Under the pieces are notes generated by a model, which was not told where the DNA came from, made no database searches, and saw only the letters and a list, made by a program, of their open reading frames with translations. Positions 1 to 23,664 of a DNA stretch of 23,664 bases are shown here, in pieces. Source of the stretch: a virus (taxonomy: Duplodnaviria; Heunggongvirae; Uroviricota; Caudoviricetes); IMG/VR virus record IMGVR_UViG_2663763326_000004, positions 1 through 23,664 of that record. One strand, 5' to 3'. Positions within the stretch are counted from its first letter, which is position 1, and each line of letters starts with the position of its first letter. The translations under genes were made by a program, and so were the position numbers.

Positions 1-42
1 TTAGATTTGACTGAAATCGTACAGTAAAAAGCGTACAATAAA

Positions 43-68
43 GGCTCCACGAAAGTGGGGCCTTTTTT
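43..68 (+). terminator. Rho-independent terminator-like hairpin
   Basis: GGCTCCAC-gaaa-GTGGGGCC stem-loop (one G-U wobble) followed directly by TTTTTT. It probably ends a plus-strand transcript entering from the left flank. Confidence 0.4.
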
Positions 69-281
69 AGCACGAGAGCCTTTTTTGTCAGCTATCTATA
101 CTTTAAGGTGACTGCCAAAACAGACTCGACGTAGCCTTCGAGCTGCGCACCAACACGGCCTCAGATGGGCCACATCTGGAGAAACACCGCAATGTCAGTT
201 ATTGGTGACATTTTTTGATATCTAATTACATGAAATAAAAGGATTTATTTCTGGTCACGTCCACACATTGACCACATCGAC

Positions 282-314
282 AAAAAAGCCCCTCGACTGA
301 GGGGCTTTCTGTTT
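282..314 (-). terminator. Intrinsic terminator downstream of ogr (bidirectional-looking)
   Basis: Perfect 7-bp GC-rich stem GCCCCTC-gact-GAGGGGC flanked by an A-run on one side and a T-rich run on the other. It lies 5 nt past the ogr stop on the minus strand. Confidence 0.55.
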
Positions 315-318
315 GTAA

Positions 319-537
319 TTACATCCACATAATTTGCTGCCCTGACGGCAGCGGGTGCGGCCTTACGGCGTGGACTTCTCCCGGCTTCACAATGTATCGC
401 TGTACCGACTCATAAGTGATGAACGTGGCGCTGCAATTCACGTTCTGACACTGGTGATAACGCTCTTTTGTCGTGTCAGTGATATAGCGACTTGTACGCG
501 CATGTGCGGCATGCTGGCATAAAGGACAATGAAACAT
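319..537 (-). CDS. ogr: Late-gene transcription activator Ogr (zinc-finger, 72 aa)
   Basis: The ORF 319..600 contains MFHCPLCQHAAHARTSRYITDTTKERYHQCQNVNCSATF with a Cys-x2-Cys...Cys-x4-Cys zinc finger, which matches P2 Ogr as I recall it. The true start is the internal ATG at 537; the 21-aa upstream extension is not part of Ogr. Confidence 0.9.
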   Translation of the reverse strand: MFHCPLCQHAAHARTSRYITDTTKERYHQCQNVNCSATFITYESVQRYIVKPGEVHAVRPHPLPSGQQIMWM

Positions 538-618
538 CGCGAGCACCTCTTCCGGTTTTGTTGATGGTGCCATTTTAGTTAATTTATCCTTATAAAACAA
601 ACAGATAAATAAAAAACA

Positions 619-1242
619 TCACTCATCATCTTCTGTTTCGTACTCCACATCAGAAAGCCTTACCTCAAGCTCCAAAGACGTCGTGAAGCCGCTATTATTG
701 AGAAAATGTGTAACCTTAGTGATGGTCCAGTCCTGCTCGTCTATGACGCGCTTAAAGCCTGACACTTTAACCGGTGTTTCCGTGTAAATATCTGCCCGTC
801 CGGTAGCCAGGCTGATGGAGAACTCTGCTACACCCCGTTGCAGTTTATCCCACTTCGCCTGAGCGGCACGCATGGCCTGTGCTTTCGTGGCATATACCGT
901 GGTCAGGGCAAAAACGTTGTCAGCCTCACCGGCCATGTATTCACCTTCGCGCGCTTCCGGTACTTTTGGCGCTTTCTTCTGCCTGACCGGTTTCGCTTTC
1001 GGGTGCTCCAGTGCGCGCAGGTGTTTCTCTTTCTTTTTGCGTTTCAGTTTTACCTTCTGCTTTTGCGGCTTCGGGTCTTTGGTGTGTAACCACTTTGCCG
1101 TTACGCCGGTGTAGGCTCCACGGTCAGCAATCGCAAAATGATGACGGTCGCCGTCGCTGCGGGTGATGGTGACCTGCTGGATTTTTTTACCGCTGGCCGT
1201 CACCCCCTGCCCCGCTTGCGTATTTTCATGAAAGGAGATCAC
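619..1242 (-). pseudogene. D: Tail protein D (late control gene D), C-terminal fragment, separated from its N-terminal half by the IS insertion
   Basis: The ORF runs from the IS junction to a stop at 619. Its first codon is a GTG formed partly by IS-terminal sequence, and its position between U and ogr matches P2 gene D. Confidence 0.8.
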
Positions 1243-1350
1243 TCAATAACTTCCATCGAGATCGGGTAATAACATTTGAACAGATCGCTGAATAACATCG
1301 ATGGAGATCACTTTTGACTCATTTTGTTATTCAGTGATCTCCATCAATGT
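1229..1350. repeat. IS21-family left terminal repeat region (multiple transposase-binding repeats)
   Basis: A terminal GGAGATCACTCAATAAC is followed by an internal inverted copy GTTATTCAGTGATCTCC and by ATCGATGGAGATCAC. Confidence 0.55.
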
Positions 1351-1409
1351 TATTGGAACTTCACAGGTGTGTTGATCTGTATCTTTTGCCATTCCGGTAA
1401 AGGATACCT

Positions 1410-2951
1410 ATGCCAACAGTTCCAATTTCTATGAGAAAACTTAAAGAAATTCTTAGGCTTAAATACGGTGTTGGACTCAGCCATCGACAAATTGGTCGTA
1501 GTCTTGCAATCTCCCCTTCCGTTGTATCCAGATATGCTAATCGGGCGGCTCAACTTGGCATAAAGCAGTGGCCCTTACCTACAGGATGGGATGATACAAA
1601 ACTAAAACATGCGTTCCTTCAGACCCAGGTTAAGATGAAGAAGCACTCTCTGCCTGACTGGGCTACAGTACACCGGGAACTGCGTAATAAATGCGTGACG
1701 CTGCAGCTACTCTGGGAAGAATACTGTGAGCGTAATCCAGGCGGTTTTTACAGCTATAACCATTACTGCCGGATGTACCGTGAATGGCTCAAAACCACTT
1801 CACCATCAATGCGTCAGGTACATAAAGCTGGCGAAAAACTTTTCGTTGATTACTGTGGACCTACCGTTGGCGTTACCGACCCTGAGACCGGAGAAATAAG
1901 AACTGCTCAGGTCATCGTAGCTGTTCTCGGGGCATCAAGTTACACATGGGCAGAGGCCACCTGGTCTCAGCAGCTTGAAGACTGGGTGATGAGTCATGTT
2001 CGCTGCTTCCAGTGGTTGGGTGGCGTTCCTGAACTTGTTGTTCCGGACAATCTGAAAAGCGCCACATCCAGGGCATGTAAGTATGATCCTGACGTTAACC
2101 CTACCTACCAGCAGATGCTTGAGCATTATAATGTCGCAGTTTTGCCTGCGCGGCCACGTAAACCGAAAGATAAAGCCAAAGCTGAAGTTGGCGTTCAGGT
2201 TGTTGAACGCTGGATCATGGCCCGAATCAGGCATGAGATCTTCTACAGCCTTGCATCGCTTAATCAGCGCATTCGGGAGTTGCTGGAAAGACTGAATAAC
2301 AAAATAATGCAGAAGTTGGGTTATTCACGTGCAGAACTCTTCATCCAGCTTGATAAACCCGCACTGAAGCCTCTTCCTGAAGCCAGTTACAGTTACACCC
2401 TGGTGAAGAAAGTCAGAGTTCATGCCGATTACCACGTGGAAATCGACAAACATTACTACTCGGTTCCATGTTCGCTGTTAGGCCAGCAACTGGAAGCATG
2501 GATCTCCGGAGAACTGGTAAGACTCTTCAATCAGGGGCAGGAGGTTGCTGTGCACCCGCGCAAGCGTACTTATGGCTACAGTACCCGCAACGAGCACATG
2601 CCTGAAGCTCATCGACAGCATGCCACCTGGACGCCAGAGCGTCTTCTGGAATGGGCGGGGCACATAGGCAGTGAAACTCATAGTTATGTGCTTCATATAC
2701 TGAACTCTCGTCCACATCCGGAACAAAGCTATCGCTTCTGCCTTGGACTCCTGAACCTTCATAAAAAATACAGTAAAGCCAGACTTAATGCAGCATGTGC
2801 AAGAGCTCTGAAAACAAAGGTATGGCGTCTGTCAGGTATTAAATCGATCCTGGAAAAAGGTCTGGATAAACAACCTGTTCAGGATCCAAAACCAGATCTG
2901 TTATCCACGATGGAACACGAAAACGTACGCGGCAGTGAGTATTACCACTGA
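1410..2951 (+). CDS. istA: IS21-family transposase IstA (513 aa)
   Basis: N-terminal helix-turn-helix region followed by an integrase-like catalytic core. It is immediately followed by istB, the typical IS21 arrangement. Confidence 0.9.
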   Translation: MPTVPISMRKLKEILRLKYGVGLSHRQIGRSLAISPSVVSRYANRAAQLGIKQWPLPTGWDDTKLKHAFLQTQVKMKKHSLPDWATVHRELRNKCVTLQLLWEEYCERNPGGFYSYNHYCRMYREWLKTTSPSMRQVHKAGEKLFVDYCGPTVGVTDPETGEIRTAQVIVAVLGASSYTWAEATWSQQLEDWVMSHVRCFQWLGGVPELVVPDNLKSATSRACKYDPDVNPTYQQMLEHYNVAVLPARPRKPKDKAKAEVGVQVVERWIMARIRHEIFYSLASLNQRIRELLERLNNKIMQKLGYSRAELFIQLDKPALKPLPEASYSYTLVKKVRVHADYHVEIDKHYYSVPCSLLGQQLEAWISGELVRLFNQGQEVAVHPRKRTYGYSTRNEHMPEAHRQHATWTPERLLEWAGHIGSETHSYVLHILNSRPHPEQSYRFCLGLLNLHKKYSKARLNAACARALKTKVWRLSGIKSILEKGLDKQPVQDPKPDLLSTMEHENVRGSEYYH

Positions 2952-2962
2952 TACGGGATCCA

Positions 2963-3712
2963 ATGATGAATCATCTTTACGAACAACTGACCGCACTTAA
3001 ACTCACCGGCTTCCGTGATGCGCTTAAAAAGCAACTTGCTCAACCGGGCACATACCAGGAGCTGGGCTTCGAAGAACGCCTGTCATTACTGACAGCAGAA
3101 GAACTAACCTGCCGTGAAAACAGGAAGGCAGAGCGTCTGATCAAACATGCACGGTTCAGACTTAATGCTGAGTTATCAAAGCTGGATTATCGTAACAATA
3201 GAGGGCTGGACAGGGCCCTCATCCGTTCACTCAGTCAGGGAAACTGGTTAACCCTGAAACAAAATATTTTACTGACCGGGGCCACCGGCAGCGGTAAAAC
3301 GTTCCTGGCATGTGCACTTGGTCATAATGCCTGCCGACAGGGATACAAGGTCTACTATTATCGCCTTAAAGCGCTGATGGAACAGTGCTATCAGGGGCAT
3401 GCTGATGGAAGATACAGCAAACTTTTGACCAGGCTGAATAATAGCGATCTGCTGCTTCTGGATGACTGGGGGCTGGAACCTCTCTCATCAGAACAGCGTA
3501 GCGACCTGCTGGAAATAGTGGATCTGATGTACCAACGAGGCTCAATCATCGTAGTGAGCCAGTTGCCGGTGGAAAACTGGTACAAAATGATCGGAGACTC
3601 CACACATGCGGATGCCATCCTAGATCGACTGGTTCATGGCAGTATCAAGATCGAACTTAAAGGAGAATCAATGCGGAAAATACAATCTCCGTTGACCGAA
3701 GGAGATCAGTGA
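2963..3712 (+). CDS. istB: IS21-family helper ATPase IstB (249 aa)
   Basis: Walker A motif GATGSGKT and Walker B motif LLLLDDWG, in a DnaC/IstB-like protein directly downstream of istA. Confidence 0.9.
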   Translation: MMNHLYEQLTALKLTGFRDALKKQLAQPGTYQELGFEERLSLLTAEELTCRENRKAERLIKHARFRLNAELSKLDYRNNRGLDRALIRSLSQGNWLTLKQNILLTGATGSGKTFLACALGHNACRQGYKVYYYRLKALMEQCYQGHADGRYSKLLTRLNNSDLLLLDDWGLEPLSSEQRSDLLEIVDLMYQRGSIIVVSQLPVENWYKMIGDSTHADAILDRLVHGSIKIELKGESMRKIQSPLTEGDQ

Positions 3713-3744
3713 AGGTAATTTAAAAACGGTTCTGTGAAAGTGAC

Positions 3745-3785
3745 ACGAACCGATCTCCATCGATGTTACTCACCGATCTCCTTCA
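3745..3785. repeat. IS21-family right terminal repeat region
   Basis: Two direct copies of CCGATCTCC (ACCGATCTCCATCGATGTTACTCACCGATCTCC) at the right IS end, inverted relative to the left-end repeats. Confidence 0.55.
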
Positions 3786-4368
3786 CGGTAATACGCACCG
3801 CTTTGAGAAACAACAATTTTCCCATTTTTACCGACACCTCACCGCCGTTGCGTTCTGCAAGACGGGTCAGGAATTTCGCATCAGACTCCTGCGACTGGTC
3901 GATGTGCGGGATTTTAATTCCGGCCAGTGACGGAGCGACACTGGCTTCCAGCCTGTTACGGGAGGCTATCGCCTCAACAATCGCACCGAGCGTGGTGTCA
4001 TGCCAGGAGCCTTCACGGCGGGAATTGAGCGTCCCGCGGAAATCTGCACTCCGGGCGCGGATGGTGACCACATCCGGCGCGCCCCGGTGTTCAACCTCAT
4101 CAACGGTGAATTTCCCTTTGCATACCAGGGCAAAACCTTTCCAGCCGATATACACCGTCAGGACAGCGCCACGAACCGGCAGCCCGACCTGCCCGTCGGC
4201 ATCGTTCAGTTCAATATCAAGCTGGTCAGCCTCAAAGCCCCGGTTATCCGTCAGGGTCATGCTCATCAGACGGTCACTGATATTGCCGGTAATATCCCTG
4301 CTGTCGAGCATCAGCATGTAATCCGGCGTCAGCGTACTGCCTGCATCAAATGTCAGTGCATCCAGCAT
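3766..4368 (-). pseudogene. D: Tail protein D, N-terminal fragment truncated by the IS21-family insertion
   Basis: Starts MLDALTFDAGSTLTPDYMLMLDSRDITGN, with its ATG overlapping the U stop (TAATG). The last few codons (KEIGE-stop) are read from IS-terminal sequence. Confidence 0.8.
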
Positions 4369-4847
4369 TATCCCGCCCCCGTCATACCTGTGAATTTAGT
4401 CGCCATACTGCCAGCCTTACCGATGAGCGATTCCGCCTGTTTACCGATATCGCCATAAAGCGCGGCCAGTGATTCGTCAACGCGGGTGAGCGACAGCGTA
4501 AAATCAATTTTTCGGGGTGTGCCGTCTGCAAAGAAAATACTCCCTGTTTCACTCACCCTGCTGATGACATACATGCCGTAAATCATGCCGGTACCATCCA
4601 GCAACGGCCACGCCCGACCTTCCTCTGCCATCAGCCTGAGCGTGGTCATCGTCAGCTTGCCGCCGGTCAGTTCGGGATAAAGCACACCGGCCAGCGTCAT
4701 GTTTTCCTCGCCAACGCCGAGAAACTGGTAGGCATCCCGTTTACCGATACGGGAATTTGACGGCCAGCGATAATCTGATTCACGCTGCATGGTCTGGTGT
4801 GGCAGCGTCTGGCGCATAAAAACAAACATACCTAACGCGAGCATCAT
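4368..4847 (-). CDS. U: Tail protein U (159 aa)
   Basis: Length and position match P2 gpU between T and D. Confidence 0.85.
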   Translation of the reverse strand: MMLALGMFVFMRQTLPHQTMQRESDYRWPSNSRIGKRDAYQFLGVGEENMTLAGVLYPELTGGKLTMTTLRLMAEEGRAWPLLDGTGMIYGMYVISRVSETGSIFFADGTPRKIDFTLSLTRVDESLAALYGDIGKQAESLIGKAGSMATKFTGMTGAG

Positions 4848-4861
4848 TTTTCGTCACCTCC

Positions 4862-7309
4862 TTAACCGTCATGCATCATGCTGGCACGGGAGCGCGCACG
4901 TTTATCCCGCTCGTATTTTTCGAGCGCATCCTGTAACTGGCGGTCAAGCTGTGTCCCCGGCGCAGTACCACCCGTCAGGCTGATGTGATATTCGTTTTTA
5001 CTCTGGTCCACATAAGAGCGGCCAGCCGGTGCCGTGACCGGCTGATAAGTCTGATAGCCTGCATAAGAGCTGGTCGCCGGAATATAACCACCGGTGCCAT
5101 ACGTGGCGGCATGAGTTCTGGCGGCGGTCTGGTCAAGTGTGTCTGACTCTTTGTTGATAACACCGAGTTTTTCCAGTACCCAGTCAATACCGCTGCGCAG
5201 TTTGTTGAACGCATTAAGCGGCAGCATCAGCGCGTCAGCCAGTGCCTGCCCGAACATGACCCCCGTGTCACGGCAACTGTTCAGGGTGTCCTGAGTGGCT
5301 TTGACCGGGGCAATCAGGTTTTTAAACCACTGCCACGCGGCCTGTAACTTTTCACCCAGCCAGTCAAACACCGGCTTAAGTGGCGTGAACAGTTCCCCCA
5401 CCGGCGCAAATGCCACTTTCAGCCCTTCAACCACACCGCCAAAGAATGCGCTGACAGGCTCCCAGTATTTACGGATAAGCAACGCCCCGGCGACAATTGC
5501 GGCCACCACGGCCACAACCGGCCAGCTAATAGCCCCGATGGCGGTCATAACAGCACTGCCAACCGTCGTGAAGACTGCCCCCATTGCGCCTGCTGCCGCG
5601 ATGATGGCATTGATGCCGGTGATAACCGGCCAGGCTGCGAGGCCAATGGCACCGATGACACCAATCAGCGCCAGCGCGCCACCGGCAATGATGCCGATGG
5701 TTGACACCAGTGATTTGTTTTTCTGGATCCAGCCGTCGAGTTTTAACACATACTTTGTGGCCGTCTGCGTGAGCTTACGCAGCGCGCCTTCCTGCTGGTC
5801 AAACAGGTCAGTCCCCACCGCCTCATAAGCGGACTGAAACTCTTTAAAGTCACCGCCTAGGTTGTCCTGCATGATATTTACCAGCTCGGCGGTCTTCCCG
5901 TCTGAGGCTTTAAACGCAGCGGTCAGTTTGTCCAGCTTTCCGGTTGAGGCGGCAGTCATCAGCACGGCGGCGGCTGAGCTGGCCTCCTCCCCGAAAATAG
6001 TTTTCATGTATTCAGCCTGCTGGGCAGTACCGAGCCGGTTTTTCTCAAAACTGGCCTGCATTTCTTTCAGAATGGTAAATATTGGCCGGGTGTTTCCCTT
6101 GCTGTCTGAGGTTTTCACTCCAAGCTCTTTGAGTGCATCCCATGCTTTTCCCGTCGGTGCCTGCAGGCGGCTTAACACGGCACGGCTTCCCGTCCCCGCC
6201 ATTGAGCCTGTGATTTTTGCATCATGCAGCGCCCCGACCATTGCGGCGGTTTCTTCAATGCTGACACCGGCATTTTTTGCCACAGGTGCGGCATAGGTCA
6301 GCGCATCGCTCATGCCGTCAAAATCGGCGGCGGTTTTGTTCATCGTCATGGAGAGAACATCCCCGATATGAGCGACCTTATCGTTTGAAAGCTGAAAGGC
6401 GGATTTCATCCCCATCAGCAGGGCGGCGTTTTCTTCCATCGTGCGGCGGTTCGCCAGCGCCATATTCAGCGTGACCGGCGTTGCCGCCTGAATGGCATCA
6501 ACATCCCCACCCGCTTTCGCGATGATTATCTGTGCACCGGCCGCATCATCCGCCGAGGCGGCGGTATTGTCGCCGAGCTGGCGCGCCTGTTTGCGTAGTG
6601 CGGTCATTTCGGCGGAGTCTTTTGCCACTCCGAGCACGGCCTGCAATTCTGAGTTTTTCTGCGCAAACTCATAACCGGGCATCAGCAGCTTAACTCCGGC
6701 CATCGTTCCCGCCGCCGCAATCCCCACACCGGCAGCGCCCACCGAGGCCATATTTCCGGCCAGTTCCTTTCCGGCCTGATAACGCTGTTTTACTGCGTTA
6801 AGTTTTGCCTGTTGCGCACTGACACGCGCCAGCGCATCACGCTGACGGTTAAGCTGTGCGGTGGTTTCACTGATACGGTTTTTCAGTCCCTGCTCATCAT
6901 GTGCAAGATTGCGGGTATTAATTCCCACAGCGGCCAGTTCCCGCTGCTGGCGTTTAAGGGAATCTGTCAGGCGGTTATATTTCGCCTGTAAGTCCTCCGC
7001 CGCACGCTTTGCGGATTCCAGCACTTTCGCCTGAGCACGGGTCGGACGTTCAGTGTTTTTAAACTGTGTGGCAAGGGCTTCGGCCTCCTGCCGTGCCTTT
7101 TCAAGTGCATGACCAGTCACGGCGAGCTGTGCGCTGGTCTTGCGAAATCCCTCAATACGGGATGCGTGACCGTTCAGCTCGCGCAGTGATTTTTGTGTTT
7201 CCCGGATATCCCCCGACAGCGACTTGCTCGCTGTGCGGATGGATTTAAACGGGCGGGATGCCTGGTCAACAGCCCTGAGCAATACCTGTAATTTTACATT
7301 GTTACTCAT
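4862..7309 (-). CDS. T: Tail tape measure protein T (815 aa)
   Basis: Long coiled-coil N-terminal half and a Gly/Ala-rich hydrophobic segment. The 815-aa length matches P2 gpT and the start ATG overlaps the E' stop. Confidence 0.9.
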   Translation of the reverse strand: MSNNVKLQVLLRAVDQASRPFKSIRTASKSLSGDIRETQKSLRELNGHASRIEGFRKTSAQLAVTGHALEKARQEAEALATQFKNTERPTRAQAKVLESAKRAAEDLQAKYNRLTDSLKRQQRELAAVGINTRNLAHDEQGLKNRISETTAQLNRQRDALARVSAQQAKLNAVKQRYQAGKELAGNMASVGAAGVGIAAAGTMAGVKLLMPGYEFAQKNSELQAVLGVAKDSAEMTALRKQARQLGDNTAASADDAAGAQIIIAKAGGDVDAIQAATPVTLNMALANRRTMEENAALLMGMKSAFQLSNDKVAHIGDVLSMTMNKTAADFDGMSDALTYAAPVAKNAGVSIEETAAMVGALHDAKITGSMAGTGSRAVLSRLQAPTGKAWDALKELGVKTSDSKGNTRPIFTILKEMQASFEKNRLGTAQQAEYMKTIFGEEASSAAAVLMTAASTGKLDKLTAAFKASDGKTAELVNIMQDNLGGDFKEFQSAYEAVGTDLFDQQEGALRKLTQTATKYVLKLDGWIQKNKSLVSTIGIIAGGALALIGVIGAIGLAAWPVITGINAIIAAAGAMGAVFTTVGSAVMTAIGAISWPVVAVVAAIVAGALLIRKYWEPVSAFFGGVVEGLKVAFAPVGELFTPLKPVFDWLGEKLQAAWQWFKNLIAPVKATQDTLNSCRDTGVMFGQALADALMLPLNAFNKLRSGIDWVLEKLGVINKESDTLDQTAARTHAATYGTGGYIPATSSYAGYQTYQPVTAPAGRSYVDQSKNEYHISLTGGTAPGTQLDRQLQDALEKYERDKRARSRASMMHDG

Positions 7310-7729
7310 TCGTGTTTCCGCTTCGCCGGAGCGCCTTTTCGCGCCATGTGATGAGTTCGGTCAGGCTCATGGGATATAGTTCTGATGGCGGCCAGTGAAA
7401 TATCACTGCCACATCCGCCATCAGGTCATCGACCGACAGATTTTTCGGGAACGTTACTGCACCGAGTTCGGCGACAAAAAACCGACCACCTTACCGGCAA
7501 GCGCCACAAGGTCAGGCAGTTCCAGCGCGGCGACTTCCTGCTCGGTCAGCATCGGTGCCGTCATGCGCGGCAGCACCTTAATCAGTGCATCGACTTCGGA
7601 GTTTGCGACCGCAGCCAGACTGACACCGCGCAGCGTCCCGGCATTGGGTTTCATCAGCGTGACCTGTTCGATAACCTGCTCACCACGCTTGACCGGATTG
7701 TCCAGGGTAATCACATTTTCTTTGTTCAT
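7302..7729 (-). CDS. E': Tail assembly chaperone E+E', produced by a programmed -1 ribosomal frameshift
   Basis: A slippery heptamer T-TTT-TTG (plus 7485..7491) lies near the 3' end of E. The -1 frame stays open for about 60 codons and ends at a TAA overlapping the T start (ATGAGTAA). Confidence 0.75.
7454..7729 (-). CDS. E: Tail assembly chaperone E (91 aa, zero-frame product)
   Basis: A 91-aa ORF ending GFLSPNSVQ, which matches P2 gpE length and position. Confidence 0.85.
   Translation of the reverse strand: MNKENVITLDNPVKRGEQVIEQVTLMKPNAGTLRGVSLAAVANSEVDALIKVLPRMTAPMLTEQEVAALELPDLVALAGKVVGFLSPNSVQ
7485..7491 (-). other. Slippery heptamer for the E/E' -1 programmed frameshift
   Basis: Coding-strand sequence G-GTT-TTT-TGT, i.e. 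an X-XXY-YYZ heptamer T-TTT-TTG read as TTT TTG in the zero frame. Confidence 0.7.
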
Positions 7730-7785
7730 GGTTTTCTCACTTCTGAATCAGGGTTAACCGGTCAGCCAGGCTGACCGGATGAAAA

Positions 7786-8304
7786 TCACAGGCCGATATT
7801 GCGGCGGTGTTGCTCCAGCCGGTCGACGCCGTTCACCTTCTCAATCATGTTGATGGTGTCGATTTCGACCAGCTCCTTACCGTCCATCGTCAGCCGGAAA
7901 TAGGTGCAGACCACGGAGATTTTCGACTCGGTGTCTTCTCCCTGTTTACCCTCTCCGGTGTCGATTTCTTTCTGACGTCCACGCATGACCACTTCGACGG
8001 CCACCGTTTCGCCGGTATCGTCACGCTGGTAAGAGCCTGCAAAACGAATCGGCACGGCATCCACGCCGGTTGCGGCGTAAAGCTCCCAGATAACCGAATC
8101 CGGGAAGCCCCCGAGCGACCACTCCATTGACAGCGCATCGTCATCAAGGCCGAGGTCTACCGGTGCGCTGCCGTTCATCCCCGCACCGCGATAGTTTTCG
8201 AGCTTACGGGTCAGTTTTGGCAGCGTGACGGACTTTGCAACGCCCTGATAGCTGTAGCCGTTCAGAAAGACGTTCATTAACTTGAGTTTGCGCGGCATTG
8301 CCAT
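7786..8304 (-). CDS. FII: Tail tube protein FII (172 aa)
   Basis: 172 aa, directly downstream of FI, matching P2 gpFII. Confidence 0.9.
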   Translation of the reverse strand: MAMPRKLKLMNVFLNGYSYQGVAKSVTLPKLTRKLENYRGAGMNGSAPVDLGLDDDALSMEWSLGGFPDSVIWELYAATGVDAVPIRFAGSYQRDDTGETVAVEVVMRGRQKEIDTGEGKQGEDTESKISVVCTYFRLTMDGKELVEIDTINMIEKVNGVDRLEQHRRNIGL

Positions 8305-8316
8305 CGGTCAGGCTCC

Positions 8317-9507
8317 TTAATTGCTGTTAACCGAGGTGACCAGATTTGCCAGGTATTTATCGGTAATACGCTGGCGCAGGGTCAGGTTTTCGAGAGGAGG
8401 CACCGGGGTATAGTCGTAGTCGATATACAGTTTGCCGGCCTTGAGGGTTTCCGCATCGTTGGATTCTTCGCTAAACCAGCAGGTCGCATCCACGATATAG
8501 CCGTTTGTTTTCAGCTCACGGAATTTGGCATTGATGCCGTCAACGATGTCGCGAATCAGCGTTGCGGTGATGGGCTTGTCCACCGCCCACATGTGCGCCT
8601 CAGCCATCGTGTCGGCCAGCACCTGCGCGGTGCGGGTGTAGTTTTCAAAGAGGAACAGCGGGTCATCAGAGCAGGTACGGTTACCCCAGAAGCGGAAACC
8701 GTCACGGCGAATCAGCGTTGTGACACCTGACTCGTTCAGCAGGTCAGCATCGGTGCCGGACTCCTGCAAATCCCAGAATACGGACGCACTGATGCCGGTA
8801 ACACCGTTTACCCCGACGTTGGACAGCGTTTTATGCCAGCCCTGCTCCTGGTCGATTCTGGCACGCAGACCCAGCGCACGGGCGGTGGCATACGCGGTGG
8901 CGGTGGTACTGGTGACCGTATCCCATGCGAGGAAATCCGGCCAGATTACCATCAGCTCACGCTGGCTGAAATTCTGGCGGTAGGCTTTCACCTCGGAAAT
9001 GGTTTTACAGCCCCATGCGCTGATATACCCGAAAGCGCGCAGCTTCTGGCAGACTGATGCCAGTGCAACAGCCACCTCTTTGGTGTCCAGTCCCGGCACA
9101 CCGAGAATACGCGGTTTAACACCGGTTACCGACTCTGCCGCCAGCAGGGCTTTCAGTCCGGTATACTGACCGTTTTCGTCAGTGGTGCCGATGATATTGG
9201 AAACGGTCTGCGCGAGTTTCGTTTCTTCGTCGTCGCCGGTGCCGTCTTCCACACGCACGACAACGGTGACCGGTTTTGACTGGTCAGCGATGGCCTGCAG
9301 CGACGCCGCCAGCGTGCCTTTTTTACCGGCCTTTGCAATTGCGCTCTGCACATTGGTAATCAGCACAGGTTTATTGAGGGGGAAGGTTTCCGCATCCGCA
9401 TCGCTGGCCGTGCAGACCATGCCGACAATGGCAGTGGATACAGTGGAAATGACGCGGGTGCCGTCGTTAATCTCCAGCACCTGCACGCCGTGATGATAGT
9501 CACTCAT
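8317..9507 (-). CDS. FI: Contractile tail sheath protein FI (396 aa)
   Basis: 396 aa starting MSDYHHGVQVLEINDGTRVISTVSTAIVG, with a GGAG ribosome-binding site 8 nt upstream. Matches P2 gpFI. Confidence 0.9.
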   Translation of the reverse strand: MSDYHHGVQVLEINDGTRVISTVSTAIVGMVCTASDADAETFPLNKPVLITNVQSAIAKAGKKGTLAASLQAIADQSKPVTVVVRVEDGTGDDEETKLAQTVSNIIGTTDENGQYTGLKALLAAESVTGVKPRILGVPGLDTKEVAVALASVCQKLRAFGYISAWGCKTISEVKAYRQNFSQRELMVIWPDFLAWDTVTSTTATAYATARALGLRARIDQEQGWHKTLSNVGVNGVTGISASVFWDLQESGTDADLLNESGVTTLIRRDGFRFWGNRTCSDDPLFLFENYTRTAQVLADTMAEAHMWAVDKPITATLIRDIVDGINAKFRELKTNGYIVDATCWFSEESNDAETLKAGKLYIDYDYTPVPPLENLTLRQRITDKYLANLVTSVNSN

Positions 9508-9534
9508 CCGTTTAACTCCGTGGTTAATGGGTGC

Positions 9535-9600
9535 AACTATTTTCTGTTGTGCAGAGCATGAGACGCTATTTGACCTGGCTGGTCAGTGGATGAAACAACA
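9535..9600 (-). promoter_or_regulatory. Candidate late promoter for the FI-FII-E-T-U-D operon (Ogr-dependent, P2 P_F-like)
   Basis: P2 late promoters carry an Ogr dyad (TGT-N12-ACA) centred near -55. Upstream of FI there is a partial match, TGT-ttcatccactga-cCA, and an A/T-rich -10-like AGAAAATAG about 25 nt before the ribosome-binding site. Confidence 0.3.
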
Positions 9601-10081
9601 GATAAAGAAAAGGCGAGCAATCAGCCCGCCTGCCTTGATTTGTACTCTTTCAGTTTCCAACTGACAAATTACGTAACCAAAACTCTGTCAAATCTGACAG
9701 TCTGCTTTGAGCGAAAAACAGGTATTGAGATACATAATAAATCATCTCAATTTTCAACTTTTCTGCCACTTAACATCTTGAGTAGTAAATAGTACAAAAC
9801 TATCTACTGCCGAAGGGCTCTAGGAAGTATGGTTTCTGCACAATAAGACTTATATCGGCTCACGGGGAGCCAAAAGATATTCATTGCCTAGAATTTGCAG
9901 ATGAGGTGGTAATCTGTACTGGGGCGGTACTGCAACAGCTATGTATATTTCCACTGCGGTAATCTGTACCAGCAGGTAGAAGCTGTTATACATCACCGCC
10001 CCTGTAGTGCTAATCCGGAGATAGCACTACTCTCATCAAGGCTTGTTCTTCCATAAACCGCAATAGGTGTTAGTTTTAGCC

Positions 10082-10939
10082 TTAATGTAAAATTAACAAT
10101 TGATTCAGACGCTTATGTAATTTTGTGGTTCTAAATGTATGATGATCGTAACTCATACGCATATAACTATCTATCTCATCCAGACGCATGTTCTTATTTA
10201 CAGATATATCAGTTTCATACATCATTTTTAATATACATGTAAAGTCATGACCATTGCATATAGAAAAATGATCTGGCGACATTAATTCTAATTTACGCAT
10301 TTCATTATATAAATTTTTCGCATTAAAATCCTTATCAGTACGACTCCTGCTAAGCACATGATTTATATATTTGGTTTCATCAACTACAACATCTGTCCTG
10401 TTAATACTTACAAAATTCCTGTAATTCATTCCTTTGAAATTAAGATTGCTATGTGTAAGATAATTGTACCATTTGAGAAGTCCGATTTTATAGCATGCAC
10501 AAAGGATGTTCATCTTTACATCCTGACAGAATATATCGGCCAATTCCCCTTGAATTAATTTTCTATCTGTATGTGACATAATGAATTTATCAACCGCACC
10601 ACCTTTTACTAACATCATTTCAAGGTCATGAGCATCAGTATAAAAAATCCCCTCGTGATTTATTCCGCTTAACTCATCAAAGTCCGCGTCACATACACCA
10701 TACACAGCATTATTACCTGCACGACGTAATTGACTAACAGCCAATATTACTTCACGTTTTCCATTTTCAGGTGATTCATAAATGATTCTATTATCAAGCC
10801 GATATGCATTGAAAAATCGGATATCTGAAATGCCCTCAACCACAATCAATATACAACGTTGATACATTTCATTTCTGAATAAAAGCATCATACTACTCAA
10901 CCAATCATCTTCGCGAACAGCATTGCGTAATGACATCAT
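10082..10939 (-). CDS. DUF4435/TOPRIM-like (OLD-family-type) putative nuclease, AriB-like effector of a PARIS-like system (285 aa)
   Basis: N-terminal ILIVVEGISD (TOPRIM glutamate) and downstream VYGVCDADFDE (DxD metal-binding motif). GC content is very low, and the ATG follows the upstream ATPase stop with no gap (TAA ATG). Confidence 0.7.
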   Translation of the reverse strand: MMSLRNAVREDDWLSSMMLLFRNEMYQRCILIVVEGISDIRFFNAYRLDNRIIYESPENGKREVILAVSQLRRAGNNAVYGVCDADFDELSGINHEGIFYTDAHDLEMMLVKGGAVDKFIMSHTDRKLIQGELADIFCQDVKMNILCACYKIGLLKWYNYLTHSNLNFKGMNYRNFVSINRTDVVVDETKYINHVLSRSRTDKDFNAKNLYNEMRKLELMSPDHFSICNGHDFTCILKMMYETDISVNKNMRLDEIDSYMRMSYDHHTFRTTKLHKRLNQLLILH

Positions 10940-12184
10940 TTACTCGTTTCCTTCTGAAAGCTGTTGGCTTTCATTTCTATTTCTAATCATTTCATATAGA
11001 TCGTATGTTAATTCCCAATTCTTACTAATTACTTGTGGTGAATGAGTAGCAATAATGACCTTTTCATACTTGTTAATCTTTTGTATTTTTTTGAGAGAAT
11101 CCAAGAAAGTTTGTTGCCAGGCGACATGTAATGATATTTCTGGCTCGTCTATAAGAATTACTTTTTGTGAAACAAAATCGAAAATCAAATTAAAAAGAAG
11201 AACTATTTGGTTCTGTTCACCTGATGAAAGCAAATTACGATCAATAACATCGCCATTGTGACTTTTGAAATAAAATCCGTTATCTCTATCAATCATCACT
11301 TTTTTAAAAGCTAAAACCTTTTCTTTCAAAATTGATTCAAATAAATCAATTTTTTGATGTAATGTCTGAAACGGTGACAATTTTCCAAGGGCATCTTCAA
11401 TATATAGATCCAACACACTTAGATATTCATTGCTACTATAAAAACTTGTGCTTTTTTGAGGCATTAGCTCGTTATCAGCCTGAATAAGGCCATAACGCAT
11501 ATAATGTCGACGTTTATCTTGAATACCATTTAAGCGATCTTGAATATTTTCTGATGAAAATCGTTTTGATTGCTCTAAACGCTCAAATAATCGAATAGGA
11601 AATGTAGCGTCTAATTTTTGTGATAATGCAGCGGAATCATCTTGTGCATTTTTCATTAAATATTTTAATTTTCTAGCACATAAGTCAATGACTGTTTCAT
11701 CAACAGCTTTGACTTGTAATCGATCTGCACATATAAAAGATACGTCTTCTTTCGATGTAATATGACTTAACACATCCGAAGATAATGGTTTATCAGTTCG
11801 TAATTTTTGTTTTGGTTTAACATCCCCCCTATGCAAGCTTACATAAAATAACTCTTCCATAATAGATTCATCTGTCTGTAACTTGAGTCTTTCTTCCGTT
11901 CTGTTTCCTGAGCTATTATCCAGATGATTCAATATTAAACCATCTTTATTGGTGTCATGAGTAATTGAAACAGAGCCACCTTGAAAATCAATTTTAATAA
12001 AATCAAAATTAAGTTTACAGAGAGCATTTAATTCATTTGTAAGAATACTATTGATGATTTTAAGAATCATTGTCTTACCATATCCATTTGGACCAGTAAG
12101 CATAGTAATTTCATTGTTATCCAAGGGAATTTCATAATCAAGGAGACCAAATAGTTTTTTTACTTTTAAATGTATCAATTTCAT
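10940..12184 (-). CDS. ABC/SMC-like ATPase (AAA_15/AAA_21 type), AriA-like sensor of a PARIS-like system (414 aa)
   Basis: Walker A GPNGYGKT, an ABC-signature-like LSSGEQ, Walker B VILIDEPE and an H-loop IIATHSP, with a long helical insertion between the nucleotide-binding halves. AT-rich codon usage is unlike the flanking phage genes. Confidence 0.75.
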   Translation of the reverse strand: MKLIHLKVKKLFGLLDYEIPLDNNEITMLTGPNGYGKTMILKIINSILTNELNALCKLNFDFIKIDFQGGSVSITHDTNKDGLILNHLDNSSGNRTEERLKLQTDESIMEELFYVSLHRGDVKPKQKLRTDKPLSSDVLSHITSKEDVSFICADRLQVKAVDETVIDLCARKLKYLMKNAQDDSAALSQKLDATFPIRLFERLEQSKRFSSENIQDRLNGIQDKRRHYMRYGLIQADNELMPQKSTSFYSSNEYLSVLDLYIEDALGKLSPFQTLHQKIDLFESILKEKVLAFKKVMIDRDNGFYFKSHNGDVIDRNLLSSGEQNQIVLLFNLIFDFVSQKVILIDEPEISLHVAWQQTFLDSLKKIQKINKYEKVIIATHSPQVISKNWELTYDLYEMIRNRNESQQLSEGNE

Positions 12185-12199
12185 ATCAACCTCGCAGAC

Positions 12200-12280
12200 G
12201 ATGAATTATAACCATTTATTACATGGCGCATATGAAATGCAATATATCATTGTCATGAGTTGCATTTCAAACATATGCCC
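12200..12280 (-). promoter_or_regulatory. Candidate sigma70 promoter(s) with an embedded inverted-repeat operator, upstream of the ATPase gene
   Basis: On the coding strand, TTGAAA, an 18-nt spacer and TATATT, followed by a second perfect TATAAT about 20 nt before the ATG and a GAGG ribosome-binding site. The inverted repeat GAAATGCAA-N17-TTGCATTTC brackets the first -35 and -10 elements. Confidence 0.4.
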
Positions 12281-13214
12281 CAACATCAATGCTAAATCCG
12301 TGATTAAAATTAATAAACTTCTGGTTTTTGCAAATAATTTCTTGCCCTAATAGTTTGGAAATACCTCTTTTAAATTTATAGTGAATAATATTACGCCCAT
12401 TTAGTTCTCTCTTTGCAGAACTGAACATGTCGGGAGCTACTGTGTGGAGAAACACTGAAACGATCGTTAGTGAATATTTGCACACTGGTGATAGTACTAA
12501 ACAGCCCTTTGGTCATGTCCGAAAAATAGTGACTCGTACAACATGATCGATGTGATAGCATTTATGACAGTGAAACATAACAATCACCTTTGAACATTTT
12601 CCATACGTGCATTATACCTATTAAATCTAAACAAAACAAATAGATATAAAATATTCATCCGCGTATCTTCATGCTCTCATATACCACATACGGGAGCCTT
12701 AACATCAAGTACTAAGCACGTCGTGAAGCTGTTTCCGTTAAGACGACTTTGCACTACTTGACTGATTAGCCATGCCTGCTTGTCTATCACACATTTAAAG
12801 TTTTTCATCGCTAACGTAGTTAGTCCATTCCCTTGAATGGCGTTTTACCAGTCTATATATGACAAATATCGTACTTTTTCCACATTCAGTCCAATTCATT
12901 CACCGCTCCCGATTCACCTACAACACCCTCTCAACGACGTTCTCTGTACCTGTAATACCGGCGCAAATTGCGTCGAAAATGTCGTTCTGCATCGCATAAA
13001 CCTTCATCAGATTTGGCCTACAATGCAGCGAATAGTCTGAAATTAAAAACCGATGATGATGGACTGTACTGTTCATGCAAGTCTGGTCGCTCTGTGCCTC
13101 ATCAAGGAATGAATAATGATCTTGGCGACGTCTACTCTTGGCACAGAGCGGACTGTCAGATTAGTTTTTACTCTGTGCCATAGATGAGTAATCTCACACC
13201 AGATCTAATACAAT

Positions 13215-13793
13215 TTATTGCGGCATTTCCGGCCATTCTATATCCGGAGCATCTTCCGGCTGAACGCGATTCAGTAACACACGGTATTTTTTCCAGTGTG
13301 TCAGGCTTAACTTTTCTTCCTCGGTAGCCATATCTAAATCGACAGCATCCTGCAGCGTGGCAATGATTTCACCTGCATATGCAATCTGCTCTTTCTTCTG
13401 AGACTCCGCCGCTCTGACAAGCGCATCACGCTCTGCATTCTCATCATTCACCCACGCATTTCCGTTCCATTTCTGATAATCCCCCTCCGGGGAAATGGCT
13501 GTCACGTCTGGAGGTAATGCGCCAAGTTCAGAAATATAAATGGCTGCTCCCGTTTTCGTTTCGTAGACAGTCTTTCCGCGATGATCTTCCATCAACTCCC
13601 ATTTCATTTCATCTGCATTGAAAACGGCTGCATAACCAGCAGGAATATCAGGTGGTGCAATATCTGTACTGTTTGCAGGCAGGCCAGTATACGGCGGAAT
13701 ATATGCATCACTTTCGCCAATAAACTCATTGGTTCCATCAAGTAAATTGAAAACGCGGATAGTTTGTGCTTCTGCACTCATTCTGAAAGCCAT
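13215..13793 (-). CDS. G: Tail fiber assembly protein G (192 aa)
   Basis: Directly downstream of H with its ATG overlapping the H stop (TAATG). Size and position match P2 gpG. Confidence 0.8.
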
Positions 13794-16411
13794 TATGCAA
13801 GCCTCACAATATAGTTAAATGCGATGTTTTTGACGGTGTTTTCGGTATTACCAGTAGCATTTACGGTAATGGAATGCCCGTGTGAGCCAATAGCAACAGT
13901 GTGTGAATGTGCACCAATACCAACAGTATGGTTATGTGCTCCAATGTCGACTGTATGTGCATGATTGCCTGATGAACTTGTAGTCGTAGCACCTTTATCA
14001 CTTCGCGGAACACCATAATCTGCACCGCCTGATTGCACGCTCACAGCAAAACCGACGGTATGTGTATGATTGCCAGAAGTATTGGTTGATTTTGTGCCGT
14101 GGTTAAACGTACTGACTGTTTTTGTCCCGTAATCAAATGAACTGGTCGTTTTCGTTCCTAAGTCCGTATTTGACGCACTGGCGCTGTGAGTATGCGATTT
14201 AATCCCGTCCTGTTCCTGTGACAATACGGCACGCCCACTGGCGGGTTTGCCCTTGATTGTCCAGCCGCGCATATCAGGAATAACACCAGAAGGATAGGCA
14301 ATAGCCAGTTTCGGATATGCAGCCTTATCAAACGTCTGCCCCTGCATGATCGCATAGCCTGCAGGTGGTGTATCTGATGGCCACGGCAGCGGAACACCTG
14401 GCGGAAACGCTTCAATATCTTTCGTCCCGTCAAAGGTTACGCCGTTAATTGTCCTTGCCGTTTTCAGCTTTGTTGCTGTAGCAGCATTGCCGGACAGTTC
14501 GCCTGAAAGACCGGCGCTGAAGGTTTGTTTCGCCGCCCATGTCTGGGCTTCGTCAATAATTGGCACACGTCTTGTGGTGATCGTGCGACTTCCCGGATTT
14601 CCTGAAATACGCACCATAAAAAAGCGGTAGTTCGCTTTACTTACAGTGCTGCGCCATACATGCATTGAGCGCCCCGCACCGGAATCATCACTCGGACCAA
14701 CTGAGATGTTTATCAGGTTGCCATCAATGACGCCCCAGTCCATACCTTCGGGAATGTTGGTCATGTTATCAAGCCGAACGGTTATCAGACTGCCCGGCAC
14801 AAAGTCGTAGGTCTGCCAGTCCAGGCTGGAGAGTTTTGCCACTGCACCGCCGATACCCAGATTCAGGGGAAGTGAATACGAGGTGTAGACTTCCCGCCAT
14901 TCGCTCCACGAGCTGCCGGTATAGACGCGCTCAAACGTGCGACCTTTAAGGGTTGCACCTGTTCCGGCAGTTGTATAACGCTGCCATACGTTAACACCAT
15001 CAAAGCGCCTCAACACTTCCAGAATCCCGAGGACTGTCACGCCGTTTCCGTCCAGTATTGGACCGTTGGTCGCTTTACCTGTAACGCTGTAAATACCTGG
15101 TGAAGTCACCTCATTCAAATCCCCGTCGTAATAACGACTCTCTGACTGATGACCGACTCTTAACCACGGTTCCCACTGTGGATTTGATGCATCCCAGCTT
15201 GCCGCAAGGCAGCGGACATACATATTTCCACGGCGAGTGGTATAACGTTGCGTTCTTCCATAATTCCCGCCTTCGAGGATCTCAAGCATCCCCTGAGCAA
15301 AGCCGCCTTCCTCTGGATAATTGCGTTCATATGAAGCTATAGCCGAGCTACTGTTACGCCATAAACCAAGATGCTCGGCGGCTCCAAGCGTATTCAGGTC
15401 TATAGTCGTACTCAAAGGGCGGGTAGCAGATTGAGTGTGACGCCATACGCCCCACGGACCATCAGTGCCATTCCACTTATTGGCGAGTTTACGCATGTAA
15501 ACATTGCCGTCTCTCGTGGTAAAGCGTTGCGTACCTGCAAAATTGCCGGCAGCAAAAACCTCAAGCACACCGACAGCATTATCTTCCGGGAAATTTTTCT
15601 CCAGTGTTGCGTTAGTTGAGGTAGCTTTAGACCAGATCCCCAGATAAGCCTTAACGGGACCAAATGTATTCAGGTCGGCATCAACCGGCATTTCGCCATT
15701 GTTTTTCATAAACGTCAGACTGGTAACGCCAACATTGTCCAGAAAAGCTGATTTATCCTGGATATCTGCACCATTCTGATTTTTCGCCAGACGTGAATTT
15801 GCGTTGTCATTTGCTGCCTTGACCGCTTTTGGCGTTGCCGCCAATGACTCACTGGTGCTGTTTGTTGCACTGCTTAACTGAGTAAAACCTTTTTCTGTCA
15901 GCGTGGCGTCAGGATGGCGGCGGGACTGCTCATGTTCTGCGATTTTGTCATCGACGTAATCCTGCGTCGCCATCACTGTGCTGGCATCAATACTCAGCTC
16001 AACGGACGCCACGTTACTGACAATAATAACCATGCGGCAGGTCTGCGCACGCCCGGAGCCTTCAGCGAGTTCAGGCTTATAGCTTTCTGCCATGTTGGCG
16101 ACCGCAATCAGTGTTCCGGCATCGTCATACAGACCAAGCTCACGCATCCAGAAGCCGCCCACTTCGGGCGGTACAACCAGTTCAGCCACGATATAGTTTT
16201 TATTCTTATTATCCACGCTGACTTTATTCAGAGCGTGACGCCAGACCTCATGCACCAGTTTCGTCTGACCGGCATCCGGCACCGGCAATTTGCCATTACC
16301 GTCACCCACGGCCATTGCAGACAGGTTTACTTTTTTCCCGCCGGGGACAGTGGCGGCTGCCAGCTTCGCGGCTCCGGCAGTAGTGATAACGGTTTTAAAT
16401 TTCGTGCTCAT
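13793..16411 (-). CDS. H: Tail fiber protein H (872 aa)
   Basis: Conserved P2-type N-terminus [30 protein letters not shown]. The central region has three tandem repeats of about 60-70 aa and the C-terminus has repeated HxH motifs (GNHTHT, GNHAHT, AHNHT, AHSHT, SHGHS). Confidence 0.9.
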
Positions 16412-16421
16412 TGTTTCTCAC

Positions 16422-16952
16422 TTATCCGGGATAAACAGTAATAACATCACCATCACAGACCACACCGCCTGTATACAGATAGCCGGGAATGTCCTGGATA
16501 ATGTTCAGGCCGATAAGGTGGCGACTTGCGGGTTTGGCATCGGCAATCAGCCGTTCCATTTCCAGATACATTTCCTCTGTGATACCGCTTTCCAGCACAC
16601 CGATATCAAGACGAAAGGTTCCGGCCGGGTCGTTTGTCTCCCACCATTCCTTTACGTTAATGAGATAGCCGAGCGGCTCCACCACACGCCGGATTGCGCC
16701 GACAGTGCCTTTATGACAGTGGATGAAATAGGCATCGCGGATAACGGCGCGTTTTGTCGCTTCCGGCCACTTTTCATCCCACCTGTCGACCGAAAACGCC
16801 CACGCCAGCCACGGCAGCAGATTTGCCGGGCAGGTGTCCGGGTTCCACAGCTCACGAATACTGACCGGCGTTTTTTCAATTTCCGCACAGGCTTTTGCGG
16901 CGGCGACCTCAAGCGGTGATGAGCCGGTCGGCAGCAGGCGCGAATCACTCAT
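16422..16952 (-). CDS. I: Baseplate assembly protein I (176 aa)
   Basis: 176 aa between J and H, matching P2 gpI. Confidence 0.85.
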   Translation of the reverse strand: MSDSRLLPTGSSPLEVAAAKACAEIEKTPVSIRELWNPDTCPANLLPWLAWAFSVDRWDEKWPEATKRAVIRDAYFIHCHKGTVGAIRRVVEPLGYLINVKEWWETNDPAGTFRLDIGVLESGITEEMYLEMERLIADAKPASRHLIGLNIIQDIPGYLYTGGVVCDGDVITVYPG

Positions 16953-17853
16953 CCGAGCCTCCGGTCACGACGCGGTATTCGGTACAGAAAGACGCCTGCG
17001 TATTGTTGAGCACGATGTCGGCCAGCGGTGCAGCCAGTTCGACACGCTGCACGCCTTCCACATGCAAAGCGGCATAAATGGCAGACAGACGGATGTCGCG
17101 CCCCAGCCGGTGCTGTGCCGTGATATACGCTTCCAGTTTTTTCACGGCGGCAGCGCGGATGGGTTCGCTTTCGGGACCAGGGTAAAGGTAAAGCGTGGCG
17201 TTTATCTGGTATTCAACAATGGCGGCAGACTGCACGGTCACGCGGTCGGCCACCGGCCTGACGTCCTCGCCATTCAGGGCGTTACGCACCACCGCCAGCA
17301 GGTCTTCGGATGCGACGCCGTTATTTTCACGTGACAGCACAGAGATGGTGACGCAGGCCGGAGAAGGACTGGTGACAGAGATATCCGCGACACGCCCGTC
17401 GGCACTGCGACCATGATACTGATAGGCTCCCACCGACCCGGCGACGCTTAAACCTTCAAACGCCTGCTGAATACGCAGACGATAATCGGTGTCAGATTCC
17501 ATCACTGCCGGTGTCGGCGGGATGGTCGAATCATCTGCCGGGGTGATAATCAGGCGCGTGGTGTTGTAATTGGCACCAATCACATCAAGGTCGTTACCGG
17601 CGGCACAGGCCAGCATCACCGCCCGTGCGGCCTCATTCACACGCTGACGCCAGATAAGCTCACGATAAGCATTTTCCTCCAGCAGTTTGACGAGAGGCTC
17701 GGATTCCAGCGTCAGGGTACGGGCGACCGCCTCCTGCTGGTCTTCCGGGTAAAGGGAAATCAGTGTCGCCTTGCGTTCAGCGAGAATGGTTTCAAAGTCC
17801 AGCTCCTCGACCACATCCGGTGCGGGTAGCTGGTTCAGGTCGATAATCGGCAT
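16945..17853 (-). CDS. J: Baseplate assembly protein J (302 aa)
   Basis: 302 aa, overlapping the start of I by 8 nt, matching P2 gpJ. Confidence 0.85.
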   Translation of the reverse strand: MPIIDLNQLPAPDVVEELDFETILAERKATLISLYPEDQQEAVARTLTLESEPLVKLLEENAYRELIWRQRVNEAARAVMLACAAGNDLDVIGANYNTTRLIITPADDSTIPPTPAVMESDTDYRLRIQQAFEGLSVAGSVGAYQYHGRSADGRVADISVTSPSPACVTISVLSRENNGVASEDLLAVVRNALNGEDVRPVADRVTVQSAAIVEYQINATLYLYPGPESEPIRAAAVKKLEAYITAQHRLGRDIRLSAIYAALHVEGVQRVELAAPLADIVLNNTQASFCTEYRVVTGGSDE

Positions 17854-17857
17854 GGTT

Positions 17858-18205
17858 TCAACTCACAGGGATGGTTAACGAAAGTGGCTGGCCGGTGTCG
17901 TTGTGCTGGCCGGTTAGCGTAACTGTCATTCGCCCGTCAAAGCTGCGCGCCGTGGTGACGGATGACAGGGTGACGCGGGGTTCCCATTTCAGCACCGCCA
18001 TGTAACAGGCGACCTTAATCTGCAACTCAAGCGCCGGGGTCTGCGGCTGGTCAATCATTGATGCCAGCAATGAGCCGTAATCACGACGCATCACCCGTGA
18101 GCCGACCGGCGTGCGCAGGATATCGCCGATACTCTGGCTGATATGCTCAAGGTCAGTGACAGTCAGGCCATCACTGCGATTCATTCCGAGATAACGTGCT
18201 GTCAT
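17858..18205 (-). CDS. W: Baseplate assembly protein W (115 aa)
   Basis: The ORF 17858..18298 contains MTARYLGMNRSDGLTVTDLEHISQSIGDILRTPVG starting at the internal ATG at 18205. The upstream 31 codons overlap V and are not part of W. Confidence 0.85.
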   Translation of the reverse strand: MTARYLGMNRSDGLTVTDLEHISQSIGDILRTPVGSRVMRRDYGSLLASMIDQPQTPALELQIKVACYMAVLKWEPRVTLSSVTTARSFDGRMTVTLTGQHNDTGQPLSLTIPVS

Positions 18206-18836
18206 AGAGGACTCCCGGTTGTGCCGCCGCTGTCGCCGGGTGTTTATGGGTATGCAGTACCTTACCGTTTGATGAGAGTTCACCGCCGGTGTGTTCAATG
18301 TTGCCGCGCATCGTCCCGCCCTTCTGCACTTCCAGCGTGCCGGTAGTCAGCTTGTTTGTGCAGACCACCTCCGGCGTGTCCAGGGTGACACGGGTTGACG
18401 CTTTCACCGTGACCACCGGTACCGTGGCAGTAACAGAATCAGAAGCCGTCACGCTGGCCGTTTTAATTCCGCTTACCGTGAGTGCACTGGTTTCGGGTTC
18501 ATACTCAATCACCGCCCCGTCAGAGAAACGGATATGCAGGGCATCAGCCGACGCAGACGGCGCAGGGTTATCGCCGGAATAAATCCCCGGCAGAACGAAC
18601 GCCGTGTCGAGTTCACCGCCCACGGCCAGAATCAGCACCTGTTCCCCCACGGAAGGTGCCCACCATGTGCGCGAACGACCGGCGCGCTGGGTCAGCCACT
18701 GCAGCCAGTCGGTGCACATGCCGCCGGTCTGCACACGGCAGCGACCGGCGTTAAGGTCGGTTTCGACGACAAGGCCGGTGCGGATCATGTTGCGCAGTGC
18801 GCGCGCGAGTTCCTGAATATTTGCGAGAGTGTTCAT
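18171..18836 (-). CDS. V: Baseplate spike/assembly protein V with an altered, extended C-terminus
   Basis: Starts MNTLANIQELARALRNMIRTGLVVETDLNAGRCRVQTGG. After ...KVLHTHKHP the reading frame differs from the frame that would end ...GDSGGTTGSPL at a stop overlapping the W start. A 1-nt deletion in a G-run near plus 18236..18240 explains this. Confidence 0.8.
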   Translation of the reverse strand: MNTLANIQELARALRNMIRTGLVVETDLNAGRCRVQTGGMCTDWLQWLTQRAGRSRTWWAPSVGEQVLILAVGGELDTAFVLPGIYSGDNPAPSASADALHIRFSDGAVIEYEPETSALTVSGIKTASVTASDSVTATVPVVTVKASTRVTLDTPEVVCTNKLTTGTLEVQKGGTMRGNIEHTGGELSSNGKVLHTHKHPATAAAQPGVLYDSTLSRNESQ

Positions 18837-18902
18837 AACGGGAAGGATGCCGCCGGGTCATACCGGCGGCAATGTGACGATGAGGTGTCGGGAATGGCAC
18901 AA

Positions 18903-19354
18903 CTAACGGTCGAGGTGAGCCAGGATAATCTCTTCAATCATCTGCACATCCTCACCGGTAAAGCCGAGCAGAGGACGCGCCGGATAATCAATTTTCTTAC
19001 CGTCTTTCCGGGTTTCTTCCGACAGACCGAACTGATGCACACTGGCGATTTTCGGCGACTTCCCGCCGTAAAATTCCATTGATGCCTGCTCCGGGCTGGC
19101 GCGGATATGCAAAAAACGACTGGTGATAAGTTTCGCAAACATTTTTCGCTTAACGCGACGGTCTTTTTTCTGGCGCTCTGCTGCTGGCGTGGCGCATAGG
19201 GTGTGCCGTCCGGGGCTTTCTGTGTCATCACCCGACGCTGCTGACTCTGCCGCAGGCGTTTCGCCAGTTCGGCACTCAGTCGCCGACGCCCTGACGGTGA
19301 CAGCGACTCAATAAGTCCGGTCAGCCGGTCTTCAAAACGCTTAAACTCATTCAT
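18903..19354 (-). pseudogene. S: Tail completion protein S, frameshifted
   Basis: The N-terminal part (MNEFKRFEDRLTGLIESLSPSGRRRL...RQQQSARKKT) is in ORF 18938..19354 and the C-terminal part (MFAKLITSRFLHIRASPEQ...AHLDR) is in the overlapping ORF 18903..19142 in a different frame. The span is 452 nt, one short of the 453 nt needed for a 150-aa protein, which implies a single 1-nt deletion near plus 19155..19160. Confidence 0.75.
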
Positions 19355-19814
19355 CCCACTTGCTCACCAGTTCGCCATTGATATACAGCTCCATCGGGCG
19401 GGTAACCGGCTCCGGCGGCGGAGGTTCCGGGATATTCTTCACATGCAGCGCGCCGTCCACCTCACTGACCAGCGTGCGCTCGGTCAGCATCAGGCTGATG
19501 CTGATATCAAAGCTGCTGTCATTGTTGATGTCTGCATAAAACGTGAAGCCCTTTTTCTGGCCTGCGTCGGTGGTCATGATGTCGGGCTGATTTTCCCGCA
19601 GCCACGCCAGCACCGGCACGATGAGCAGGTCAAAATCACCGGTAAAGTCGGTCACAATGACATTGAGCGTGTAACGCTTTTCGAATGACAACGACGCCGC
19701 CAGTGTGGAGGCAATACTCCCGTTATCCACGAATATCCGCAGCATATCGGGGTTAGTTTTCAGCACCGTGACGGCATCAGTCAGCGCCCTGCGCAGGCTG
19801 TCGGGTTTGAGCAT
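19347..19814 (-). CDS. R: Tail completion protein R (155 aa)
   Basis: 155 aa starting MLKPDSLRRALTDAVTVLKTNPDMLRIFVDNGSIAS, between lysC and S. Confidence 0.85.
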   Translation of the reverse strand: MLKPDSLRRALTDAVTVLKTNPDMLRIFVDNGSIASTLAASLSFEKRYTLNVIVTDFTGDFDLLIVPVLAWLRENQPDIMTTDAGQKKGFTFYADINNDSSFDISISLMLTERTLVSEVDGALHVKNIPEPPPPEPVTRPMELYINGELVSKWDE

Positions 19815-20067
19815 CGTTTTCGTCCTGACAGTGTTTAATCATTTTTACCTGGCTGGCACAGCGTGCCAGCGCGTTCTCAAGTTGCCGGATATCGGCACTT
19901 AAATCGCCGTTCGTCTCCGGGTCACTGCCCGGTATCGGGCAAAGACTCACTTTCGGGCAGGCGTTGTGGACAATCACTGGCGTCGGTGCAGGCGGGGCGC
20001 TGGTGCAACCGGCGCACAGCATCAGGCAGGTCAGCACCGTACCAGCGGCGAAAATCTTCGTTTTCAT
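19777..20067 (-). CDS. lysC: Rz1-like outer-membrane spanin lipoprotein LysC (96 aa), embedded in the lysB/R overlap
   Basis: An internal start within ORF 19777..20184 gives MKTKIFAAGTVLTCLMLCAGC, a signal peptide with a lipobox (LCAGC), followed by a Pro-rich segment. It is in a different frame from lysB and runs into R. Confidence 0.7.
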   Translation of the reverse strand: MKTKIFAAGTVLTCLMLCAGCTSAPPAPTPVIVHNACPKVSLCPIPGSDPETNGDLSADIRQLENALARCASQVKMIKHCQDENDAQTRQPAQGAD

Positions 20068-20347
20068 TAAGTAACCTCGTGATGGTTTTCTCGCGCTGTG
20101 CTTCACGCTTCGCGGCGTTCTCCAGTTCCTGACGCAGTGCCACCTGCGCCAGCTCGTTTTTGTCTGCCCTGGTGAGGGCAACATGAAGCTGATTTTTCAG
20201 CATGGTGATGGTCGCCTGCTGCCCACTGGCGACGTTGTTCGCCCTGTCCAGCGAGGCGCGCAGGCTGGCGTTTTCATGCTTCACCAGAAACAGCGCCGCC
20301 ACCGCCAGTGATAACAACACAACCAGCACAATCATCAGCTTTGACAT
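19922..20347 (-). CDS. lysB: Rz-like inner-membrane spanin LysB (141 aa)
   Basis: N-terminal transmembrane helix (MSKLMIVLVVLLSLAVAALFLV) followed by a coiled-coil periplasmic domain. Confidence 0.85.
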   Translation of the reverse strand: MSKLMIVLVVLLSLAVAALFLVKHENASLRASLDRANNVASGQQATITMLKNQLHVALTRADKNELAQVALRQELENAAKREAQREKTITRLLNENEDFRRWYGADLPDAVRRLHQRPACTDASDCPQRLPESESLPDTGQ

Positions 20348-20759
20348 AATTCCCGCCCCTCAAGACGCTGACGACAGGCTTTACGTATCAGCCGGAAAAA
20401 CAGCGATGCCACGAGATAAATCAGCGCGGTAAAAATCCACCCGGCGGCAACCAGCGAGATAAACGTCGCCACCATCACCACCAGAGCTGCTGCCCGTCTG
20501 TGCCACGGCACCGGCTGCAAAAACAGCGACGTGACAATCTTCACGGCCAGCGATTCCGGCGGCAGCCCCGCCCGTAGCGTTCCAGTACATACTCTGTGGC
20601 ATACACGCCGACACCGCCGGCAACCACACAGATAACCGTCGCCAGAATCGCCCAGGCGGCGACAAAATTGACGGCCACGCTCTGCGGGTAAATCAGGGAC
20701 AGTGCCAGCATCAGCGCCAGCGACACGTTCAGCATCAGTGAAAGGGATAATTTCTTCAT
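20335..20759 (-). pseudogene. lysA: Lysis regulator/membrane protein LysA, frameshifted
   Basis: The N-terminal hydrophobic part (MKKLSLSLMLNVSLALMLALSLIYPQS...) is in ORF 20541..20759 and the C-terminal hydrophobic part (...PVPWHRRAAALVVMVATFISLVAAGWIF...) is in the frame of ORF 20335..20931. The span is 425 nt, one short of 426 nt for 141 aa, with the deletion in a G-run near plus 20566..20570. Confidence 0.7.
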
Positions 20760-20773
20760 GGTGTTTACTCCGT

Positions 20774-21271
20774 TTAAGCCGGTACGCCGCCAGCGGTACG
20801 CCAGACGGTGACCAGTTTTTCCAGTGAATGCTCACGCTGACCGTAACCGGCTCCCGGCAGGGACGCCCAGATATTGCGACAGCGTGAAATGGCGCGCTCA
20901 ATGCGTCCCGCCCGGATGTCATCCAGTGCACCGCGTTCGCGGATCAACTGAATGGCGAGTCTGTCCTGTGACAACGGACTGAAATCCGGCAGGGCAAGCT
21001 GTTTGCGGTAATGCGGCCAGAACAGGTAAAGCTGCTGATAGCGACCGGAGGCCGTGGATTTTTCACCACGACGGTTAAACACCTTCGCCGGTCGGCCATG
21101 CGCGAACGGGTGGTCACTGTAGTCGGTGAAAATTTCCGGCTTTCCGTCCACTCCGGTGACTATCACGTCATAGCCCCGGTTTTTCGTCAGCGGATGGTTC
21201 GCCGTCCCTTCGGACACAGCCAGCATGTCGAGAAAGGCCGCGATATTCTGATGCGTGTTAATTACCGGCAT
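20774..21271 (-). CDS. K: Endolysin K (lysozyme-like, 165 aa)
   Basis: Internal start MPVINTHQNIAAFLDMLAVSEGTANHPLTKNRGYDVIVTG within ORF 20774..21316. Matches P2 gpK. Confidence 0.85.
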   Translation of the reverse strand: MPVINTHQNIAAFLDMLAVSEGTANHPLTKNRGYDVIVTGVDGKPEIFTDYSDHPFAHGRPAKVFNRRGEKSTASGRYQQLYLFWPHYRKQLALPDFSPLSQDRLAIQLIRERGALDDIRAGRIERAISRCRNIWASLPGAGYGQREHSLEKLVTVWRTAGGVPA

Positions 21272-21551
21272 TACGGTTTCCCCTGCCCTTAAAACGGCGC
21301 TGAATGGCAATCTCAATCACCTGATAACCGGCGATACCCAGCATGGAGCCGATGCCGCACACCGCAGGCAGTGACAGGTCAGGAAACTGCACCAGAACAA
21401 CACCGGCAACCATCGAGACAAAACCACCGAGCAACATGCGCCCGATAAACAGACGCGGGGTGATGGGTTCACCACCGGCAAGCACCTTGCCGACAACAAT
21501 CAGCACCCCAATCATGAAAAGCGACAGGACGCTTTTTTCTTCTGCTGTCAT
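21258..21551 (-). CDS. Y: Holin Y, with a probable C-terminal frameshift
   Basis: Hydrophobic membrane protein starting MTAEEKSVLSLFMIGVLIVVGKVLAGG. It reads 97 aa here, against about 93 aa expected. Adding one G to the run near plus 21279..21282 would end it ...GRGKP at a TAA overlapping the K start (TAATG). Confidence 0.75.
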   Translation of the reverse strand: MTAEEKSVLSLFMIGVLIVVGKVLAGGEPITPRLFIGRMLLGGFVSMVAGVVLVQFPDLSLPAVCGIGSMLGIAGYQVIEIAIQRRFKGRGNRNAGN

Positions 21552-21554
21552 GCG

Positions 21555-21758
21555 TTACTCCCACAGATTGACAGTTTCAGCCACGGGCGCGGTCTGAACG
21601 TCGGGCAGTTCGACGGCGGTGCCGTGCGGCAGCACCGCACCCAGTTCAGCCAGTCCCGGATTTGCGGCGAGCACAGTCTCGACCACGCCCTCAGTGCGCC
21701 CGTAATACCGGACACAAATGGCGTCGAGCGTGTCGCCCTGTAGCGCAAAGGTCTTCAT
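21555..21758 (-). CDS. X: Tail protein X (67 aa)
   Basis: Internal start MKTFALQGDTLDAICVRYYGRTEGVVETVLAANPGL within ORF 21555..21827. Confidence 0.85.
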   Translation of the reverse strand: MKTFALQGDTLDAICVRYYGRTEGVVETVLAANPGLAELGAVLPHGTAVELPDVQTAPVAETVNLWE

Positions 21759-22266
21759 CAGATTTGACTCACGATGCAGCGTGGCTTGTCCTGGATGCGC
21801 GCCACTGCCCAGCGCATATCCCGCCACAGTTCATCAATGGTGCTGTCAATGCTGTCGGCCTTCTTGTCGCCTTTCGCACTGGCATCCACGCCGCGATAAC
21901 GCTCATAAAGCGACGCGGTCGCCATCGCACACACGGCGCGCTCGTAGTAAAAAACTTTGATACTTTCACCGTCGATGTCGTCCGCCGGAACGTCCGCCAG
22001 ACGCGTAAAACCGGCGGCAATTTTCTGTTCGCGGTACTCGTACAGCTCCGCATTTGTTTCCGCCATGCCTGACTTGATGGCCTCACGCAGACGGGCGGGG
22101 CGACGGTCTGCTCAAGGCGCATACGTTCCCGGACGCGCTTCGGGTCGATATCGGGAAAAAAGAACGTGTTTTTAATCACCGGCTCGTCGCCTGCCGGTTG
22201 CGGGATGACCACCGTACCCTCACCGGACACGGGAGCCTCCTTTCGCGGAATAATCAGCGTCATCAT
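21758..22266 (-). pseudogene. L: Head completion protein L, frameshifted
   Basis: The N-terminal part (MMTLIIPRKEAPVSGEGTVVIPQPAGDEPVIKNTFFFPDIDPKRVRERMRLEQTVAP) is in one frame and the rest (MAETNAELYEYREQKIAAGFTRLADVP...) is in ORF 21758..22066. The span is 509 nt, one short of 510 nt for 169 aa, with the deletion near plus 22093..22100. Confidence 0.75.
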
Positions 22267-22363
22267 GACTACCTCTGAAAAGTCGGGCGGTGGACGCCGT
22301 GCAGTGTCAGGTGATTCCACCTCACTGACCGGCGTGCCGCCCTGGCGCGGGCGCATTCGGTTG

Positions 22364-23096
22364 TTAACTGGCTTTCTTTTCGGGCGTCCACGTTTTGCCG
22401 GTGTCCACGCTCCGGGTCTTACGCGGGGTACGGGTGCCGCTTTTGGCTGCGGCTCCGGCTTCGTTTCAGCTCCCGCTCAGTCGTTCAATCTCTTTTTGAC
22501 GCCTGCCTGACAGTCGAGCTGTGTCGCACGTTGCAGATGCGCCAGCGCCCTGCGGCATCACCAGCGTCACGCAGAAACAGACCGGTGATTTTGTGCAGCT
22601 TTGCGCGCACTTCATCAGGCATGTCAGCTGTGGCGGTCAGTTCAAGGGTGTCCGTCAGCAGGCGGGGATCCACAGACTCACCGCAGCGTGGGCGCGCATG
22701 GCCGCGAGCGCGACCTCCTCGGTGAACATGTACGGCGGGGTACGGCGGTGTTTACCCGGCATGGTCAGACCGTACTTCAGGGCATAACGGGCAATCTCCA
22801 GCGCACCGCAATATCGCCGGTATCCAGACGCCACAGCATGACCGTCATCAGAATGTCATCCTGTGCGCCTTTGCCCTGCTCCAGCACGCCGTTCACCCAC
22901 GGCAACCAGAACGGCAGCAGTTCGCGCTTTTTCGCGGCCTTCAGCTCTTTTGAATAAATCGCTTTCAGTGTGCGCTGGTCTGCGGCCAGCTTGACCAGCA
23001 TCTGCTCATAGACAGTTGCATGTCGCAGCGGCGGCTTCCCGCTGCGCGGTCATCGCTGCCGAGACCGCATCATGTGGCGCTGTGCGGGACTCGTCA
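22364..23096 (-). pseudogene. M: Terminase small (endonuclease) subunit M, multiply frameshifted
   Basis: Recognisable segments (MTSPAQRHMM; MLVKLAADQRTLKAIYSKELKAAKKRELLPFWLPWVNGVL; PYMFTEEVALAAMRAHAA; LLTDTLELTATADMPDEVRAKLHKITGLFLRD) lie in different frames. At least four 1-nt deletions in G-runs are placed near plus 22548, 22682, 22805 and 23065. The end coordinate is approximate. Confidence 0.65.
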
Positions 23097-23125
23097 TCGG
23101 TTACGCTCCCGGCTCTGCGGTCGCC

Positions 23126-23664
23126 TTAGCCGTGTGTGGAGAAGTCACCGACCTTAATTTTTTCCACCAGACAACCGGCGGCGTAGTCTTCCACCACGTA
23201 ATCAATGTTCATTGACTCGTAGTTCTCCACGCGATCAAGTTTCGGGTTTTCCTCAATCACGCGGCGATGGCTGTCATCCATGTAGTAGATGGACAGGTTT
23301 TCCAGCTTCGTGATGAGCATCGCATCCCCGGGAAGTACGGAACACGTACCGCCGGCAGATTACCGATGCGTTTCTGGCTGATGATGACGTCAGCGGCCAG
23401 CATTTCGCTGTTGTCCTGCTCCTTGTTGACGATGGGGAAATACTTGTCTGCCAGTAGCTGACGTCCCACAATCACCACAAGGTCAGGGTCTTCCTGATAC
23501 CACGGCTCAATCAGGTTGTTGGTCGCATCCATCACCAGTGCATCAAGGCTGGCATAATCACCGCCCTTGCCCACGCGGATAACCTCAGAGGTGGTGTGGC
23601 CTTCCTCGTCAGTGACCTTGCTCATCACGCGCGCCGGGGCTTCATTGCGGTATTTCTGCAGCCG
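23126..23664 (-). pseudogene. N: Major capsid protein N, 3' portion (gene continues beyond the window), frameshifted
   Basis: ORF 23257..23628 (...GRQLLADKYFPIVNKEQDNSEMLAADVIISQKRIGNLPAVRVPYFPG) and ORF 23126..23320 (MLITKLENLSIYYMDDSHRRVIEENPKLDRVENYESMNIDYVVEDYAAGCLVEKIKVGDFS) are consecutive parts of one protein in different frames. The shift is at a G-run near plus 23325..23331. Confidence 0.7.

Follow-up and report, generated by a model that had tools for sequence, protein, structure and literature searches.

Is the prophage in this DNA a decaying remnant that its host keeps for a defence module, or an otherwise complete phage with a single recent lesion? The original prediction had taken the first view, and the answer depends on which of the lesions are real, on what the cargo genes encode and on how both behave among related prophages.

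The prophage and the ISEc12 insertion in gene D

The window, meaning here the whole stretch of 23,664 nucleotides analysed, covers the ogr-to-N part, about two thirds in all, of a P2-like (Peduovirus) prophage at the pflB/pflA site of E. coli ST131. Peduovirus genomes show 95.5-96.8% identity to it across 68-69% of its length, that is, all but the insertion sequence and the cargo island, and the gene order is that of the P2 late genes (ogr-D-U-T-E-FII-FI ... G-H-I-J-W-V-S-R-lysis-X-L-M-N). Compared with strain 751 all bases are the same except for one-base indels, with zero true substitution over 23.6 kb. According to the RefSeq annotation, strain 751 has the whole element, int through ogr, with D alone as a pseudogene; the integrase, immunity, replication and packaging genes (int, C, cox, B, A, Q, P, O and N) lie outside the window and none of them is flagged as a pseudogene.

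All phage genes of the window are on the minus strand. The late-gene activator ogr (319-537), assigned from the strain 751 annotation and intact in all relatives, is found at the right end of the prophage beside pflB. The tail genes U, T, E/E', FII and FI (4368-9507) are intact and the same as in strain 751, without any indel, and the tail-fibre and baseplate genes G, H, I, J and W (13215-18205) are likewise intact by comparison with that strain. V, S, R, lysC/B, lysA, K, Y, X, L, M and part of N follow at 18202-23664, the region holding all the window-private one-base indels. The E/E' pair corresponds to a normal programmed frameshift. An Rfam gathering scan and a tRNA scan of the window each returned zero matches to RNA genes.

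ISEc12 (IS21 family, 2,581 bp) occupies 1217-3797 on the plus strand, with the ends TGCGTATT...AATACGCA, and is 100% identical to copies elsewhere. It carries intact istA (1410-2951), whose product matches Pfam rve, and intact istB (2966-3712), whose product matches Pfam IstB_IS21, and is flanked by a 5-bp target duplication, CCGCT, at 1212-1216 and 3798-3802. A DDE transposase, a helper ATPase, terminal inverted repeats and a 5-bp duplication are all features of the IS21 family, and nothing in this copy is unusual. The insertion interrupts the tail/baseplate-hub gene D near codon 189 of 387, leaving a C-terminal piece (619-1216), annotated as a pseudogene fragment and collinear with the intact D of S65EC and ST131 isolate 46, and an N-terminal piece (3798-4368), where the open frame 3766-4368 runs into the insertion sequence. 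In S65EC and ST131 isolate 46 the site is empty and D unbroken. Among complete genomes the same D::ISEc12 insertion was observed in strain 751 only, and the 200-aa D/IS chimeric product is also present in at least 10 other draft contigs, all of which end at the insertion sequence.

An insertion sequence in the phage structural genes, as originally proposed, is therefore well established. Furthermore, since gene D is split, the prophage very probably cannot build tails, and in this sense it was rightly called disabled. From the general genetics of P2, gpD would be essential; a literature search on the essentiality of gpD gave nothing useful. If D is indeed required, infectious particles are most likely absent from the D::ISEc12 lineage. 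Prophages of the P2 type do not respond to SOS induction. The insertion is probably a young, neutral lesion and not the mark of long-term domestication.

One-base indels in the last 5.4 kb

The several frameshifts that were claimed can be read in the window's letters, yet they probably do not exist in the organism. There are 21 single-base indels between 18237 and 23327, at 18237, 19158, 20565, 21279, 22096, 22298, 22348, 22376, 22405, 22435, 22462, 22477, 22492, 22547, 22682, 22807, 23029 (two), 23064, 23133 and 23327. They are found in V, S, lysA, Y, L, M (12 indels) and N, and two more are intergenic. Their density rises from 0 per kb (1-18000) to 1 per kb (18-22 kb) and, over the final 1.66 kb, to 10.2 per kb; in 18 of the 19 deletions the base is lost from a homopolymer run (P = 2.5e-6). 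In an alignment of these 5,681 bp, eight relatives display 358 variable columns and zero indels (Fisher P = 1e-33), and none of the 21 is present in these relatives, strain 751 with the same IS insertion among them. The frameshifted 221-aa V product has no match on record. Given that the indels are private to the window, located in homopolymers, unaccompanied by substitutions and denser toward its end, they are probably homopolymer-length assembly or sequencing errors and not decay, the case being a statistical one. A mismatch-repair-deficient mutator was also considered as their origin and was ruled out, because substitutions are absent and the positional gradient is steep.

Were the frameshifts real, the element would be a decaying remnant under relaxed selection which the host keeps for its defence cassette. 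The indels are present in the sequence as given and the cargo is free of them, both as such decay would have it. However, 21 indels stand against zero true substitution, 18 kb of equally dispensable tail genes are entirely unchanged, and the ten-fold gradient toward the window end, the homopolymer bias and the absence from strain 751 and seven other relatives all argue against decay, as does a dN/dS of about 0.1 in the phage genes. Two further points in favour of decay come from elsewhere, namely a true remnant among the relatives (L019) that has spared both cargo loci, and the literature on defective P2 elements with intact defences. On balance we regard this explanation as very improbable. 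The raw sequence had suggested a prophage in decay whose cargo is protected, an impression that rested largely on homopolymer errors at one end, which is a caution for similar readings.

The PARIS cassette and its hotspot

The two cargo genes were described as intact and having their own promoter. The first part is confirmed, as both frames (414 aa and 285 aa) are open and 100% identical to their strain 751 counterparts. The exact AriA sequence is on record in 1,085 blocks. On the minus strand, ariA (10940-12184; Pfam, PADLOC and phmmer) would encode the ABC-type ATPase sensor of PARIS and ariB (10082-10939; Pfam, PADLOC and AlphaFold2/Foldseek) its DUF4435/TOPRIM nuclease effector; the genes abut, ariA ending at 10940 and the downstream ariB starting at 10939. 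AriA matches Pfam AAA_15 with 73.0 bits and AAA_21 with 62.4 bits as well as the PADLOC AriA model, aligns with the solved AriA 8ux9_B over residues 281-391 (phmmer E = 4.7e-11), and its translation displays a Walker A (GPNGYGKT), a signature (LSSGE) and a Walker B (ILIDEPE). AriB matches Pfam DUF4435 with 89 bits and PADLOC AriB with 75 bits. By the rule of Rousset 2022 (AAA_15 ≥32 bits or AAA_21 ≥27 bits, plus an adjacent DUF4435 ≥27 bits, downstream on the same strand), the pair is thus detected as PARIS.

For AriB, searches of the PDB by sequence (phmmer) or with a 20-sequence profile found nothing meaningful, and structure prediction with Foldseek was needed. The AlphaFold2 model (pLDDT 90.6) matches only AriB chains, 8ux9_A (E = 8e-8) and 8v46_D (E = 2e-7), with a probability of 1.00 and a TM-score of 0.57 over the full length. 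Alignment A1, of 20 sequences, shows E35-G36-x-x-D39 without variation, and in alignment A2 the conservation of these residues is ≥90%; D84-x-D86 is invariant in both. The fold, the catalytic Glu and the DxD motif of a TOPRIM nuclease are all found in AriB.

Another ATPase-nuclease module, of toxin-antitoxin or OLD/Gabija-like type and not an anti-phage PARIS, could be imagined, as models for PtuA, GajA and AbiL-type ATPases pick up AriA too, and AriB has no sequence-level match to a solved AriB. Against this, the top PADLOC matches are AriA and AriB, the DUF4435 score is 89 bits, significant structural similarity is limited to the AriB chains from two PARIS complexes and extends along the entire protein, and the gene order and abutting stop and start codons are as in ariAB. 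We give this alternative hardly any credence and assign the pair to the PARIS family, with an anti-phage activity presumed by analogy.

In the E. coli B185 PARIS, activity is triggered by anti-restriction proteins, leading to AriB release and tRNA cleavage (PMC11464382). By analogy with characterised PARIS, AriA hexamers would keep AriB inactive, a phage trigger protein such as Ocr would bind and free AriB, and the freed AriB would cut host tRNA and abort the infection. The present cassette resembles the B185 system, carried on a P4-like satellite (PMC9122126; PMC11464382; 8UX9, 8V46), in being a two-gene operon of an AAA_15/21 ATPase followed by a DUF4435 TOPRIM protein, in its AriB fold over the full length with the TOPRIM Glu and DxD kept, and in having the cargo hotspot of a mobile viral element as carrier. 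It differs in that AriA has 414 aa instead of 464 aa and aligns confidently in the C-terminal ATPase part only, that AriB is merely 11-12% identical to the characterised AriB, and that it is located in the P2 fun hotspot and not in the P4 psu-int hotspot. Given this low identity and the invisibility of AriB to PDB sequence and profile searches, its trigger and tRNA target may differ. The locus could hence serve as a natural example for testing a PARIS variant far in sequence from the characterised one.

The cargo island has a GC content of 31-35% and lies in the "fun" hotspot, between the tail genes FI and G. It is bounded by a left inverted repeat (9691-9715) pairing with a right one (13138-13162) over 25 nt with 84% complementarity, and P2-EC hotspot records have left and right inverted repeats annotated at matching edges. 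About 150 bp at either edge are conserved in ~970 genomes bearing other cargo. The fun-containing locus, the second defence locus of P2, has been described (PMC9519451); the present island shares with it its place, with the tail-fibre assembly gene G on one side and the sheath gene FI on the other, the flanking inverted repeats, the low GC, the conserved edges and the interchangeable cargo, and differs in carrying PARIS instead of fun. PARIS would be the phage's own cargo, in its second accessory hotspot.

Concerning the promoter, the best sigma-70-like candidate on the minus strand is at 12270-12241 (TTGAAA-18-TATATT with a TG extension); the ATG of ariA lies 57-86 nt downstream of it and has a GAGG ribosome-binding site 8 nt ahead. 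The site is plausible by its position, but the island holds 13 promoter-like sites against 18 expected in shuffled sequence, which is not above chance, so that it is no more than a candidate for a promoter of the cargo's own. A terminator-like hairpin on the minus strand (9611-9631) follows the cargo and precedes the region of the FI late promoter.

Selection, relatives and domestication

Among E. coli relatives the cargo shows 0-1 differences in 2.1 kb as compared with a backbone dS of 0.04-0.10, and a near-identical tract surrounds the cassette at ~8750-14250 of the window. The cassette would have entered this backbone recently, via homologous recombination within FI and G/H on either side of it. 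Since the cargo is almost invariant, dN/dS could not be contrasted between cargo and phage genes within these relatives, and relatives from other islands, at 93-95% identity, took their place. The cassette family displays a dN/dS of 0.08-0.28 and the phage genes 0.05-0.11; there is no relaxed selection on the phage genes. Furthermore, the identical cassette is carried by P2-like prophages that are entirely intact, and these occupy three sites in the chromosome (pflB/pflA, yegQ and one more). These two results speak against the idea that the host kept the prophage for its defence module. The term remnant does not fit either: of the multiple lesions or deletions that mark a cryptic element D::ISEc12 is the sole verified one, in an element that strain 751 shows to be complete, and selection on the phage genes is not relaxed relative to the cargo.

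Taken as a whole, the following reading is therefore highly probable: the locus is an ordinary, essentially complete P2-like ST131 prophage with a known PARIS system in a known hotspot and one recent IS hit, the cargo pair belongs to the PARIS family, and the DNA comes from strain 751 or from a strain nearly clonal with it. Apart from the errors, the biology is that of textbooks, with P2-like phages carrying defence cassettes in two hotspots, these cassettes being exchanged fast between backbones, and insertion sequences sometimes disrupting virion genes.

Defective P2 elements with intact defence genes have been reported (PMC13586616, NAR 2026), so the pattern itself is already known, and that study explicitly leaves open whether such elements are domesticated for their defences. 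L019, a remnant with three deletions that spare both cargo loci, fits the published elements fully, unlike the window, where the prophage is complete but for one young IS lesion. Cargo kept in a degraded phage is thus seen in one clear case, versus at least seven intact carriers. Given that L019 keeps both loci and that ISEc12 has hit P2-like prophages at least seven times independently, with distinct duplications in D (twice), T (twice), FI, O and lysA, defence-retaining remnants do exist in the population.

The recurrence of these hits raises the alternative that they are selected, knock-outs of virion genes in PARIS-bearing P2 prophages being the first step of domestication and L019 its end state. 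In addition to the seven independent insertions and the cargo-sparing deletions of L019, such a hit is found in 6 of the 13 complete genomes with this cassette, and ISEc12 interrupts a tail gene in 3 of ~8 independent cassette-bearing lineages among complete genomes; together with the remnant, the latter count makes some selection for disarmed prophages conceivable. However, the query held the insertion sequence, so that IS-bearing prophages ranked first, the contig survey favours unusual neighbourhoods, and prophage DNA is a tolerant target for an insertion sequence active in ST131. An enrichment of ISEc12 in the FI-D operon was considered and is not claimed because of this ascertainment bias, and by our estimate it is not significant given the region searched (P ~0.06). 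Moreover, a tail-gene insertion presumably gives the host no protection from lysis, and as a tail or scaffold knock-out would not spare the cell, its benefit is doubtful. Selection of the hits is accordingly unlikely, and we hold to a neutral lesion. A broader proposal, which joins a divergent PARIS subtype with triggers or tRNAs other than those of B185 to a selected series running from intact through IS-hit prophages to a deleted remnant keeping two defence hotspots (L019), is quite unlikely as a whole. Whatever drove it, the relatives form a small natural series on P2 domestication, with intact prophages, seven that are IS-hit and one triple-deletion remnant.

Completeness of the prophage and the ISEc12 insertion in D

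By megablast against phage genomes, Peduovirus (P2-like) phages are 95.5-96.8% identical to the window over 68-69% of its length and only two blocks have no Peduovirus match. Among complete E. coli genomes the top match is ST131 strain 751 (NZ_CP103562.1), with 99.9% identity over the full window length. According to the RefSeq annotation, this locus is a complete P2-type prophage flanked by pflB/pflA, with the gene order int, C, cox, B, A, a HEPN-domain cargo gene, Q, P, O, N, M, L, X, holin, lysozyme, lysA/B/C, R, S, V, W, J, I, H, G, the two cargo genes, FI, FII, E/E', T, U, D and ogr, and its sole pseudogene is D, split by ISEc12. Of this prophage the window takes in ogr through part of N, and tRNA and Rfam scans of it found no tRNA and no Rfam family. 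The E / E' pair (7302-7421 and 7454-7729) is the normal programmed-frameshift tail-chaperone arrangement and not a mutation. Two observations were made outside the window on L001, the same prophage with its surroundings. Its hotspot 1, between Q and A, encodes a 440-aa protein annotated as HEPN-domain (41415-42737), for which Pfam and PADLOC scans gave no match, and SIR2 or other genes occupy this place in relatives. Next to aroA (1-3921) lies a second phage-tail remnant, where partial tail-fibre genes accompany one for tail-fibre assembly and one of the recombinase family; the region looks like an invertible tail-fibre segment, which S65EC has in another arrangement.

The predicted IS insertion is real: comparison with S65EC, which holds the same prophage without the IS, delimits a clean ISEc12 of 2,581 bp at 1217-3797, with ends TGCGTATT...AATACGCA and a 5-bp target duplication CCGCT at 1212-1216 and 3798-3802. 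D is broken at about codon 189 of 387. In P2, D is an essential tail gene; since it is split here, we infer that this prophage does not produce infectious particles, while polar effects are not expected because no gene of the operon follows D. The product belongs to the VgrG/gp27-like hub family (RefSeq annotation; PF05954). Neither istA nor istB is damaged, and copies of the element in other genomes match it at 100% identity; the transposition is therefore recent. Among complete genomes the D::ISEc12 site is common only to the window and strain 751, and a chimeric 200-aa D'-IS product is recorded in at least 10 other draft contigs, all broken at the IS. The description of the prophage as disabled is hence probably right through D alone, this being the single verified lesion in an otherwise complete element.

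One-base indels near the end of the window

The several frameshifts on which the original prediction also relied are present in the letters as described. In a global alignment window 1-18236 is identical to strain 751, whereas 18237-23327 has lost a single base at 19 places and gained one at 2; the one other difference is a CA/AC swap, and none is a true substitution. Among the genes, those hit are V (at codon 200 of 211), S (codon 66 of 150), lysA (codon 65 of 141), holin Y (codon 91 of 93), L (codon 57 of 169), M (12 indels) and N (2 indels), and the L-M spacer is hit as well. When the window was aligned with eight relatives (96.6-99.6% identical), all 21 indel columns were private to it. 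Over this stretch each relative measures exactly 5,681 bp, and together they show 358 variable columns and 0 indels, so that 21 indels to about 1 substitution in the window compare with 0 to 358 in the relatives (Fisher P = 1e-33). Furthermore, 18 of the 19 deletions take a base out of a homopolymer run, against an expected fraction of 0.43 (P = 2.5e-6), 16 of the 19 lie in G/C runs (P = 1.6e-7), and the density climbs from 0 per kb in the first 18 kb through 1 at 18-22 kb to 10.2 over the final 1.66 kb. Near the end of a sequence, a stretch of low quality or low coverage produces such a pattern. Being private, homopolymer-biased, graded and substitution-free, the frameshifts are very probably artefacts. 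Relaxed selection was rejected because T, H, J and other tail genes of the first 18 kb, equally dispensable in a D-null prophage, are unchanged; a mutator background was rejected since substitutions would also arise and a gradient would not. U and I of S65EC have indels of their own, and H of this strain, although annotated as pieces of a pseudogene, had an intact ORF when checked; some "pseudogenes" among these prophages are assembly or annotation artefacts.

A distant PARIS variant in the fun hotspot

The cargo was predicted to be intact and is so. Its two genes abut on the minus strand, ariA at 10940-12184 and ariB at 10082-10939. The 414-aa protein matches AAA_15 (73 bits), AAA_21 (62 bits), the PADLOC AriA models and the solved AriA 8ux9_B (E = 4.7e-11). 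The 285-aa protein matches DUF4435 (89 bits) and PADLOC AriB (75 bits), and neither sequence nor profile search gave a PDB match for it. Its AlphaFold2 model (pLDDT 90.6) matches only the AriB chains of two PARIS complexes, 8ux9_A (E = 8e-8) and 8v46_D (E = 2e-7), with a TM of 0.57 and 11-12% identity, the next match being at E = 0.23. The TOPRIM motifs are kept in homologues as distant as 25% identity: D84-x-D86 does not vary in either homologue alignment, and E35-G-x-x-D39 is invariant in one, of 20 sequences, and at least 90% conserved in the other. The pair follows the published PARIS detection rule. The cargo is therefore classed as PARIS, and neither this kind of system nor its place, the fun hotspot of a P2-like prophage in ST131, is new.

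In B185 PARIS, AriB is sequestered by AriA hexamers and freed by a phage trigger protein in an ATP-dependent manner, after which the AriB dimer cuts tRNA-Lys and infection is aborted (PMC11464382). Although its AriB is distant in sequence from that of B185, the window's variant would be expected by homology to work alike: AriA hexamers would hold AriB sequestered, a phage trigger protein would free it with ATP, and the AriB dimer would cleave tRNA-Lys and so abort infection.

The cargo lies in a block of 31-35% GC bounded by 25-nt inverted repeats (9691-9715 and 13138-13162). At each island edge, ~970 E. coli genomes and numerous P2-like phages with other cargo share about 150 bp of conserved sequence, where hotspot records place a left and a right inverted repeat. 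The island is the second P2 defence locus, which contains fun in P2 itself (PMC9519451) and is separate from old/tin, the P2 locus studied by Rousset et al. Expression signals are plausible, with a candidate TG-extended promoter TTGAAA-N18-TATATT (12270-12241, minus strand), a putative ribosome-binding GAGG 8 nt 5' of the ATG and a terminator-like hairpin (9631-9611, minus strand). As for the cargo's own promoter, a candidate site thus exists, but promoter-like sites in the island are no more numerous than the shuffled expectation. In the 850-bp non-coding spacer 5' of ariA, fragments at 12469-12807 and 12929-13030 resemble, at 67-76% similarity, the regions around the D/ogr and X/L junctions in other P2-family phages and are probably relics of earlier recombination events.

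Selection, cassette transfer and the question of domestication

The original prediction held that a host had kept a prophage remnant for its defence module, and for this locus several results speak against it besides the completeness of the element. Against eight relatives, 27 phage genes show dN/dS of 0.05-0.11 and all fully aligned orthologues are intact; they have been evolving as working genes. The cargo displays only 0-1 differences in 2.1 kb for a backbone dS of 0.04-0.10, while ~40 synonymous differences would be expected under co-divergence. The cassette is hence simply young, and in the proposed sense neither older nor better conserved; the suggested dN/dS comparison with the phage genes is informative only through distant copies (95% and 93% nucleotide identity), where ariB is at 0.08-0.13 and ariA at 0.25-0.28, which is ordinary purifying selection with a faster-evolving sensor. 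These copies sit in non-P2 islands (L021 3970-7247, corresponding to window 9694-12970; L024 4662-7020, to 9915-12272) and are 91-93% identical overall including non-coding flanks and 91-95% inside the two genes; one has as neighbours a two-partner secretion locus and an nSTAND NTPase, and next to the other lie an integrase and a MazE/PIN pair.

Compared with three relatives (L003, L008, L009), a near-identical tract at ~8750-14250 covers the island, in backbones otherwise 3% divergent, and reaches ~1 kb past the inverted repeats, into FI at one end and G/H at the other. The cassette has therefore moved through homologous recombination within the genes that flank it and not only at the repeats, which fits the "swap" dynamics of P2 cargo described in PMC13586616. 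Elsewhere, isolate 46 (ST131) matches the window base for base from ogr to G and again from N on, but is ~3% different over H-M (13750-23100), where the AREA_502 yegQ prophage is near-identical to the window from I to S; this suggests recombination between co-resident P2-like prophages.

The same cassette proteins are moreover found in intact prophages at several sites. Isolate 46 has them at the same site, with no IS and all genes annotated intact, and strain 1217KP at the same site as well; in isolate 30224_1#355 the prophage is at yegQ with another integrase, and in L012 it adjoins a cation-efflux gene and pfk. The IS is absent from the prophage in 7 of the 13 complete genomes with the cassette.

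ISEc12 entered P2-like prophages at least 7 independent times, with a distinct 5-bp duplication each time, in a sample enriched in IS-bearing matches since the IS was part of the queries: in D (CCGCT, window and strain 751; GCGGT, opposite orientation, isolate 30859_5#32), T (CTCAG, strains 463 and 446; ACCCT, SEVG01000002), FI (ACCTC, Ecol_542), O (CCGTA, GIMC1409) and lysA (CTCTG, AREA_502). Copies in the comparison loci lie at L003 14150-16730, L004 16734-19314, L005 6508-9088, L006 20552-23132, L014 16903-19483 and L017 14911-17491. The recurrent hits may reflect prophage tolerance, target preference or selection. A genuine P2 remnant at yegQ (L019; GCA_042176185.2, ABUWAQ020000001.1) has three deletions, which took 2.0 kb and thereby most of A, 11.8 kb from within P to within G and 7.0 kb from within FII to within D, with 2-6 bp of microhomology at the junctions (3585-3590, 8397-8398, 14090-14094), while its SIR2 cargo in hotspot 1 and PARIS cargo in hotspot 2 are both intact (AriA an identical protein, AriB full length at 285 aa). 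The IS hits and this remnant are compatible with domestication and do not demonstrate it, because the queries contained the IS, prophage DNA readily tolerates insertions of an active IS, and loss of a tail or scaffold gene would leave host lysis unprevented. Defective P2 elements with intact defences are reported in PMC13586616, which leaves the domestication question unsettled. The only mildly new points are how far in sequence this AriB lies from characterised AriB, and that intact, IS-hit and deleted carriers form a small natural series. Finally, Yersinia phage vB_YenM_31.17, a Peduoviridae isolate, encodes a related ATPase and a 36%-identical AriB-like partner in its int/cI interval (L010 2836-4985), a third location of PARIS-like cargo among P2-family genomes.

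Follow-up and report, generated by a model that had tools for sequence, protein, structure and literature searches.

Over the 2.7 kb searched, the stretch of DNA analysed here (the window; 23,664 nucleotides, IMG/VR record IMGVR_UViG_2663763326_000004) matches E. coli ST131 strain 751 with 100% identity; the P2-like (Peduovirus) prophage of this strain is sited between pflB and pflA. In the annotations of strain 751 and ST131 isolate 46, gene D closes the tail operon, with T and U upstream of it and ogr downstream. As the initial annotation of the window described, D is split here into two ORFs on the minus strand (3766..4368, 200 aa, and 619..1242, 207 aa) by an element with genes for IstA and IstB on the plus strand (1410..2951, 513 aa, and 2963..3712, 249 aa). 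The features of the locus are collected in Table 1.

Table 1. Features of the interrupted D locus, in window coordinates.
Feature	Position	Strand	Basis
ogr, late-gene activator, intact, downstream of D	319..537	-	strain 751 annotation
D 3' part, native residues 190-387, no native start	619..1216	-	ORF; RefSeq pseudogene M5R24_RS16035
CCGCT duplicate, side of the D 3' part	1212..1216	.	direct repeat; empty site with a single CCGCT
Complete ISEc12	1217..3797	+	six-copy comparison and PGAP-annotated copies
Left terminal block, four direct units of ~23 bp (1217-1242, 1243-1266, 1267-1288, 1289-1311)	1217..1311	+	sequence reading, motif scan, inverted-repeat pairs
Terminal repeat unit in inverted orientation, in the left end upstream of istA	1333..1355	-	22 nt, 95% complementary; motif scan
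istA, transposase, 513 aa, rve DDE core and Mu-transposase C-terminal-like domain	1410..2951	+	ORF, Pfam/NCBIfam; WP_001298859.1 in strain 751
istB, AAA+ helper ATPase, 248 aa	2966..3712	+	ORF, Pfam/NCBIfam; WP_001016257.1
Right terminal block, two repeat units read inward (3797-3773, 3772-3750)	3750..3797	-	inverted repeats, motif scan
CCGCT duplicate, side of the D 5' part	3798..3802	.	direct repeat; empty site with a single CCGCT
D 5' part, codons 1-190 and first base of codon 191	3798..4368	-	ORF; RefSeq pseudogene M5R24_RS16050
Gene U, intact tail-protein gene directly upstream of D, same operon	4368..4847	-	ORF and annotation

Judged by its sequence, the interrupting element is a complete ISEc12 of the IS21 family, the family to which it had first been assigned. 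Both proteins were identified by whole-domain HMM matches: IstA scored 310.5 bits against NF033546 (cut-off 160) and matched Pfam rve and Mu-transpos_C_2, while IstB scored 270 bits against NF038214 (cut-off 200) and 227.5 bits against Pfam IstB_IS21. A GATGSGKT Walker A motif can also be seen by eye in the IstB translation. The gene order is that of IS21, with the istA stop at 2951 followed on the same strand by the istB start at 2963/2966 (the 249-aa ORF opens at 2963; RefSeq starts the gene at 2966). The ends are likewise of the IS21 kind, with imperfect terminal inverted repeats, TG...CA termini and several subterminal repeat units. A 17-nt motif, TAACATCGATGGAGATC (allowing up to three mismatches), occurs four times, each time within the IS ends, against 0.06 occurrences expected by chance, confirming the repeat-rich inverted termini noticed at the outset. 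The units of the left block each end in GA(G)ATC(A/G) and are presumed to be IstA-binding repeats.

The element spans 1217..3797 inside D (2581 bp, with the ends TGCGTATT...AATACGCA). Six ISEc12 copies taken from six unrelated contexts were all 2581 bp long with this same start and finish, each flanked by its own 5-bp direct repeat, and further copies in prophages showed the same termini and repeat behaviour. In DNA sequence, the element matches copies carrying an ISEc12 annotation in 2,904 E. coli genomes and 998 plasmids with 99.7-100% identity, and the name is taken from the RefSeq/PGAP label 'IS21-like element ISEc12 family' on identical copies. The 2581-bp unit was found in chromosomes, in plasmids of four genera and in four phage genomes, indicating that it moves as a discrete unit. 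Compared with the ISEc12 annotated in E. coli, Shigella, Klebsiella and Salmonella, the sequence, the IstA and IstB proteins, the TG...CA ends and the 5-bp duplication are the same; the element itself shows no difference, and only the insertion site, at D codon 190/191, is new.

These ends lie 12 bp further out on each side than the 1229..3785 originally given, a shift that changes how the insertion is read. With the narrower boundaries no clean target-site duplication had been recognised, and the flanks appeared to resemble the IS ends, which led to the suspicion of a rearrangement during insertion. With ends at 1229 and 3785, the outer 12 bp on both sides do form an inverted repeat, so the likeness is real; however, since all copies begin TGCGTATT and finish AATACGCA, those 12 bp are part of the IS and not of the flanks, which looked like IS ends because the boundaries had been placed too far in. 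The corrected ends reveal a perfect 5-bp duplication, CCGCT, at 1212-1216 and 3798-3802. Removing 1217-3797 and one CCGCT in silico regains a D ORF of 387 codons, and five other E. coli genomes carry the 600-nt restored site without a single difference, so no rearrangement took place. One of the five is ST131 isolate 46, which carries the same prophage between pflB and pflA with an intact D (WP_032190071.1), and the flanks in the window are colinear with it, with nothing lost. The comparison with an uninterrupted D that had been proposed as a check thus shows a single CCGCT at the empty site, identifies the duplication and reveals no deletion. We give a negligible probability to D having been rearranged as well, whether by deletion, by inversion or otherwise; on the aligned sequences, this is a clean and simple IS21-type insertion. 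Nor is D naturally bipartite, a possibility that the initial annotation had raised against its own reading, as the uninterrupted site is present in approximately 1,617 genomes and 96 phage records.

Target duplications in the IS21 family are 4-8 bp long. Those of ISEc12 elsewhere are 5 bp, apart from two that appear to be 6 and 7 bp, and a 5-bp duplication also flanks the ISEc12 copy in tssM of ST131 (PMC10711316). No obvious target motif emerged among the duplications collected: CCGCT (twice), GTTAT, CCCGT, CGTGC, GCCGC, TCACC, TGATA, GTATC, GCGGT, TCTGG, CCTGA, GCTAT and CTTCA.

The interrupted gene is the D of a P2-like prophage, as had been proposed. The restored 387-aa protein matches Pfam PF05954 (Phage_GPD, 'baseplate hub') over residues 51-364 with 94.6 bits (cut-off 30.1), and the R2 pyocin hub protein of solved structure (6u5h_C) with an E-value of 4e-46. 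At the DNA level, the empty site shares 98.8% identity with the D gene of isolated Peduoviruses, and the late region shares 95-97% with these phages across about 76% of its length. The Phage_GPD match and the ogr-D-U-T order are shared with the P2 gpD of Peduoviruses; the difference is that D is here a pseudogene in two pieces, not a variant architecture. The break at residue 190 falls inside the first block aligned to 6u5h_C (residues 14-231). The two ORFs do flank the element, but neither consists of D alone: the upstream one reads 10 codons into the IS (VRITVKEIGE) before its stop at 3766-3768, and the downstream one is opened by an in-frame GTG at 1242, within the IS, such that the first 9 of its 207 codons are IS-encoded and the remainder covers the C-terminal half of D. 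Because of the target duplication, the D 3' part holds residue 190 onward. A consensus scan for promoter-like sites reading out of the left end of the IS returned two sites against 4.9 expected, with none at the junction; being no higher than chance, this led us to reject an outward IS promoter driving the C-terminal D fragment or ogr.

We are highly confident that ISEc12 transposed into D of the P2-like prophage of strain 751 by simple insertion, likely grounding the prophage. In such an event, IstA would act on the repeat-rich ends of the IS while IstB captures and bends the target DNA, and a 5-bp staggered cut, once filled in, would give the CCGCT duplication. D is cut after codon 190 of 387, leaving an upstream piece that can yield at most a truncated protein of 200 aa (190 native residues and 10 encoded by the IS), and a downstream piece deprived of its start codon and promoter-proximal context. 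In classical P2 genetics, D is essential. In a cryo-EM preprint on P2 (10.64898/2026.09.14.750843), the hub consists of three gpD copies and lies between gpU and the gpV spike. The product of D is the trimeric hub on which the P2 baseplate is centred, so a prophage lacking it should be unable to build tails and hence infective particles, and the expected product would likely be tail-less and non-infective. By RefSeq annotation, all other prophage genes from ogr to int are intact, and the prophage keeps its repressor, integrase, replication, head, lysis and accessory defence genes. The defence cargo includes the AriA/AriB pair.

Could the prophage nevertheless remain productive? A second tail cluster, about 15 kb upstream, contains a D-family gene (WP_000808007.1), the GTG-started ORF at 619..1242 could supply the C-terminal half of D for reassembly with the other fragment, and the IS might excise precisely in a subpopulation. 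However, WP_000808007.1 is only 33% identical to D over 178 residues of the N-terminal half, while its C-terminal half is almost unalignable, making complementation by this neighbour unlikely, and no second P2-type D locus was found in the strain 751 chromosome at megablast sensitivity. Reassembly is disfavoured by a break within the conserved block (residues 14-231) and by the lack of an outward promoter-like site at the left IS end, and precise excision of IS21-type elements is rare. We therefore consider continued production by any of these routes improbable. Mitomycin C induction, which had been put forward as a check, would be a weak test of infectivity, because P2-type prophages are classically not SOS-inducible. 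Less probable again is an assembly artefact in which a repeat copy was misplaced in the strain 751 genome. The junction between D and ISEc12 occurs in only 1 of 5,426 complete genomes, that of strain 751, and this genome has six places matching the IS-containing query, presumably other ISEc12 copies, both of which could fit such an error. Against this, a misplaced repeat would not produce a precise 5-bp target duplication with full-length IS ends, and such events are common: thirteen other records carry independent ISEc12 insertions near the site, 12 of the 13 with their own duplication. A simple insertion remains the explanation we favour. The event is already annotated in RefSeq and is ordinary as a single insertion; we infer that it happened recently and by accident and was not selected.

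To place this insertion among others, we looked for ISEc12 in the late genes of P2-like prophages and found it there in over 70 other complete genomes, spread across dozens of sites. In the ogr-D-U-T corner it occurs in 13 other complete genomes, corresponding to 10 additional events, each at a new position of its own, with both orientations represented, and at least 60 further genomes carry it in or beside the baseplate/lysis/head region, over at least 26 different spans. With at least as many copies in the latter region, we rejected the D/T corner as a special hotspot. An orientation bias was also dismissed: the first five neighbouring insertions shared the window's orientation, but an IS-reversed query added eight opposite ones, the apparent bias having arisen because the search joined same-strand pieces only. 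In the tape-measure gene, two independent, oppositely oriented ISEc12 hits are separated by 1 bp, and the prophages concerned occupy different sites in the chromosome. ISEc12 was absent from all P2-like phage records, leading us to reject the idea that viable P2-like phages carry it; the only phage records with ISEc12 are four Escherichia phages of about 52-54 kb, of the PhiR12 series. No paper connecting P2-like prophages with ISEc12, or with IS21 elements, came up in our literature search.

The same design applied to IS1, IS2, IS3 and IS5 together listed about 20 genomes, a ranking that under-samples IS1 and sets ISEc12 beside IS1 and IS5 elements with their own, different target tastes. These four families together number about 85,000 copies, against about 5,400 for ISEc12; per copy, ISEc12 is found in P2-like prophages far more often than the four combined. 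One reading is that ISEc12 preferentially inserts, or is retained, in P2-like prophage DNA, the copy in D being one instance, which complements the simple-insertion explanation rather than replacing it. The recurrence in both late regions, the small number of genomes with the other four families despite their abundance, and the near-coincident tape-measure hits all point this way, and IstB is known to give IS21 'structure-based site selectivity' (PMC11208146), a possible mechanism: the association could stem from a structure-based choice of bendable, GC-rich target by IstB. On the other hand, the genome counts include non-independent copies, not collapsed by phylogeny, the comparison covers P2-like prophages as the only prophage family, the IS1 sampling and differing target tastes blur the ranking, and prophages are permissive DNA for any IS. 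Weighing these, we hold such a preference only tentatively, at a little under an even chance. We are more doubtful of the broader proposal that ISEc12 is a recurrent, lineage-independent agent grounding E. coli Peduovirus prophages, by preference or retention, with their defence cargo kept.

The closest known case is the ISEc12 insertion in the T6SS gene tssM of ST131 clade C, which is ancestral and fixed, occurring in 99.8% of clade C genomes (PMC10711316). In both cases, the same IS in the same lineage has entered a gene for a structural part of a contractile injection machine by simple insertion, duplicating 5 bp, and the loss of that machine is predicted. However, the insertion in D is confined to a single strain and hits a prophage rather than a host secretion system. 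As in prophages grounded by an IS in general, a single element sits in an essential morphogenesis gene while immunity, integrase and accessory genes are kept; what differs is that ISEc12 events in P2-like prophages recur at many sites and in many lineages.

Taken alone, the event matters little: it is one ST131 blood isolate with a probably freshly grounded P2-like prophage. For strain 751 itself, it affects what should be expected of prophage induction and phage typing, and the insertion demonstrates present-day activity of ISEc12 in ST131. If ISEc12 does favour P2-like prophages, these would offer a natural in vivo system for studying target choice by an IS21-type helper ATPase, as well as a concrete route by which E. 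coli may fix temperate phages in place as carriers of AriA/AriB and other defence genes.

The element that interrupts gene D of the prophage carries two genes typical of IS21-family insertion sequences. Its 513-aa protein scored 310.5 bits against the NCBIfam equivalog model for IS21-family transposases (cut-off 160) and contains the Pfam rve DDE core, while the 249-aa protein scored 270 bits against the NCBIfam model for the IstB helper ATPase (cut-off 200) and also matched Pfam IstB_IS21. At the DNA level, the element is 99.7-100% identical to copies named 'IS21-like element ISEc12 family' in RefSeq, bearing out the family assignment made in the initial annotation. All testable features of the family are present (gene pair, ends, duplication and mobility), and, judged by its sequence, the element is ISEc12 proper, the same as the known element and without variant features. 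Among 5,426 complete E. coli genomes, 2,904 have such copies, as do 998 plasmids from Escherichia, Shigella, Klebsiella, Salmonella and other genera.

To fix the ends of the element, we compared the window copy with five others in unrelated contexts: one in a phosphoethanolamine-transferase gene on a chromosome, one in an island adjoining radC, and the rest on plasmids from E. coli, Shigella flexneri and Klebsiella pneumoniae. All copies are 2581 bp long, start with TGCGTATTTTCATGAAAGGAGATCAC and finish with ...CCTTCACGGTAATACGCA, and each has its own 5-bp direct repeat (GTTAT, CCCGT, CCGCT, CGTGC, GCCGC). The limits and target duplication in the table follow from these shared properties. The initial annotation correctly placed an IS21-type element here, but its bounds (1229..3785) omit 12 bp on each side. 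These 12 bp are the outermost terminal inverted repeat, which explains the likeness it saw between the flanks and the IS ends; the likeness is real, but it belongs to the IS itself. The clean target-site duplication it could not find is also present, and a 5-bp duplication has likewise been described for ISEc12 in tssM of ST131 (PMC10711316). The core motif TAACATCGATGGAGATC (up to 3 mismatches) occurs four times in the window, against 0.06 expected by chance, always within the IS ends, whose layout is of the IS21-family type.

Features of the ISEc12 insertion and its surroundings (window coordinates)
Feature	Position	Strand	Description
ISEc12	1217..3797		2581 bp; termini common to compared copies
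Target duplication CCGCT	1212-1216 and 3798-3802		flanks ISEc12
Left terminal block	1217-1311		four direct units of ~23 bp, each with GA(G)ATC at end
Inverted copy of terminal repeat unit	1333-1355		single
Right terminal block	3750-3797		two repeat units
ORF, 513 aa	1410..2951	+	IS21-family transposase (ORF calling and profile matches)
ORF, 249 aa	2963..3712	+	IstB helper ATPase (ORF calling and profile matches)
ORF, 207 aa	619..1242	-	flanks the plus-strand ORF pair
ORF, 200 aa	3766..4368	-	flanks the plus-strand ORF pair, other side
AAA ATPase (414 aa) and DUF4435 protein (285 aa)	10082-12184	-	adjacent genes within low-GC island
ISEc12 insertions in other E. coli records (loci L009-L020)	394-1216 and 3803-5624		mapped onto the window

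Removing the element and one copy of CCGCT in silico rejoins a 1164-nt frame of 387 codons, confirming that the element splits the reading frame of D. The 600 nt centred on the restored site are 100% identical, without gaps, in five other complete genomes, where they lie within an intact gene for a 'phage late control D family protein'. One of these, ST131 isolate 46 (NZ_OX637964.1), has the same prophage in the same chromosomal place with an intact D (WP_032190071.1), and its alignment with the window consists of two blocks, joined at the duplication. The junction between IS and D was found in one of 5,426 complete E. coli genomes: O25b:H4-ST131 strain 751 (NZ_CP103562.1), a blood isolate from Houston. 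This genome is 100% identical to the stretch searched (window 1150-3860), and in it the window begins directly after pflB. The identical empty sites, the two-block alignment and the single-genome junction point to a clean, recent and strain-specific transposition. Comparison with an uninterrupted D, as proposed in the initial annotation, thus reveals a 5-bp duplication and rules out the rearrangement suspected there. A naturally bipartite D is also ruled out, as the uninterrupted site occurs in approximately 1,617 genomes and 96 phage records. In RefSeq, both parts of D in strain 751 are already marked as pseudogenes and the IS is named ISEc12, and the tssM insertion fixed in ST131 clade C documents ISEc12 activity in this lineage (PMC10711316). 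As a single event, the insertion in D is ordinary, of a familiar type and already in the annotation.

Over approximately 76% of its length, the late region of the prophage shares 95-97% identity with isolated P2-like phages, and the prophage can be assigned on sequence to Peduovirus. The identification of the interrupted gene as D holds: the restored protein has a match to Pfam Phage_GPD ('phage tail baseplate hub'), and the empty site shares 98.8% identity with phage R18C and Yersinia P2-like phages. Restored D also matches the solved R2 pyocin hub protein 6u5h_C (E = 4e-46) over residues 14-231 and again over residues 295-371, and ISEc12 is inserted within the first of these conserved blocks, after codon 190. 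The upstream ORF could encode 190 native D residues followed by VRITVKEIGE from the right IS end, while the downstream ORF has a GTG start within the left IS end (VISFHENTQ) and continues with native residues 190-387; a scan found no promoter-like site directed from the IS towards this downstream fragment. From ogr to int, all prophage genes besides D are annotated as intact. At megablast sensitivity, there is no second P2-type D in the strain 751 chromosome (sister genomes have two places), and the only other D-family gene seen nearby shares 33% identity across 178 residues. We infer that the prophage is likely still able to repress, integrate, replicate, package and lyse, but not to make tails, and the predicted loss of infectivity is a reasonable one. 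P2-type prophages are classically not SOS-inducible, so the mitomycin C test proposed in the initial annotation would not be decisive.

A low-GC island (35% vs approximately 56% around it) spans window positions ~9600-13100. Within it, the 414-aa AAA ATPase and 285-aa DUF4435 protein match the PADLOC models for AriA (E = 2e-25) and AriB (E = 3e-21), respectively, and are predicted to form a PARIS-like anti-phage pair. The pair, intact in this IS-crippled prophage, fills the accessory-gene slot that separates the tail sheath genes from those for the tail fibre. Between the AriA-like and tail fibre assembly genes, approximately 1 kb of low-GC DNA (12185-13214) contains only 71-72-aa ORFs and no annotated gene. 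Beyond the window, strain 751 encodes a 440-aa HEPN-domain protein (locus L003 5357-6679; record 3,263,356-3,264,678) between the portal gene and replication gene A, the other accessory-gene slot of P2-like phages; this is possibly a second defence gene. Upstream of the window, a second phage tail cluster (locus L001 1-9772; record 3,216,091-3,225,862) adjoins aroA, approximately 9 kb from the P2-like prophage. It comprises tape measure, X, D-family, V, W, J, I, fragmented tail fibre and invertase genes, several of the genes being pseudogenes; identity between its D-family protein and P2-type D is 33%.

Searches with the D flanks returned 13 other records with ISEc12 close to D, 12 of which were mapped. 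In these other E. coli genomes, the mapped records amount to 10 more independent insertions into P2-like prophages, each at a distinct position in the stretch from ogr to the tape-measure gene (in ogr, D, the U/T gap or T). The prophages lie at differing chromosomal sites, including pflB and yegQ, and the insertions occur in both orientations; an apparent orientation bias was an artefact of the tool joining only same-strand pieces. The IS has a target duplication of its own in 11/12 mapped records, the exception being strain EC2, where the far side is deleted. Two independent insertions in gene T (equivalent to window ~5425-5431) lie only 1 bp apart in opposite orientations, in FDAARGOS_1286 (L018) and FDAARGOS_1371/1370 (L014/L020), with prophages at pflB and yegQ and duplications of CTTCA (5 bp) and TTCAAC (apparently 6 bp). 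In RM8082, the duplication is apparently 7 bp (GTCTGGT). EC2 (L019) and P30_L1_05.20 (L013) share an identical ISEc12 insertion within the U/T gap. Past the IS, EC2 continues directly into a truncated terminase gene, which places the IS beside a deletion covering the tail, baseplate and head region.

To see whether the corner around D stands out, we queried with the IS, in either orientation, joined to 450 nt of the J/W baseplate junction; this gave at least 25 more genomes with ISEc12, at no fewer than 19 different spacings. With a 6-kb baseplate-to-lysis segment plus the IS, again in both orientations, ISEc12 lay in or next to P2-like late genes in 60/60 among the matches listed, and copies outside the segment showed 26 or more different spans. 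ISEc12 lies in or beside P2-like baseplate, lysis, head or tail genes in at least 60 complete E. coli genomes, at many positions in the region equivalent to window ~8,800-23,664 and beyond. The same like-for-like design with IS1, IS2, IS3 and IS5 of K-12 together gave approximately 20 such cases among the matches listed (IS1 being under-sampled by the ranking), despite approximately 85,000 copies in the collection vs approximately 5,400 of ISEc12 (at least 15-fold more, estimated from place counts). Per copy, ISEc12 therefore turned up in P2-like late regions ten or more times as often as these four together, with the serious caveats that the counts are of copies rather than independent events and ignore strain kinship, that only P2-like late regions are compared, that target taste differs from IS to IS, and that GC content is 55-56% in the P2 late region vs 47% for the IS.

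This association may come from target choice by IstB, and 'structure-based site selectivity' by target DNA bending has been described for IS21 IstB (PMC11208146). Simple retention of insertions in dispensable DNA is also possible. ISEc12 is found in none of the P2-like phage records, which fits with the insertions being inactivating. Full-length, 100% identical copies are present near the tail fibre assembly gene of Escherichia phages PhiR12_1, PhiR12_2, PhiR12_2_star and PhiR12_4 (PV340549-PV340553; about 52-54 kb, host listed as E. coli K-12 or C), so the IS can travel in phage genomes that are not P2-like. Our literature search found no paper connecting ISEc12 with P2-like prophages, and their recurrent association is the only part of these findings that might repay more work.

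Follow-up and report, generated by a model that had tools for sequence, protein, structure and literature searches.

The site between the tail genes G and FI is the second hotspot of defence and diversity in P2 (PMC9519451; bioRxiv 10.1101/2024.10.15.618418). [quoted passage not shown] 2004, enable site-specific exchange (PMC8987985). A second described system, the two-gene PARIS of E. coli B185, is carried by a P4-like satellite in the psu-int hotspot of P4 (structures 8ux9 and 8v45-8v49). It is from B185 alone that the AriA6:AriB3 complex, the release of AriB by a trigger, the cleavage of tRNAs (Lys, Thr and Asn) and the resulting abortive infection are known (PMC11464382, PMC12409363).

Non-autonomous transposons, such as mobile insertion cassettes, MITEs and the Tn3-derived TIMEs, have terminal inverted repeats and target-site duplications and lack a transposase. 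DDE transposons of the Tn7-like, Mu, Tn552 and IS21 types have 5'-TG termini and long ends with repeated internal motifs; defence genes are known as passengers of the Tn7-like elements, and the duplications of Tn7 and Mu are of 5 bp.

The window, which is the whole stretch of viral DNA analysed here (23,664 nt), has at the G-FI position of a P2-like E. coli prophage the same flanking inverted repeats as P2, enclosing a different cargo: the single 528-aa fun(Z) gene of P2 is antisense to the late genes, whereas the two genes of the window are co-oriented with them. This pair has in common with B185 PARIS the gene order, with an ABC ATPase ahead of a DUF4435/Toprim nuclease, the ATPase motifs, the AriB fold and apparently the Toprim acidic pattern, and each of the two systems lies on a mobile element at a defence hotspot.

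Composition and variability of the G-FI island

The genes that define and fill the interval are the following:

13215..13793, - strand: G, tail-fibre assembly gene, upstream anchor (Pfam Caudo_TAP, 5e-40)
10940..12184, - strand: ariA, ABC-type ATPase of 414 aa (Pfam AAA_15, 4.5e-20, residues 1-386 of 414; AAA_21, 1e-16; PADLOC AriA, 1.9e-25)
10082..10939, - strand: ariB, DUF4435/Toprim nuclease of 285 aa (Pfam DUF4435, 5.3e-25; PADLOC AriB, 2.6e-21)
8317..9507, - strand: FI, tail sheath gene, downstream anchor (Pfam Phage_sheath_1 and related domains)

A preliminary description of this DNA had delimited the interval by the end of G at 13215 and the start of FI at 9507 and had noted a sharp change of composition between them, and both observations hold, with the GC content passing from about 0.56 to about 0.31 between the two genes. 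Values of 0.30-0.35 over positions 10000-12500 compare with 0.54-0.59 in the genes from FI to D and 0.46-0.53 in G and H; ariA has a GC content of 0.306 and a GC3 of 0.217, against 0.567 and 0.680 in FI. The only ORFs of more than 100 aa in the interval are the two cargo genes, 10940-12184(-) and 10082-10939(-), as had been described. The P2 annotation places fun(Z) exactly at this site, the interval contains no ORF of fun(Z) size, again in agreement with the earlier account, and a tblastn search of the island with P2 Fun(Z) found no remnant, the best E being 3.4.

Two other labels given to the parts around the cargo fared less well. "Repeat-rich" does not suit them, since a repeat search over 4.1 kb returned only six inverted pairs and, as direct repeats, four short families of two copies each. 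"Non-coding" is correct insofar as the intact genes are only two, but the flanks hold pseudogene relics and conserved frame sequences; 9508-9721 and 13115-13214 are conserved across P2-like phages and comprise, besides the transposon-like ends, the terminator of the late operon and the region of the pF promoter. An Rfam scan of 9300-13400 gave only a sub-threshold IS009 match inside G and a chance snoRNA match, and a search of the non-coding parts for tRNA and tmRNA genes found none. The nature of the cargo pair, the pseudogene content of the flanks and the transposon-like nature of the edges were all missed at that stage. The relics are:

12918..13040, - strand: L'-X' relic, the last codons of a head-completion gene (IRCIVGQI*), then the first 29 codons of tail protein X and a stop (74% nucleotide identity to window positions 21677-21781; translation)
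12698..12820, - strand: D' relic, the last 41 codons of a gpD homologue (44% identical in tblastn, E = 1.4e-6; nucleotide match to the D-ogr junction)
12473..12578, - strand: ogr' relic, the N-terminal part of an Ogr-like zinc-finger activator with a frameshift, MFHCHKCYH...YHQCANI (sequence matches)
9796..10067, - strand: lysR' relic, the last third of a LysR-family regulator, interrupted by two stops in frame (76% nucleotide identity to plasmid LysR genes; tblastn 60-71% amino acid identity, E = 1e-20)

About 960 E. coli genomes have an L/X junction to which the L'-X' relic matches. The D'-ogr' relic of the window is in keeping with a P2-like prophage of Morganella, where a cassette is found immediately downstream of ogr. 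The L'-X', D'-ogr' and lysR' fragments would be debris of the earlier homes of the cassette and not a functional spacer. The present home has itself been damaged: gpD of the prophage is split by ISEc12, so the prophage is defective and the phage context of the cassette may be a fossil.

The variability of the locus was evaluated in 80 P2-like viral contigs whose FI is 86-100% identical. The G-FI gap ranges from 128 to 4,404 bp across 67 loci, and the 44 framed loci fall into 31 cargo clusters, so that the site is, as had been claimed, a variable hotspot, with at least 31 different AT-rich cargoes across P2-like loci. Conservation of the same genes in most P2-like phages, which had been named as the observation that would argue against a swap, was not found: the full island is present in 13 of 5,426 complete E. 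coli genomes, and about 970 share the edges only. At six P2-like loci inspected at the sequence level the hotspot is empty, the G stop being followed by 2-3 nt and the terminator, with a single AATAAA[T/C] and neither of the ends described below. The rarity of the full island, the number of cargoes and the conserved FI neighbour support the earlier proposal of a horizontal exchange, and the view of the island as a swapped-in anti-phage system is likewise supported.

Ends of the cassette and related elements

The frame around the cargo consists of transposon-like ends of about 83 nt that start with 5'-TGTATTAG. Its elements are:

9641..13212, - strand: complete cassette element of 3,572 bp, lying between the stop codon of G and the terminator of the late operon (homology to elements elsewhere flanked by target-site duplications; empty-site comparison)
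13130..13212, - strand: left (G-side) end, about 83 nt, starting 5'-TGTATTAGATC (58/83 identities with the left-end type of complete elements)
9641..9723, + strand: right (FI-side) end, about 83 nt, reading 5'-TGTACTCTTTCAG on this strand (54/83 identical to the right-end type)
13213..13219, - strand: left flanking 7-mer AATAAAT, which includes the G stop codon (flank comparison)
9634..9640, - strand: right flanking 7-mer AATCAAG, decayed target-site duplication (5/7 match)
13138..13162, no strand assigned: inner inverted-repeat arm on the G side, AATCTGACAGTCCGCTCTGTGCCAA on the - strand (inverted-repeat search)
9691..9715, no strand assigned: inner inverted-repeat arm on the FI side, overlapping a small hairpin at 9685-9700 (inverted-repeat search)

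From these features, 13212-9641 is most likely a transposase-less cassette of 3.57 kb, inserted in the Z/fun hotspot of a P2-like prophage and carrying a two-gene PARIS. The alignment scores of the ends with their types are 33 for the left one (shuffles, -20 +/- 4.6) and 25 for the right one (shuffles, -21 +/- 4.6). Both ends are conserved in P2-like loci, and the left one is kept despite different cargo. As judged by sequence homology, the ends are asymmetric, each corresponding to its own type in other elements; as mutual inverted repeats, the outer left and right ends are not significant (p = 0.28). The consensus inverted repeat spans 33 nt with 28/33 matches (score 46, against 15 +/- 2.7 in shuffles), and its inner edges coincide with the cargo boundary. 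In the boundary hairpins, compensatory changes occur in 0/8 G-side and 2/22 FI-side pairs, covariation being uninformative because the columns are almost invariant. No vestigial extra ends, as a nested earlier insertion would leave, rise above noise inside the cassette. The flanks of the window, AATAAAT and AATCAAG, agree at 5/7 positions, with a chance probability of about 0.01-0.03, so the case for transposition at this one site is built on the resemblance of its ends to those of sister elements and on the comparison with empty sites.

In other prophages, in islands and in other genera, cassettes that likewise lack a transposase are delimited by the same ends and by perfect target-site duplications of 7 bp. 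Such duplications, differing in sequence, surround all five of the five complete elements in bacterial genomes, and among 22 inverted end-pairs in viral contigs the flanks match at 7/7 positions in eight, 6/7 in four and 5/7 in three. The duplications seen include CACTATT, GCTAATA, AATAATT, CTTAATA, GCTAACT, CTATATC, TTTCATG and CATAAAT. The termini of the elements are 5'-TGT...ACA-3', and each end appears by eye to carry a pair of similar motifs, ATCTGAC[A/G]G, with a spacing of about 33 nt. The ends are present in 1,219 of 5,426 E. coli genomes with a median of one copy per genome, and they are found in tRNA islands, at sites close to the integrase, and in a lambdoid prophage, where they follow ren; they are absent from satellite P4 and from the gpA-portal hotspot.

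Copies of the ends also occur in Acinetobacter and Neptunicella. At other hotspots, in prophages and islands, relatives of the cassette have defence genes as their cargo.

No transposase was found inside the elements examined, the large sister elements containing passenger genes only, and no transposase family lies consistently inside or adjoining them. ISEc12, the IS21-family element present in the window, was rejected as a mobiliser because its ends are unrelated. Like mobile insertion cassettes, MITEs and TIMEs, the family has terminal inverted repeats, target-site duplications and no transposase, together with 1-6 passenger genes and an empty/filled polymorphism, seen at P2-like loci. It differs from them in its ends of about 83 nt with asymmetric left and right types, its TGT...ACA termini, its 7-bp duplication, its low copy number, its location at prophage and island hotspots and its frequent defence genes. 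With DDE transposons of the Tn7-like, Mu, Tn552 and IS21 types it shares 5'-TG termini and long ends with apparent repeated internal motifs. Unlike Tn7-like, Mu or IS21-type elements, it has no TnsABC, MuAB or IstAB genes inside, and its duplication is longer than that of Tn7 and Mu. Among the papers that a literature search covered, none relevant to the end sequence or to such cassettes came up.

We tentatively propose that the Z/fun frame is the end pair of a previously uncharacterised family of transposase-less cassettes (two asymmetric ends of about 83 nt whose termini read 5'-TGTATTAGCTCAG, and a 7-bp AT-rich target duplication) that seeds and services defence hotspots in unrelated mobile elements: the P2-like G-FI site, the lambdoid ren-nin site, integrase-proximal sites of tRNA islands, and the Acinetobacter and Neptunicella copies. 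To judge from the ends and from the 7-bp duplications around the sister elements, the hotspot probably arose from a single transposition into an ancestor of P2-like type, and cargo was later exchanged between elements having these ends in common.

An unlikely alternative is that homologous recombination between P2-like phages accounts by itself for the locus, the edges being ordinary backbone (terminator and promoter DNA) with no link to transposition. The outer left end does co-vary with the neighbouring G allele and not with the cargo; the framed P2-like loci have identical decayed 7-mers on their flanks, a sign of a single old event with later exchange; and no cargo inversions are seen, with zero opposite-strand matches among 44 cargoes. 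Against it stand the cassettes delimited by the 83-nt ends, with perfect, variable 7-bp duplications, in genomes with no P2 late genes nearby, and the complete absence of both ends from empty P2 sites. It is quite improbable that the ends are instead sites of a tyrosine or serine recombinase and that the cassettes move by site-specific recombination, as the published role of the fun-flanking repeats, the P4-type integrases adjoining several end-bounded copies, the invertases described at the locus (bioRxiv 10.1101/2024.10.15.618418) and the one present in the Morganella copy would suggest: the flanking duplications vary between insertions, which is the signature of staggered-cut transposition and not of a fixed recombination core, and the TGT...ACA termini and the apparent paired motifs within each end also argue against it.

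The ariA-ariB cargo

Returning to the PARIS cassette, ariA and ariB abut at 10939/10940, with the ATPase gene first. The motifs of AriA are complete (Walker A GPNGYGKT at 31, signature LSSGE at 319, Walker B VILIDEPE at 342 and THS, the H-loop, at 380), and in a sequence search of the PDB its best match is AriA of 8ux9. AriA of the window has 414 aa and that of B185 464 aa; they can be aligned only around the signature and Walker B, where the DEPEISLH block aligns to B185 AriA. The Walker B glutamate of B185 AriA is E393.

In AriB, the motifs E35/D39, D84-A-D-F-D88, HDLE107 and NGHD are invariant in 13 relatives, down to 31% identity. The acidic residues of the Toprim domain of B185 AriB are E26, D30, D88, E90 and E122 (PMC11464382), a set that the spacing E35-x3-D39, D86-x-D88, E107 of the window appears to resemble at the level of sequence. 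The AF2 model of AriB (pLDDT 87.2) has only two matches in the PDB (Foldseek, E <= 0.001), the AriB chains 8ux9_A and 8v46_D, with a probability of 1.00, TM scores of 0.50-0.53 over 312-318 aligned columns, and 11-12% identity in the structural alignment. Neither a single-sequence search nor a profile of the 13-member clade reached solved AriB. Since AriB is so divergent, with this low identity and no sequence-level match, its trigger and tRNA targets may differ from those of B185.

The pair is 99.9-100% conserved in 13 genomes, and its clade is widespread in Enterobacterales, with the genes always paired. A pair of the same clade in Klebsiella P2-like prophages (AriB 76% and AriA about 70% identical to the window) lies in the gpA-portal (old/tin) hotspot without the 83-nt ends, and the homology is limited to the coding core. 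According to its sequence and to the modelled fold, the pair carried here is a divergent abortive-infection system of the PARIS kind, AriA plus AriB, with all its catalytic motifs intact. It is very improbable that ariAB is a decaying remnant or another ATPase-nuclease system (Septu, Gabija or OLD-type): the ATPase scores for PtuA and AriA models are nearly equal (84.8 and 87.9 bits), the surrounding DNA is filled with pseudogenes and the prophage is defective, but both ORFs are intact and abutting with every catalytic motif kept, the conservation and constant pairing speak against decay, and the partner is a DUF4435 protein with the AriB fold and neither an HNH PtuB nor a fused Toprim domain. 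Septu (PtuA-PtuB) was rejected because the partner has no HNH domain, and OLD and Gabija GajA were rejected because the two ORFs are separate and the GajA and Old models score far below AriA.

By analogy with B185, AriA would be an ATPase scaffold that keeps the AriB Toprim nuclease inactive; a trigger made by the phage, e.g. an anti-restriction protein like T7 Ocr, would bind AriA, and the freed AriB would dimerise and cut host tRNAs, with translation stopping and the infection being aborted. The signals that may govern expression of the pair and of its neighbours are:

12241..12270, - strand: best sigma-70-like promoter candidate for ariAB, TTGAAA-18-TGnTATATT, 10/12 (consensus match only)
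9611..9631, - strand: intrinsic terminator hairpin with a T-run (site scan; empty-site comparison)
9508..9610, - strand: region of the pF late promoter, upstream of FI (homologous to the activator site and transcription start that are annotated in P2)

The ariAB genes probably have a promoter of their own about 55 nt upstream, which would serve expression in the lysogen; promoter-like matches in the AT-rich island show no excess (12 found, 17.5 expected from shuffled sequence). A GAGG ribosome-binding site lies 7 nt ahead of the ariA ATG. As no terminator lies between G and ariAB, late transcripts probably read through the pair in lytic growth. The hairpin at 9611..9631 directly follows G in empty sites and would therefore act as the terminator of the V-to-G late operon.

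Defence hotspots as possible landing pads

The hotspot, PARIS and the flanking inverted repeats are already published. At face value, the locus is an ordinary, known hotspot with a known kind of defence, in which the divergent PARIS clade could differ in its triggers or tRNA targets. The new part may be the frame, read as transposon-like ends that cassettes at hotspots of lambdoid prophages and islands have as well, a reading that we hold as plausible and still provisional. A 2026 survey of P2 and P4 hotspots left the arrival of defence genes unresolved and found almost no transposable elements there (PMC13586616). If our reading is true, it would provide a concrete mechanism for the arrival of defence genes at "predictable" phage hotspots, and the left and right ends would be a sequence tag for new defence cargo lying between them. 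Some phage defence hotspots would then be, beyond permissive gaps, landing pads made and refilled by one family of mobile cassettes.

Composition and cargo of the G-FI interval

The window covers the late region of a P2-like prophage, which reads on the minus strand, and is identical to a prophage found in E. coli ST131 strains. The sharp break in composition that the preliminary description placed between G and FI is borne out by our measurements: the GC content is 0.30-0.35 across 10000-12500, compared to 0.54-0.59 in the tail genes from FI to D and 0.46-0.53 in G and H, and the GC3 is 0.22 for ariA versus 0.68 for FI. Between G and FI, long ORFs number only two, 10940-12184 and 10082-10939 of the minus strand, so the island does hold just two cargo genes. 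Its flanks had been described as non-coding and repeat-rich. They contain no other long ORF, but they do hold gene relics and a conserved frame, and they are not repeat-rich, as our repeat search gave only a handful of short repeat pairs.

Features of the G-FI interval, from G towards FI, read along the minus strand
Stop at 13215: G, tail-fibre assembly gene
13214-13115: conserved segment of about 100 nt
Next towards FI: L'-X' relic, reading 'IRCIVGQI*', then 29 X codons, then a stop
Following: D' relic, with the final 41 codons from a homologue of gpD
After the D' relic: copy of the D-ogr intergenic region and frameshifted N-terminus of Ogr
Segment of about 285 nt before ariA: strongest sigma-70-like candidate, a predicted promoter (12270-12241), plus GAGG as ribosome-binding site
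Between this segment and the lysR' relic: ariA and ariB
Following: lysR' relic, a LysR-family regulator reduced to its C-terminal third and broken by two in-frame stops
FI-side conserved segment, about 210 nt: small hairpin, strong intrinsic terminator (9631-9611) and pF promoter region
Start at 9507: FI, sheath gene

At 21677-21781, the window has the real junction of L, a head-completion gene, with the tail gene X, and the L'-X' relic is 74% identical to it. We found no terminator-like site between G and ariA on the coding strand; therefore, late transcripts of the V operon would be expected to read through ariAB to the terminator at 9631-9611. Next to the island, G and the C-terminal part of H (13215-14300) have a GC content of 0.43-0.47, below the rest of the late region. 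An Rfam match to IS009 inside G (13252-13400, minus strand) is sub-threshold (41 bits versus a gathering score of 117, E = 3e-7) and probably reflects homology of the tail-fibre-assembly gene to the cryptic-prophage region where this sRNA was defined.

Pfam AAA_15 and AAA_21 cover the full length of the 414-aa product, which also matches PADLOC AriA, and the 285-aa product matches DUF4435 and PADLOC AriB. The pairing of an ABC-type AAA_15-AAA_21 ATPase with a DUF4435 protein defines PARIS, the phage anti-restriction-induced system (PMC9122126). AriA has a Walker A motif, an ABC signature, a Walker B motif that includes the catalytic glutamate, and an H-loop. In AriB, E35/D39, D86/D88 and E107 form an acidic pattern resembling that of Toprim, and it does not vary among relatives down to 31% identity. 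Compared with the studied E. coli B185 PARIS, the pair is very distant in sequence, although the AriB fold is common to both. The alignment with the AriA of 8ux9 is confined to the region around the C-terminal ATPase motifs, and the solved AriB was not reached by sequence, either from AriB alone or from a 13-member clade profile. For the AlphaFold model of AriB (pLDDT 87), only two PDB matches are significant; both are AriB chains, from the two PARIS complexes with solved structures, and they align over the full length with probability 1.0 and a TM of about 0.5. Because the pair is distant in sequence and the AriB model matches AriB chains only, we file it as a divergent PARIS. If it works as the B185 system does, with AriA restraint, trigger release and tRNA cleavage by AriB (PMC11464382, PMC12409363), AriA would keep AriB inactive until a phage trigger such as Ocr frees it, and the freed AriB would then cut tRNA-Lys, -Thr and -Asn and so stop translation. 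Burman et al. report little conservation of the AriA pores that sense the trigger among the 11 PARIS clades, so the present variant may respond to a different trigger. No mention of the exact cargo proteins, WP_001531543 and WP_001531545, was found in the literature searched.

Cargo exchange at the Z/fun position

According to the P2 annotation, the G-FI interval of P2 is occupied by fun(Z), as the preliminary description stated; this gene encodes 528 aa, runs antisense to the late genes and is bounded by the annotated late-operon terminator and the pF activator site. The window island holds no remnant of fun(Z). The locus is published as a second defence-enriched hotspot of P2-like phages (PMC9519451; bioRxiv 10.1101/2024.10.15.618418), while the analysis of Rousset et al. 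considered the gpA-gpQ hotspot alone, not G-FI. Its variability is evident in our data: the G-FI gap ranges from 128 to 4,404 bp in 67 P2-like viral contigs (median 1,472 bp), and the cargo of the 44 loci that have the conserved frame falls into 31 unrelated clusters, with GC contents of 0.32-0.45 throughout. Their ORFs include OLD-like ATPase-Toprim proteins, TIR, a reverse transcriptase, a Cap15-like receptor, SMEK, RelA/SpoT and DUF3800. The full island is present in only 13 of 5,426 complete E. coli genomes, versus about 970 that have the edges without the rest, which supports a swap at a hotspot. That reading is right, and both the locus and the defence system are of known kinds.

Other parts of the prophage also vary. 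Among contigs whose FI is 86-100% identical to that of the window, the identity of G is 34-99%, and therefore the host-range module beside the cassette is itself exchanged; the outer part of the left cassette end co-varies with the G allele. Gene D, which encodes a VgrG-like late control protein, is split by the IS21-family element ISEc12 (619-4368), so the prophage is very probably unable to make tails; the PARIS cassette in the same prophage is intact despite this disruption.

Gene D and ISEc12 in the window
619-1218 and 3799-4368: fragments of D
1410-2951: istA of ISEc12
2963-3712: istB of ISEc12

Conserved edges as candidate cassette ends

Homology to P2 and P2-like phages ends exactly at a 25-nt inverted repeat (13138-13162 and 9691-9715), which is kept in 44 of 80 loci irrespective of what they carry, with its arms spaced 883-4,144 bp apart. 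The 33-nt consensus repeat matches at 28/33 positions, a value far beyond those of shuffled controls, and the cargo boundaries fall at its inner edges. A passage of a review (PMC8987985) credits Nilsson et al. 2004 with noting inverted repeats around fun and proposing site-specific exchange.

A degenerate pattern fitting both arms, searched in a collection of one genome per species, matched 23 species. Besides Enterobacterales, which make up most of them, they include a Pseudomonadales MAG as well as Acinetobacter and Neptunicella. No P2 late protein is encoded in the 8-kb stretch at 21 of these 23 loci. In most of the loci, the arm forms the inner portion of a longer conserved module, about 83 nt in length and starting with 5'-TGTATTAGCTCAG, a start that is common to the modules and the G-side edge of P2. 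Between genomes, the sequence is unrelated outside TGTA and inside ...GCGGAC. Five loci have two modules in inverted orientation enclosing 0.7-6.3 kb, and all five complete elements are flanked by perfect 7-bp direct repeats (CACTATT, GCTAATA, AATAATT, CTTAATA and GCTAACT), all different and AT-rich. The cassette terminus is present in at least 120 loci of viral contigs, where the flanks of 22 inverted end-pairs agree at 7/7 positions in 8 cases, 6/7 in 4 and 5/7 in 3; a 7/7 match is expected by chance at about 6e-5 per pair. The window ends are identical to the left-end type at 58/83 positions and to the right-end type at 54/83, with scores far outside 1,000 shuffles.

No transposase gene is encoded in any element examined, and the variable 7-bp duplications together with the TGT...ACA termini point to a DDE-type transposase acting on the ends in trans. 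By eye, an internal motif of the type ATCTGAC[A/G]G seems to be present in each end in two similar copies, spaced by about 33 nt. The end sequences of the ISEc12 copy in the window are unrelated to those of the cassette. The 7-mers duplicated around 13 complete elements have AT-rich sequences that fit NNTAATW loosely, suggesting a preferred kind of target; the insertion target in P2 overlapped the G stop codon. A second end variant has the inner part ...TTTGAGCTGTGAGTTCAA in place of ...TTTGAGCGAGGAGCGGAC (loci L101, L102, L104, L111, L113 and L119, with a related form in L097); it ranges from Pectobacterium to Neptunicella and may mark a sub-family or a different junction.

In six loci, inspection of the sequence revealed an empty site, in which the G stop codon is followed by 2-3 nt and the terminator. 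Therefore, 13212-9641, including both conserved edges, is an insertion between G and its terminator. The flanks of the window cassette, AATAAAT and AATCAAG, match at 5/7 positions, and the empty sites have a single AATAAA[T/C]. Since the same decayed flank pair, AATAAGT and AATCAGG, is common to most framed P2-like loci, a single old insertion is suggested, inherited by descent and with its interior exchanged later.

Distribution and history of the cassettes

Among 5,426 complete E. coli genomes, 1,219 contain the end module, at a median of one copy each, and it is absent from the P4 reference genome and the gpA-portal hotspot. The defence cargo of the elements comprises PD-T7-1, PD-T7-5, PD-T4-3, PDC-S15, PDC-S31, ThsB, Nsn, AbiV, SIR2 and a pPIWI-associated nuclease system; other elements carry metabolic gene clusters. 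A complete 6.3-kb cassette of Pantoea sp. (L103:1582-7838) encodes a LysR regulator, a cyclophilin-like protein, an MFS transporter, a dehydrogenase and a hydrolase, and thus the cassettes are not restricted to defence; the lysR' relic of the window may derive from a metabolic cassette of this kind. Ends in a tRNA-Gly island (L120:6001-6083) and in the tRNA-Leu island of O157:H7 (L121:6001-6083) lie within a few hundred bases downstream of the island integrase genes. As a search of 6 kb gave no partner end for either, they may be one-ended remnants or belong to much larger elements. In a lambdoid prophage of E. coli Z0117EC0116 (L122:5001-5079), a cassette end directly follows ren and adjoins a gene for DUF4041, a domain reportedly found in a defence system by Vassallo et al. 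in 2022; the same cassette family may service the lambdoid ren-nin moron region.

The minimal ariAB core (12224-10068) is found on a Rouxiella plasmid with 86% identity, and the ariAB coding region alone in the gpA-portal hotspot of Klebsiella P2-like prophages, with about 74-83% nucleotide identity. A degraded Morganella prophage has the core together with ogr' and lysR' and, in a separate stretch, L'-X' next to the left end (76-84% identity); its left terminus is kept and its right end is truncated. The interior is nearly whole (12970-9694, 93%) in a non-phage island of E. coli GCA_033741755.1, beside a two-partner secretion locus and ArdC-type genes. There (L086:3970-10884), a second, intact copy of the right end at about 10832 lies 3.6 kb beyond the PARIS interior, with an nSTAND NTPase gene between them, which looks like two cargo modules in one frame. 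In a P2-like prophage of Morganella psychrotolerans (L107:7340-7960), about 350 nt separate the Ogr homologue from a cassette end downstream of it. This third insertion position in P2-like phages matches the D'-ogr' relic upstream of ariA and makes it plausible that this relic records a former cassette site downstream of ogr.

A 2026 survey of P2 and P4 hotspots found transposable elements nearly absent there and left the exchange mechanism to be elucidated (PMC13586616). No description of the cassette family was found in the literature searched, in which Nilsson et al. 2004 is represented by the review only. As this paper is known through a review and no transposase was found, the transposon reading is likely but not established, and its novelty is uncertain. 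By the known locus and the known system alone, the finding would be modest; the unexpected part is that the conserved edges of the hotspot are likely the ends of cassettes from a widespread family that lacks a transposase, generates duplications and is common to other prophage and island hotspots.

Follow-up and report, generated by a model that had tools for sequence, protein, structure and literature searches.

The repeat-dense segment just downstream of the cargo operon of a P2-like prophage is, very probably, a scar: a fragment of a lysR gene that was carried into the prophage together with a PARIS defence cassette, that formed its hairpins after the gene had been inactivated and that has no dedicated function. 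The segment covers positions 9840-10040 of the 23,664-nucleotide stretch of DNA analysed here (IMGVR_UViG_2663763326_000004:1-23664; hereafter the window), all of which is P2-like prophage. A preliminary description of this DNA had offered several readings of the segment, namely a terminator cluster, a structured non-coding RNA, a recombination site used for cargo exchange or the remnant of a deleted gene. The last of these is the correct one, as 9747-10067 on the minus strand is a disabled 3′ fragment of a gene for a LysR-family regulator. The segment is an ordinary evolutionary scar, and not a new RNA gene, terminator or recombination site.

The spacer under study is 100% identical to that of Escherichia coli S65EC (NZ_CP036245). 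On the minus strand the genes run in the order H, G, an island of low G+C content, FI, and then the genes for the tube, the tape measure, gpU and gpD; the island between G and FI has a G+C content of 31-35%. The genes that define this setting, and the gene fragment itself, are as follows.

13793-16411, minus strand: tail fibre gene H.
13215-13793, minus strand: tail fibre assembly gene G, which is conserved and flanks the hotspot on the left (Pfam Caudo_TAP; RefSeq annotation).
10940-12184, minus strand: ariA, for the 414-residue AAA_15 ATPase of PARIS (Pfam AAA_15, 4.5e-20, and AAA_21; PADLOC AriA, E = 1.9e-25).
10082-10939, minus strand: ariB, for the 285-residue DUF4435 nuclease component of PARIS (Pfam DUF4435, E = 5.3e-25; PADLOC AriB, E = 2.6e-21).
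9747-10067, minus strand: disabled 3′ fragment of lysR, with codons from about 182 to 290 and, at 9749-9747, the original stop codon (tblastn, DNA alignment).
8317-9507, minus strand: tail sheath gene FI, which is conserved and flanks the hotspot on the right (Pfam Phage_sheath_1; RefSeq annotation).

The matches to both AriA and AriB profiles identify the cargo as a PARIS system in the G/FI hotspot, which is the Z/fun position of P2. Judged by its predicted products, an AriA ATPase and an AriB DUF4435 nuclease, the neighbouring operon is a PARIS operon with putative anti-phage activity. The stop codon of ariB occupies 10082-10084, so that the segment had been placed correctly as lying directly downstream of the cargo. 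The spacer between ariB and FI, which is 574 bp long and holds the whole of 9840-10040, has no RefSeq annotation there. An identical AriB protein occurs in more than 1000 blocks of the assembly index; the P2 context was the same in all 24 contigs read, and the spacer was the same in all 10 copies compared.

Some genomes with the identical AriB have ariA broken into two open reading frames of 122 and 277 amino acids (L012, 4755-6000 and 712-3128; L010; L013), and IS66 or IS21 elements lie in the adjoining tail genes of some (L012, L010 and L013 again); decay of PARIS, and of the prophage as well, is under way in part of the population. In the window, an IS21-family element at 1218-3794 (IstA 1410-2951, IstB 2963-3712) sits inside the baseplate hub gene gpD and cuts it into 3766-4368 and 619-1242, and the insertion is missing in an otherwise collinear IMG/VR contig (L021). 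A prophage copy with gpD so interrupted is probably incapable of building a tail. Upstream of ariA, the roughly 940 bp at 12185-13125 hold no convincing gene, with small open reading frames that have no Pfam match, and a good sigma-70-like promoter is found at 12270-12241 on the minus strand. The part at 12185-12970 accompanies PARIS at about 90% identity in a non-phage copy (L026, described below), whose 94-residue open reading frame upstream of ariA is shortened in the window.

The homology of the spacer with lysR is direct. Comparison of 9722-10081 with E. coli genomes by blastn found the 3′ end of an annotated LysR gene on plasmid NZ_CP010222 (76% identity over 96% of the query), and further intact copies reside on Enterobacter and Klebsiella plasmids, all plasmid matches being 75-76% identical. 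Identity to intact lysR at the DNA level is 76% over 344 bp (9725-10068), with the stop codon in the same position, and tblastn against the intact plasmid LysR WP_073519981 gave E = 7e-20 in two frames, with 60-71% amino-acid identity. The collinear part runs from codon 182 or thereabouts to codon 290, through the stop codon and on into the 3′ flank as far as about 9694. The fragment thereby contains all of 9840-10040, and it begins 14 bp past the ariB stop.

What survives is the C-terminal substrate-binding part, collinear through the stop codon and bearing disabling lesions. The 5′ 180 codons are gone, and with them the start and the helix-turn-helix domain that a functional LysR protein has, and the reading frame is broken by two stops (E257* and Q267*) and by two frameshifts, a 10-bp deletion and a 1-bp insertion. 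Among 120 database relatives, drawn from several genera, the LysR lineage is strongly conserved (81-98% amino-acid identity), whereas the nearest functional LysR, of M19 type, shares only about 60% identity with the fragment. Residues never seen in 121 family members stand at 31 of the 106 alignable codons, many of them at invariant positions, and substitutions are biased toward AT (33 GC-to-AT versus 14 AT-to-GC). By this comparison of sequences, 9747-10067 is a decayed lysR pseudogene fragment.

Two smaller observations concern the same reading frame. A 47-residue open reading frame at 9850-9993 on the minus strand is sometimes called as a gene (L015, 3636-3779); it is the LysR frame, opened by a new ATG (V210M) and closed by the first in-frame stop, and is thus an artefact of the pseudogene. 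A second and shorter lysR remnant, comprising the last 40 codons at 85% amino-acid identity, occurs in an island of E. coli M217 (L002, 5006-5125; about 170 E. coli genomes) and on K. pneumoniae pBio30 (L019, 4001-4171). This remnant is an independent truncation that adjoins a 372-residue protein with no Pfam match, and both remnants retain the lysR end that abuts the boundary palindrome described below.

Relatives of the fragment in other contexts demonstrate that it has moved with PARIS. A metagenome scan whose query was the sequence spanning the 10-bp deletion yielded two diverged copies outside P2. One of these (L026) is 92.8% identical to 12970-9694 and lies in a defence island with a STAND NTPase, a methylase-like gene, a DUF1281 gene and an MPTase-PolyVal gene. 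The other (L023) is 86% identical to 11893-9700 and is followed by a convergent TauE exporter gene, the product of which is 81% identical to the TauE found beside intact LysR on an Enterobacter plasmid. The ariB/lysR junction and the 10-bp deletion are common to the window and both of these copies. Because the same junction recurs in non-phage contexts, among them the native TauE-LysR locus, the fragment is best understood as a transfer scar. In addition, a prophage with a different P2 backbone (L014) differs by about 2% or more in the flanks and by only 12 mismatches in the block at about 9650-13500, from which it follows that the lysR fragment moves with PARIS as one module. The fragment is no component of PARIS itself, since AriAB of Pantoea, which is 61% identical, has no lysR piece; for this reason we rejected the idea of a PARIS accessory element. 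No further diverged copy of the fragment came to light, as a phage collection held no match to 9722-10081 and IMG/VR held the same lineage only. Nor did tblastn and blastn searches of 12100-13300 match AzlC, AzlD or the hydrolase, which would have marked a second scar at the other end of the cargo.

All four repeat features reported earlier exist, although their lengths, coordinates and register needed slight correction in places. The inverted repeat formed by GTAGTGCTA and TAGCACTAC around nine nucleotides is present, at 10004-10012 and 10022-10030, and is 9 bp long rather than 8. The long-range inverted repeat likewise stands with its first arm, GGGGCGGT, at 9921-9928, whereas its partner ACCGCCCC lies at 9995-10002 and not near 10005; the pairing lengthens to 12 nt at 92% complementarity. 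The direct repeat GGTAATCTGTAC is perfect, and the small hairpin is real, though its register had been misread, the actual stem being the 5-bp GGCTC-ACGGG-GAGCC. The hairpins were also correctly said to have no U-tract. The corrected features are listed here.

10004-10030, minus strand: hairpin A, a 9-bp stem of GTAGTGCTA and TAGCACTAC with a 9-nt loop (repeat search).
9921-10002, minus strand: hairpin B, long and imperfect, closed by GGGGCGGT and ACCGCCCC (repeat search and folding).
9857-9871, minus strand: hairpin C, GGCTC-N5-GAGCC (sequence and fold).
9908-9919, no strand: first copy of the direct repeat GGTAATCTGTAC (repeat search).
9958-9969, no strand: second copy of the direct repeat (repeat search).

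Alignment with the intact genes and with the two non-phage copies provides a history for each element. Hairpin A is already found in intact LysR genes, and was lost in the island copy L026 through two G-to-A changes. The ACCGCCCC arm of hairpin B came from derived changes at 9928, 9926 and 9924, with the 10-bp deletion having brought its partner adjacent, and this hairpin is missing in L023. Hairpin C arose by derived substitutions at 9869, 9868 and 9859; it is destroyed in L026 and absent from L023. The first copy of the direct repeat is a product of derived substitutions at codons that are invariant in functional LysR (C235 and S236). As changes of this kind hit codons that functional proteins do not vary, the repeats they formed arose after inactivation. 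A search with the conceptual translation for a closer intact LysR that already carries the hairpins came back empty.

Template switching can create hairpins, and there is a modest chance that both the hairpins and the direct repeat originated in short template-switch (quasi-palindrome) errors within neutral DNA. Such errors would account for how the repeats came about, and the pseudogene explanation can stand alongside them. The repeat-forming substitutions are indeed clustered: those at 9928, 9926 and 9924 produce a perfect complement to GGGGCGGT, six changes within eight nucleotides (9947-9940) make TATACAT, the complement of ATGTATA at 9987-9993, and those at 9917, 9913, 9912 and 9968 make the two copies of the 12-nt direct repeat identical. 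However, the ACCGCCCC arm needed two or more steps, as L023 has one of its three changes and lacks the others; hairpin C was altered on both arms; and the cluster at 9947-9940 is no collinear inverted copy of its partner. Overall, moreover, the content of exact repeats is within random expectation. In 2000 simulated random decays of the inferred ancestor, direct repeat content (8-mers) was matched 268 times and inverted repeat content 203 times.

Thus the repeats are not unusual singly, but as a set they fold far beyond chance. On the minus strand the 201 nucleotides reach -76 kcal/mol compared with -50.5 +/- 4.5 for dinucleotide shuffles (z = -5.67; none of 200 shuffles equalled it), on the plus strand z = -3.53, and the region ranks third among 470 sliding 200-nt windows taken over both strands. 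The two windows that fold better are 140-340 on the minus strand (z = -6.6), at and beyond the 3′ end of an ogr-like gene (319-600), and 1240-1440 on the plus strand (z = -5.8), at the left end of the IS21 element. We also simulated decay by inferring the ancestor from three intact genes and scattering 36 substitutions over it at random, their number and spectrum being those observed. These simulations gave -49.3 +/- 4.3 kcal/mol against the observed -74.1 (z = -5.8), and none of the 2000 reached the observed value, with the reservation that the tail is heavy, as the best of them came to -71.2. The outcome for the whole 321-nt fragment was the same. The matching segment of the intact gene folds like its own shuffles (z = -0.66 and +0.27).

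The fold has not been kept across the known copies. Its z is -0.6 in L023, the earliest branch, -5.4 in the inferred ancestor of the window and L026, -3.0 in L026 and about -5.6 in the window. On the branch to L026, 11 substitutions strike the stems without compensation and lower the stability to -55, just as expected from random placement (-52.3 +/- 5.4). Those on the branch to the window in P2, six in number, kept or raised stability beyond random placement (8 of 600, p ~ 0.013), so that in the phage a structured 3′ UTR may have been under a degree of selection. Covariation, proposed earlier as a check on the RNA reading, gave no compensatory signal when pairs were counted across seven sequences (0.125 versus 0.123 for shuffles; two double-sided pairs versus 2.8 expected), in a test whose power is low because only three independent lineages of the fragment were found. 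The preliminary description had named the absence of conservation and covariation across relatives as speaking against an RNA, and neither was found among these few sequences. In our reading the structure originated once, in neutral DNA, through chance or templated mutation, and is not generally maintained, with a weak hint that the phage lineage tolerates or slightly favours it.

These data bear on the suggestion that the ariAB transcript has co-opted the lysR fragment as a structured RNA at its 3′ end, where the stem-loops of the fragment would block 3′-to-5′ exonucleases or pause transcription, and so stabilise or insulate PARIS in the lysogen. We consider this quite improbable. It would be in keeping with the position of the fragment directly 3′ of ariB on the same strand, with the rank of the minus-strand fold, with the behaviour of the substitutions on the window branch, and with the building of structure after inactivation against an AT-biased decay that is expected to weaken folding, which no simulation reproduced; a selection bias attaches to such measures because the region was picked for its visible repeats. 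Arguing the other way, L026 lost hairpins A and C to uncompensated G-to-A changes as expected under neutrality, L023 has the same operon and fragment without the structure, no covariation is seen, and the Pantoea PARIS homologue does without any such element.

It is very improbable that the segment is a terminator cluster or holds a small non-coding RNA gene of its own, even though strong structure is predicted on both strands. Rfam 15 gave no gathering-score match in the whole window, and at E <= 1 the interval 9500-10150 attracted only spurious eukaryotic families; ARAGORN reported no tRNA, tmRNA or tRNA-like element. No promoter-like or terminator-like site occurs in 9840-10040, and the structure is not conserved, the fold being absent from L023 and in neutral decay in L026. 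Neither the terminator cluster nor the structured non-coding RNA proposed at the outset is supported for this segment. We likewise rejected a retron msr/msd RNA, as the adjoining open reading frames have no reverse-transcriptase domain and the whole region is collinear with lysR, and an integron attC-like or Xer/dif-like site, to whose consensus sequences no resemblance was seen by eye. The nearest terminator-like sites lie further along the spacer.

9685-9700, minus strand: weak terminator-like hairpin, CTGTCAGATTTGACAG followed by AGTTTTGG (terminator scan).
9611-9631, minus strand: strong terminator-like hairpin with a T-run, in conserved P2 backbone (terminator scan).

The second of these stands just upstream of the pF activator site (about 9576-9604), which we placed by offset from the annotation of P2 (NC_001895), where the activator site and the transcription start are both given. 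It probably insulates the tail operon from transcription of the cargo, and the two sites (9700-9685 and 9631-9611) are likely to be the ends of the ariAB transcript.

The true junction between backbone and cargo was found outside the repeat-dense segment, at a 34-bp palindrome that has an inverted partner on the far side of the cargo.

9694-9727, plus strand: right boundary palindrome, forming the inner end of the P2 Z region's right inverted repeat; backbone/cargo junction and native 3′ flank of lysR (alignments, motif search).
13126-13159, minus strand: left boundary palindrome, the inverted partner of 9694-9727, beside gene G (repeat and motif search).

The palindrome has the consensus CTGACAGTCCGCTTTGAGCGAAAAGCGGACGTTG, with a loop of GAGCGA in the R-type, to which 9694-9727 belongs, and of GTGCCA in the L-type, to which 13126-13159 belongs, and the inverted arms at 9691-9715 and 13138-13162 are 84% complementary. 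Homology with the P2 backbone, across 965 genomes, stops at about 9710-9721, and in other P2-like prophages and phages it ends at 9710-9731; in phages P2, Wphi, L-413C and others, the homology of the spacer likewise ends at the junction. Different cargos diverge within a few bases past the palindrome. The boundary repeats were reportedly anticipated in part by the Z-region study of Nilsson, Karlsson and Haggard-Ljungquist in 2004 (Mol Biol Evol 21:1), as judged from its title and GenBank records. In the GenBank records from that 2004 study the left inverted repeat is annotated in AJ512685 and AJ512676 and the right one in AJ512685, and the flanks in the window align with them. By this alignment, the flanks of the cargo are the Z/fun inverted repeats between G and FI.

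It had been suggested that 9840-10040 is itself the recombination site by which cargo is exchanged in the P2 hotspot, and that its repeats might mark the junction when prophages with other cargo are compared. The segment is repeat-dense and near the edge of the variable region, as this would have it, and yet the suggestion is hardly tenable. P2-like prophages with other cargo share the backbone to about 9710-9731 and nothing homologous to 9840-10040; the phage collection has no match to 9722-10081; the sequence is collinear with the lysR coding region throughout; and the conserved boundary consists of the palindrome at 9694-9727 and its inverted partner at 13126-13159.

In its native setting on plasmids, lysR has this same palindrome as its 3′ flank, and copies of it occur in several of the sequences collected.

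L001: 2932-2965 and 4104-4137.
L002 (M217 island): 4950-4983, 7084-7117 and 8109-8142.
L018: 3001-3034 and 5526-5559.
L026 (defence island): 8221-8254.

Palindrome copies bound single genes on a plasmid of E. coli M19 and in the M217 island, the latter with an Ag43 adhesin gene, and on an Enterobacter plasmid an R-type and an inverted L-type copy flank a LysR-AzlCD block just as they do the P2 cargo. A dispersed REP-like repeat was considered and rejected, as there are one to seven copies per genome, with a median of one, in 2568 of 5426 E. coli genomes. Covariation in the stem of the palindrome is weak (0.271 versus 0.236, with 39 of 500 shuffles as high), and so is the case for selection on its hairpin.

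Returning to the pseudogene explanation, we propose the following course of events. A PARIS (ariA-ariB) cassette would have inserted into lysR at the native TauE-LysR locus of an enterobacterial plasmid-type element, replacing the 5′ 180 codons. The ariA-ariB genes, the lysR fragment and the 34-bp palindrome 3′ of lysR would then have moved as a single unit, and this block presumably arrived in a defence island and also in a P2-like prophage, at whose Z/fun hotspot the palindrome from lysR coincides with the right inverted repeat. Freed of selection, the fragment would have gathered AT-biased substitutions and indels, and on one branch several hairpins and a 12-nt direct repeat may have formed by chance. 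Today the fragment is most likely transcribed only within an ariAB 3′ untranslated region of about 450 nt, in a transcript that would stop at the backbone terminators (9700-9685 and 9631-9611).

The scar itself carries little functional weight. It is a passenger, and it illustrates that a defence hotspot may show conspicuous hairpins and repeats without containing an RNA gene or a site. Nevertheless, because the 3′ end and flank of a recognisable gene were kept, the path of a single PARIS cassette can be followed across three settings, namely the native TauE-LysR locus (on a plasmid in the reference that has the intact gene), a defence island and a P2-like prophage present in many E. coli assemblies. 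A more far-reaching proposal is that the 34-bp palindromes are crossover sites, either site-specific or acting through short homology, that move defence cassettes among plasmids, islands and P2-like phages. We regard this as speculative and on the whole unlikely. If true, it would address the question of how P2 and P4 swap defences with unrelated mobile elements, which has been left open (PMC13586616), and the presence of boundary palindromes common to all these elements provides a concrete candidate mechanism for the trade of hotspot cargo. As a lesser alternative to this exchange route, the scar may have been co-opted as a 3′-UTR stabiliser of the PARIS mRNA.

Several known systems resemble parts of this locus. 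As with intrinsic terminators and REP-like stem-loops that stabilise mRNA, stable hairpins stand directly 3′ of an operon on the sense strand; here, however, there is no U-tract and no repeated family, and the hairpins are not kept in sister copies. LysR-type regulators (PF00126 HTH_1 and PF03466 LysR_substrate; the AzlCD-linked WP_073519981 and WP_086524865) are collinear with the fragment over codons from about 182 to 290, the stop codon and the 3′ flank, but the fragment is a pseudogene that lacks the helix-turn-helix and the start and has 31 residues never seen in the family. The adjoining operon agrees with the PARIS systems of P2 and P4 hotspots (PMC9122126) in its AriA and AriB profile matches and its position in the P2 hotspot, whereas 9840-10040 is no part of PARIS and has no counterpart in the Pantoea PARIS locus (61% identity).

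The window is also flanked in the manner of the P2 Z/fun inverted repeats (AJ512676, AJ512683 and AJ512685), at about 9633-9723 and about 13126-13235 around the cargo; these repeats lie outside 9840-10040, and lysR, in addition, has their inner palindrome as its 3′ flank, while cassettes on plasmids and in islands are bounded by it. Finally, most pseudogenes in P2 and P4 have been described as small intergenic remnants in defence loci, the residue of repeated recombination (PMC13586616). Our fragment resembles them: it is short, intergenic and unannotated, it derives from a gene with no part in defence, and the defence system next to it is intact. It differs in that the relic, at a position where RefSeq has no annotation, also folds unusually well, and in that its parent gene, donor locus and path can be named: lysR, carried from a plasmid-type TauE-LysR locus into both a defence island and a prophage.

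Follow-up and report, generated by a model that had tools for sequence, protein, structure and literature searches.

A low-GC gene pair in the G-FI slot of a P2-like Escherichia coli prophage is a probable PARIS-family anti-phage module

Which function is carried by the low-GC gene pair that separates two tail genes of a P2-like E. coli prophage, and how much of it can be read from better-known relatives? The window considered here is the whole stretch of 23,664 nucleotides of IMG/VR virus record IMGVR_UViG_2663763326_000004. The original prediction described two translationally coupled genes on the minus strand, and both open reading frames were indeed found (Table 1). They meet at the junction GAGTAAATGATG, in which the TAA of the ATPase gene is directly followed by the ATG of the nuclease gene. 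The GC content, which had been described as far below that of the surroundings, is 0.31-0.35 over positions 10001-12500 versus 0.55-0.60 in the flanking phage genes. The proposed placement at the P2 Z/fun hotspot also holds: the cassette lies between a G-type and an FI-type gene, the G-FI slot holds fun in reference P2, and a second defence hotspot of P2-like phages has been documented at fun (Vassallo 2022). Among the neighbouring genes, taken from the open reading frames and the annotation of an identical record, no helicase was present. The locus is probably a two-gene anti-phage module of the PARIS family (class 4 OLD-like) that occupies the G-FI ('fun') slot as cargo of low GC content.

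Table 1 Features of the locus and its flanks (positions in the window; residues numbered in the encoded proteins)
Feature	Position	Strand	Basis or remark
P2 FI-type tail sheath gene (flank)	8317..9507	-	ORF list and annotation of identical record
Terminator-like hairpin and T-run between cargo and FI	9611..9631	-	pattern match only
Trailer: decayed LysR-family regulator, C-terminal fragment (aa 182-290)	9693..10068	-	co-inherited with cassette
ariB-like DUF4435/Toprim nuclease gene, 285 aa	10082..10939	-	ORF list
N229-G-H-D232 motif, C-terminal part of DUF4435	10244..10255	-	G-H common to AriB R236-G-H
T101-D-A-H-D-L-E107 motif	10619..10639	-	E107 corresponds to AriB E122
Toprim motif 2, D84-A-D86-F-D88 (CDADFDE)	10676..10690	-	corresponds to AriB D88-R-E90
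Toprim motif 1, E35-G-I-S-D39 (IVVEGISD)	10823..10837	-	corresponds to AriB E26...D30
ariA-like ABC/SMC-type ATPase gene, 414 aa	10940..12184	-	ORF list
H-loop IIATHSP, I377-P383	11036..11056	-	I378, T380, H381, S382 invariant (20-sequence alignment)
Walker B VILIDEPE, V342-E349	11138..11161	-	D346-E349 invariant (20-sequence alignment)
Signature-like LSSGEQ, L319-Q324	11213..11230	-	L319-E323 invariant (20-sequence alignment)
Hypervariable indel-rich segment, ATPase residues 61-140	11765..12004	-	column conservation, omega
Walker A GPNGYGKT, G31-T38	12071..12094	-	invariant in 20-sequence family alignment
Candidate Shine-Dalgarno GAGG	12193-12190	-	consensus match
Candidate TATAAT	12210-12205	-	consensus match
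Candidate promoter TTGAAA-18-TATATT with upstream TG	12270..12241	-	10/12 consensus matches, best of region
Non-coding leader, decayed phage lysis-module genes	12185..13127	-	DNA homology, tblastn
Lysozyme-like remnant (in leader)	12478-12525		tblastn
gpX-like remnant (in leader)	12981-13089		tblastn
P2 G-type tail fibre assembly gene (flank)	13215..13793	-	annotation of identical record; Caudo_TAP

According to the published rule, a PARIS system consists of adjacent genes of which one matches AAA_15 (at least 32 bits) or AAA_21 (at least 27 bits) and the other DUF4435 (at least 27 bits) (Rousset 2022). The adjacent genes of the window reach 73 bits for AAA_15 (E = 4.5e-20, full length, 1-374 of 374), 62.4 bits for AAA_21 and 89 bits for DUF4435 (E = 5.3e-25, covering 3-230 of 238). 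These are the Pfam families that had been foreseen; no match to TOPRIM_OLD (PF20469) was obtained. Using PADLOC, AriA was the top match of the ATPase (E = 1.9e-25) and AriB the sole match of the nuclease (E = 2.6e-21). AbiLi was a weak match of the ATPase (E = 4e-12, rank 23) and GajA matched over the C-terminal lobe of the ATPase only. In NCBIfam, nothing scored above cutoff, and Eco8 remained far below. Standard defence-finding rules already recognise the locus as PARIS. A literature search found no publication naming the accessions of these proteins and no experimental test of the pair.

Comparison of folds leads to the same family. The top 15 PDB matches of the AlphaFold2 model of the ATPase are all AriA chains (E ~2e-15, TM 0.58-0.65), ahead of Rad50 (TM ~0.4). 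The only significant matches of the nuclease model (pLDDT 89) are the AriB chains 8ux9_A and 8v46_D (E ~2e-7 (2.4e-7), TM ~0.55). The nearest folds are those of the subunits in the PARIS cryo-EM structures, which bears out the suggestion that the two genes form an ATPase plus DUF4435/TOPRIM pair of the PARIS kind. All motifs that had been quoted for the two proteins are present and are invariant or nearly so in the family alignments. The ATPase is 50 residues shorter than AriA (414 versus 464 aa); its K37 corresponds to AriA K39, its Walker B aligns to AriA 'VLIDEPEISLH' with E347 at the position of E393, and its signature aligns to 'LSSGERQ'.

The nuclease was aligned with three known AriBs using MAFFT (alignment A4) and within a 55-sequence subfamily (alignment A6). 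The two-metal catalytic residues of the AriB Toprim domain are E26, D30, D88, E90 and E122. Residues E35, G36, D39, D84 and E107 of the nuclease are invariant with the three known AriBs and D86 aligns to E90, and in the subfamily E35, G36, D39, D84, D86 and E107 are all invariant. Conservation extends beyond this core: T101 and D105 are invariant together with E107 in the 55 sequences, D102 and H104 are conserved in at least 90 %, and G230 and H231 are invariant, of which G230 is also shared by the known AriBs. The subfamily is large and comprises 815 clusters at E <= 1e-30.

The pair is 12-17 % identical to the two experimentally validated E. coli PARIS systems. PARIS-2 of E. coli B185 (PDB 8UX9, 8V45-8V49) is likewise a pair of an ABC ATPase and a DUF4435/Toprim protein on an element of the P2/P4 family. 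Both subunits have the same folds as far as the models of the window proteins indicate, and the Walker A lysine, the Walker B glutamate and five acidic Toprim positions are held in common. Apart from the low identity, the region of the trigger loop is unrelated in sequence, and the B185 system occupies the psu-int slot of P4 whereas the window pair is in the G-FI slot of P2. The nuclease could not be tied directly to the solved AriB by sequence, as the latter was not retrieved from the PDB sequences by phmmer, a 13-sequence profile or the 55-sequence profile; only hhalign (E = 0.005, Toprim core only) and the fold search connect the two. PARIS-1 of E. coli O42, which was validated under ptet (Rousset 2022), is an AAA_15 plus DUF4435 pair too. 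Its Toprim motifs are in register in hhalign and its AriB, like the window nuclease, matches Pfam DUF4435 directly, but the hhalign value is only E = 0.024, the identity 17 % (MAFFT) and the context that of a P4 satellite. A third system, WP_001297422 plus WP_001297419, also resides in P2-like prophages (Rousset 2022, Table S5). Of the known E. coli AriBs, three in number, its AriB is the nearest by profile (E = 3e-4); it is located in a different P2 hotspot, gpA-gpQ, belongs to another clade and is 13 % identical.

This distance has to be read against the family models, on which the nuclease of the window outscores the validated AriBs. PARIS-1 AriB obtains 62 bits with Pfam DUF4435 and 56 bits with PADLOC AriB, and the AriB of PARIS-2 has no direct match to Pfam DUF4435 and reaches 35 bits with PADLOC AriB. 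The distance from the type system mostly reflects that the type AriB is itself an outlier. Judged by profile score, the pair is a mainstream member of the DUF4435/PARIS family.

More remote systems follow a similar logic. [quoted passage not shown] P2 Old (class 1 OLD), which is also cargo of P2, and Gabija GajA (class 2) combine an ABC ATPase with a Toprim domain in the same way, but do so in single fused polypeptides with TOPRIM_OLD, whereas the genes in the window are separate and without PF20469; the helicase GajB, which Gabija has in addition, has no counterpart beside the pair.

One part of the ATPase evolves fast. In residues 61-140, the column majority is 0.29-0.43 versus 0.6-0.9 elsewhere in the protein, and omega is 0.42-0.64 versus 0.05-0.19 for residues 141-414. 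Loop 107-128 of the ATPase model has a pLDDT below 50 and is located where AriA has its trigger-sensing pore loop (residues 113-124). It has been proposed in the literature that the pore loops of AriA diversify to recognise different triggers, and the hypervariability and raised omega of this putative sensor region agree with that idea. A basic pore loop was considered as a sign of an Ocr-like trigger and was dropped, as the net charge of the variable segment is ~0 across the family. Activation by Ocr, an anti-restriction protein, is what PARIS was named for; the variable loop is not net basic, and its charge points neither towards an acidic trigger like Ocr nor away from one.

The likeness to the type system suggests how the module might work. 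In the type system, an AriA hexamer sequesters AriB as an A6:B3 complex, and AriB, once set free by the trigger, cleaves tRNAs (Lys-UUU, Thr-UGU, Asn-GUU). We infer complex formation, the nature of trigger and target and the defence phenotype from this analogy. The AriA-type ATPase would oligomerise and hold the nuclease inactive, and would sense a phage-encoded trigger through the hypervariable region (residues ~61-140). ATP-dependent binding of the trigger would lead to release of the AriB-type two-metal Toprim nuclease, which would dimerise and then cleave a nucleic acid that the host cannot do without. The analogy points to one or more tRNAs as the target, so that translation would stop and the infection be aborted. 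The identity of trigger and target does not appear to be transferable from the type system, because the predicted sensor is hypervariable and the residues by which the type AriB tells tRNAs apart have not been retained. The residues with which B185 AriB reads tRNA are R28, R236, K60 and K64. As far as the alignment can tell, the catalytic core is conserved and the specificity residues are replaced, R28 by I37 and R236 by N229; K60 and K64 have no clear match. R28 is also an interface residue of AriB, and R31, another one, aligns with I40 beside R41. With I37 and I40 at the positions of these arginines, details of the AriA-AriB interface may differ.

The extra TDxHDxE and GHD motifs, which distinguish the window nuclease from B185 AriB, together with the missing tRNA-reading residues, are the reason to consider a different substrate. 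It is conceivable, with somewhat less than even chances, that this DUF4435 subfamily forms a branch of PARIS with a function of its own, in which the ATPase would sense, through residues 61-140, a trigger that is not a DNA mimic of the Ocr type and the nuclease would cut a different substrate, be it other tRNAs, another RNA or DNA. The strongest competing explanation is close to this and slightly less probable: a member of the same family with another chemistry, which degrades DNA, of phage or host, in the manner of OLD or Gabija or cuts RNA other than tRNA-Lys/Thr/Asn, and whose trigger is not an anti-restriction DNA mimic. It would account for the loss of the B185 tRNA-reading residues, for the conserved acidic and histidine residues D102, H104, D105 and D232, which are absent from the type AriB, and for a sensor segment that has no net basic charge and no sequence relation to that of the type system; the literature adds that escape mutants of a lactococcal PARIS map to a non-Ocr protein. 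This explanation is made less attractive by the nearest full-length solved fold, which is that of AriB instead of OLD or GajA (in the fold search, the C-terminal region of OLD gives E > 1), and by the lack of a Pfam TOPRIM_OLD match. Moreover, the only marginal sequence match of the broad nuclease profile in the PDB is the Toprim domain of RNase M5, an RNA enzyme.

The cassette, here taken again as a PARIS module, is mobile. The ATPase and nuclease genes are kept as a pair in E. coli, Klebsiella, Morganella, Kosakonia and a Yersinia phage, five genera in all. Pairs share contigs and have diverged to a matched extent. Their stop and start codons abut or overlap in the window and in the copies L009, L012, L002 and L018; among the copies compared, the one of Kosakonia alone has a gap, of 2 nt, between the genes. 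The relatives of the same clade in Klebsiella, Yersinia and Morganella consist of the same two coupled genes with 37-85 % identity, but their insertion sites and expression signals differ. P2-type phages carry related copies at three variable sites, G-FI in E. coli, gpA-gpQ in Klebsiella and cI-int in a Yersinia peduovirus, and further copies are present in non-phage islands. One island copy adjoins an nSTAND NTPase and ArdC, and the Morganella copy is at the end of a prophage.

Movement among many mobile contexts, with remains of former hosts still attached, would also suit a selfish addiction or toxin-antitoxin cassette, in which the ATPase neutralises the nuclease, the carrier is stabilised and defence is incidental or absent. 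The Pfam description of AAA_21 mentions a toxin-antitoxin toxin, AriA was named 'antitoxin' by the PDB depositors, and the Kosakonia relative is located beside HTH and TacA-like genes. We regard this as unlikely. Deletion of either gene of the type system is non-toxic and abolishes defence, which excludes a classical toxin-antitoxin system (Rousset 2022). In addition, a hypervariable ATPase surface with raised omega is better explained by external ligands that change than by a fixed toxin-antitoxin interface, and G-FI has been validated as a hotspot of defence.

The DNA around the two genes is largely debris, some of which has travelled with them. The leader is homologous to an E. coli island copy (12970 to 9694, 93 %) and to the Morganella copy, and on this side only 13128-13210 is common to other P2-like prophages. 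That the 1-kb leader might hold a regulator or small gene was considered and discarded, as it contains gpX- and lysozyme-like remnants and no reading frame that stays open across the copies. The candidate expression signals (12190..12270) are conserved in two copies only, that of the E. coli island and that of Morganella. On the other side of the pair, the nucleotides of the LysR fragment are 75 % identical to those of intact lysR genes on plasmids; in tblastn it matches at E = 1e-17 to 1e-19, with stops and a frameshift. Positions 9694-10081 have a folding z of -5.3, versus -1.1 for an intact lysR gene, and one helix looks compensatory by eye. A structured RNA or third component 3' of the nuclease gene was mostly rejected, the stretch being the decayed LysR fragment. 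It has no Rfam or tRNA match, and the copies of Klebsiella, Yersinia and Kosakonia do not contain it; the Klebsiella copy is without pseudogene scraps. The terminator-like hairpin lies in sequence that is common to other P2-like prophages (query 361-442).

In such surroundings the pair itself might be a decaying relic, without current function, of a defective prophage. The gpD gene is split by ISEc12, other strains have further IS matches, and in one strain the ATPase is split into 122 and 277 aa. This is very improbable: both reading frames are intact with all catalytic motifs, and both genes are under purifying selection, with dN/dS values of 0.06-0.25 (0.10-0.25 for the ATPase gene and 0.06-0.19 for the nuclease gene), amid flanks of pseudogene debris. 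The exact proteins occur on 632 (nuclease) and 530 contigs, and 13 complete genomes carry the locus in identical form. The Klebsiella relative is present on more than 1,000 contigs.

The idea that the ATPase belongs to a Septu-like or other AAA_15 system with its true partner elsewhere, the DUF4435 gene being an unrelated neighbour, draws on several PADLOC models of the AAA_15 ATPase PtuA (Septu, retron-associated) whose scores (E = 1.5e-24) come within a few bits of that of AriA and on PtuA as the best NCBIfam match, far below its cutoff. It is effectively refuted by the conserved pairing: all copies have the DUF4435 gene coupled to that of the ATPase, the partner in PtuA systems is an HNH protein whereas the DUF4435 protein has no HNH match in Pfam or PADLOC, no HNH (PtuB) or other conserved third gene is near the pair in the open reading frames or across the copies, no reverse transcriptase frame or Rfam retron match (and no ncRNA) was found in the window, and the fold is nearer to AriA (TM ~0.6) than to PtuA (0.36-0.42).

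The mechanism of PARIS is understood essentially from one E. coli system, that of B185, which by profile score is marginal within the family. The pair in the window is closer to the centre, is widespread and is found in lineages of clinical importance such as ST131. It could therefore be a practical second reference for PARIS, with which that which is general (sequestration, release, Toprim chemistry) can be separated from that which is specific for a clade (trigger, target). If the subfamily is indeed a distinct branch, phages would need escape routes other than the tRNA-Lys/Thr/Asn decoys of T5. The pair is of relevance for predicting the host range of therapeutic phages in ST131 and Klebsiella, and it provides a further documented case of one defence cassette moving among the variable sites of P2-type phages.

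The gene pair of the original prediction was confirmed: two open reading frames follow each other on the minus strand and meet at GAGTAAATGATG, where the stop codon of the ATPase gene directly abuts the start codon of the nuclease gene. Every sequence motif quoted for the two proteins was present in their translations, and the low GC content was borne out as well, with 0.31-0.35 across 10001-12500 against 0.55-0.60 for the phage genes on either side.

Features of the PARIS-like gene pair, its flanks and the surrounding P2-like prophage (window coordinates or protein residues)
Feature	Position	Strand	Remarks
ATPase gene, 414 aa	10940..12184	minus	ORF
ATPase Walker A GPNGYGKT	residues 31-38
ATPase signature LSSGEQ	residues 319-324
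ATPase Walker B VILIDEPE	residues 342-349
ATPase H-loop IIATHSP	residues 377-383
Nuclease gene, 285 aa	10082..10939	minus	ORF
Nuclease motif IVVEGISD	E35, D39
Nuclease motif CDADFDE	D84, D86, D88
Promoter-like TTGAAA-18-TATATT with upstream TG	≤90 bp upstream of ATPase ATG		10/12 consensus matches
Candidate TATAAT and GAGG Shine-Dalgarno	≤90 bp upstream of ATPase ATG		consensus match
Lysozyme-like remnant	12478-12525	minus	in 1 kb leader
gpX (tail protein X)-like remnant	12981-13089	minus	in 1 kb leader
LysR-family regulator fragment (aa 182-290)	9693-10068	minus	C-terminal, truncated, frame-broken; 390 bp trailer
gpD fragments	619-1218 and 3799-4368		tail gene D, VgrG/Pvc8 family
ISEc12 (IS21-family) istA, istB	1410-2951, 2966-3712		inside gpD, 619-4368
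H-type tail fibre, 872 aa	13793-16411	minus
ogrK	319-537	minus	P2 late-gene activator homologue; prophage end

Three of the Pfam families proposed for the pair were matched: AAA_15 (73 bits, full length) and AAA_21 (62.4 bits) by the ATPase, and DUF4435 (89 bits, E = 5.3e-25) by the nuclease. Operationally, PARIS has been defined as an AAA_15 (at least 32 bits) or AAA_21 (at least 27 bits) gene adjoining a DUF4435 (at least 27 bits) gene (Rousset et al. 2022), and the Pfam scores of both proteins place the locus within this definition. The PADLOC comparison, also proposed at the outset, gave AriA as the top match of the ATPase (E = 1.9e-25), with several Septu PtuA models nearly equal, and AriB as the sole match of the nuclease (E = 2.6e-21). 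DefenseFinder- or PADLOC-type rules would label the locus PARIS. No NCBIfam model scored above cutoff for either protein, and in PHROGs each falls in a phage family of unknown function.

At the sequence level, the relation to characterized PARIS systems is remote. With phmmer, the ATPase was joined to the solved AriA via the C-terminal lobe only (E = 4.7e-11), and no link was found between the nuclease and AriB. Neither a 13-sequence nor a 55-sequence profile of the nuclease family retrieved AriB from the PDB sequences; the single marginal match was the Toprim RNase M5 (E = 0.17). When validated AriB sequences (Rousset's Table S2A/S5) were compared using hhalign, E values of 0.05 (13-sequence profile) and 0.005 (55-sequence profile) were obtained for the AriB of the E. 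coli type system B185, 0.024 for that of O42, and 3e-4 for that of the P2 gpA-gpQ hotspot PARIS. The register of the Toprim motifs was correct for O42, the P2 hotspot and, with the 55-sequence profile, B185. Comparison of the AlphaFold models settles the PARIS relationship, as far as predicted structures can. Across the entire PDB, the nuclease model (pLDDT 89, pTM 0.86) matched just two chains significantly, 8ux9_A and 8v46_D, both AriB of the PARIS complex; these matches extend over the full length, with E about 2e-7, TM about 0.55 and identities of 12-13%. The top 15 matches of the ATPase model (pLDDT 81) were all AriA chains (E about 2e-15, TM 0.58-0.65), with Rad50, retron PtuA and Septu PtuA clearly behind (TM 0.35-0.45). 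In a joint alignment with three known AriBs, E35, G36, D39, D84 and E107 are invariant and D86 stands opposite E90; the aligned positions are those of the AriB catalytic residues E26, D30, D88, E90 and E122.

Calibration on the same models shows that the distance lies largely with the reference: the window nuclease is a mainstream DUF4435 member, and B185, the structural reference, stands at the family edge. On Pfam DUF4435, the AriB of PARIS-1 (E. coli O42) scored 62 bits, that of the P2-hotspot PARIS 54 and the window nuclease 89, while hmmscan of the B185 type AriB (Rousset 2022 Table S2A) against the current DUF4435 model gave no match at E ≤ 0.1. On the PADLOC AriB model, B185, PARIS-1 and the window nuclease scored 35, 56 and 75 bits. 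As validated AriBs score below the window nuclease, the type system is the outlier. In an exhaustive profile search, 3,948 cluster representatives passed E ≤ 1e-3 and 815 passed E ≤ 1e-30, with lengths nearly always of 280-300 aa. Over a 55-sequence sample of the subfamily (20-60% identity), E35, G36, D39, D84, D86, T101, D105, E107, G230 and H231 are invariant.

The most likely mode of action, judged from the homologous B185 system, is that the ATPase would oligomerize and keep the nuclease inactive until a phage protein, binding in an ATP-dependent manner, causes its release. The freed nuclease would then dimerize and cut an essential nucleic acid by two-metal Toprim chemistry, which would halt translation and abort the infection. 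Within the family, the ATPase is most variable and richest in indels at residues 61-140 (column majority 0.29-0.43). This segment has an omega of 0.42-0.64 versus 0.05-0.19 for residues 141-414, and its low-confidence loop 107-128 sits where AriA has its pore loop 113-124. This matches the published view that PARIS pore loops diversify to recognize different triggers. The charge of the segment is about neutral and therefore gives no pointer to Ocr or another acidic mimic of DNA. In B185 AriB, tRNA is read on the D-loop by R28 and R236 and on the anticodon loop by K60 and K64. In the alignment, R28 and R236 stand opposite I37 and N229, and K60/K64 opposite a K61 that is differently positioned; the subfamily also has invariant motifs of its own, TDxHDxE and GHD. 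The variable segment and the altered tRNA-reading positions argue against copying details of the type system. A serious alternative, a variation inside the same family, is that the nuclease cuts DNA in an OLD/Gabija-like manner or hits a different RNA target; the catalytic mechanism itself is probably common to this nuclease and B185 AriB. Less likely is a pure addiction module, opposed by the genetics of the PARIS type system and by the fast-evolving putative sensor surface of the ATPase. A Septu-like assignment of the ATPase fails, as the partner gene is wrong.

Both genes of the PARIS-like pair are under purifying selection. By the Nei-Gojobori method, dN/dS came to 0.25 (ATPase) and 0.08 (nuclease) in the comparison with the E. 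coli island copy, to 0.25 and 0.19 with the Morganella copy, and to 0.10 and 0.06 with the Klebsiella copy. ATPase and nuclease homologues share contigs and have diverged to matching degrees, and stop and start codons abut or overlap in every copy but that of Kosakonia (2-nt gap). Conservation of the candidate promoter and Shine-Dalgarno signals is confined to the subclade of E. coli and Morganella copies. That the cassette is a dead relic, as the split ATPase of one strain might suggest, is contradicted by selection and motif integrity. In that strain (E. coli GCA_021890435.1, L023 3755-5000), the ATPase was called as two ORFs (122 and 277 aa) next to an intact nuclease; this would be a natural 'AriA-broken' allele, for which loss of defence would be expected from type-system precedent.

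Unlike the selected genes, the DNA on either side of the cassette is debris, and none of the small leader and trailer ORFs remains open throughout the copies compared. The leader remnants are arranged as they are upstream of the cassette in Morganella, and the cassette therefore appears to have once been located downstream of a phage lysis module and to have brought scraps of it into the P2 G-FI slot. Leader and trailer scraps also accompany the copy in an E. coli island, which matches window 12970->9694 at 93% identity, and the Morganella copy (84%), and are absent from the Klebsiella copy. The LysR fragment lies right after the nuclease stop codon and has been inherited along with the cassette in both E. 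coli and Morganella; the regulator gene is intact on several plasmids. Folding of the fragment as RNA greatly exceeds that of shuffled sequences (z = -5.3 sense, -3.6 antisense), and the intact plasmid gene has no excess folding (z = -1.1). In the E. coli island, 3.6 kb past the cassette and beyond an nSTAND NTPase-metallophosphatase gene, a 65-bp scrap (L009 10820-10884) is 78% identical to the P2 backbone just upstream of FI (window 9663-9727) and contains the palindrome CTGTCAAATCTGACAG (window 9685-9700). Its position beyond the NTPase gene hints that cassette and nSTAND NTPase formerly shared one P2 G-FI slot.

Tail gene D of the prophage is interrupted by ISEc12, and the prophage therefore probably cannot make tails. 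IS21 or IS66 insertions also occur in this prophage in other strains, at different positions (tube gene, tail fibre). In an identical record, ogrK directly adjoins host pflB, so that the window starts at the prophage-chromosome boundary. The C-terminal ~120 aa of the tail fibre end in a run of His-x-His repeats (…SGNHTHTV…), which we take to resemble the HxH motifs that bind metal at the tips of phage fibres.

Of 5,426 complete E. coli genomes, 13 have the 3.75 kb region at 99.9-100% identity, O25b:H4-ST131 strains among them; there the two genes bear no annotation beyond 'AAA family ATPase' and 'DUF4435 domain-containing protein', and the region lies between the tail fibre assembly and tail sheath genes of a P2-like prophage beside pflB and ogrK. 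The exact nuclease occurs on 632 public contigs, in the G-FI slot every time among the 24 longest contigs read. Placement at a P2 Z/fun-type hotspot was upheld, the pair lying between G and FI; the fun locus is described as a second defence-enriched site of P2-like phages (Vassallo et al. 2022). Among sequenced peduoviruses, G-FI cargo is varied and includes the pair in none. The Klebsiella relative (76% identical, at least 1,000 contigs) resides in P2-like prophages between gpA and portal gpQ, the locus surveyed by Rousset et al. Of the sequenced phages, only Yersinia peduovirus vB_YenM_31.17 has a relative (37% identity), with the CI repressor on one side and the integrase on the other. Related cassettes, 37-76% identical, occupy three variable P2-type sites in three genera (window 10082-12184, L002 5757-7861 and L018 3730-5879): E. 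coli G-FI, Klebsiella gpA-gpQ and Yersinia cI-int. Elsewhere, the E. coli island copy adjoins the nSTAND NTPase and ArdC, the Morganella copy lies at a prophage end beside umuDC, and the Kosakonia copy adjoins HTH and TacA-like genes.

In the literature, no experimental work was found on this pair or its subfamily. The hotspot is already documented, and the diversity of PARIS (11 clades) is already known. What the pair offers is a widespread second reference system nearer the family centre, by which general and clade-specific features of PARIS could be told apart.

Follow-up and report, generated by a model that had tools for sequence, protein, structure and literature searches.

The PARIS defence cassette of a P2-like E. 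coli prophage probably travels with a σ70 promoter of its own, and the perfect inverted repeat that brackets this promoter is probably an incidental feature of the E. coli copy; we regard this combined reading as likely. According to the mechanism that we propose, the promoter, here called P1 (TTGAAA-N18-TGaTATATT), would be of the extended −10 type and would drive transcription through a short leader into translationally coupled ariA-ariB, so that the defence genes would be expressed, presumably constitutively, from the resident P2-like prophage and independently of the flanking Ogr-dependent late tail operons. Considered by itself, P1 is very probably a working promoter, with a predicted start at ~12233-12235 and a leader of ~50 nt. 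The perfect repeat, on the other hand, would be a derived state private to E. coli, reached from an ancestral 8/10 quasi-palindrome by two point changes that made it 10/10, most likely through neutral drift or through quasi-palindrome correction by template switching.

The 23.6-kb window (the whole stretch of DNA analysed, 23,664 nucleotides) is part of a P2-like E. coli prophage. On the minus strand its genes run in the order J, I and H (13793-16411), G (13215-13793), a 3.7-kb insert, FI (8317-9507), FII, T (4862-7309), U, D and an intact ogr (319-600). The insert sits at the variable G/FI site (Z/fun), the position at which phage P2 has Z/fun, and it holds two genes on the minus strand. The first (10940-12184) encodes an ABC/AAA_15 ATPase of 414 aa (PADLOC AriA, 1.9e-25; Pfam AAA_15 and AAA_21), and the second (10082-10939) a DUF4435 protein of 285 aa (PADLOC AriB, 2.6e-21; Pfam DUF4435, 5e-25), DUF4435 being here the TOPRIM-nuclease family of AriB. 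An AriA-type ABC ATPase and an AriB-type DUF4435/TOPRIM gene are adjacent in the same operon, with the ariB start codon abutting the ariA stop (10939/10940), and the pair is identified as a PARIS (AriA/AriB) system. The window AriA matches the solved AriA (8UX9) weakly and in the C-terminal ATPase part alone (E 5e-11), and a sequence search with the window AriB found no solved relative; its relationship to the B185 PARIS, for which structures have been solved, is a distant one. Pfam reports no DNA-binding domain in either AriA or AriB. Of 5426 complete E. coli genomes, 13 carry identical cassette DNA, ST131 strains among them; in one of these, S65EC (NZ_CP036245.1), the promoter is at about 1016609-1016638. 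The 1030 bp that separate G from ariA have no RefSeq annotation, and a tRNA scan of the window found none.

Several observations concern the state of the prophage and the downstream end of the insert. The prophage's own gene D is interrupted by an IS21-family element (window 619-4368): gene D fragments at 619-1242 and 3766-4368 flank an istA-like gene (1410-2951) and istB (2963-3712). Because gene D is split in this way, the prophage is probably defective while PARIS is intact. In strain S65EC, the same prophage carries a HEPN-domain gene outside the window (L175 15144-16466), and as this gene lies in the gpA-gpQ hotspot, the prophage has at least two candidate defence loci. The insert ends in a good intrinsic terminator on the minus strand (AGGCGGGC...GCTCGCCT plus a T run, window 9611-9631), located ~100 nt ahead of the FI start codon, which divides ariAB from the late tail operon. 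Two strong hairpins lie directly 3' of the ariB stop (window 9921-10030, minus strand; −56.5 kcal/mol, z −6.3). This hairpin region moves with the cassette in relatives at 76-92% identity; the consensus fold is kept in part, and its covariation term is unfavourable.

The initial annotation had placed a promoter directly upstream of a defence operon, consisting of TTGAAA, an 18-nt spacer and TATATT on the coding strand. All three elements are there, and the genes that they precede are the PARIS pair. On the minus strand, the −35 hexamer TTGAAA (5/6) occupies 12270-12265, and after a spacer of 18 nt follows TATATT (12246-12241), preceded by TGa (12249-12247), which together make an extended −10, TGaTATATT (12241-12249). 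The element is 56 nt upstream of the ariA ATG (12184-12182). It has the features of a σ70 extended −10 promoter, namely A at position 2 and T at position 6 of the −10 hexamer, the TGn motif and a −35-like hexamer 16-18 nt upstream, and it is correctly placed before, and conserved with, the gene that it would serve; the 18-nt spacer is suboptimal and counts against the promoter reading. When both strands of the window were searched, P1 was the sole site combining at least 10/12 hexamer matches with TGn. When the 300 nt upstream were shuffled with dinucleotides preserved, 1% of the shuffles gave an equal or better match, a figure that rises to 13% without the TG requirement. Control of ariAB by the late activator Ogr was ruled out, since a search for Ogr-type TGT-N12-ACA sites near P1 found none. 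The region is AT-rich (34% GC) and could be subject to H-NS silencing.

Downstream of P1, the predicted 5' UTR contains a conserved block (12185-12227, minus strand) that includes the Shine-Dalgarno sequence GAGG (12193-12190) and is common to more relatives than P1 is. Within the predicted leader we noted a mini-ORF, ATG TAA TAA (window 12216-12224, minus strand), which reads ATG TGA TAA in several relatives; it has no clear Shine-Dalgarno sequence and is probably fortuitous. The predicted 5' end of the P1 transcript, ATTTCATAT (12230-12238), shows 9-nt perfect complementarity to the ariA start region, ATATGAAAT (12178-12186). Pairing between the leader 5' end and the start codon was considered and rejected: the fold does no better than shuffles (z −0.9), and the pairing is absent in relatives with TTG starts.

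The initial annotation had also pointed to a second, perfect TATAAT nearer the ATG, and this hexamer is indeed found at 12210-12205 on the minus strand, where it may form a weak second promoter. Could it be the working promoter, with TTGAAA-N18-TATATT an AT-rich look-alike? The perfect −10 lies 20 nt from the ATG, and the block that bears it (12227-12185) is more widespread among relatives than P1 is. However, the hexamer has neither TGn nor an acceptable −35 (ATGCGC at best), scores 4.9 as against 10.7 for P1 and would give a leader of just ~13 nt. Several relatives lack the critical −11 A or −7 T (TATAAC in L093, TGTAAT in L097 and L096, TGCAAT in L090), and in every close relative the best promoter is at the P1 position. 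We consider it quite unlikely that the proximal hexamer takes the place of P1.

Loci were fetched for AriA relatives of 60-91% identity from Salmonella, Kluyvera, Morganella, Erwinia, Enterobacter, Pectobacterium, Rouxiella and metagenomes. Other routes yielded less. A contig scan with the single AriA protein reached no close relatives; an alignment-based AriA scan gave over-general motifs and relatives of 27-42% identity only, the loci of which were left out; and a pattern scan of viral contigs returned mostly chance matches together with identical E. coli contigs. BLAST against phages and plasmids found only a Yersinia phage ATPase (coding region alone) and one Rouxiella plasmid. The genomic contexts of ariAB are unrelated to one another. 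In Salmonella, transposase remnants and a PIN-MazE pair adjoin the cassette, and in Morganella it is adjoined by phage lysozyme remnants; elsewhere it follows gpD or gpA of different P2-like prophages, adjoins a Lamassu LmuB gene or a reverse-transcriptase system or, in one case, is carried on a plasmid.

We determined where homology to the window cassette begins by BLAST of the cassette against the relative loci. In window coordinates, the 5' end of homology is at 12970 for L085, 12525 for L093 (Morganella), 12276 for L133, 12272 for L086 (representing L086-89, Salmonella), 12261 for L136, 12249 for L097, 12227 for L090 and L096, and 12224 for L132; in the 70% relatives, homology begins at the start codon. 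The Salmonella and L133 homologies start 2-6 nt upstream of the −35 hexamer. As homology ends at 12276, 12272, 12261 and 12249 in independent contexts, P1 forms the 5' edge of the mobile unit.

Within the conserved segment, the promoter elements are well kept. The −35 hexamer TTGAAA is invariant in the window, L085, L086-89, L093, L133 and L170 as well as in the metagenome copies L150, L151 and L164, and TGnTATATT is kept in the window, L085, L086-89, L136 and L097 and in the same three metagenome copies. A 5-nt ATGAT duplication in L093, L133 and L170 recreates the arrangement as TTGAAA-N18-TGaTATGAT. In the Kluyvera and Erwinia loci (L090 and L096), the P1 stretch is swapped for non-homologous sequence, and there a simple weight-matrix scan finds the best promoter, TTGTTT-N17-TAGAAT, 60 nt from the start codon, the distance in the other loci being 49-67 nt. 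The promoter claim of the initial annotation holds up well against this comparison: P1 is the top-scoring promoter in relatives, its distance to the start codon is conserved, and the element accompanies the cassette across contexts. The most widely conserved non-coding block is the 3' part of the leader, 12227-12185. A separate palindrome, TGATAT-N5-ATATCA, has its centre over the −10 and the start site in L086, L093, L133 and L097 and matches at 5/6 in the window; a perfect TTATCATTGATAA occurs at the promoter region of L097 and in the Rouxiella plasmid.

Upstream of P1, the 1-kb region between G and ariA is pieced together from P2-type relics. First comes the stretch that usually follows G, with a stem-loop (13214-13115), and after it a fragment of the P2/186-type L/X gene junction (head completion/tail protein X; 12908-13030, 73-80% identical) and a gene D 3' end with a decayed ogr pseudogene (12440-12816, minus strand; ATG at 12578). 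The L/X fragment is misplaced between G and the PARIS cassette, and Morganella ariAB loci have X and lysozyme remnants upstream. The ogr/delta zinc-finger copy reads MFHCHKCYH... before it runs into frameshifts and stop codons. Small ORFs of the spacer have no family matches and overlap the ogr pseudogene frames. This D-ogr block, at 69-74% identity, also stands ahead of ariAB in other species (L099, L136, L090 and L096), which suggests that the cassette once occupied the D/ogr end of a P2-like prophage before it moved to G/FI together with its upstream relics.

We now turn to the inverted repeat. It is real, and its arms are one nucleotide longer than the initial annotation had claimed: 10 nt each, perfectly matched, with 17 nt between them. 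On the minus strand, the left arm, TGAAATGCAA (12260-12269), overlaps five −35 bases and reads AATGCAAC when the next base is included, and the right arm, TTGCATTTCA (12233-12242), overlaps the last two −10 bases and the predicted start. When the 300 nt upstream were shuffled, a perfect 10-nt repeat with a loop of 3-40 nt occurred in 2% of cases; for the 1030-nt spacer the figure was 4%. The site drew attention precisely for being perfect. The P1 match and the perfect repeat are each somewhat beyond chance, with neither overwhelming on statistics alone.

The initial annotation read this arrangement as the layout of a repressor-controlled promoter. The repeat does lie over core promoter elements, but the remainder of the comparison goes against an operator. 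The 10/10 repeat is found only in the E. coli haplotype and in the metagenome copies L150 and L151. In Salmonella, Morganella, L133 and L170, the arms read TGAAATaCAA and TTGCATaTCA, an 8/10 match, in which each arm difference is one-sided, pair-breaking and non-compensatory, while the promoter hexamers are intact. L136 and L097 also have the 'a' forms of the arms, and for this reason these forms are probably ancestral and the perfect repeat derived. The loop between the arms is 17 or 22 nt among relatives owing to a 5-nt insertion. In L085, which at 93% DNA identity over 3.3 kb is the closest relative, and in the independently sampled metagenome copy L164, a 7-nt deletion takes out the right arm and spares the −35, the spacer and the extended −10. 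Half-sites are thus neither conserved nor co-varying in the homologous promoters. A pair count slightly above shuffles in alignment A4 is not counted as covariation, as the window sequence itself was the source of the structure, and the cells with both sides changed stem from rows that are non-homologous here (L090, L096 and L132).

The geometry and the surroundings of the repeat point the same way. Between the centres of the half-sites lie 27 bp, or about 2.6 helical turns, a separation unlike that of ordinary dimeric operators. The arm motif has no other copy in the window, does not recur at other promoters of the element and is absent from the rest of the S65EC prophage, the C/cox immunity region included; control by the prophage C repressor was ruled out, with the motif missing from the C/cox intergenic region and from the remaining prophage. 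No cognate regulator gene was found near P1, just as the initial annotation had remarked, the decayed ogr pseudogene being the only regulator-like sequence. With LexA, λ CI, TetR and LacI-type operators the repeat shares its position over the −35, −10 and start site, but it differs from them in having half-sites 27 bp apart rather than adjacent (~10 bp), half-sites that are not conserved, no second copy and no cognate regulator gene. Judged from these sequence comparisons, the repeat is probably not a conserved repressor operator, which we consider unlikely.

What remains to be weighed is an operator acquired in E. coli itself, where a trans-acting host repressor would occlude the core promoter. 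Both lineage-specific substitutions in E. coli restore pairing, and this could reflect selection. Pairing-restoring changes are, however, just as much the known outcome of quasi-palindrome correction by template switching. The sole concrete repressor candidate is CytR, the octamer pair of which, AATGCAAC-Nx-GTTGCATT, is sited between two CRP sites (PMC3454398). On the minus strand, the arms give AATGCAAC-N15-ATTGCATT, which matches this pair at 15/16 in the canonical inverted orientation, and both derived substitutions raise the CytR match along with the symmetry. CytR tolerates half-site spacings of up to ~three helical turns, spacings longer than the usual ones being reported as possible but not seen in nature (PMC3454398). 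The 15-bp spacing here is outside the usual 2 or 10-13 bp. CRP sites flank almost all natural CytR operators, whereas around P1 only chance-level matches with 3 mismatches are found. The repeat also differs from CytR operators in having no link to nucleoside metabolism and in the degeneracy of its octamers in the orthologous enterobacterial promoters, and the CytR-like motif is found nowhere else in the prophage. The match was, moreover, found after the fact among many possible regulators. A resemblance to what we take to be NsrR-like half-sites (TTGCAT-N5-ATGCGC) amounts to a 10/14 match only.

What is known of other PARIS promoters bears on repression in both directions. A plasmid copy of the B185 PARIS protects K-12 when expressed from its native promoter (PMC9122126, PMC11464382), and hence does so in the absence of any prophage-encoded regulator. 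In K-12 the E. coli O42 PARIS was silent under its native promoter and became active once Ptet drove it (PMC9122126), which makes repression of some PARIS promoters conceivable and speaks for an acquired operator, as do the perfect symmetry and rarity of the repeat over the −35, −10 and start site. Neither study describes a dedicated PARIS regulator (PMC9122126, PMC11464382). Set against the alteration of the repeat in Salmonella, Morganella and other relatives and its deletion in L085, these points leave a genuine, E. coli-acquired operator unlikely. The specific version, in which the E. coli PARIS promoter would have gained a two-octamer CytR operator and a nucleoside-sensing host repressor would keep the abortive-infection system repressed, is a low-probability lead that we regard as highly improbable. 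Were it true, PARIS expression would respond to nucleosides, and release upon nucleoside build-up, e.g. from phage-induced DNA breakdown, would be a host metabolic input into prophage immunity.

The repeat might instead act at the RNA level, as the initial annotation had also suggested. RNA initiated at P1 has its 5' end within the right arm and is unable to form the hairpin, so this reading is restricted to read-through transcripts from the late V-G operon or from a relic ogr promoter, on which the hairpin might serve as a processing site, as a stabiliser or as an insulator of ariAB from late transcription. A promoter-like TTGTTT-N17-TATAAT relic does exist upstream of the ogr pseudogene. The full potential hairpin (12224-12282, minus strand) comprises the 10-bp inner stem, a 4-nt internal bulge, a 5-bp outer stem, which is an imperfect extension (GCATA, 12278-12274; TATGC, 12232-12228), and three more pairs. 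Read-through RNA of 12288-12218 folds at −23.4 kcal/mol (z −3.06), and 1 of 200 shuffles folds equally well. Yet the homologous regions have no equivalent fold (z +0.65 to −1.6) and form differing structures, P1-bearing relatives carry no compensatory changes, and Rfam, searched at gathering thresholds and at E-values up to 1, returned nothing relevant and no match to the hairpin. Nor is it an intrinsic terminator: no U-tract or T run follows the stem, and the terminator scan has no entry there. A function on read-through RNA is, in our view, very unlikely, and we continue to favour an incidental repeat that happens to bracket a cassette-borne promoter.

P1 reveals no new regulatory principle. 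It does give a precise predicted promoter for a divergent, so far unstudied PARIS subtype present in some ST131 and other clinical E. coli, and it marks the 5' boundary of a unit that recombines among prophages, plasmids and defence islands, which aids cloning of such systems with their native control. If the repeat proved to be an operator for a host factor, it would illustrate how a toxic defence module can be wired to host physiology in one particular lineage.

The cassette resembles the B185 PARIS (8UX9, 8V45 to 8V49) in being a two-gene operon of ABC ATPase and DUF4435/TOPRIM protein on a P2/P4-type mobile element. It differs from it in the length of AriA, 414 aa in the window vs 464 aa, and in its promoter, the two promoter sequences being unrelated. 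The closest parallels to P1 are the extended −10 promoters found on 'moron' and defence cassettes of prophages, among them the native promoters from which hotspot systems of P2/P4 elements have been expressed (Rousset et al. 2022, PMC9122126). Whereas the systems of that study are at the gpA-gpQ hotspot, the window cassette is at G/FI (Z/fun), and P1 is a predicted promoter with a suboptimal spacer. Like them, P1 combines near-consensus hexamers with TGn, does not depend on a late activator, there being no Ogr site, and is self-contained and borne by the cassette inside a region of phage structural genes. P1 is, in short, very probably an ordinary cassette-borne promoter, and both the kind of defence system that it would serve and the kind of prophage variable site at which it lies are known ones.

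Follow-up and report, generated by a model that had tools for sequence, protein, structure and literature searches.

The tail fibre gene H of a P2-like prophage (Peduovirus) is best explained as a mosaic, in which a P2-type N-terminus with a Phage_fiber_2 repeat (residues 1 to ~210) is followed by three tandem knob domains (residues 238-511), a conserved block (residues 512-634), and a tip of the type found in gp37 of phage T4 (residues 663-872). Together with the mechanism proposed below, this reading has a probability of about 0.9. The domain architecture, six conserved HxH motifs, the pairing with an assembly chaperone, and a hypervariable head are recognised by homology; trimerisation of the fibre, binding of iron, and the receptor are inferred. 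No evidence contradicting the assignment was found.

Genomic context of H and G

The gene lies in a window of 23,664 nucleotides, which is the whole stretch of DNA analysed. H (positions 13793..16411, on the minus strand like all features described here) is an intact open reading frame with an ATG start that encodes a tail fibre protein of 872 aa; its stop codon overlaps with the start codon of G (13215..13793), which encodes a tail fibre assembly chaperone of 192 aa (Pfam PF02413 Caudo_TAP, E = 5e-40). Both sizes are those given in an earlier, sequence-only reading of this DNA. A search against NCBIfam yielded no match for H or G. The open reading frames place the baseplate genes I, J, W, and V upstream of H, and the resulting order V-W-J-I-H-G is confirmed by the RefSeq annotation of an identical locus and by the map of P2. 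The DNA of H is 100% identical to that of Escherichia coli O25b:H4-ST131 strain 751, where the locus is annotated as a P2-like prophage and adjoins pflB; the exact protein is represented in RefSeq by an entry from this strain (WP_094248818.1, 'phage tail-collar fiber domain-containing protein').

The G+C content of the needle and head region of the tip and of G (~0.45-0.47) is lower than that of the neighbouring tail genes (~0.57-0.58), which is compatible with a foreign origin. A PARIS-like AriA/AriB pair resides in an island of low G+C content (0.31-0.39) that is located between the sheath gene and G. The spacer at 12185..13214 contains no open reading frame of at least 80 aa and has no match in Rfam, and Rfam gave no match to a structured RNA in the window.

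A P2-type N-terminus with a different distal part

The N-terminal domain of H (residues 1-151; 15959..16411) is of the P2 gpH type (Pfam PF12571 Phage_tail_fib, E = 6.4e-58) and is followed by a Phage_fiber_2 shaft repeat (residues 170-211; 15779..15904; PF03406, E = 5.7e-21), a region that also matches tail fibre protein S of phage Mu (5YVQ/8JU3, residues 110-176). The homology of the N-terminal domain and the position of the gene after V, W, J, and I and before G are those of a P2 gpH-type fibre. P2 H (NP_046775, 669 aa) shares with H the first 207 residues (84.5% identity), the location in the V-W-J-I-H-G operon, and the downstream assembly gene, but the two proteins differ in everything past residue 207, where no similarity was detected; P2 H has neither the knob domains, of which a hidden Markov model finds no unit, nor the gp37-type tip. 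The identity between the two G proteins (39%) is likewise limited to the last 99 aa, and the suggestion of a host-range module distinct from that of P2 is borne out.

The sequence-only reading had also put P2 H at roughly 669 aa and H at about 200 aa more. The length is confirmed and the difference amounts to 203 aa, but the conclusion that H is an enlarged fibre does not follow, because P2 H matches only up to residue 207 and lacks knobs, so that the gap in length reflects a different distal module and not added repeats. Judged from the alignments, H is a different allele and not a lengthened version of P2 H. Other H proteins of Peduovirus are of equal or greater length (874 and 919 aa), and residues 1-673, all three repeats included, are 92-95% identical in more than 20 records of Peduovirus listed from E. 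coli and Yersinia, which largely makes this part a standard allele and speaks against a repeat-expanded H.

Three tandem pyocin knob domains

The repeat array of H (residues 238-511; 14879..15700) consists of knob 1 (residues 238-329; 15425..15700), knob 2 (residues 330-422; 15146..15424), and the diverged knob 3 (residues 423-511; 14879..15145). The three repeats first noticed in the sequence are therefore real and had been placed roughly correctly (about 14900..15600), but the unit is longer than the 60-70 aa then assumed, because the recurrence of DLN (residues 246, 338, and 431) and of QR[FY]TT (residues 295, 388, and 477) indicates a period of ~92 aa. BLASTP of H against itself detected no internal repeat at E < 10; the repeats emerged from Smith-Waterman alignments evaluated against shuffled sequences and from profile-profile comparisons. 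Knobs 1 and 2 are clearly related (z = 34.6 against shuffles; E = 1.7e-27 between profiles). The third copy scores lower against copies 1 and 2 (z = 3.9 and 2.1; E = 7e-6 and 5.5e-5, respectively) and retains the signature DLN...G.LEV...QRYTT...W..W.

The fibres of R-type pyocins were the first in which the knob fold was described. Pfam has no model for residues 212-671 of H, knob units included, and the assignment of the repeats to this fold draws on three other sources. Residues 226-662, modelled as a monomer by AlphaFold2 (mean pLDDT 65; ~60-86 in the knob blocks), are predicted to have five to six strands per repeat, and a Foldseek search with this model retrieved 6CL5 (E = 4.6e-6) and 6CL6 (E = 1.1e-5), which are fibres of R1 and R2 pyocins. 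A profile built from 21 non-redundant repeat units matched the PDB sequences of Pa193 gp47 (E = 3.3e-6), 6CL5 (E = 0.0022), 6CT8 (E = 0.012), and 6CL6 (E = 0.039), whereas a profile of only three sequences reached 6CL5 at E = 4.3. Moreover, many homologues are labelled by NCBI as 'pyocin knob domain-containing protein'. The predicted antiparallel beta-sheets of five or six strands within ~85-90 aa and the profile relationship to solved knobs identify residues 238-511, at the level of sequence and model, as three tandem pyocin knob domains. The fibres of R1 and R2 pyocins (6CL5, 6CL6, 6CT8/6CU2) resemble H in their tandem beta-sheet knobs of ~85-90 aa and in forming a trimeric fibre whose protein also contains an HxH iron site, as H would. 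They differ from H in having two knobs instead of three, in their low sequence identity (12-22%), and in their lectin-like foot, which takes the place of the gp37-type needle at the end of the fibre.

The repeats could be taken to mean that H is a P2 H protein in which a unit of 60-70 aa has recently multiplied in tandem, enlarging the protein and creating a new host range; the excess of 203 aa over P2 H and the presence of three related units in tandem would agree with such a scenario. However, P2 H contains no knob unit and has no similarity to H past residue 207, and the copies share only 24-38% identity, from which it follows that their duplication is old. DNA repeat searches found only a single short direct repeat between knob copies (22 nt, 82% identity), and a search for recent duplication at the DNA level recovered merely a 27-nt repeat at the His boxes and short repeats at chance level. 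A survey of copy numbers already refutes the expansion: three knobs are present in 99 of 120 database homologues, in the remaining 21, the sequence starts or stops within the array, and four knobs occur in none of the 120. The hidden Markov model likewise finds exactly three units in H, in the H proteins of the P2-like phages NC_070906 (919 aa) and P24A7b (874 aa), and in gp37 of the T4-like phage Lv5cm, and none in gp37 of T4. With three copies in every untruncated relative, T4-like gp37 included, a recent expansion is highly improbable, and the sequences characterise the knob duplication as old and fixed, with no expansion of repeats in H.

A conserved block without known relatives in Pfam or the PDB

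Residues 512-634 (14510..14878) form a block that is conserved in homologues, including gp37 of Lv5cm, but has no match in Pfam or, with single-sequence or profile queries, among PDB sequences. The block was considered as a fourth knob, but profile-profile comparison revealed no relation to the other three. An AlphaFold2 model of residues 505-672 was discarded (mean pLDDT 43), and the same part remains below 70 in the model of residues 226-662. Although rather unlikely, the block may represent a new trimeric fibre fold, which together with the knobs could form a second, lateral sugar-binding site, allowing the fibre to read two surface features ~100 Å apart, in analogy to what has been proposed for R-pyocin fibres. 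The linker that follows (residues 635-671; 14399..14509) marks the mosaic junction and carries a motif of 23 residues (not shown) that is found also in gp37 of Lv5cm (residues 68-106).

A gp37-type tip and its chaperone

The C-terminal part of H comprises a collar domain (residues 672-735; 14207..14398; Pfam PF07484 Collar, E = 2.1e-10 for residues 672-719) and a needle with a head (residues 736-872; 13796..14206), both of which align to the structure of the T4 gp37 tip (2XGF). Residues 663-872 of H match residues 23-242 of the 2XGF chain with 61% identity (E = 3e-77), which, as a sequence match, places the likeness of these 210 residues beyond chance. H and G resemble T4 gp37 and gp38 in the succession of collar, needle, and head, in six of seven HxH motifs, in the C-terminal strand, and in the location of the chaperone gene directly downstream. 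T4 gp37 differs from H by an additional HxH at residue 915 and an unrelated head segment, and its residues 1-806 are not homologous.

HxH motifs of H are located at residues 740, 782, 817, 826, 835, and 844. The sequence-only reading had counted five in the last 100 aa at intervals of about 10 residues; the count is correct, but regular spacing (9 aa) is restricted to the last four, which are visible at the DNA level as a tandem repeat of 27 nt (13887..13945), and the gap between residues 782 and 817 measures 35 aa. The 2XGF fragment contains seven such motifs (T4 residues 883, 915, 929, 966, 980, 989, and 998). The six motifs of H align with T4 residues 883, 929, 966, 980, 989, and 998, whereas the site at T4 residue 915 corresponds to a single histidine. 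Bartual et al. reportedly described in 2010 that HxH motifs from the three chains of T4 gp37 form octahedral His6 iron sites on the fibre axis. Iron binding by HxH motifs in the needle of T4 gp37 is documented (PMC6116203), and by analogy, those of H probably bind iron as well. The resemblance of the histidine-rich end to a metal-binding fibre tip, already pointed out from the sequence, thus turns out to be homology to the needle and head of T4 gp37.

Within the head, a hypervariable segment (residues ~785-816; 13964..14059) presumably forms the receptor-contact surface. Its identity to the corresponding segments of T4, Lv5cm, and P24A7b is only 30-45%, compared to 80-100% in the conserved flanks, and a wider dip in identity extends over residues 761-820 against all relatives. 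The segment corresponds to residues 932-965 of T4, which have been called the receptor-specificity region (PMC9659904), and host-range mutations of T4 map to this part of the head (PMC5221442). Because the T4 segment is unrelated in sequence, its specificity for OmpC and LPS is not transferable to H. A head segment that differs by one substitution belongs to a fibre of 1107 aa encoded by phage Chlobot, whose gene adjoins lom and is therefore that of a lambdoid side tail fibre.

The product of G is 99% identical to G of P24A7b, 74% to ORF5 of phage phiNP, and 28.7% to gp38 of T4 (E = 5e-20); these similarities identify it, from its sequence, as an assembly chaperone of the Tfa/gp38 type that matches the tip of H. 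Homology in collar, needle, and head, colinear HxH motifs in the sequence, a variable segment between conserved flanks, and a gp38/Tfa-type chaperone downstream are all features of a gp37-type tip.

Mosaic relationships to other phages

Windowed comparisons locate the joints of the mosaic. The H protein of NC_070906 is 90-100% identical up to about residue 650 and has no similarity thereafter, with the collapse at residues ~650-670. T4 gp37 matches H in the tip alone. Gp37 of Lv5cm is 40-72% identical over residues 221-620 and 65-88% in the flanks of the tip. As the distal subunits of the long tail fibres of T4-like phages, gp37 of Lv5cm and JK23 share with residues 226-872 of H the knobs, the block at residues 512-634, and the tip (54-75% identity), but their N-termini attach to gp36 instead of a P2 baseplate, and their head segments differ.

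P24A7b H (YP_009877362, 874 aa) has the same architecture over its full length, with three knobs and a gp37-type tip. Identity is ~100% over residues 1-180, drops to 35-75% across the knobs, rises to 90-100% at residues 621-760, falls to 45-62% at residues 761-820, and is 100% at residues 821-872. G is 99% identical. The head segment (residues ~785-816) is wholly different, although the sequences on either side of it (GNHTHT and GNHAHT) are identical, a sequence pattern that fits cassette exchange at His boxes. This idea reportedly goes back to Tetart et al. in 1996. Invertible or multi-cassette loci such as the G segment of Mu or the C segment of P1 were considered as well, but there are no inverted repeats of at least 18 nt in 12185..16500, G is not followed by an ORF for a second cassette, and the annotation of the 31-kb locus includes no invertase.

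A further set of relatives are the receptor-binding proteins of the T4/lambda type (phiNP ORF6/ORF5, lambda Stf/Tfa, and SEN5) treated by Magaziner and Salmond (2022), which share with H and G a conserved tip of ~215 aa, a specificity segment that varies, and a neighbouring chaperone similar to gp38. In phiNP, the tip is 77% and the chaperone 74% identical, but ORF6 has only 282 aa and lacks the knob array; H is known here from its sequence.

Proposed function and status of the prophage

The N-terminal domain would fix a trimer of H to the P2-type baseplate, and the knobs would form globular beads of ~90 aa that aid the register and folding of the three chains; by analogy to proposals for pyocins, they may also provide side-on contacts to sugars. 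In the tip, the three chains would be intertwined, with each HxH motif contributing two of the six histidines around one buried iron, so that six iron ions per trimer would stiffen the thin needle. The head (residues ~785-816) would be located at the far end and bind a receptor on the cell surface, probably a porin and/or the LPS core, by analogy to T4 (OmpC/LPS; PMC5221442) and phiNP (LPS Glc-II; PMC9659904). G would fold the tip, and the tip and G would travel together as one exchangeable host-range cassette.

Three other readings concern the use of the fibre. HxH motifs occur also in metalloenzymes, and those of H could constitute a catalytic or exposed metal site, such as the active site of a hydrolase, instead of a buried structural iron; their one-to-one correspondence with the iron-coordinating motifs of T4 gp37 within the 210-aa alignment and the lack of matches to enzyme families in Pfam and NCBIfam leave very little room for this view. 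Since knobs first became known from R-pyocins, the locus might specify a headless killing particle (R-type tailocin), but genes for capsid, scaffold, portal, terminase, lysis, and replication are present in the same element, and knobs are widespread in the fibres of true phages, which renders a tailocin equally implausible. A third possibility leaves the mosaic structure of H untouched but regards the gene as an unused relic of a defective prophage, whose fibre never enters infectious particles. The essential tail gene D is split into two pseudogene fragments by ISEc12 (an IS21-family element with istA/istB; window 1410..3712), which probably renders the prophage defective and may prevent it from assembling tails in this host. 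By contrast, both H and G remain intact and have copies with 100% identity in other genomes, the sequenced phage P24A7b harbours close relatives of these alleles, and gpD could be supplied by a P2-like phage resident in the same host. The chances of H being a relic in this host are about even.

Distribution and implications of the mosaic fibre

Mosaicism of P2 H with the fibres of other phages was reportedly recognised by Haggard-Ljungquist et al. in 1992. Among phage records, the tip of H matches 650, in 410 of them with at least 80% of the tip covered, and the matches comprise P2-like, lambdoid, and T4-like phages and Felixounavirus. In a set of 5426 complete genomes of E. coli, H and G together are covered by at least 80% in 97, with copies that are 100% identical in other genomes, and the DNA of the knob array is covered to the same extent in 264, in some cases on plasmids. 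The last 405 nt of H, which include the head, are covered by at least 80% in 65 genomes; any part of this query is found in 3463 of the 5426, but the partial matches listed cover only the conserved terminal ~135-150 nt.

The module of gp37-like tip and gp38-like chaperone has been described in more than 200 phages (Magaziner and Salmond 2022; PMC9659904), the pyocin knob is listed by RBPseg as a mobile fibre domain (PMC12143355), and chimeras of P2 gpH and gp37 have been built artificially (PMC9594776). H is thus an ordinary patchwork fibre gene, whose recognisable modules are already known from solved relatives or published descriptions, and with the protein already in RefSeq, it carries little weight as a discovery. 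Its value lies in providing a clean natural example of moving host-range cassettes: the same receptor head is found here on a P2-like fibre and in Chlobot on a lambdoid side tail fibre, whereas P24A7b carries another head between identical His-box flanks. Engineers have made chimeras of P2 gpH and gp37 by hand, and the allele marks a junction that is already used in nature.

Module exchange in the tail fibre

The tail fibre H (872 aa; 13793..16411, minus strand) ends in a tip whose receptor head segment (residues 785-816; window 13964..14059) differs by only one residue from that of the side tail fibre of the lambdoid phage Chlobot (1107 aa; 298..3621 of locus L007). The related Peduovirus P24A7b carries an unrelated head segment, yet the His-box flanks are 100% identical to those of the present H. 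Judged by these alignments, the head segment represents a clear example of cassette exchange between phage families. In the same tip, a 27-nt tandem DNA repeat (13887..13945; 2.2 copies, 81% matches) codes for the 9-aa His-box units (GAHxHTVxI), and such repeats could favour unequal or homeologous recombination inside the needle.

The DNA of the pyocin knob array of H (14879..15700) is present also at 34 places on plasmids in E. coli records (e.g., NZ_CP173593.1, 92,790 bp), and a homologue (P0003) is located on a plasmid contig of 93,890 bp. These plasmids are possibly P1-like phage-plasmids, with fibre genes that contain the same knob module.

Insertion element and defence cargo

Tail gene D (619..4368) is interrupted by the IS21-family element ISEc12 (about 1410..3712), which comprises istA (1410..2951) and istB (2963..3712); the gene pieces on both sides are annotated as pseudogenes in RefSeq. 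Because the insertion splits gene D, the prophage is probably incapable of building tails on its own.

The assembly chaperone gene G is separated from the tail sheath gene by a low-GC island on the minus strand (10082..12184; GC 0.31-0.32), located where P2 carries its Z/fun cargo. The island encodes a 414-aa ATPase (AAA_15/AAA_21), which matches the PADLOC model of AriA (1.9e-25), and a 285-aa DUF4435 protein, which matches that of AriB (2.6e-21). On the basis of these model matches, the pair is classified as a PARIS-type anti-phage system. The AT-rich stretch of approximately 1 kb downstream of G (12185..13214; GC 0.385) contains no open reading frames of at least 80 aa in an ORF scan, has no match in an Rfam search, and is unannotated in RefSeq. 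The defence pair may have its promoter or leader here; alternatively, the stretch may be a leftover of earlier cargo.

Outside the window but in the same prophage, the gene of a HEPN-domain protein (29201..30523 of locus L006) is flanked by the portal gene on one side and a replication endonuclease gene on the other. This position is likely a second defence cargo site of the prophage.

Follow-up and report, generated by a model that had tools for sequence, protein, structure and literature searches.

Frameshifts clustered at one end of a P2-like prophage record are very probably assembly errors rather than gene decay

The stretch of DNA analysed here (the window, 23,664 nt) is a P2-like (Peduovirus) prophage adjoining pflB in ST131-type E. 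coli. It matches 95 P2-like phage records at ~97% identity over 6.2 kb and keeps the P2 gene order, ogr-D-U-T-E-FII-FI ... G-H-I-J-W-V-S-R-lysB-lysA-K-Y-X-L-M-N, as annotated in L-413C and PhiR44_1; no Rfam family matched anywhere in the window. Late gene D is split by an ISEc12 element (Table 1). The closest relative of the window is the same prophage in E. coli ST131 strain 751 (NZ_CP103562.1, 3234942-3258621), which occupies the same position after pflB and shares with the window both the AriA/AriB-like cargo and, at 100% identity, the ISEc12 insertion in D; D is intact in strain S65EC. The two prophages are identical over 23,663 nt except for 21 events, which affect V, S, lysA, Y, L, M, N and the L-M spacer. 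All seven of these genes are annotated as intact in strain 751, whereas in the window each appears broken. T, H, FI, J, I, W, R, lysB, K and X match the intact annotated genes of strain 751 at every base, and the first-pass annotation had rightly called all of them but X, which it did not list, intact.

Table 1. Features of the window and sites at which it departs from the strain 751 prophage.
Feature	Position	Strand	Gene or ORF	Detail
Control stretch	1..18236			18,236 bases identical to strain 751; 62 G/C runs of at least 4, 0 contracted
ISEc12 (IS21 family) in late gene D	1218..3794	plus	istA 1410-2951, istB 2966-3712	~9 bp duplication
V, 1-nt deletion G4->G3	18237 (run 18238..18240)	minus	gene 18202-18836	codon 200/211
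S, 1-nt deletion CC->C	19158 (19159..19159)	minus	gene 18903-19354	codon 66/150
lysA, 1-nt deletion C5->C4	20565 (run 20566..20569)	minus	gene 20335-20759	codon 65/141
Y holin, C run C5->C4	21279 (run 21280..21283)	minus	gene 21271-21551; ORF as read 21258-21551	codon 91/93
L, 1-nt deletion G5->G4	22096 (run 22097..22100)	minus	gene 21758-22266	codon 57/169
L-M spacer, three non-coding events	22298..22351			GG->G at 22299 (event 22298); CA/AC swap 22318-22319; G4->G3 at 22349-22351 (event 22348)
M, small terminase subunit, 11 events	22364..23097	minus		247 aa in relatives
N, major capsid protein, 3' part	23101..23664	minus		window ends inside gene

Over the 23,663 aligned nt, the 21 differences from strain 751 comprise one CA/AC swap and 20 indels: two single-base insertions and 18 deletion events, of which one removes 2 nt; ordinary substitutions number 0 in 23,663 nt. 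All 21 lie within 18237-23327. Deletions outnumber insertions 18:2 (P = 4e-4), and 17 of the 18 fall in runs of two or more identical bases, the other, at 23327, being a lone G flanked by C's. Affected runs are 1-6 nt long: two are T runs (T5->T4 and T6->T5) and seven are only GG or CC doublets. The ten sites in the first-pass annotation all exist to within ~3 nt (18237, 19158, 20565, 21279, 22096, 22547, 22682, 22807, 23064 and 23327), and 11 of the 21 events had escaped it (22298, 22348, the swap at 22318-22319, 22376, 22435, 22462, 22477, 22492, 23029, 22405 and 23133), so that M, credited with four sites, in fact has 11. Its description of single-nucleotide deletions in G/C runs does not fit every event: there are also the two T runs, the seven mere doublets, the lone G, the 2-nt deletion, the two insertions and the swap. 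Nor is there always a G run on the coding strand; the strand of the runs is mixed.

To ask how far each change is shared, we searched 5,426 complete E. coli genomes by allele-specific megablast; ~1,570 of them carry the region, and the positive control worked. The V, S and lysA alleles were each found in 0 of the 5,426. The L allele was found in one, strain E302, a divergent and visibly error-rich assembly. The V deletion replaces the last 12 aa and lengthens the ORF to 221 aa; neither this 221-aa product, nor the N-terminal 138-aa product of S, nor the frameshifted product of L has a match among ~15 billion public proteins, and the same holds for 8 of the 10 frameshift-derived ORF products overall. 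S, lysA and L each span one nucleotide less than expected, as had been noticed from the sequence alone (452 nt rather than 453, 425 rather than 426 and 509 rather than 510). A 79-aa S fragment present in many assemblies with fragmented genes was considered as a shared S frameshift and rejected: it is an ORF from an internal ATG, and none of the assemblies that carry it has the CC->C allele of the window.

The events become dense in M. Ten are deletions, at 22376 (T5->T4), 22435, 22462, 22477, 22492 (T6->T5), 22547, 22682, 22807, 23029 (2 nt, G4->G2) and 23064, and one is an inserted C at 22405; the net loss of 10 nt splits the frame into ORFs of 59-74 aa. An apparent grouping of these events into frame-restoring triplets of -1 shifts was dismissed: any series of -1 events would show it, and the sequence between the shifts is out of frame and contains stops. 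In N, a T is inserted at 23133 (codon 348) and the lone G is lost at 23327 (codon 283). A further mismatch to the reference falls on the final base, 23664, read either as G versus A or as an AGCC tandem contraction; it suggests that the window ends at a contig end.

Very little of this dense cluster is found elsewhere. Its doublet deletions, the insertions, the swap and the change at 23327 occur in none of the 5,426 complete genomes, no complete genome attains 99% identity over 21900-23664, and a 53-mer spanning three window-specific deletions had no match in viral, species-representative genome or metagenome collections. Only three homopolymer sites of the cluster recur, each in 2 to ~5 genomes. 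In M these are the two T-run changes alone (22376 and 22492), seen in few genomes and in noisy assemblies; in the spacer, 2 other genomes also have the G3 form at 22349-22351, one of them S65EC, in its second P2-like copy.

If the changes were lesions of a lineage, then related strains should share them. Three independent complete genomes, of strains 751 (USA), S65EC (Australia) and 463 (Taiwan), agree with one another at 21/21 sites, and the window alone deviates, so the check for sharing by related strains that the first-pass annotation proposed finds none of the 21 changes in any of the three. Real divergence in this clade takes another form: strain 463 has a patch of 29 substitutions with 0 indels. 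Among strains, run length varies only in Y and three further runs, and there very rarely; the recurring sites (Y and a few homopolymers) are found in unrelated or noisy genomes, not in the closest relatives.

Strain E302 was also considered as a lineage with common lesions. It differs from strain 751 by 324 substitutions and holds a different P2-like phage; its deletion set is its own and includes deletions at CCWGG sites, and the region stands at the start of the E302 record. E302 and the window coincide at only 3-4 homopolymers. We therefore reject shared ancestry and take the coincidences as recurrent error. Scattered gene fragmentation of the same kind is present in several public P2-like prophage assemblies (for example L004, L007, L014-L018, L020 and E302).

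Y stands apart from the other genes. Its C4 form encodes a holin of 97 aa, with a 14-nt overlap into the start of K. A public protein look-up finds the exact 97-aa protein on 265 contigs; six otherwise intact prophages carry it (L005, L006, L008, L009, L010 and L013), and so do 6 complete genomes, whose annotation lists an intact holin. The 97-aa form is thus a genuine, widespread natural allele, and for that reason Y is not a pseudogene, contrary to its initial listing among the broken genes. The closest relatives of the window lack the C4 form and all carry C5. The change in the window may stem from the same error process as the others, coincidentally reproducing a real natural allele; because it matches such an allele, it may be either an error or that allele itself. 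It is a reminder that one apparent "frameshift" can be a legitimate natural allele.

The 21 events are far from evenly spread along the window. With uniform placement, the probability that all would fall in the last 5,428 of 23,663 nt is 3.7e-14. Event density rises toward the window end from 0 to 1.0 to 13.8 per kb and peaks at 40 per kb, with ten events inside 250 nt (Poisson P ~8e-8 per such stretch). Of the G/C runs of at least 4, 0/62 are contracted on the left versus 7/22 on the right (Fisher P = 3.8e-5). Events strike the spacer (3) and genes alike, 11 of them in M alone, and since three sit in the L-M spacer there is no link to gene function.

Collectively, these comparisons make it very probable that the frameshifts in V, S, lysA, L, M and N, and perhaps that in Y, reflect faulty base calling or consensus building in the source assembly and not mutation. 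The changes are private to the window, are deletion-biased, run-linked indels without substitutions, and ignore coding potential. We infer this by comparison rather than by direct observation. A poorly supported stretch near a contig end would have been called with bases missing, possibly because coverage was low or because the sequence came from read tails or an unpolished segment of long reads; losses would fall mostly in short G/C runs and doublets, with occasional extra bases and one swapped pair. Errors in long-read assemblies are mostly false deletions at homopolymers of 2-8 nt, occasionally of a non-repeated base (PMC12007338). The window resembles such draft or long-read bacterial assemblies in its deletion-biased 1-2 nt indels at runs of 2-6 nt, in the occasional loss of a non-repeated base, and in that the events fragment genes, occur in a single assembly and are unaccompanied by substitutions. 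It differs from them in that the events are restricted to one 5.1-kb stretch and many are at mere doublets, which speaks for coverage or quality failing locally (contig end, read tails) and against a systematic bias across the genome.

The first-pass annotation had likewise favoured artefact over decay, a preference borne out by changes that are private, substitution-free, deletion-biased, present in the spacer and denser toward the window end. It had also thought confinement to the right-hand 5.5 kb odd for an artefact. This is no argument against assembly error, because such error is non-uniform and tracks local coverage and read quality. The pattern is deletion-biased, homopolymer-linked and position-dependent, and its confinement to one end is what would follow from a local fall in coverage or quality. 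We also considered an unpolished repeat, in which a second P2-like prophage causes multi-mapping of short reads. This fails to explain the boundary, because the second P2-like copy of S65EC is equally similar (~97%) on both sides of it, across the whole of 13-23.6 kb, clean and affected parts alike.

Might some or all of the changes still be real? A mixed origin, in which the dense L-M-N cluster is artefact and at least one isolated homopolymer contraction arose by true slippage in a dead prophage, is unlikely; Y would be the likeliest case, with V, lysA or L conceivable. The isolated events lie in runs of 4-5, which of the classes present slip most readily; with D disrupted, selection is already relaxed; and Y C4 is bona fide in intact prophages assembled from short reads. 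Yet the closest relatives all have Y C5 and the longer runs at the other sites, none of the 5,426 complete genomes has the V or lysA allele, and the isolated events form the low-density tail (~1 per kb) of the same gradient, while 62 comparable runs in the 18.2 kb to the left are untouched. A history in which a cryptic prophage gathered all 21 changes as true mutations under relaxed selection is very improbable. Decay is possible in principle, since the ISEc12 insertion in D has left the prophage dead and its late genes under relaxed selection; annotations of other complete genomes, for example E302, include frameshifted genes in P2-like prophages, and the homopolymer alleles at L, the second spacer G run, M 22376 and M 22492 occur in other genomes. 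In E. coli mutation accumulation, indels are roughly a tenth as frequent as point mutations. Against this expectation the window has 0 substitutions and 20 indels, P ~1e-6 even if half of neutral changes were indels. Moreover, relatives lack the changes; neutral change does not place ten events in 250 nt and none in 18.2 kb of prophage DNA that is just as free of selection; and GG or CC doublets are not slippage hotspots.

Break-associated stress-induced mutagenesis produces -1 frameshifts in short G/C runs, clustered over a few kb. By analogy, the -1 bias and few-kb clustering in the window might reflect one episode of slippage-prone synthesis, such as Pol IV-dependent double-strand break repair, in which case the 21 changes would record break-associated mutagenesis occurring naturally in a dead prophage. 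We consider this the least credible reading of all: 40 events per kb is orders of magnitude beyond reported in vivo rates, the indels come without accompanying substitutions, the adjacent-base swap and terminal mismatch are signatures of base calling and not of a polymerase, and independent noisy assemblies err at the same homopolymers. Were the changes real, they would amount to an extraordinary local mutation cluster, for which there is no support here. Two functional explanations were also rejected. Programmed ribosomal frameshifting, as in P2 E/E', needs one defined slippery site per gene, but M has 11 sites; homologues in P2-like phages and in the ~1,570 E. coli genomes read straight through, and the alignment to related phages that had been suggested as a check agrees, except that the 97-aa form of Y is native elsewhere. 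Phase-variable homopolymer tracts are typically at least 7 nt long with length polymorphism; the affected runs are 1-6 nt, seven of them doublets, and polymorphism is rare.

With assembly error as the preferred reading, there is no case for treating the seven apparent pseudogenes as prophage decay, for calling the phage defective on their account or for entering them in protein databases. The case illustrates that a single near-identical reference can tell error from mutation, through a pure-indel set on a zero-substitution background. The prophage is genuinely defective through ISEc12 in D, not through the frameshifts. It is like decayed cryptic P2 remnants of E. coli in having a P2-type late-gene cluster from which no virions are possible, here with D split by an insertion sequence. 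In those remnants lesions are shared by the lineage and accompanied by substitutions and larger deletions, whereas the frameshifts of the window are private, indel-only and clustered.

Across positions 17500-23664 the window shares roughly 97% identity with some 95 phage records of the P2-like (Peduovirus) type, and the late genes lie on the minus strand in P2 order (ogr, D, U, T, E/E', FII, FI, a cargo slot, G, H, I, J, W, V, S, R, lysC/lysB, lysA, K, Y, X, L, M and part of N). At its left edge the window falls one base past the pflB stop codon, a start that looks like a gene-edge cut, as in a provirus call, and it ends within N. Its final base, 23664, mismatches the reference (G for A, or an AGCC-AGCC tandem that has contracted), and this suggests that the window stops at a true contig end.

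Alignment to two P2-like phages over 7.7 kb opened 20 gaps and left the window about 17 nt short; substitutions occurred at an even rate. The decisive reference was E. coli O25b:H4-ST131 strain 751 (NZ_CP103562.1), in which 3234942-3258621 aligns to window 1-23663 with zero ordinary substitutions. The two sequences differ only by 18 deletion events, which remove 19 nt in total, by two insertions of 1 nt and by a swap of adjacent bases (CA/AC). The first-pass annotation had named ten frameshift sites in V, S, lysA, Y, L, M and N; every one was confirmed, none more than about 3 nt from its stated position, and the spans of S, lysA and L each lack one nucleotide, as claimed, but the count was incomplete, with eleven further events bringing the total to 21. 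Of the eleven, the L-M spacer has the swap and two deletions, M has six deletion events (two in T runs, and one a 2-nt loss) and one insertion, and N has the other insertion, so that M holds 11 events rather than the four proposed. The deletions fall in G/C runs of 5 (three events), 4 (four) or 3 (one), in GG or CC doublets (seven), in T runs of 5 or 6 (two) and at a lone G between C's (one).

The events are confined to one end. Bases 1-18,236 show zero differences from strain 751; density is then about 1.0 per kb up to 22,095, rises to 13.8 per kb over 22,096-23,327 and peaks at 40 per kb within 22,298-22,547. Under uniformity, all 21 events would fall within the last 5,428 nt with P = 3.7e-14. 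G/C runs of at least 4 are contracted in 0/62 cases in the left part versus 7/22 in the right (Fisher P = 3.8e-5), there are 18 deletions for 2 insertions (P = 4e-4), and the non-coding spacer contains 3 of the 21 events.

Whether related strains share the frameshifts, a check proposed with the original call, was addressed using three independent complete genomes with the same prophage clade. Strains 751 (USA, blood), S65EC (Australia, urine) and 463 (Taiwan, sputum) have the same sequence as each other at every one of the 21 sites, lacking the window's state at each, and the window is the only outlier. We also ran megablast against 5,426 complete E. coli genomes, using query pieces whose 28-nt seed fits the window allele only; the Y allele, as positive control, gave matches. 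In this set the V, S and lysA alleles occur in 0 genomes and the L allele in one, E302. Recurrence within the dense cluster is limited to three homopolymer sites, each seen in 2 to about 5 genomes (G4 to G3 in the spacer, T5 to T4 and T6 to T5 in M), and the doublet deletions, insertions, swap and 23327 deletion have no occurrence there. Of ten ORF products that result from the frameshifts, eight are missing from about 15 billion public proteins.

The E302 locus (L024, NZ_AP022362.1 1-10285) is a distinct P2-like phage with 324 substitutions, lying right where its record begins and carrying scattered deletions of its own, including losses at CCWGG (Dcm) sites. We therefore rejected common descent of the shared alleles in favor of recurrent error at the same runs. 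Gene fragmentation of the window's kind is found in many other public P2-like prophage assemblies. In L024 and the loci L004, L007, L014-L018 and L020, from 'complete' or long-contig public assemblies, the prophages are full of 1-2 nt deletions, and RefSeq labels the affected genes frameshifted pseudogenes; these are likely uncorrected long-read errors, not decay.

If the changes were real mutations in a dead prophage, a plausible reading in principle given that this prophage was already dead, then substitutions should accompany them; with none, P is about 1e-6 even if half of neutral changes are indels. The changes are also not common to relatives and are extremely clustered, and all three points contradict genuine decay. 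It is very unlikely that slippage-prone repair synthesis really struck in a burst, in view of how dense the events are, the swapped bases and the mismatch at the last base. Genuine divergence in this clade looks different from the window's indel set: strain 463 (L026) carries 29 substitutions and no indels over J, W and V (equivalent to window 17353-18420) in a prophage otherwise identical. This patch resembles a short tract of recombination, perhaps donated by the second P2-like prophage in 463's own genome.

Because the differences are pure-indel, deletion-biased, run-associated, private, indifferent to coding, position-dependent and free of substitutions, they bear an error signature; on these sequence comparisons, the cluster is very probably an artefact and not a real biological feature. 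The lean toward artefact in the first-pass annotation is thus borne out. The window's indels also fit what has been published on assembly errors that fragment genes, chiefly false deletions at 2-8 nt homopolymers and occasionally loss of a non-repeated base (PMC12007338). A weakly supported stretch would give base-calling or consensus errors and hence apparent frameshifts, and a contig-end or read-tail effect may lie behind it. Confinement to the right end, previously considered odd for a uniform artefact, is expected, since assembly accuracy tracks local depth and read quality. Poor polishing caused by a repeat with a second P2-like prophage was rejected: the second copy is about 97% identical throughout, affected part included.

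Features of the prophage with their positions in the window
Feature	Position	Strand	Details
ISEc12 (IS21 family; istA, istB) in late gene D	1218-3794		about 9 bp duplication
AAA-ATPase (414 aa) and DUF4435 (285 aa) gene pair	10082-12184	minus	PADLOC models; flanks 9508-10081 and 12185-13214
Y holin, 97-aa form	21258-21551	minus	C4 instead of C5 near 3' end, three codons ahead of normal stop; 14-nt overlap with K

The Y holin had been counted among the broken genes, yet it is not a pseudogene, as the 97-aa form occurs in intact prophages and is annotated as intact. The exact protein is found in 265 contigs, six complete genomes carry it with a RefSeq annotation as an intact holin, and it occurs in P2-like prophages with all other genes intact, draft-genome and metagenome assemblies included (loci L005, L006, L008, L009, L010 and L013). 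It is a widespread natural allele. The window's nearest relatives have C5, so its own C5 to C4 change is probably part of the same error process; that Y, and perhaps another isolated site, is a real change within an otherwise erroneous set is unlikely.

The prophage's genuine inactivating lesion is ISEc12 in D, an insertion found besides the window only in strain 751, at 100% identity. In S65EC, D is intact and the prophage has no ISEc12. In strain 463 the element sits elsewhere in this prophage, at the T/E junction. Since the sites differ and S65EC has none, ISEc12 struck the prophage of sister strains independently.

The cargo slot between FI and G sits at a known variable hotspot of P2 (PMC9122126) and has a GC content of 35%, versus 52-60% in phage genes. 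As its gene pair matches the AriA (E = 1.9e-25) and AriB (E = 2.6e-21) models, it is a predicted PARIS-type anti-phage system. Between the AriA-like gene and G, 12185-13214 is about 1 kb of AT-rich sequence with no ORF above 72 aa and no Rfam match. A 120-bp piece of it, in 12908-13030, shares about 74% identity, on the opposite strand, with the junction of genes L and X in 186-type phages and may be what is left of an old recombination joint.

Follow-up and report, generated by a model that had tools for sequence, protein, structure and literature searches.

Indels clustered in and around the terminase small subunit gene of a P2-like Escherichia coli prophage: a probable patch of error in the deposited sequence

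Phage P2 and the P2-like prophage of Escherichia coli O25b:H4-ST131 strain 751 (NZ_CP103562.1) are the described systems closest to the locus considered here. Both share with it the gene order N-M-L-X-holin-lysozyme, in which M, encoding the small (endonuclease) subunit of the terminase, lies between the major capsid gene N and the head completion gene L. Strain 751 has an undamaged M, an ORF of 744 bp (L001 25371..26114), whose 247-amino-acid product (WP_000203434.1) is annotated as a phage terminase small subunit. The protein is 98% identical to P2 gpM (242 of 247 residues) and matches the Pfam family PF05944 (Phage_term_smal) over all 130 model positions, with an E-value of 1.2e-47.

Frameshifts in such a gene can be set against two kinds of reference data. 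Homopolymer indels are favoured most when mismatch repair is defective. Mutation-accumulation lines of E. coli with this defect gave 30,061 base substitutions against 5,324 small indels (PMC8510543). In long-read assemblies, homopolymer-associated indels are the dominant error and inflate the counts of frameshifted pseudogenes (PMC12007338).

The DNA analysed here is a viral record of 23,664 nucleotides (IMG/VR IMGVR_UViG_2663763326_000004, positions 1 to 23,664), hereafter the window. A sequence-only reading had singled out M as its most heavily damaged gene and had pointed to terminase inactivation as a possible route to domestication of the prophage.

The prophage and its closest relative

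The window contains the minus-strand late-gene half of a P2-like prophage and starts directly past the stop codon of pflB. With ogrK at 319..537, the end of the prophage should thus be less than about 300 bp from pflB (window 1..320), which places the predicted attachment site in the region downstream of this gene, as in strain 751.

A megablast search of the whole window against complete E. coli genomes returned strain 751 as a full-length match with 99.9% identity; among the matches listed, this strain alone contains the whole window in a single piece. The two sequences are without any difference over positions 1..18236. The gene order in strain 751 starts with ogrK, D (split by ISEc12), U, T, E, E', FII, FI and a two-gene insert encoding an AAA ATPase and a DUF4435 protein, continues with G, H, I, J, W, V and the tail completion and morphogenesis genes, and ends with lysC, lysB, a lysA-like gene, lysozyme, holin, X, L, M and N.

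Of the disruptions seen here, only the insertion of ISEc12 into gene D looks real. Its features, taken from the annotation of strain 751, which is identical in this part, are the following:

619..4368, minus strand: gene D, late control D / tail protein, split by ISEc12
1410..2951, plus strand: istA of ISEc12, IS21 family
2966..3712, plus strand: istB of ISEc12, IS21 family

The same insertion is present, identical, in the independent assembly of strain 751, which argues for a genuine disruption of D. In strain 463 the IS sits in the tape-measure gene and not in D, and in strains 439 and 447, judging from their four-piece matches to the window, it also lies elsewhere than in D. The copy in D thus looks like both a lineage marker and a disruption of the prophage.

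The two-gene insert occupies positions 10082..12184 on the minus strand, between the tail sheath and tail fibre assembly genes. The scan for defence models used the copy of strain 751, which does not differ from the window in this stretch. The AAA ATPase (414 aa) matches the PADLOC models of AriA and PtuA, and the DUF4435 protein (285 aa) matches AriB (E-value 3e-21). The pair looks like a PARIS-type anti-phage defence system placed in a hotspot of P2 accessory genes.

Frame breaks in gene M

Gene M was delimited by alignment with strains 751 and 463 and with phage P2, and by the PF05944 matches of its fragments:

22364..23097, minus strand: gene M, P2-type terminase small/endonuclease subunit

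The fragment 22777..23001 covers model positions 1-64 (E-value 2e-24) and the fragment 22655..22834 positions 63-106 (E-value 4e-11). These matches, the domain hit of the intact homolog and its closeness to P2 gpM bear out the first identification of the gene as the terminase small subunit; its start codon is at 23097 and not at 23096, a trivial shift. As judged by sequence, M is a standard terminase small subunit of the P2 gpM type, and databases already contain its indel-free form.

We aligned M of the window with M of strain 751 and walked its reading frame explicitly along the DNA alignment. The gene is 734 nt long against 744 in strain 751, and differs from it by indels at 11 sites, ten of them losing 11 bases in all and the remaining one gaining a base, without any substitution:

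22376: deletion in a T5 run
22405: insertion of one C
22435: deletion in GG
22462: deletion in GG
22477: deletion in CC
22492: deletion in a T6 run
22547: deletion in a C4 run
22682: deletion in GG
22807: deletion in GG
23029: deletion of two bases in a G4 run
23064: deletion in a C3 run

All these sites lie in homopolymer runs, which on the plus strand are made of G at five sites, of C at four and of T at two. As written, M consists of 12 segments cycling through all three frames, and translation from its ATG meets a stop at codon 16. The continuous ORF of about 247 codons that is present in strains 751, 463 and S65EC and in phage P2 is absent, and gpM could not be made from the window sequence as it stands. 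The frame changes first noticed in M, at least four in number, are indeed present in the given sequence and had been undercounted. They had also been assigned each to a GG or GGG context; a homopolymer context does hold throughout, but G runs are found at only 5 of the 11 sites.

Distribution and nature of the differences

The window holds 21 indel sites, all confined to its last 5.4 kb. M contains 11 of them while representing 3.1% of the window (binomial P ~7e-12), and each of the other genes has at most two. The features concerned, other than M itself, are:

18237: V, 1-base deletion in a G/C run of 4-5 bases
19158: virion morphogenesis gene, 1-base deletion in a CC run (2 bases)
20565: lysA-like gene, 1-base deletion in a G/C run of 4-5 bases
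21279: holin Y, 1-base deletion in a G/C run of 4-5 bases
21758..22266, minus strand: gene L, head completion/stabilization, 1-base deletion at 22096 in a G5 run
22267..22363: non-coding L-M spacer, three indel sites (22298, 22318/9 and 22348)
22298..22547: core of the indel cluster, 10 sites in 250 bp, covering L-M spacer and 3' end of M
23101..23664, minus strand: gene N (3' part), major capsid protein; insertion of T at 23133 and deletion of G at 23327

Sites are sparse 5' of the cluster (18237, 19158, 20565, 21279 and 22096) and also past its dense core (22682, 22807, 23029, 23064, 23133 and 23327), whereas 10 of the 21 fall within the 250-bp core (binomial P ~5e-15). The highest density is reached in the L-M spacer, with three sites in 99 bp, that is 30 per kb compared with 14.8 in M. 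M is therefore the most heavily damaged gene by count, as had been proposed, but the densest part of the damage is outside it. Because density peaks in non-coding DNA, the cluster is centred on a stretch of DNA and not on a gene: indel density tracks DNA position rather than gene boundaries, and the unit of clustering is 22298..22547, not M. GC content does not account for this location, being flat over the cluster (0.60-0.62) and close to that of neighbouring regions. Successive sites of the core are separated by 20, 31, 29, 28, 31, 28, 16, 16 and 56 nt, a spacing more even than random placement would give (P ~0.006-0.008, in a post hoc test), which may reflect how the consensus was built.

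Over the 23.6 kb aligned, the window and strain 751 differ at 24 columns, corresponding to 19 deleted bases, two inserted bases, two columns of a CA/AC swap, and the last base. The swap is equivalent to one insertion plus one deletion, and no clear substitution relative to strain 751 was found across the full alignment. At position 23664, its last base, the window reads ...CAGCCG and strain 751 ...CAGCCAGCCG; this mismatch may reflect a substitution or else the beginning of a deletion that removes one tandem copy of AGCC (4 bases), and is unclassifiable because the window ends there. The deleted bases are strongly biased toward homopolymers: 18 of the 19 lie in runs of at least two bases (44.5% expected, P 5e-6) and 10 of the 19 in runs of at least four (6.4% expected, P 6e-8). 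Seventeen of the 19 are G or C, and seven of the deletions are in runs of just two bases.

As controls, we set three sister prophages, like the window, against strain 751 in the right-hand 7.3 kb:

Strain 463 vs strain 751, 7.3 kb: 29 substitutions, 0 gap columns
S65EC vs strain 751, 7.3 kb: 1 substitution, 1 gap column
Isolate 46 vs strain 751, 7.3 kb: 154 substitutions, 0 gap columns
Window vs strain 751, 7.3 kb: 3 substitution columns, none clear, 21 gap columns

Natural divergence of this prophage thus consists mostly of substitutions, whereas that of the window consists of indels only. In a search with the core region, none of the window indels was found in the 1492 complete E. coli genomes carrying the locus; the top identity was 97.2%, and no genome reached 99%. 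When the core was aligned with strains 751 and 463 and with phage P2, the window was the only one of the four to deviate at the indel positions; the other three read alike at each of them, and P2 departs from the two strains by substitutions only. Exact-sequence look-ups of ten ORFs created by the frameshifts gave no match apart from a 102-aa C-terminal piece of L, which is not diagnostic and is also present as a partial protein on many contigs.

Origin of the indels and comparison with known systems

We consider that the frameshifts of M are very probably errors in the deposited sequence, produced by a local quality problem, and not mutations carried by the bacterium. The indels have the two marks of an error patch, a concentration in homopolymers and a disregard for whether the DNA is coding or non-coding. 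The marks of a genuine pseudogene were not seen, since no indel is common to any of the 1492 independent assemblies and the spectrum, with 21 indel sites and no clear substitution, is unlike that of natural mutation. Even the mismatch-repair-defective lines cited above, at 30,061 substitutions to 5,324 indels, are far from the 21 to 0 of the window, and we see no natural mutation process that would yield such a pattern. Both the technical cause and the step at which it would have acted are read from the sequence pattern. About 1.2 kb (roughly 22100..23330, at its worst in 22298..22547) would have been determined at low quality, for which low read coverage, an unpolished long-read consensus or the use of low-quality read tails for gap closure are candidate causes. 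Runs of identical bases would then be under-called, each dropped base mimicking a frameshift, and the real gene would most likely be the intact 744-bp M of the near-clonal strain 751. The single indels in V, the morphogenesis gene, the lysA-like gene, holin Y and L, and the two in N, are of the same kind as those of M and should be held equally suspect.

Some observations count against an artefact. Seven deletions are in 2-base runs, which are rarely wrong in a polished long-read consensus of high coverage, so that one has to suppose either a very low coverage at this place or another chemistry. No error model that we can name accounts for core sites spaced so evenly, at about 28-30 nt. Neither of these two features favours a biological origin. 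A further point is that the real disruption of D by ISEc12 makes a neutral decay of the late genes conceivable.

Such a decay would mean that ISEc12 crippled the prophage, that selection on the packaging genes was lost, and that M, together with L, N, V, Y and others, decayed or was domesticated. It has in its favour that D is truly interrupted, which may have freed the late genes from selection, and that several of these genes are affected and not M alone. We nevertheless find it quite unlikely. It would have to produce 21 indel sites without a clear substitution in 23.6 kb, while natural spectra and the sister prophages show mainly substitutions, and to do so in a single record, with none of its indels in 1492 genomes. 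The IS insertion is shared by strain 751, which lacks the indels, and as no clear substitution separates this strain from the window, all 21 events would post-date an extremely recent split. Decay would also hardly have spared 18 kb of tail genes that are just as dispensable (P ~4e-14). Domestication through a real inactivation of the terminase, as first suggested for M, is therefore unsupported by differences that are indels only, lie nearly all in homopolymers, are private to the record and cluster across coding and non-coding DNA alike; and the continuous ORF of about 245 aa that re-sequencing was expected to reveal if M were intact exists, by proxy, as the 247-aa ORF of strain 751.

The tight clustering of events that are nearly all -1 deletions in G/C runs, with a density dropping on both sides, could instead recall a single localized burst of -1 frameshifts, for instance by error-prone break-repair synthesis of the Pol IV type near 22300..22550. 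When mutagenesis at breaks depends on Pol IV, -1 deletions in nearby mononucleotide runs are favoured, but known forms of break-associated mutagenesis leave well under one mutation per kb and repair event, and 10 events in 250 bp exceed this by orders of magnitude. Substitutions would be expected as well, one insertion and one swap are present among the events, and the sequence bears no mark of a break site, GC remaining flat at about 0.60-0.62 across the cluster. We thus hold such a burst to be very unlikely; if true, the packaging gene of a P2-like prophage would have been destroyed in one event without substitutions. That the window might be right and the intact M found elsewhere a product of reference-biased correction is virtually excluded: we found no support for this reading, and the intact version is carried by 1492 E. 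coli genomes assembled independently, by phage P2 and by at least 90 other phage records, and encodes a full-length PF05944 protein.

Two further candidates were considered. A repeat that short reads could not polish finds no support: several ST131 genomes have two P2-like copies, but strain 751, the closest relative, matches the segment only once. Programmed frameshifting or slippage was rejected, as it does not suit 11 sites that lack a conserved slippery motif, in a gene that is a plain continuous ORF in all relatives.

With an error patch as the preferred reading, the finding on M is mainly a caution. Taken at face value, the record describes a decayed terminase and a domesticated prophage; its pattern points instead to about 1 kb of unreliable sequence, and the pseudogene calls that it would give for M, L, N, V, holin Y, the lysA-like gene and the morphogenesis gene are unusable as biology until these genes are re-sequenced. 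Were the indels real, so dense a cluster made of indels only would be an unusual mutational event worth study.

Compared with known systems, M of the window occupies the same place as gene M of phage P2 in the late operon (N-M-L-X-Y-K, minus strand) and is about 96% identical to it at the DNA level, but its frame is broken 11 times, without a readable full-length product. The prophage also resembles the defective, IS-disrupted P2-like prophages of E. coli, exemplified by that of the ST131 strain 751, which lies beside pflB with the essential gene D split by ISEc12. The disruption of D is independent of the frameshifts of M and gives no evidence that M was inactivated; a claim that the prophage is defective should therefore rest on ISEc12 in D and not on M. 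The indels themselves compare best with the homopolymer errors of low-coverage or unpolished assemblies: they are nearly all 1-base indels, mostly deletions in runs, come without clear substitutions, occur in a single record and fall in coding and non-coding DNA alike, which agrees with the error class described in PMC12007338. Such errors, however, are usually spread over the whole assembly, whereas those of the window are confined to its last 5.4 kb with a peak in 250 bp, and many of them lie in runs of only two bases. This confinement, the sharp peak and the short runs point to a local problem of coverage or gap closure rather than to a global one.
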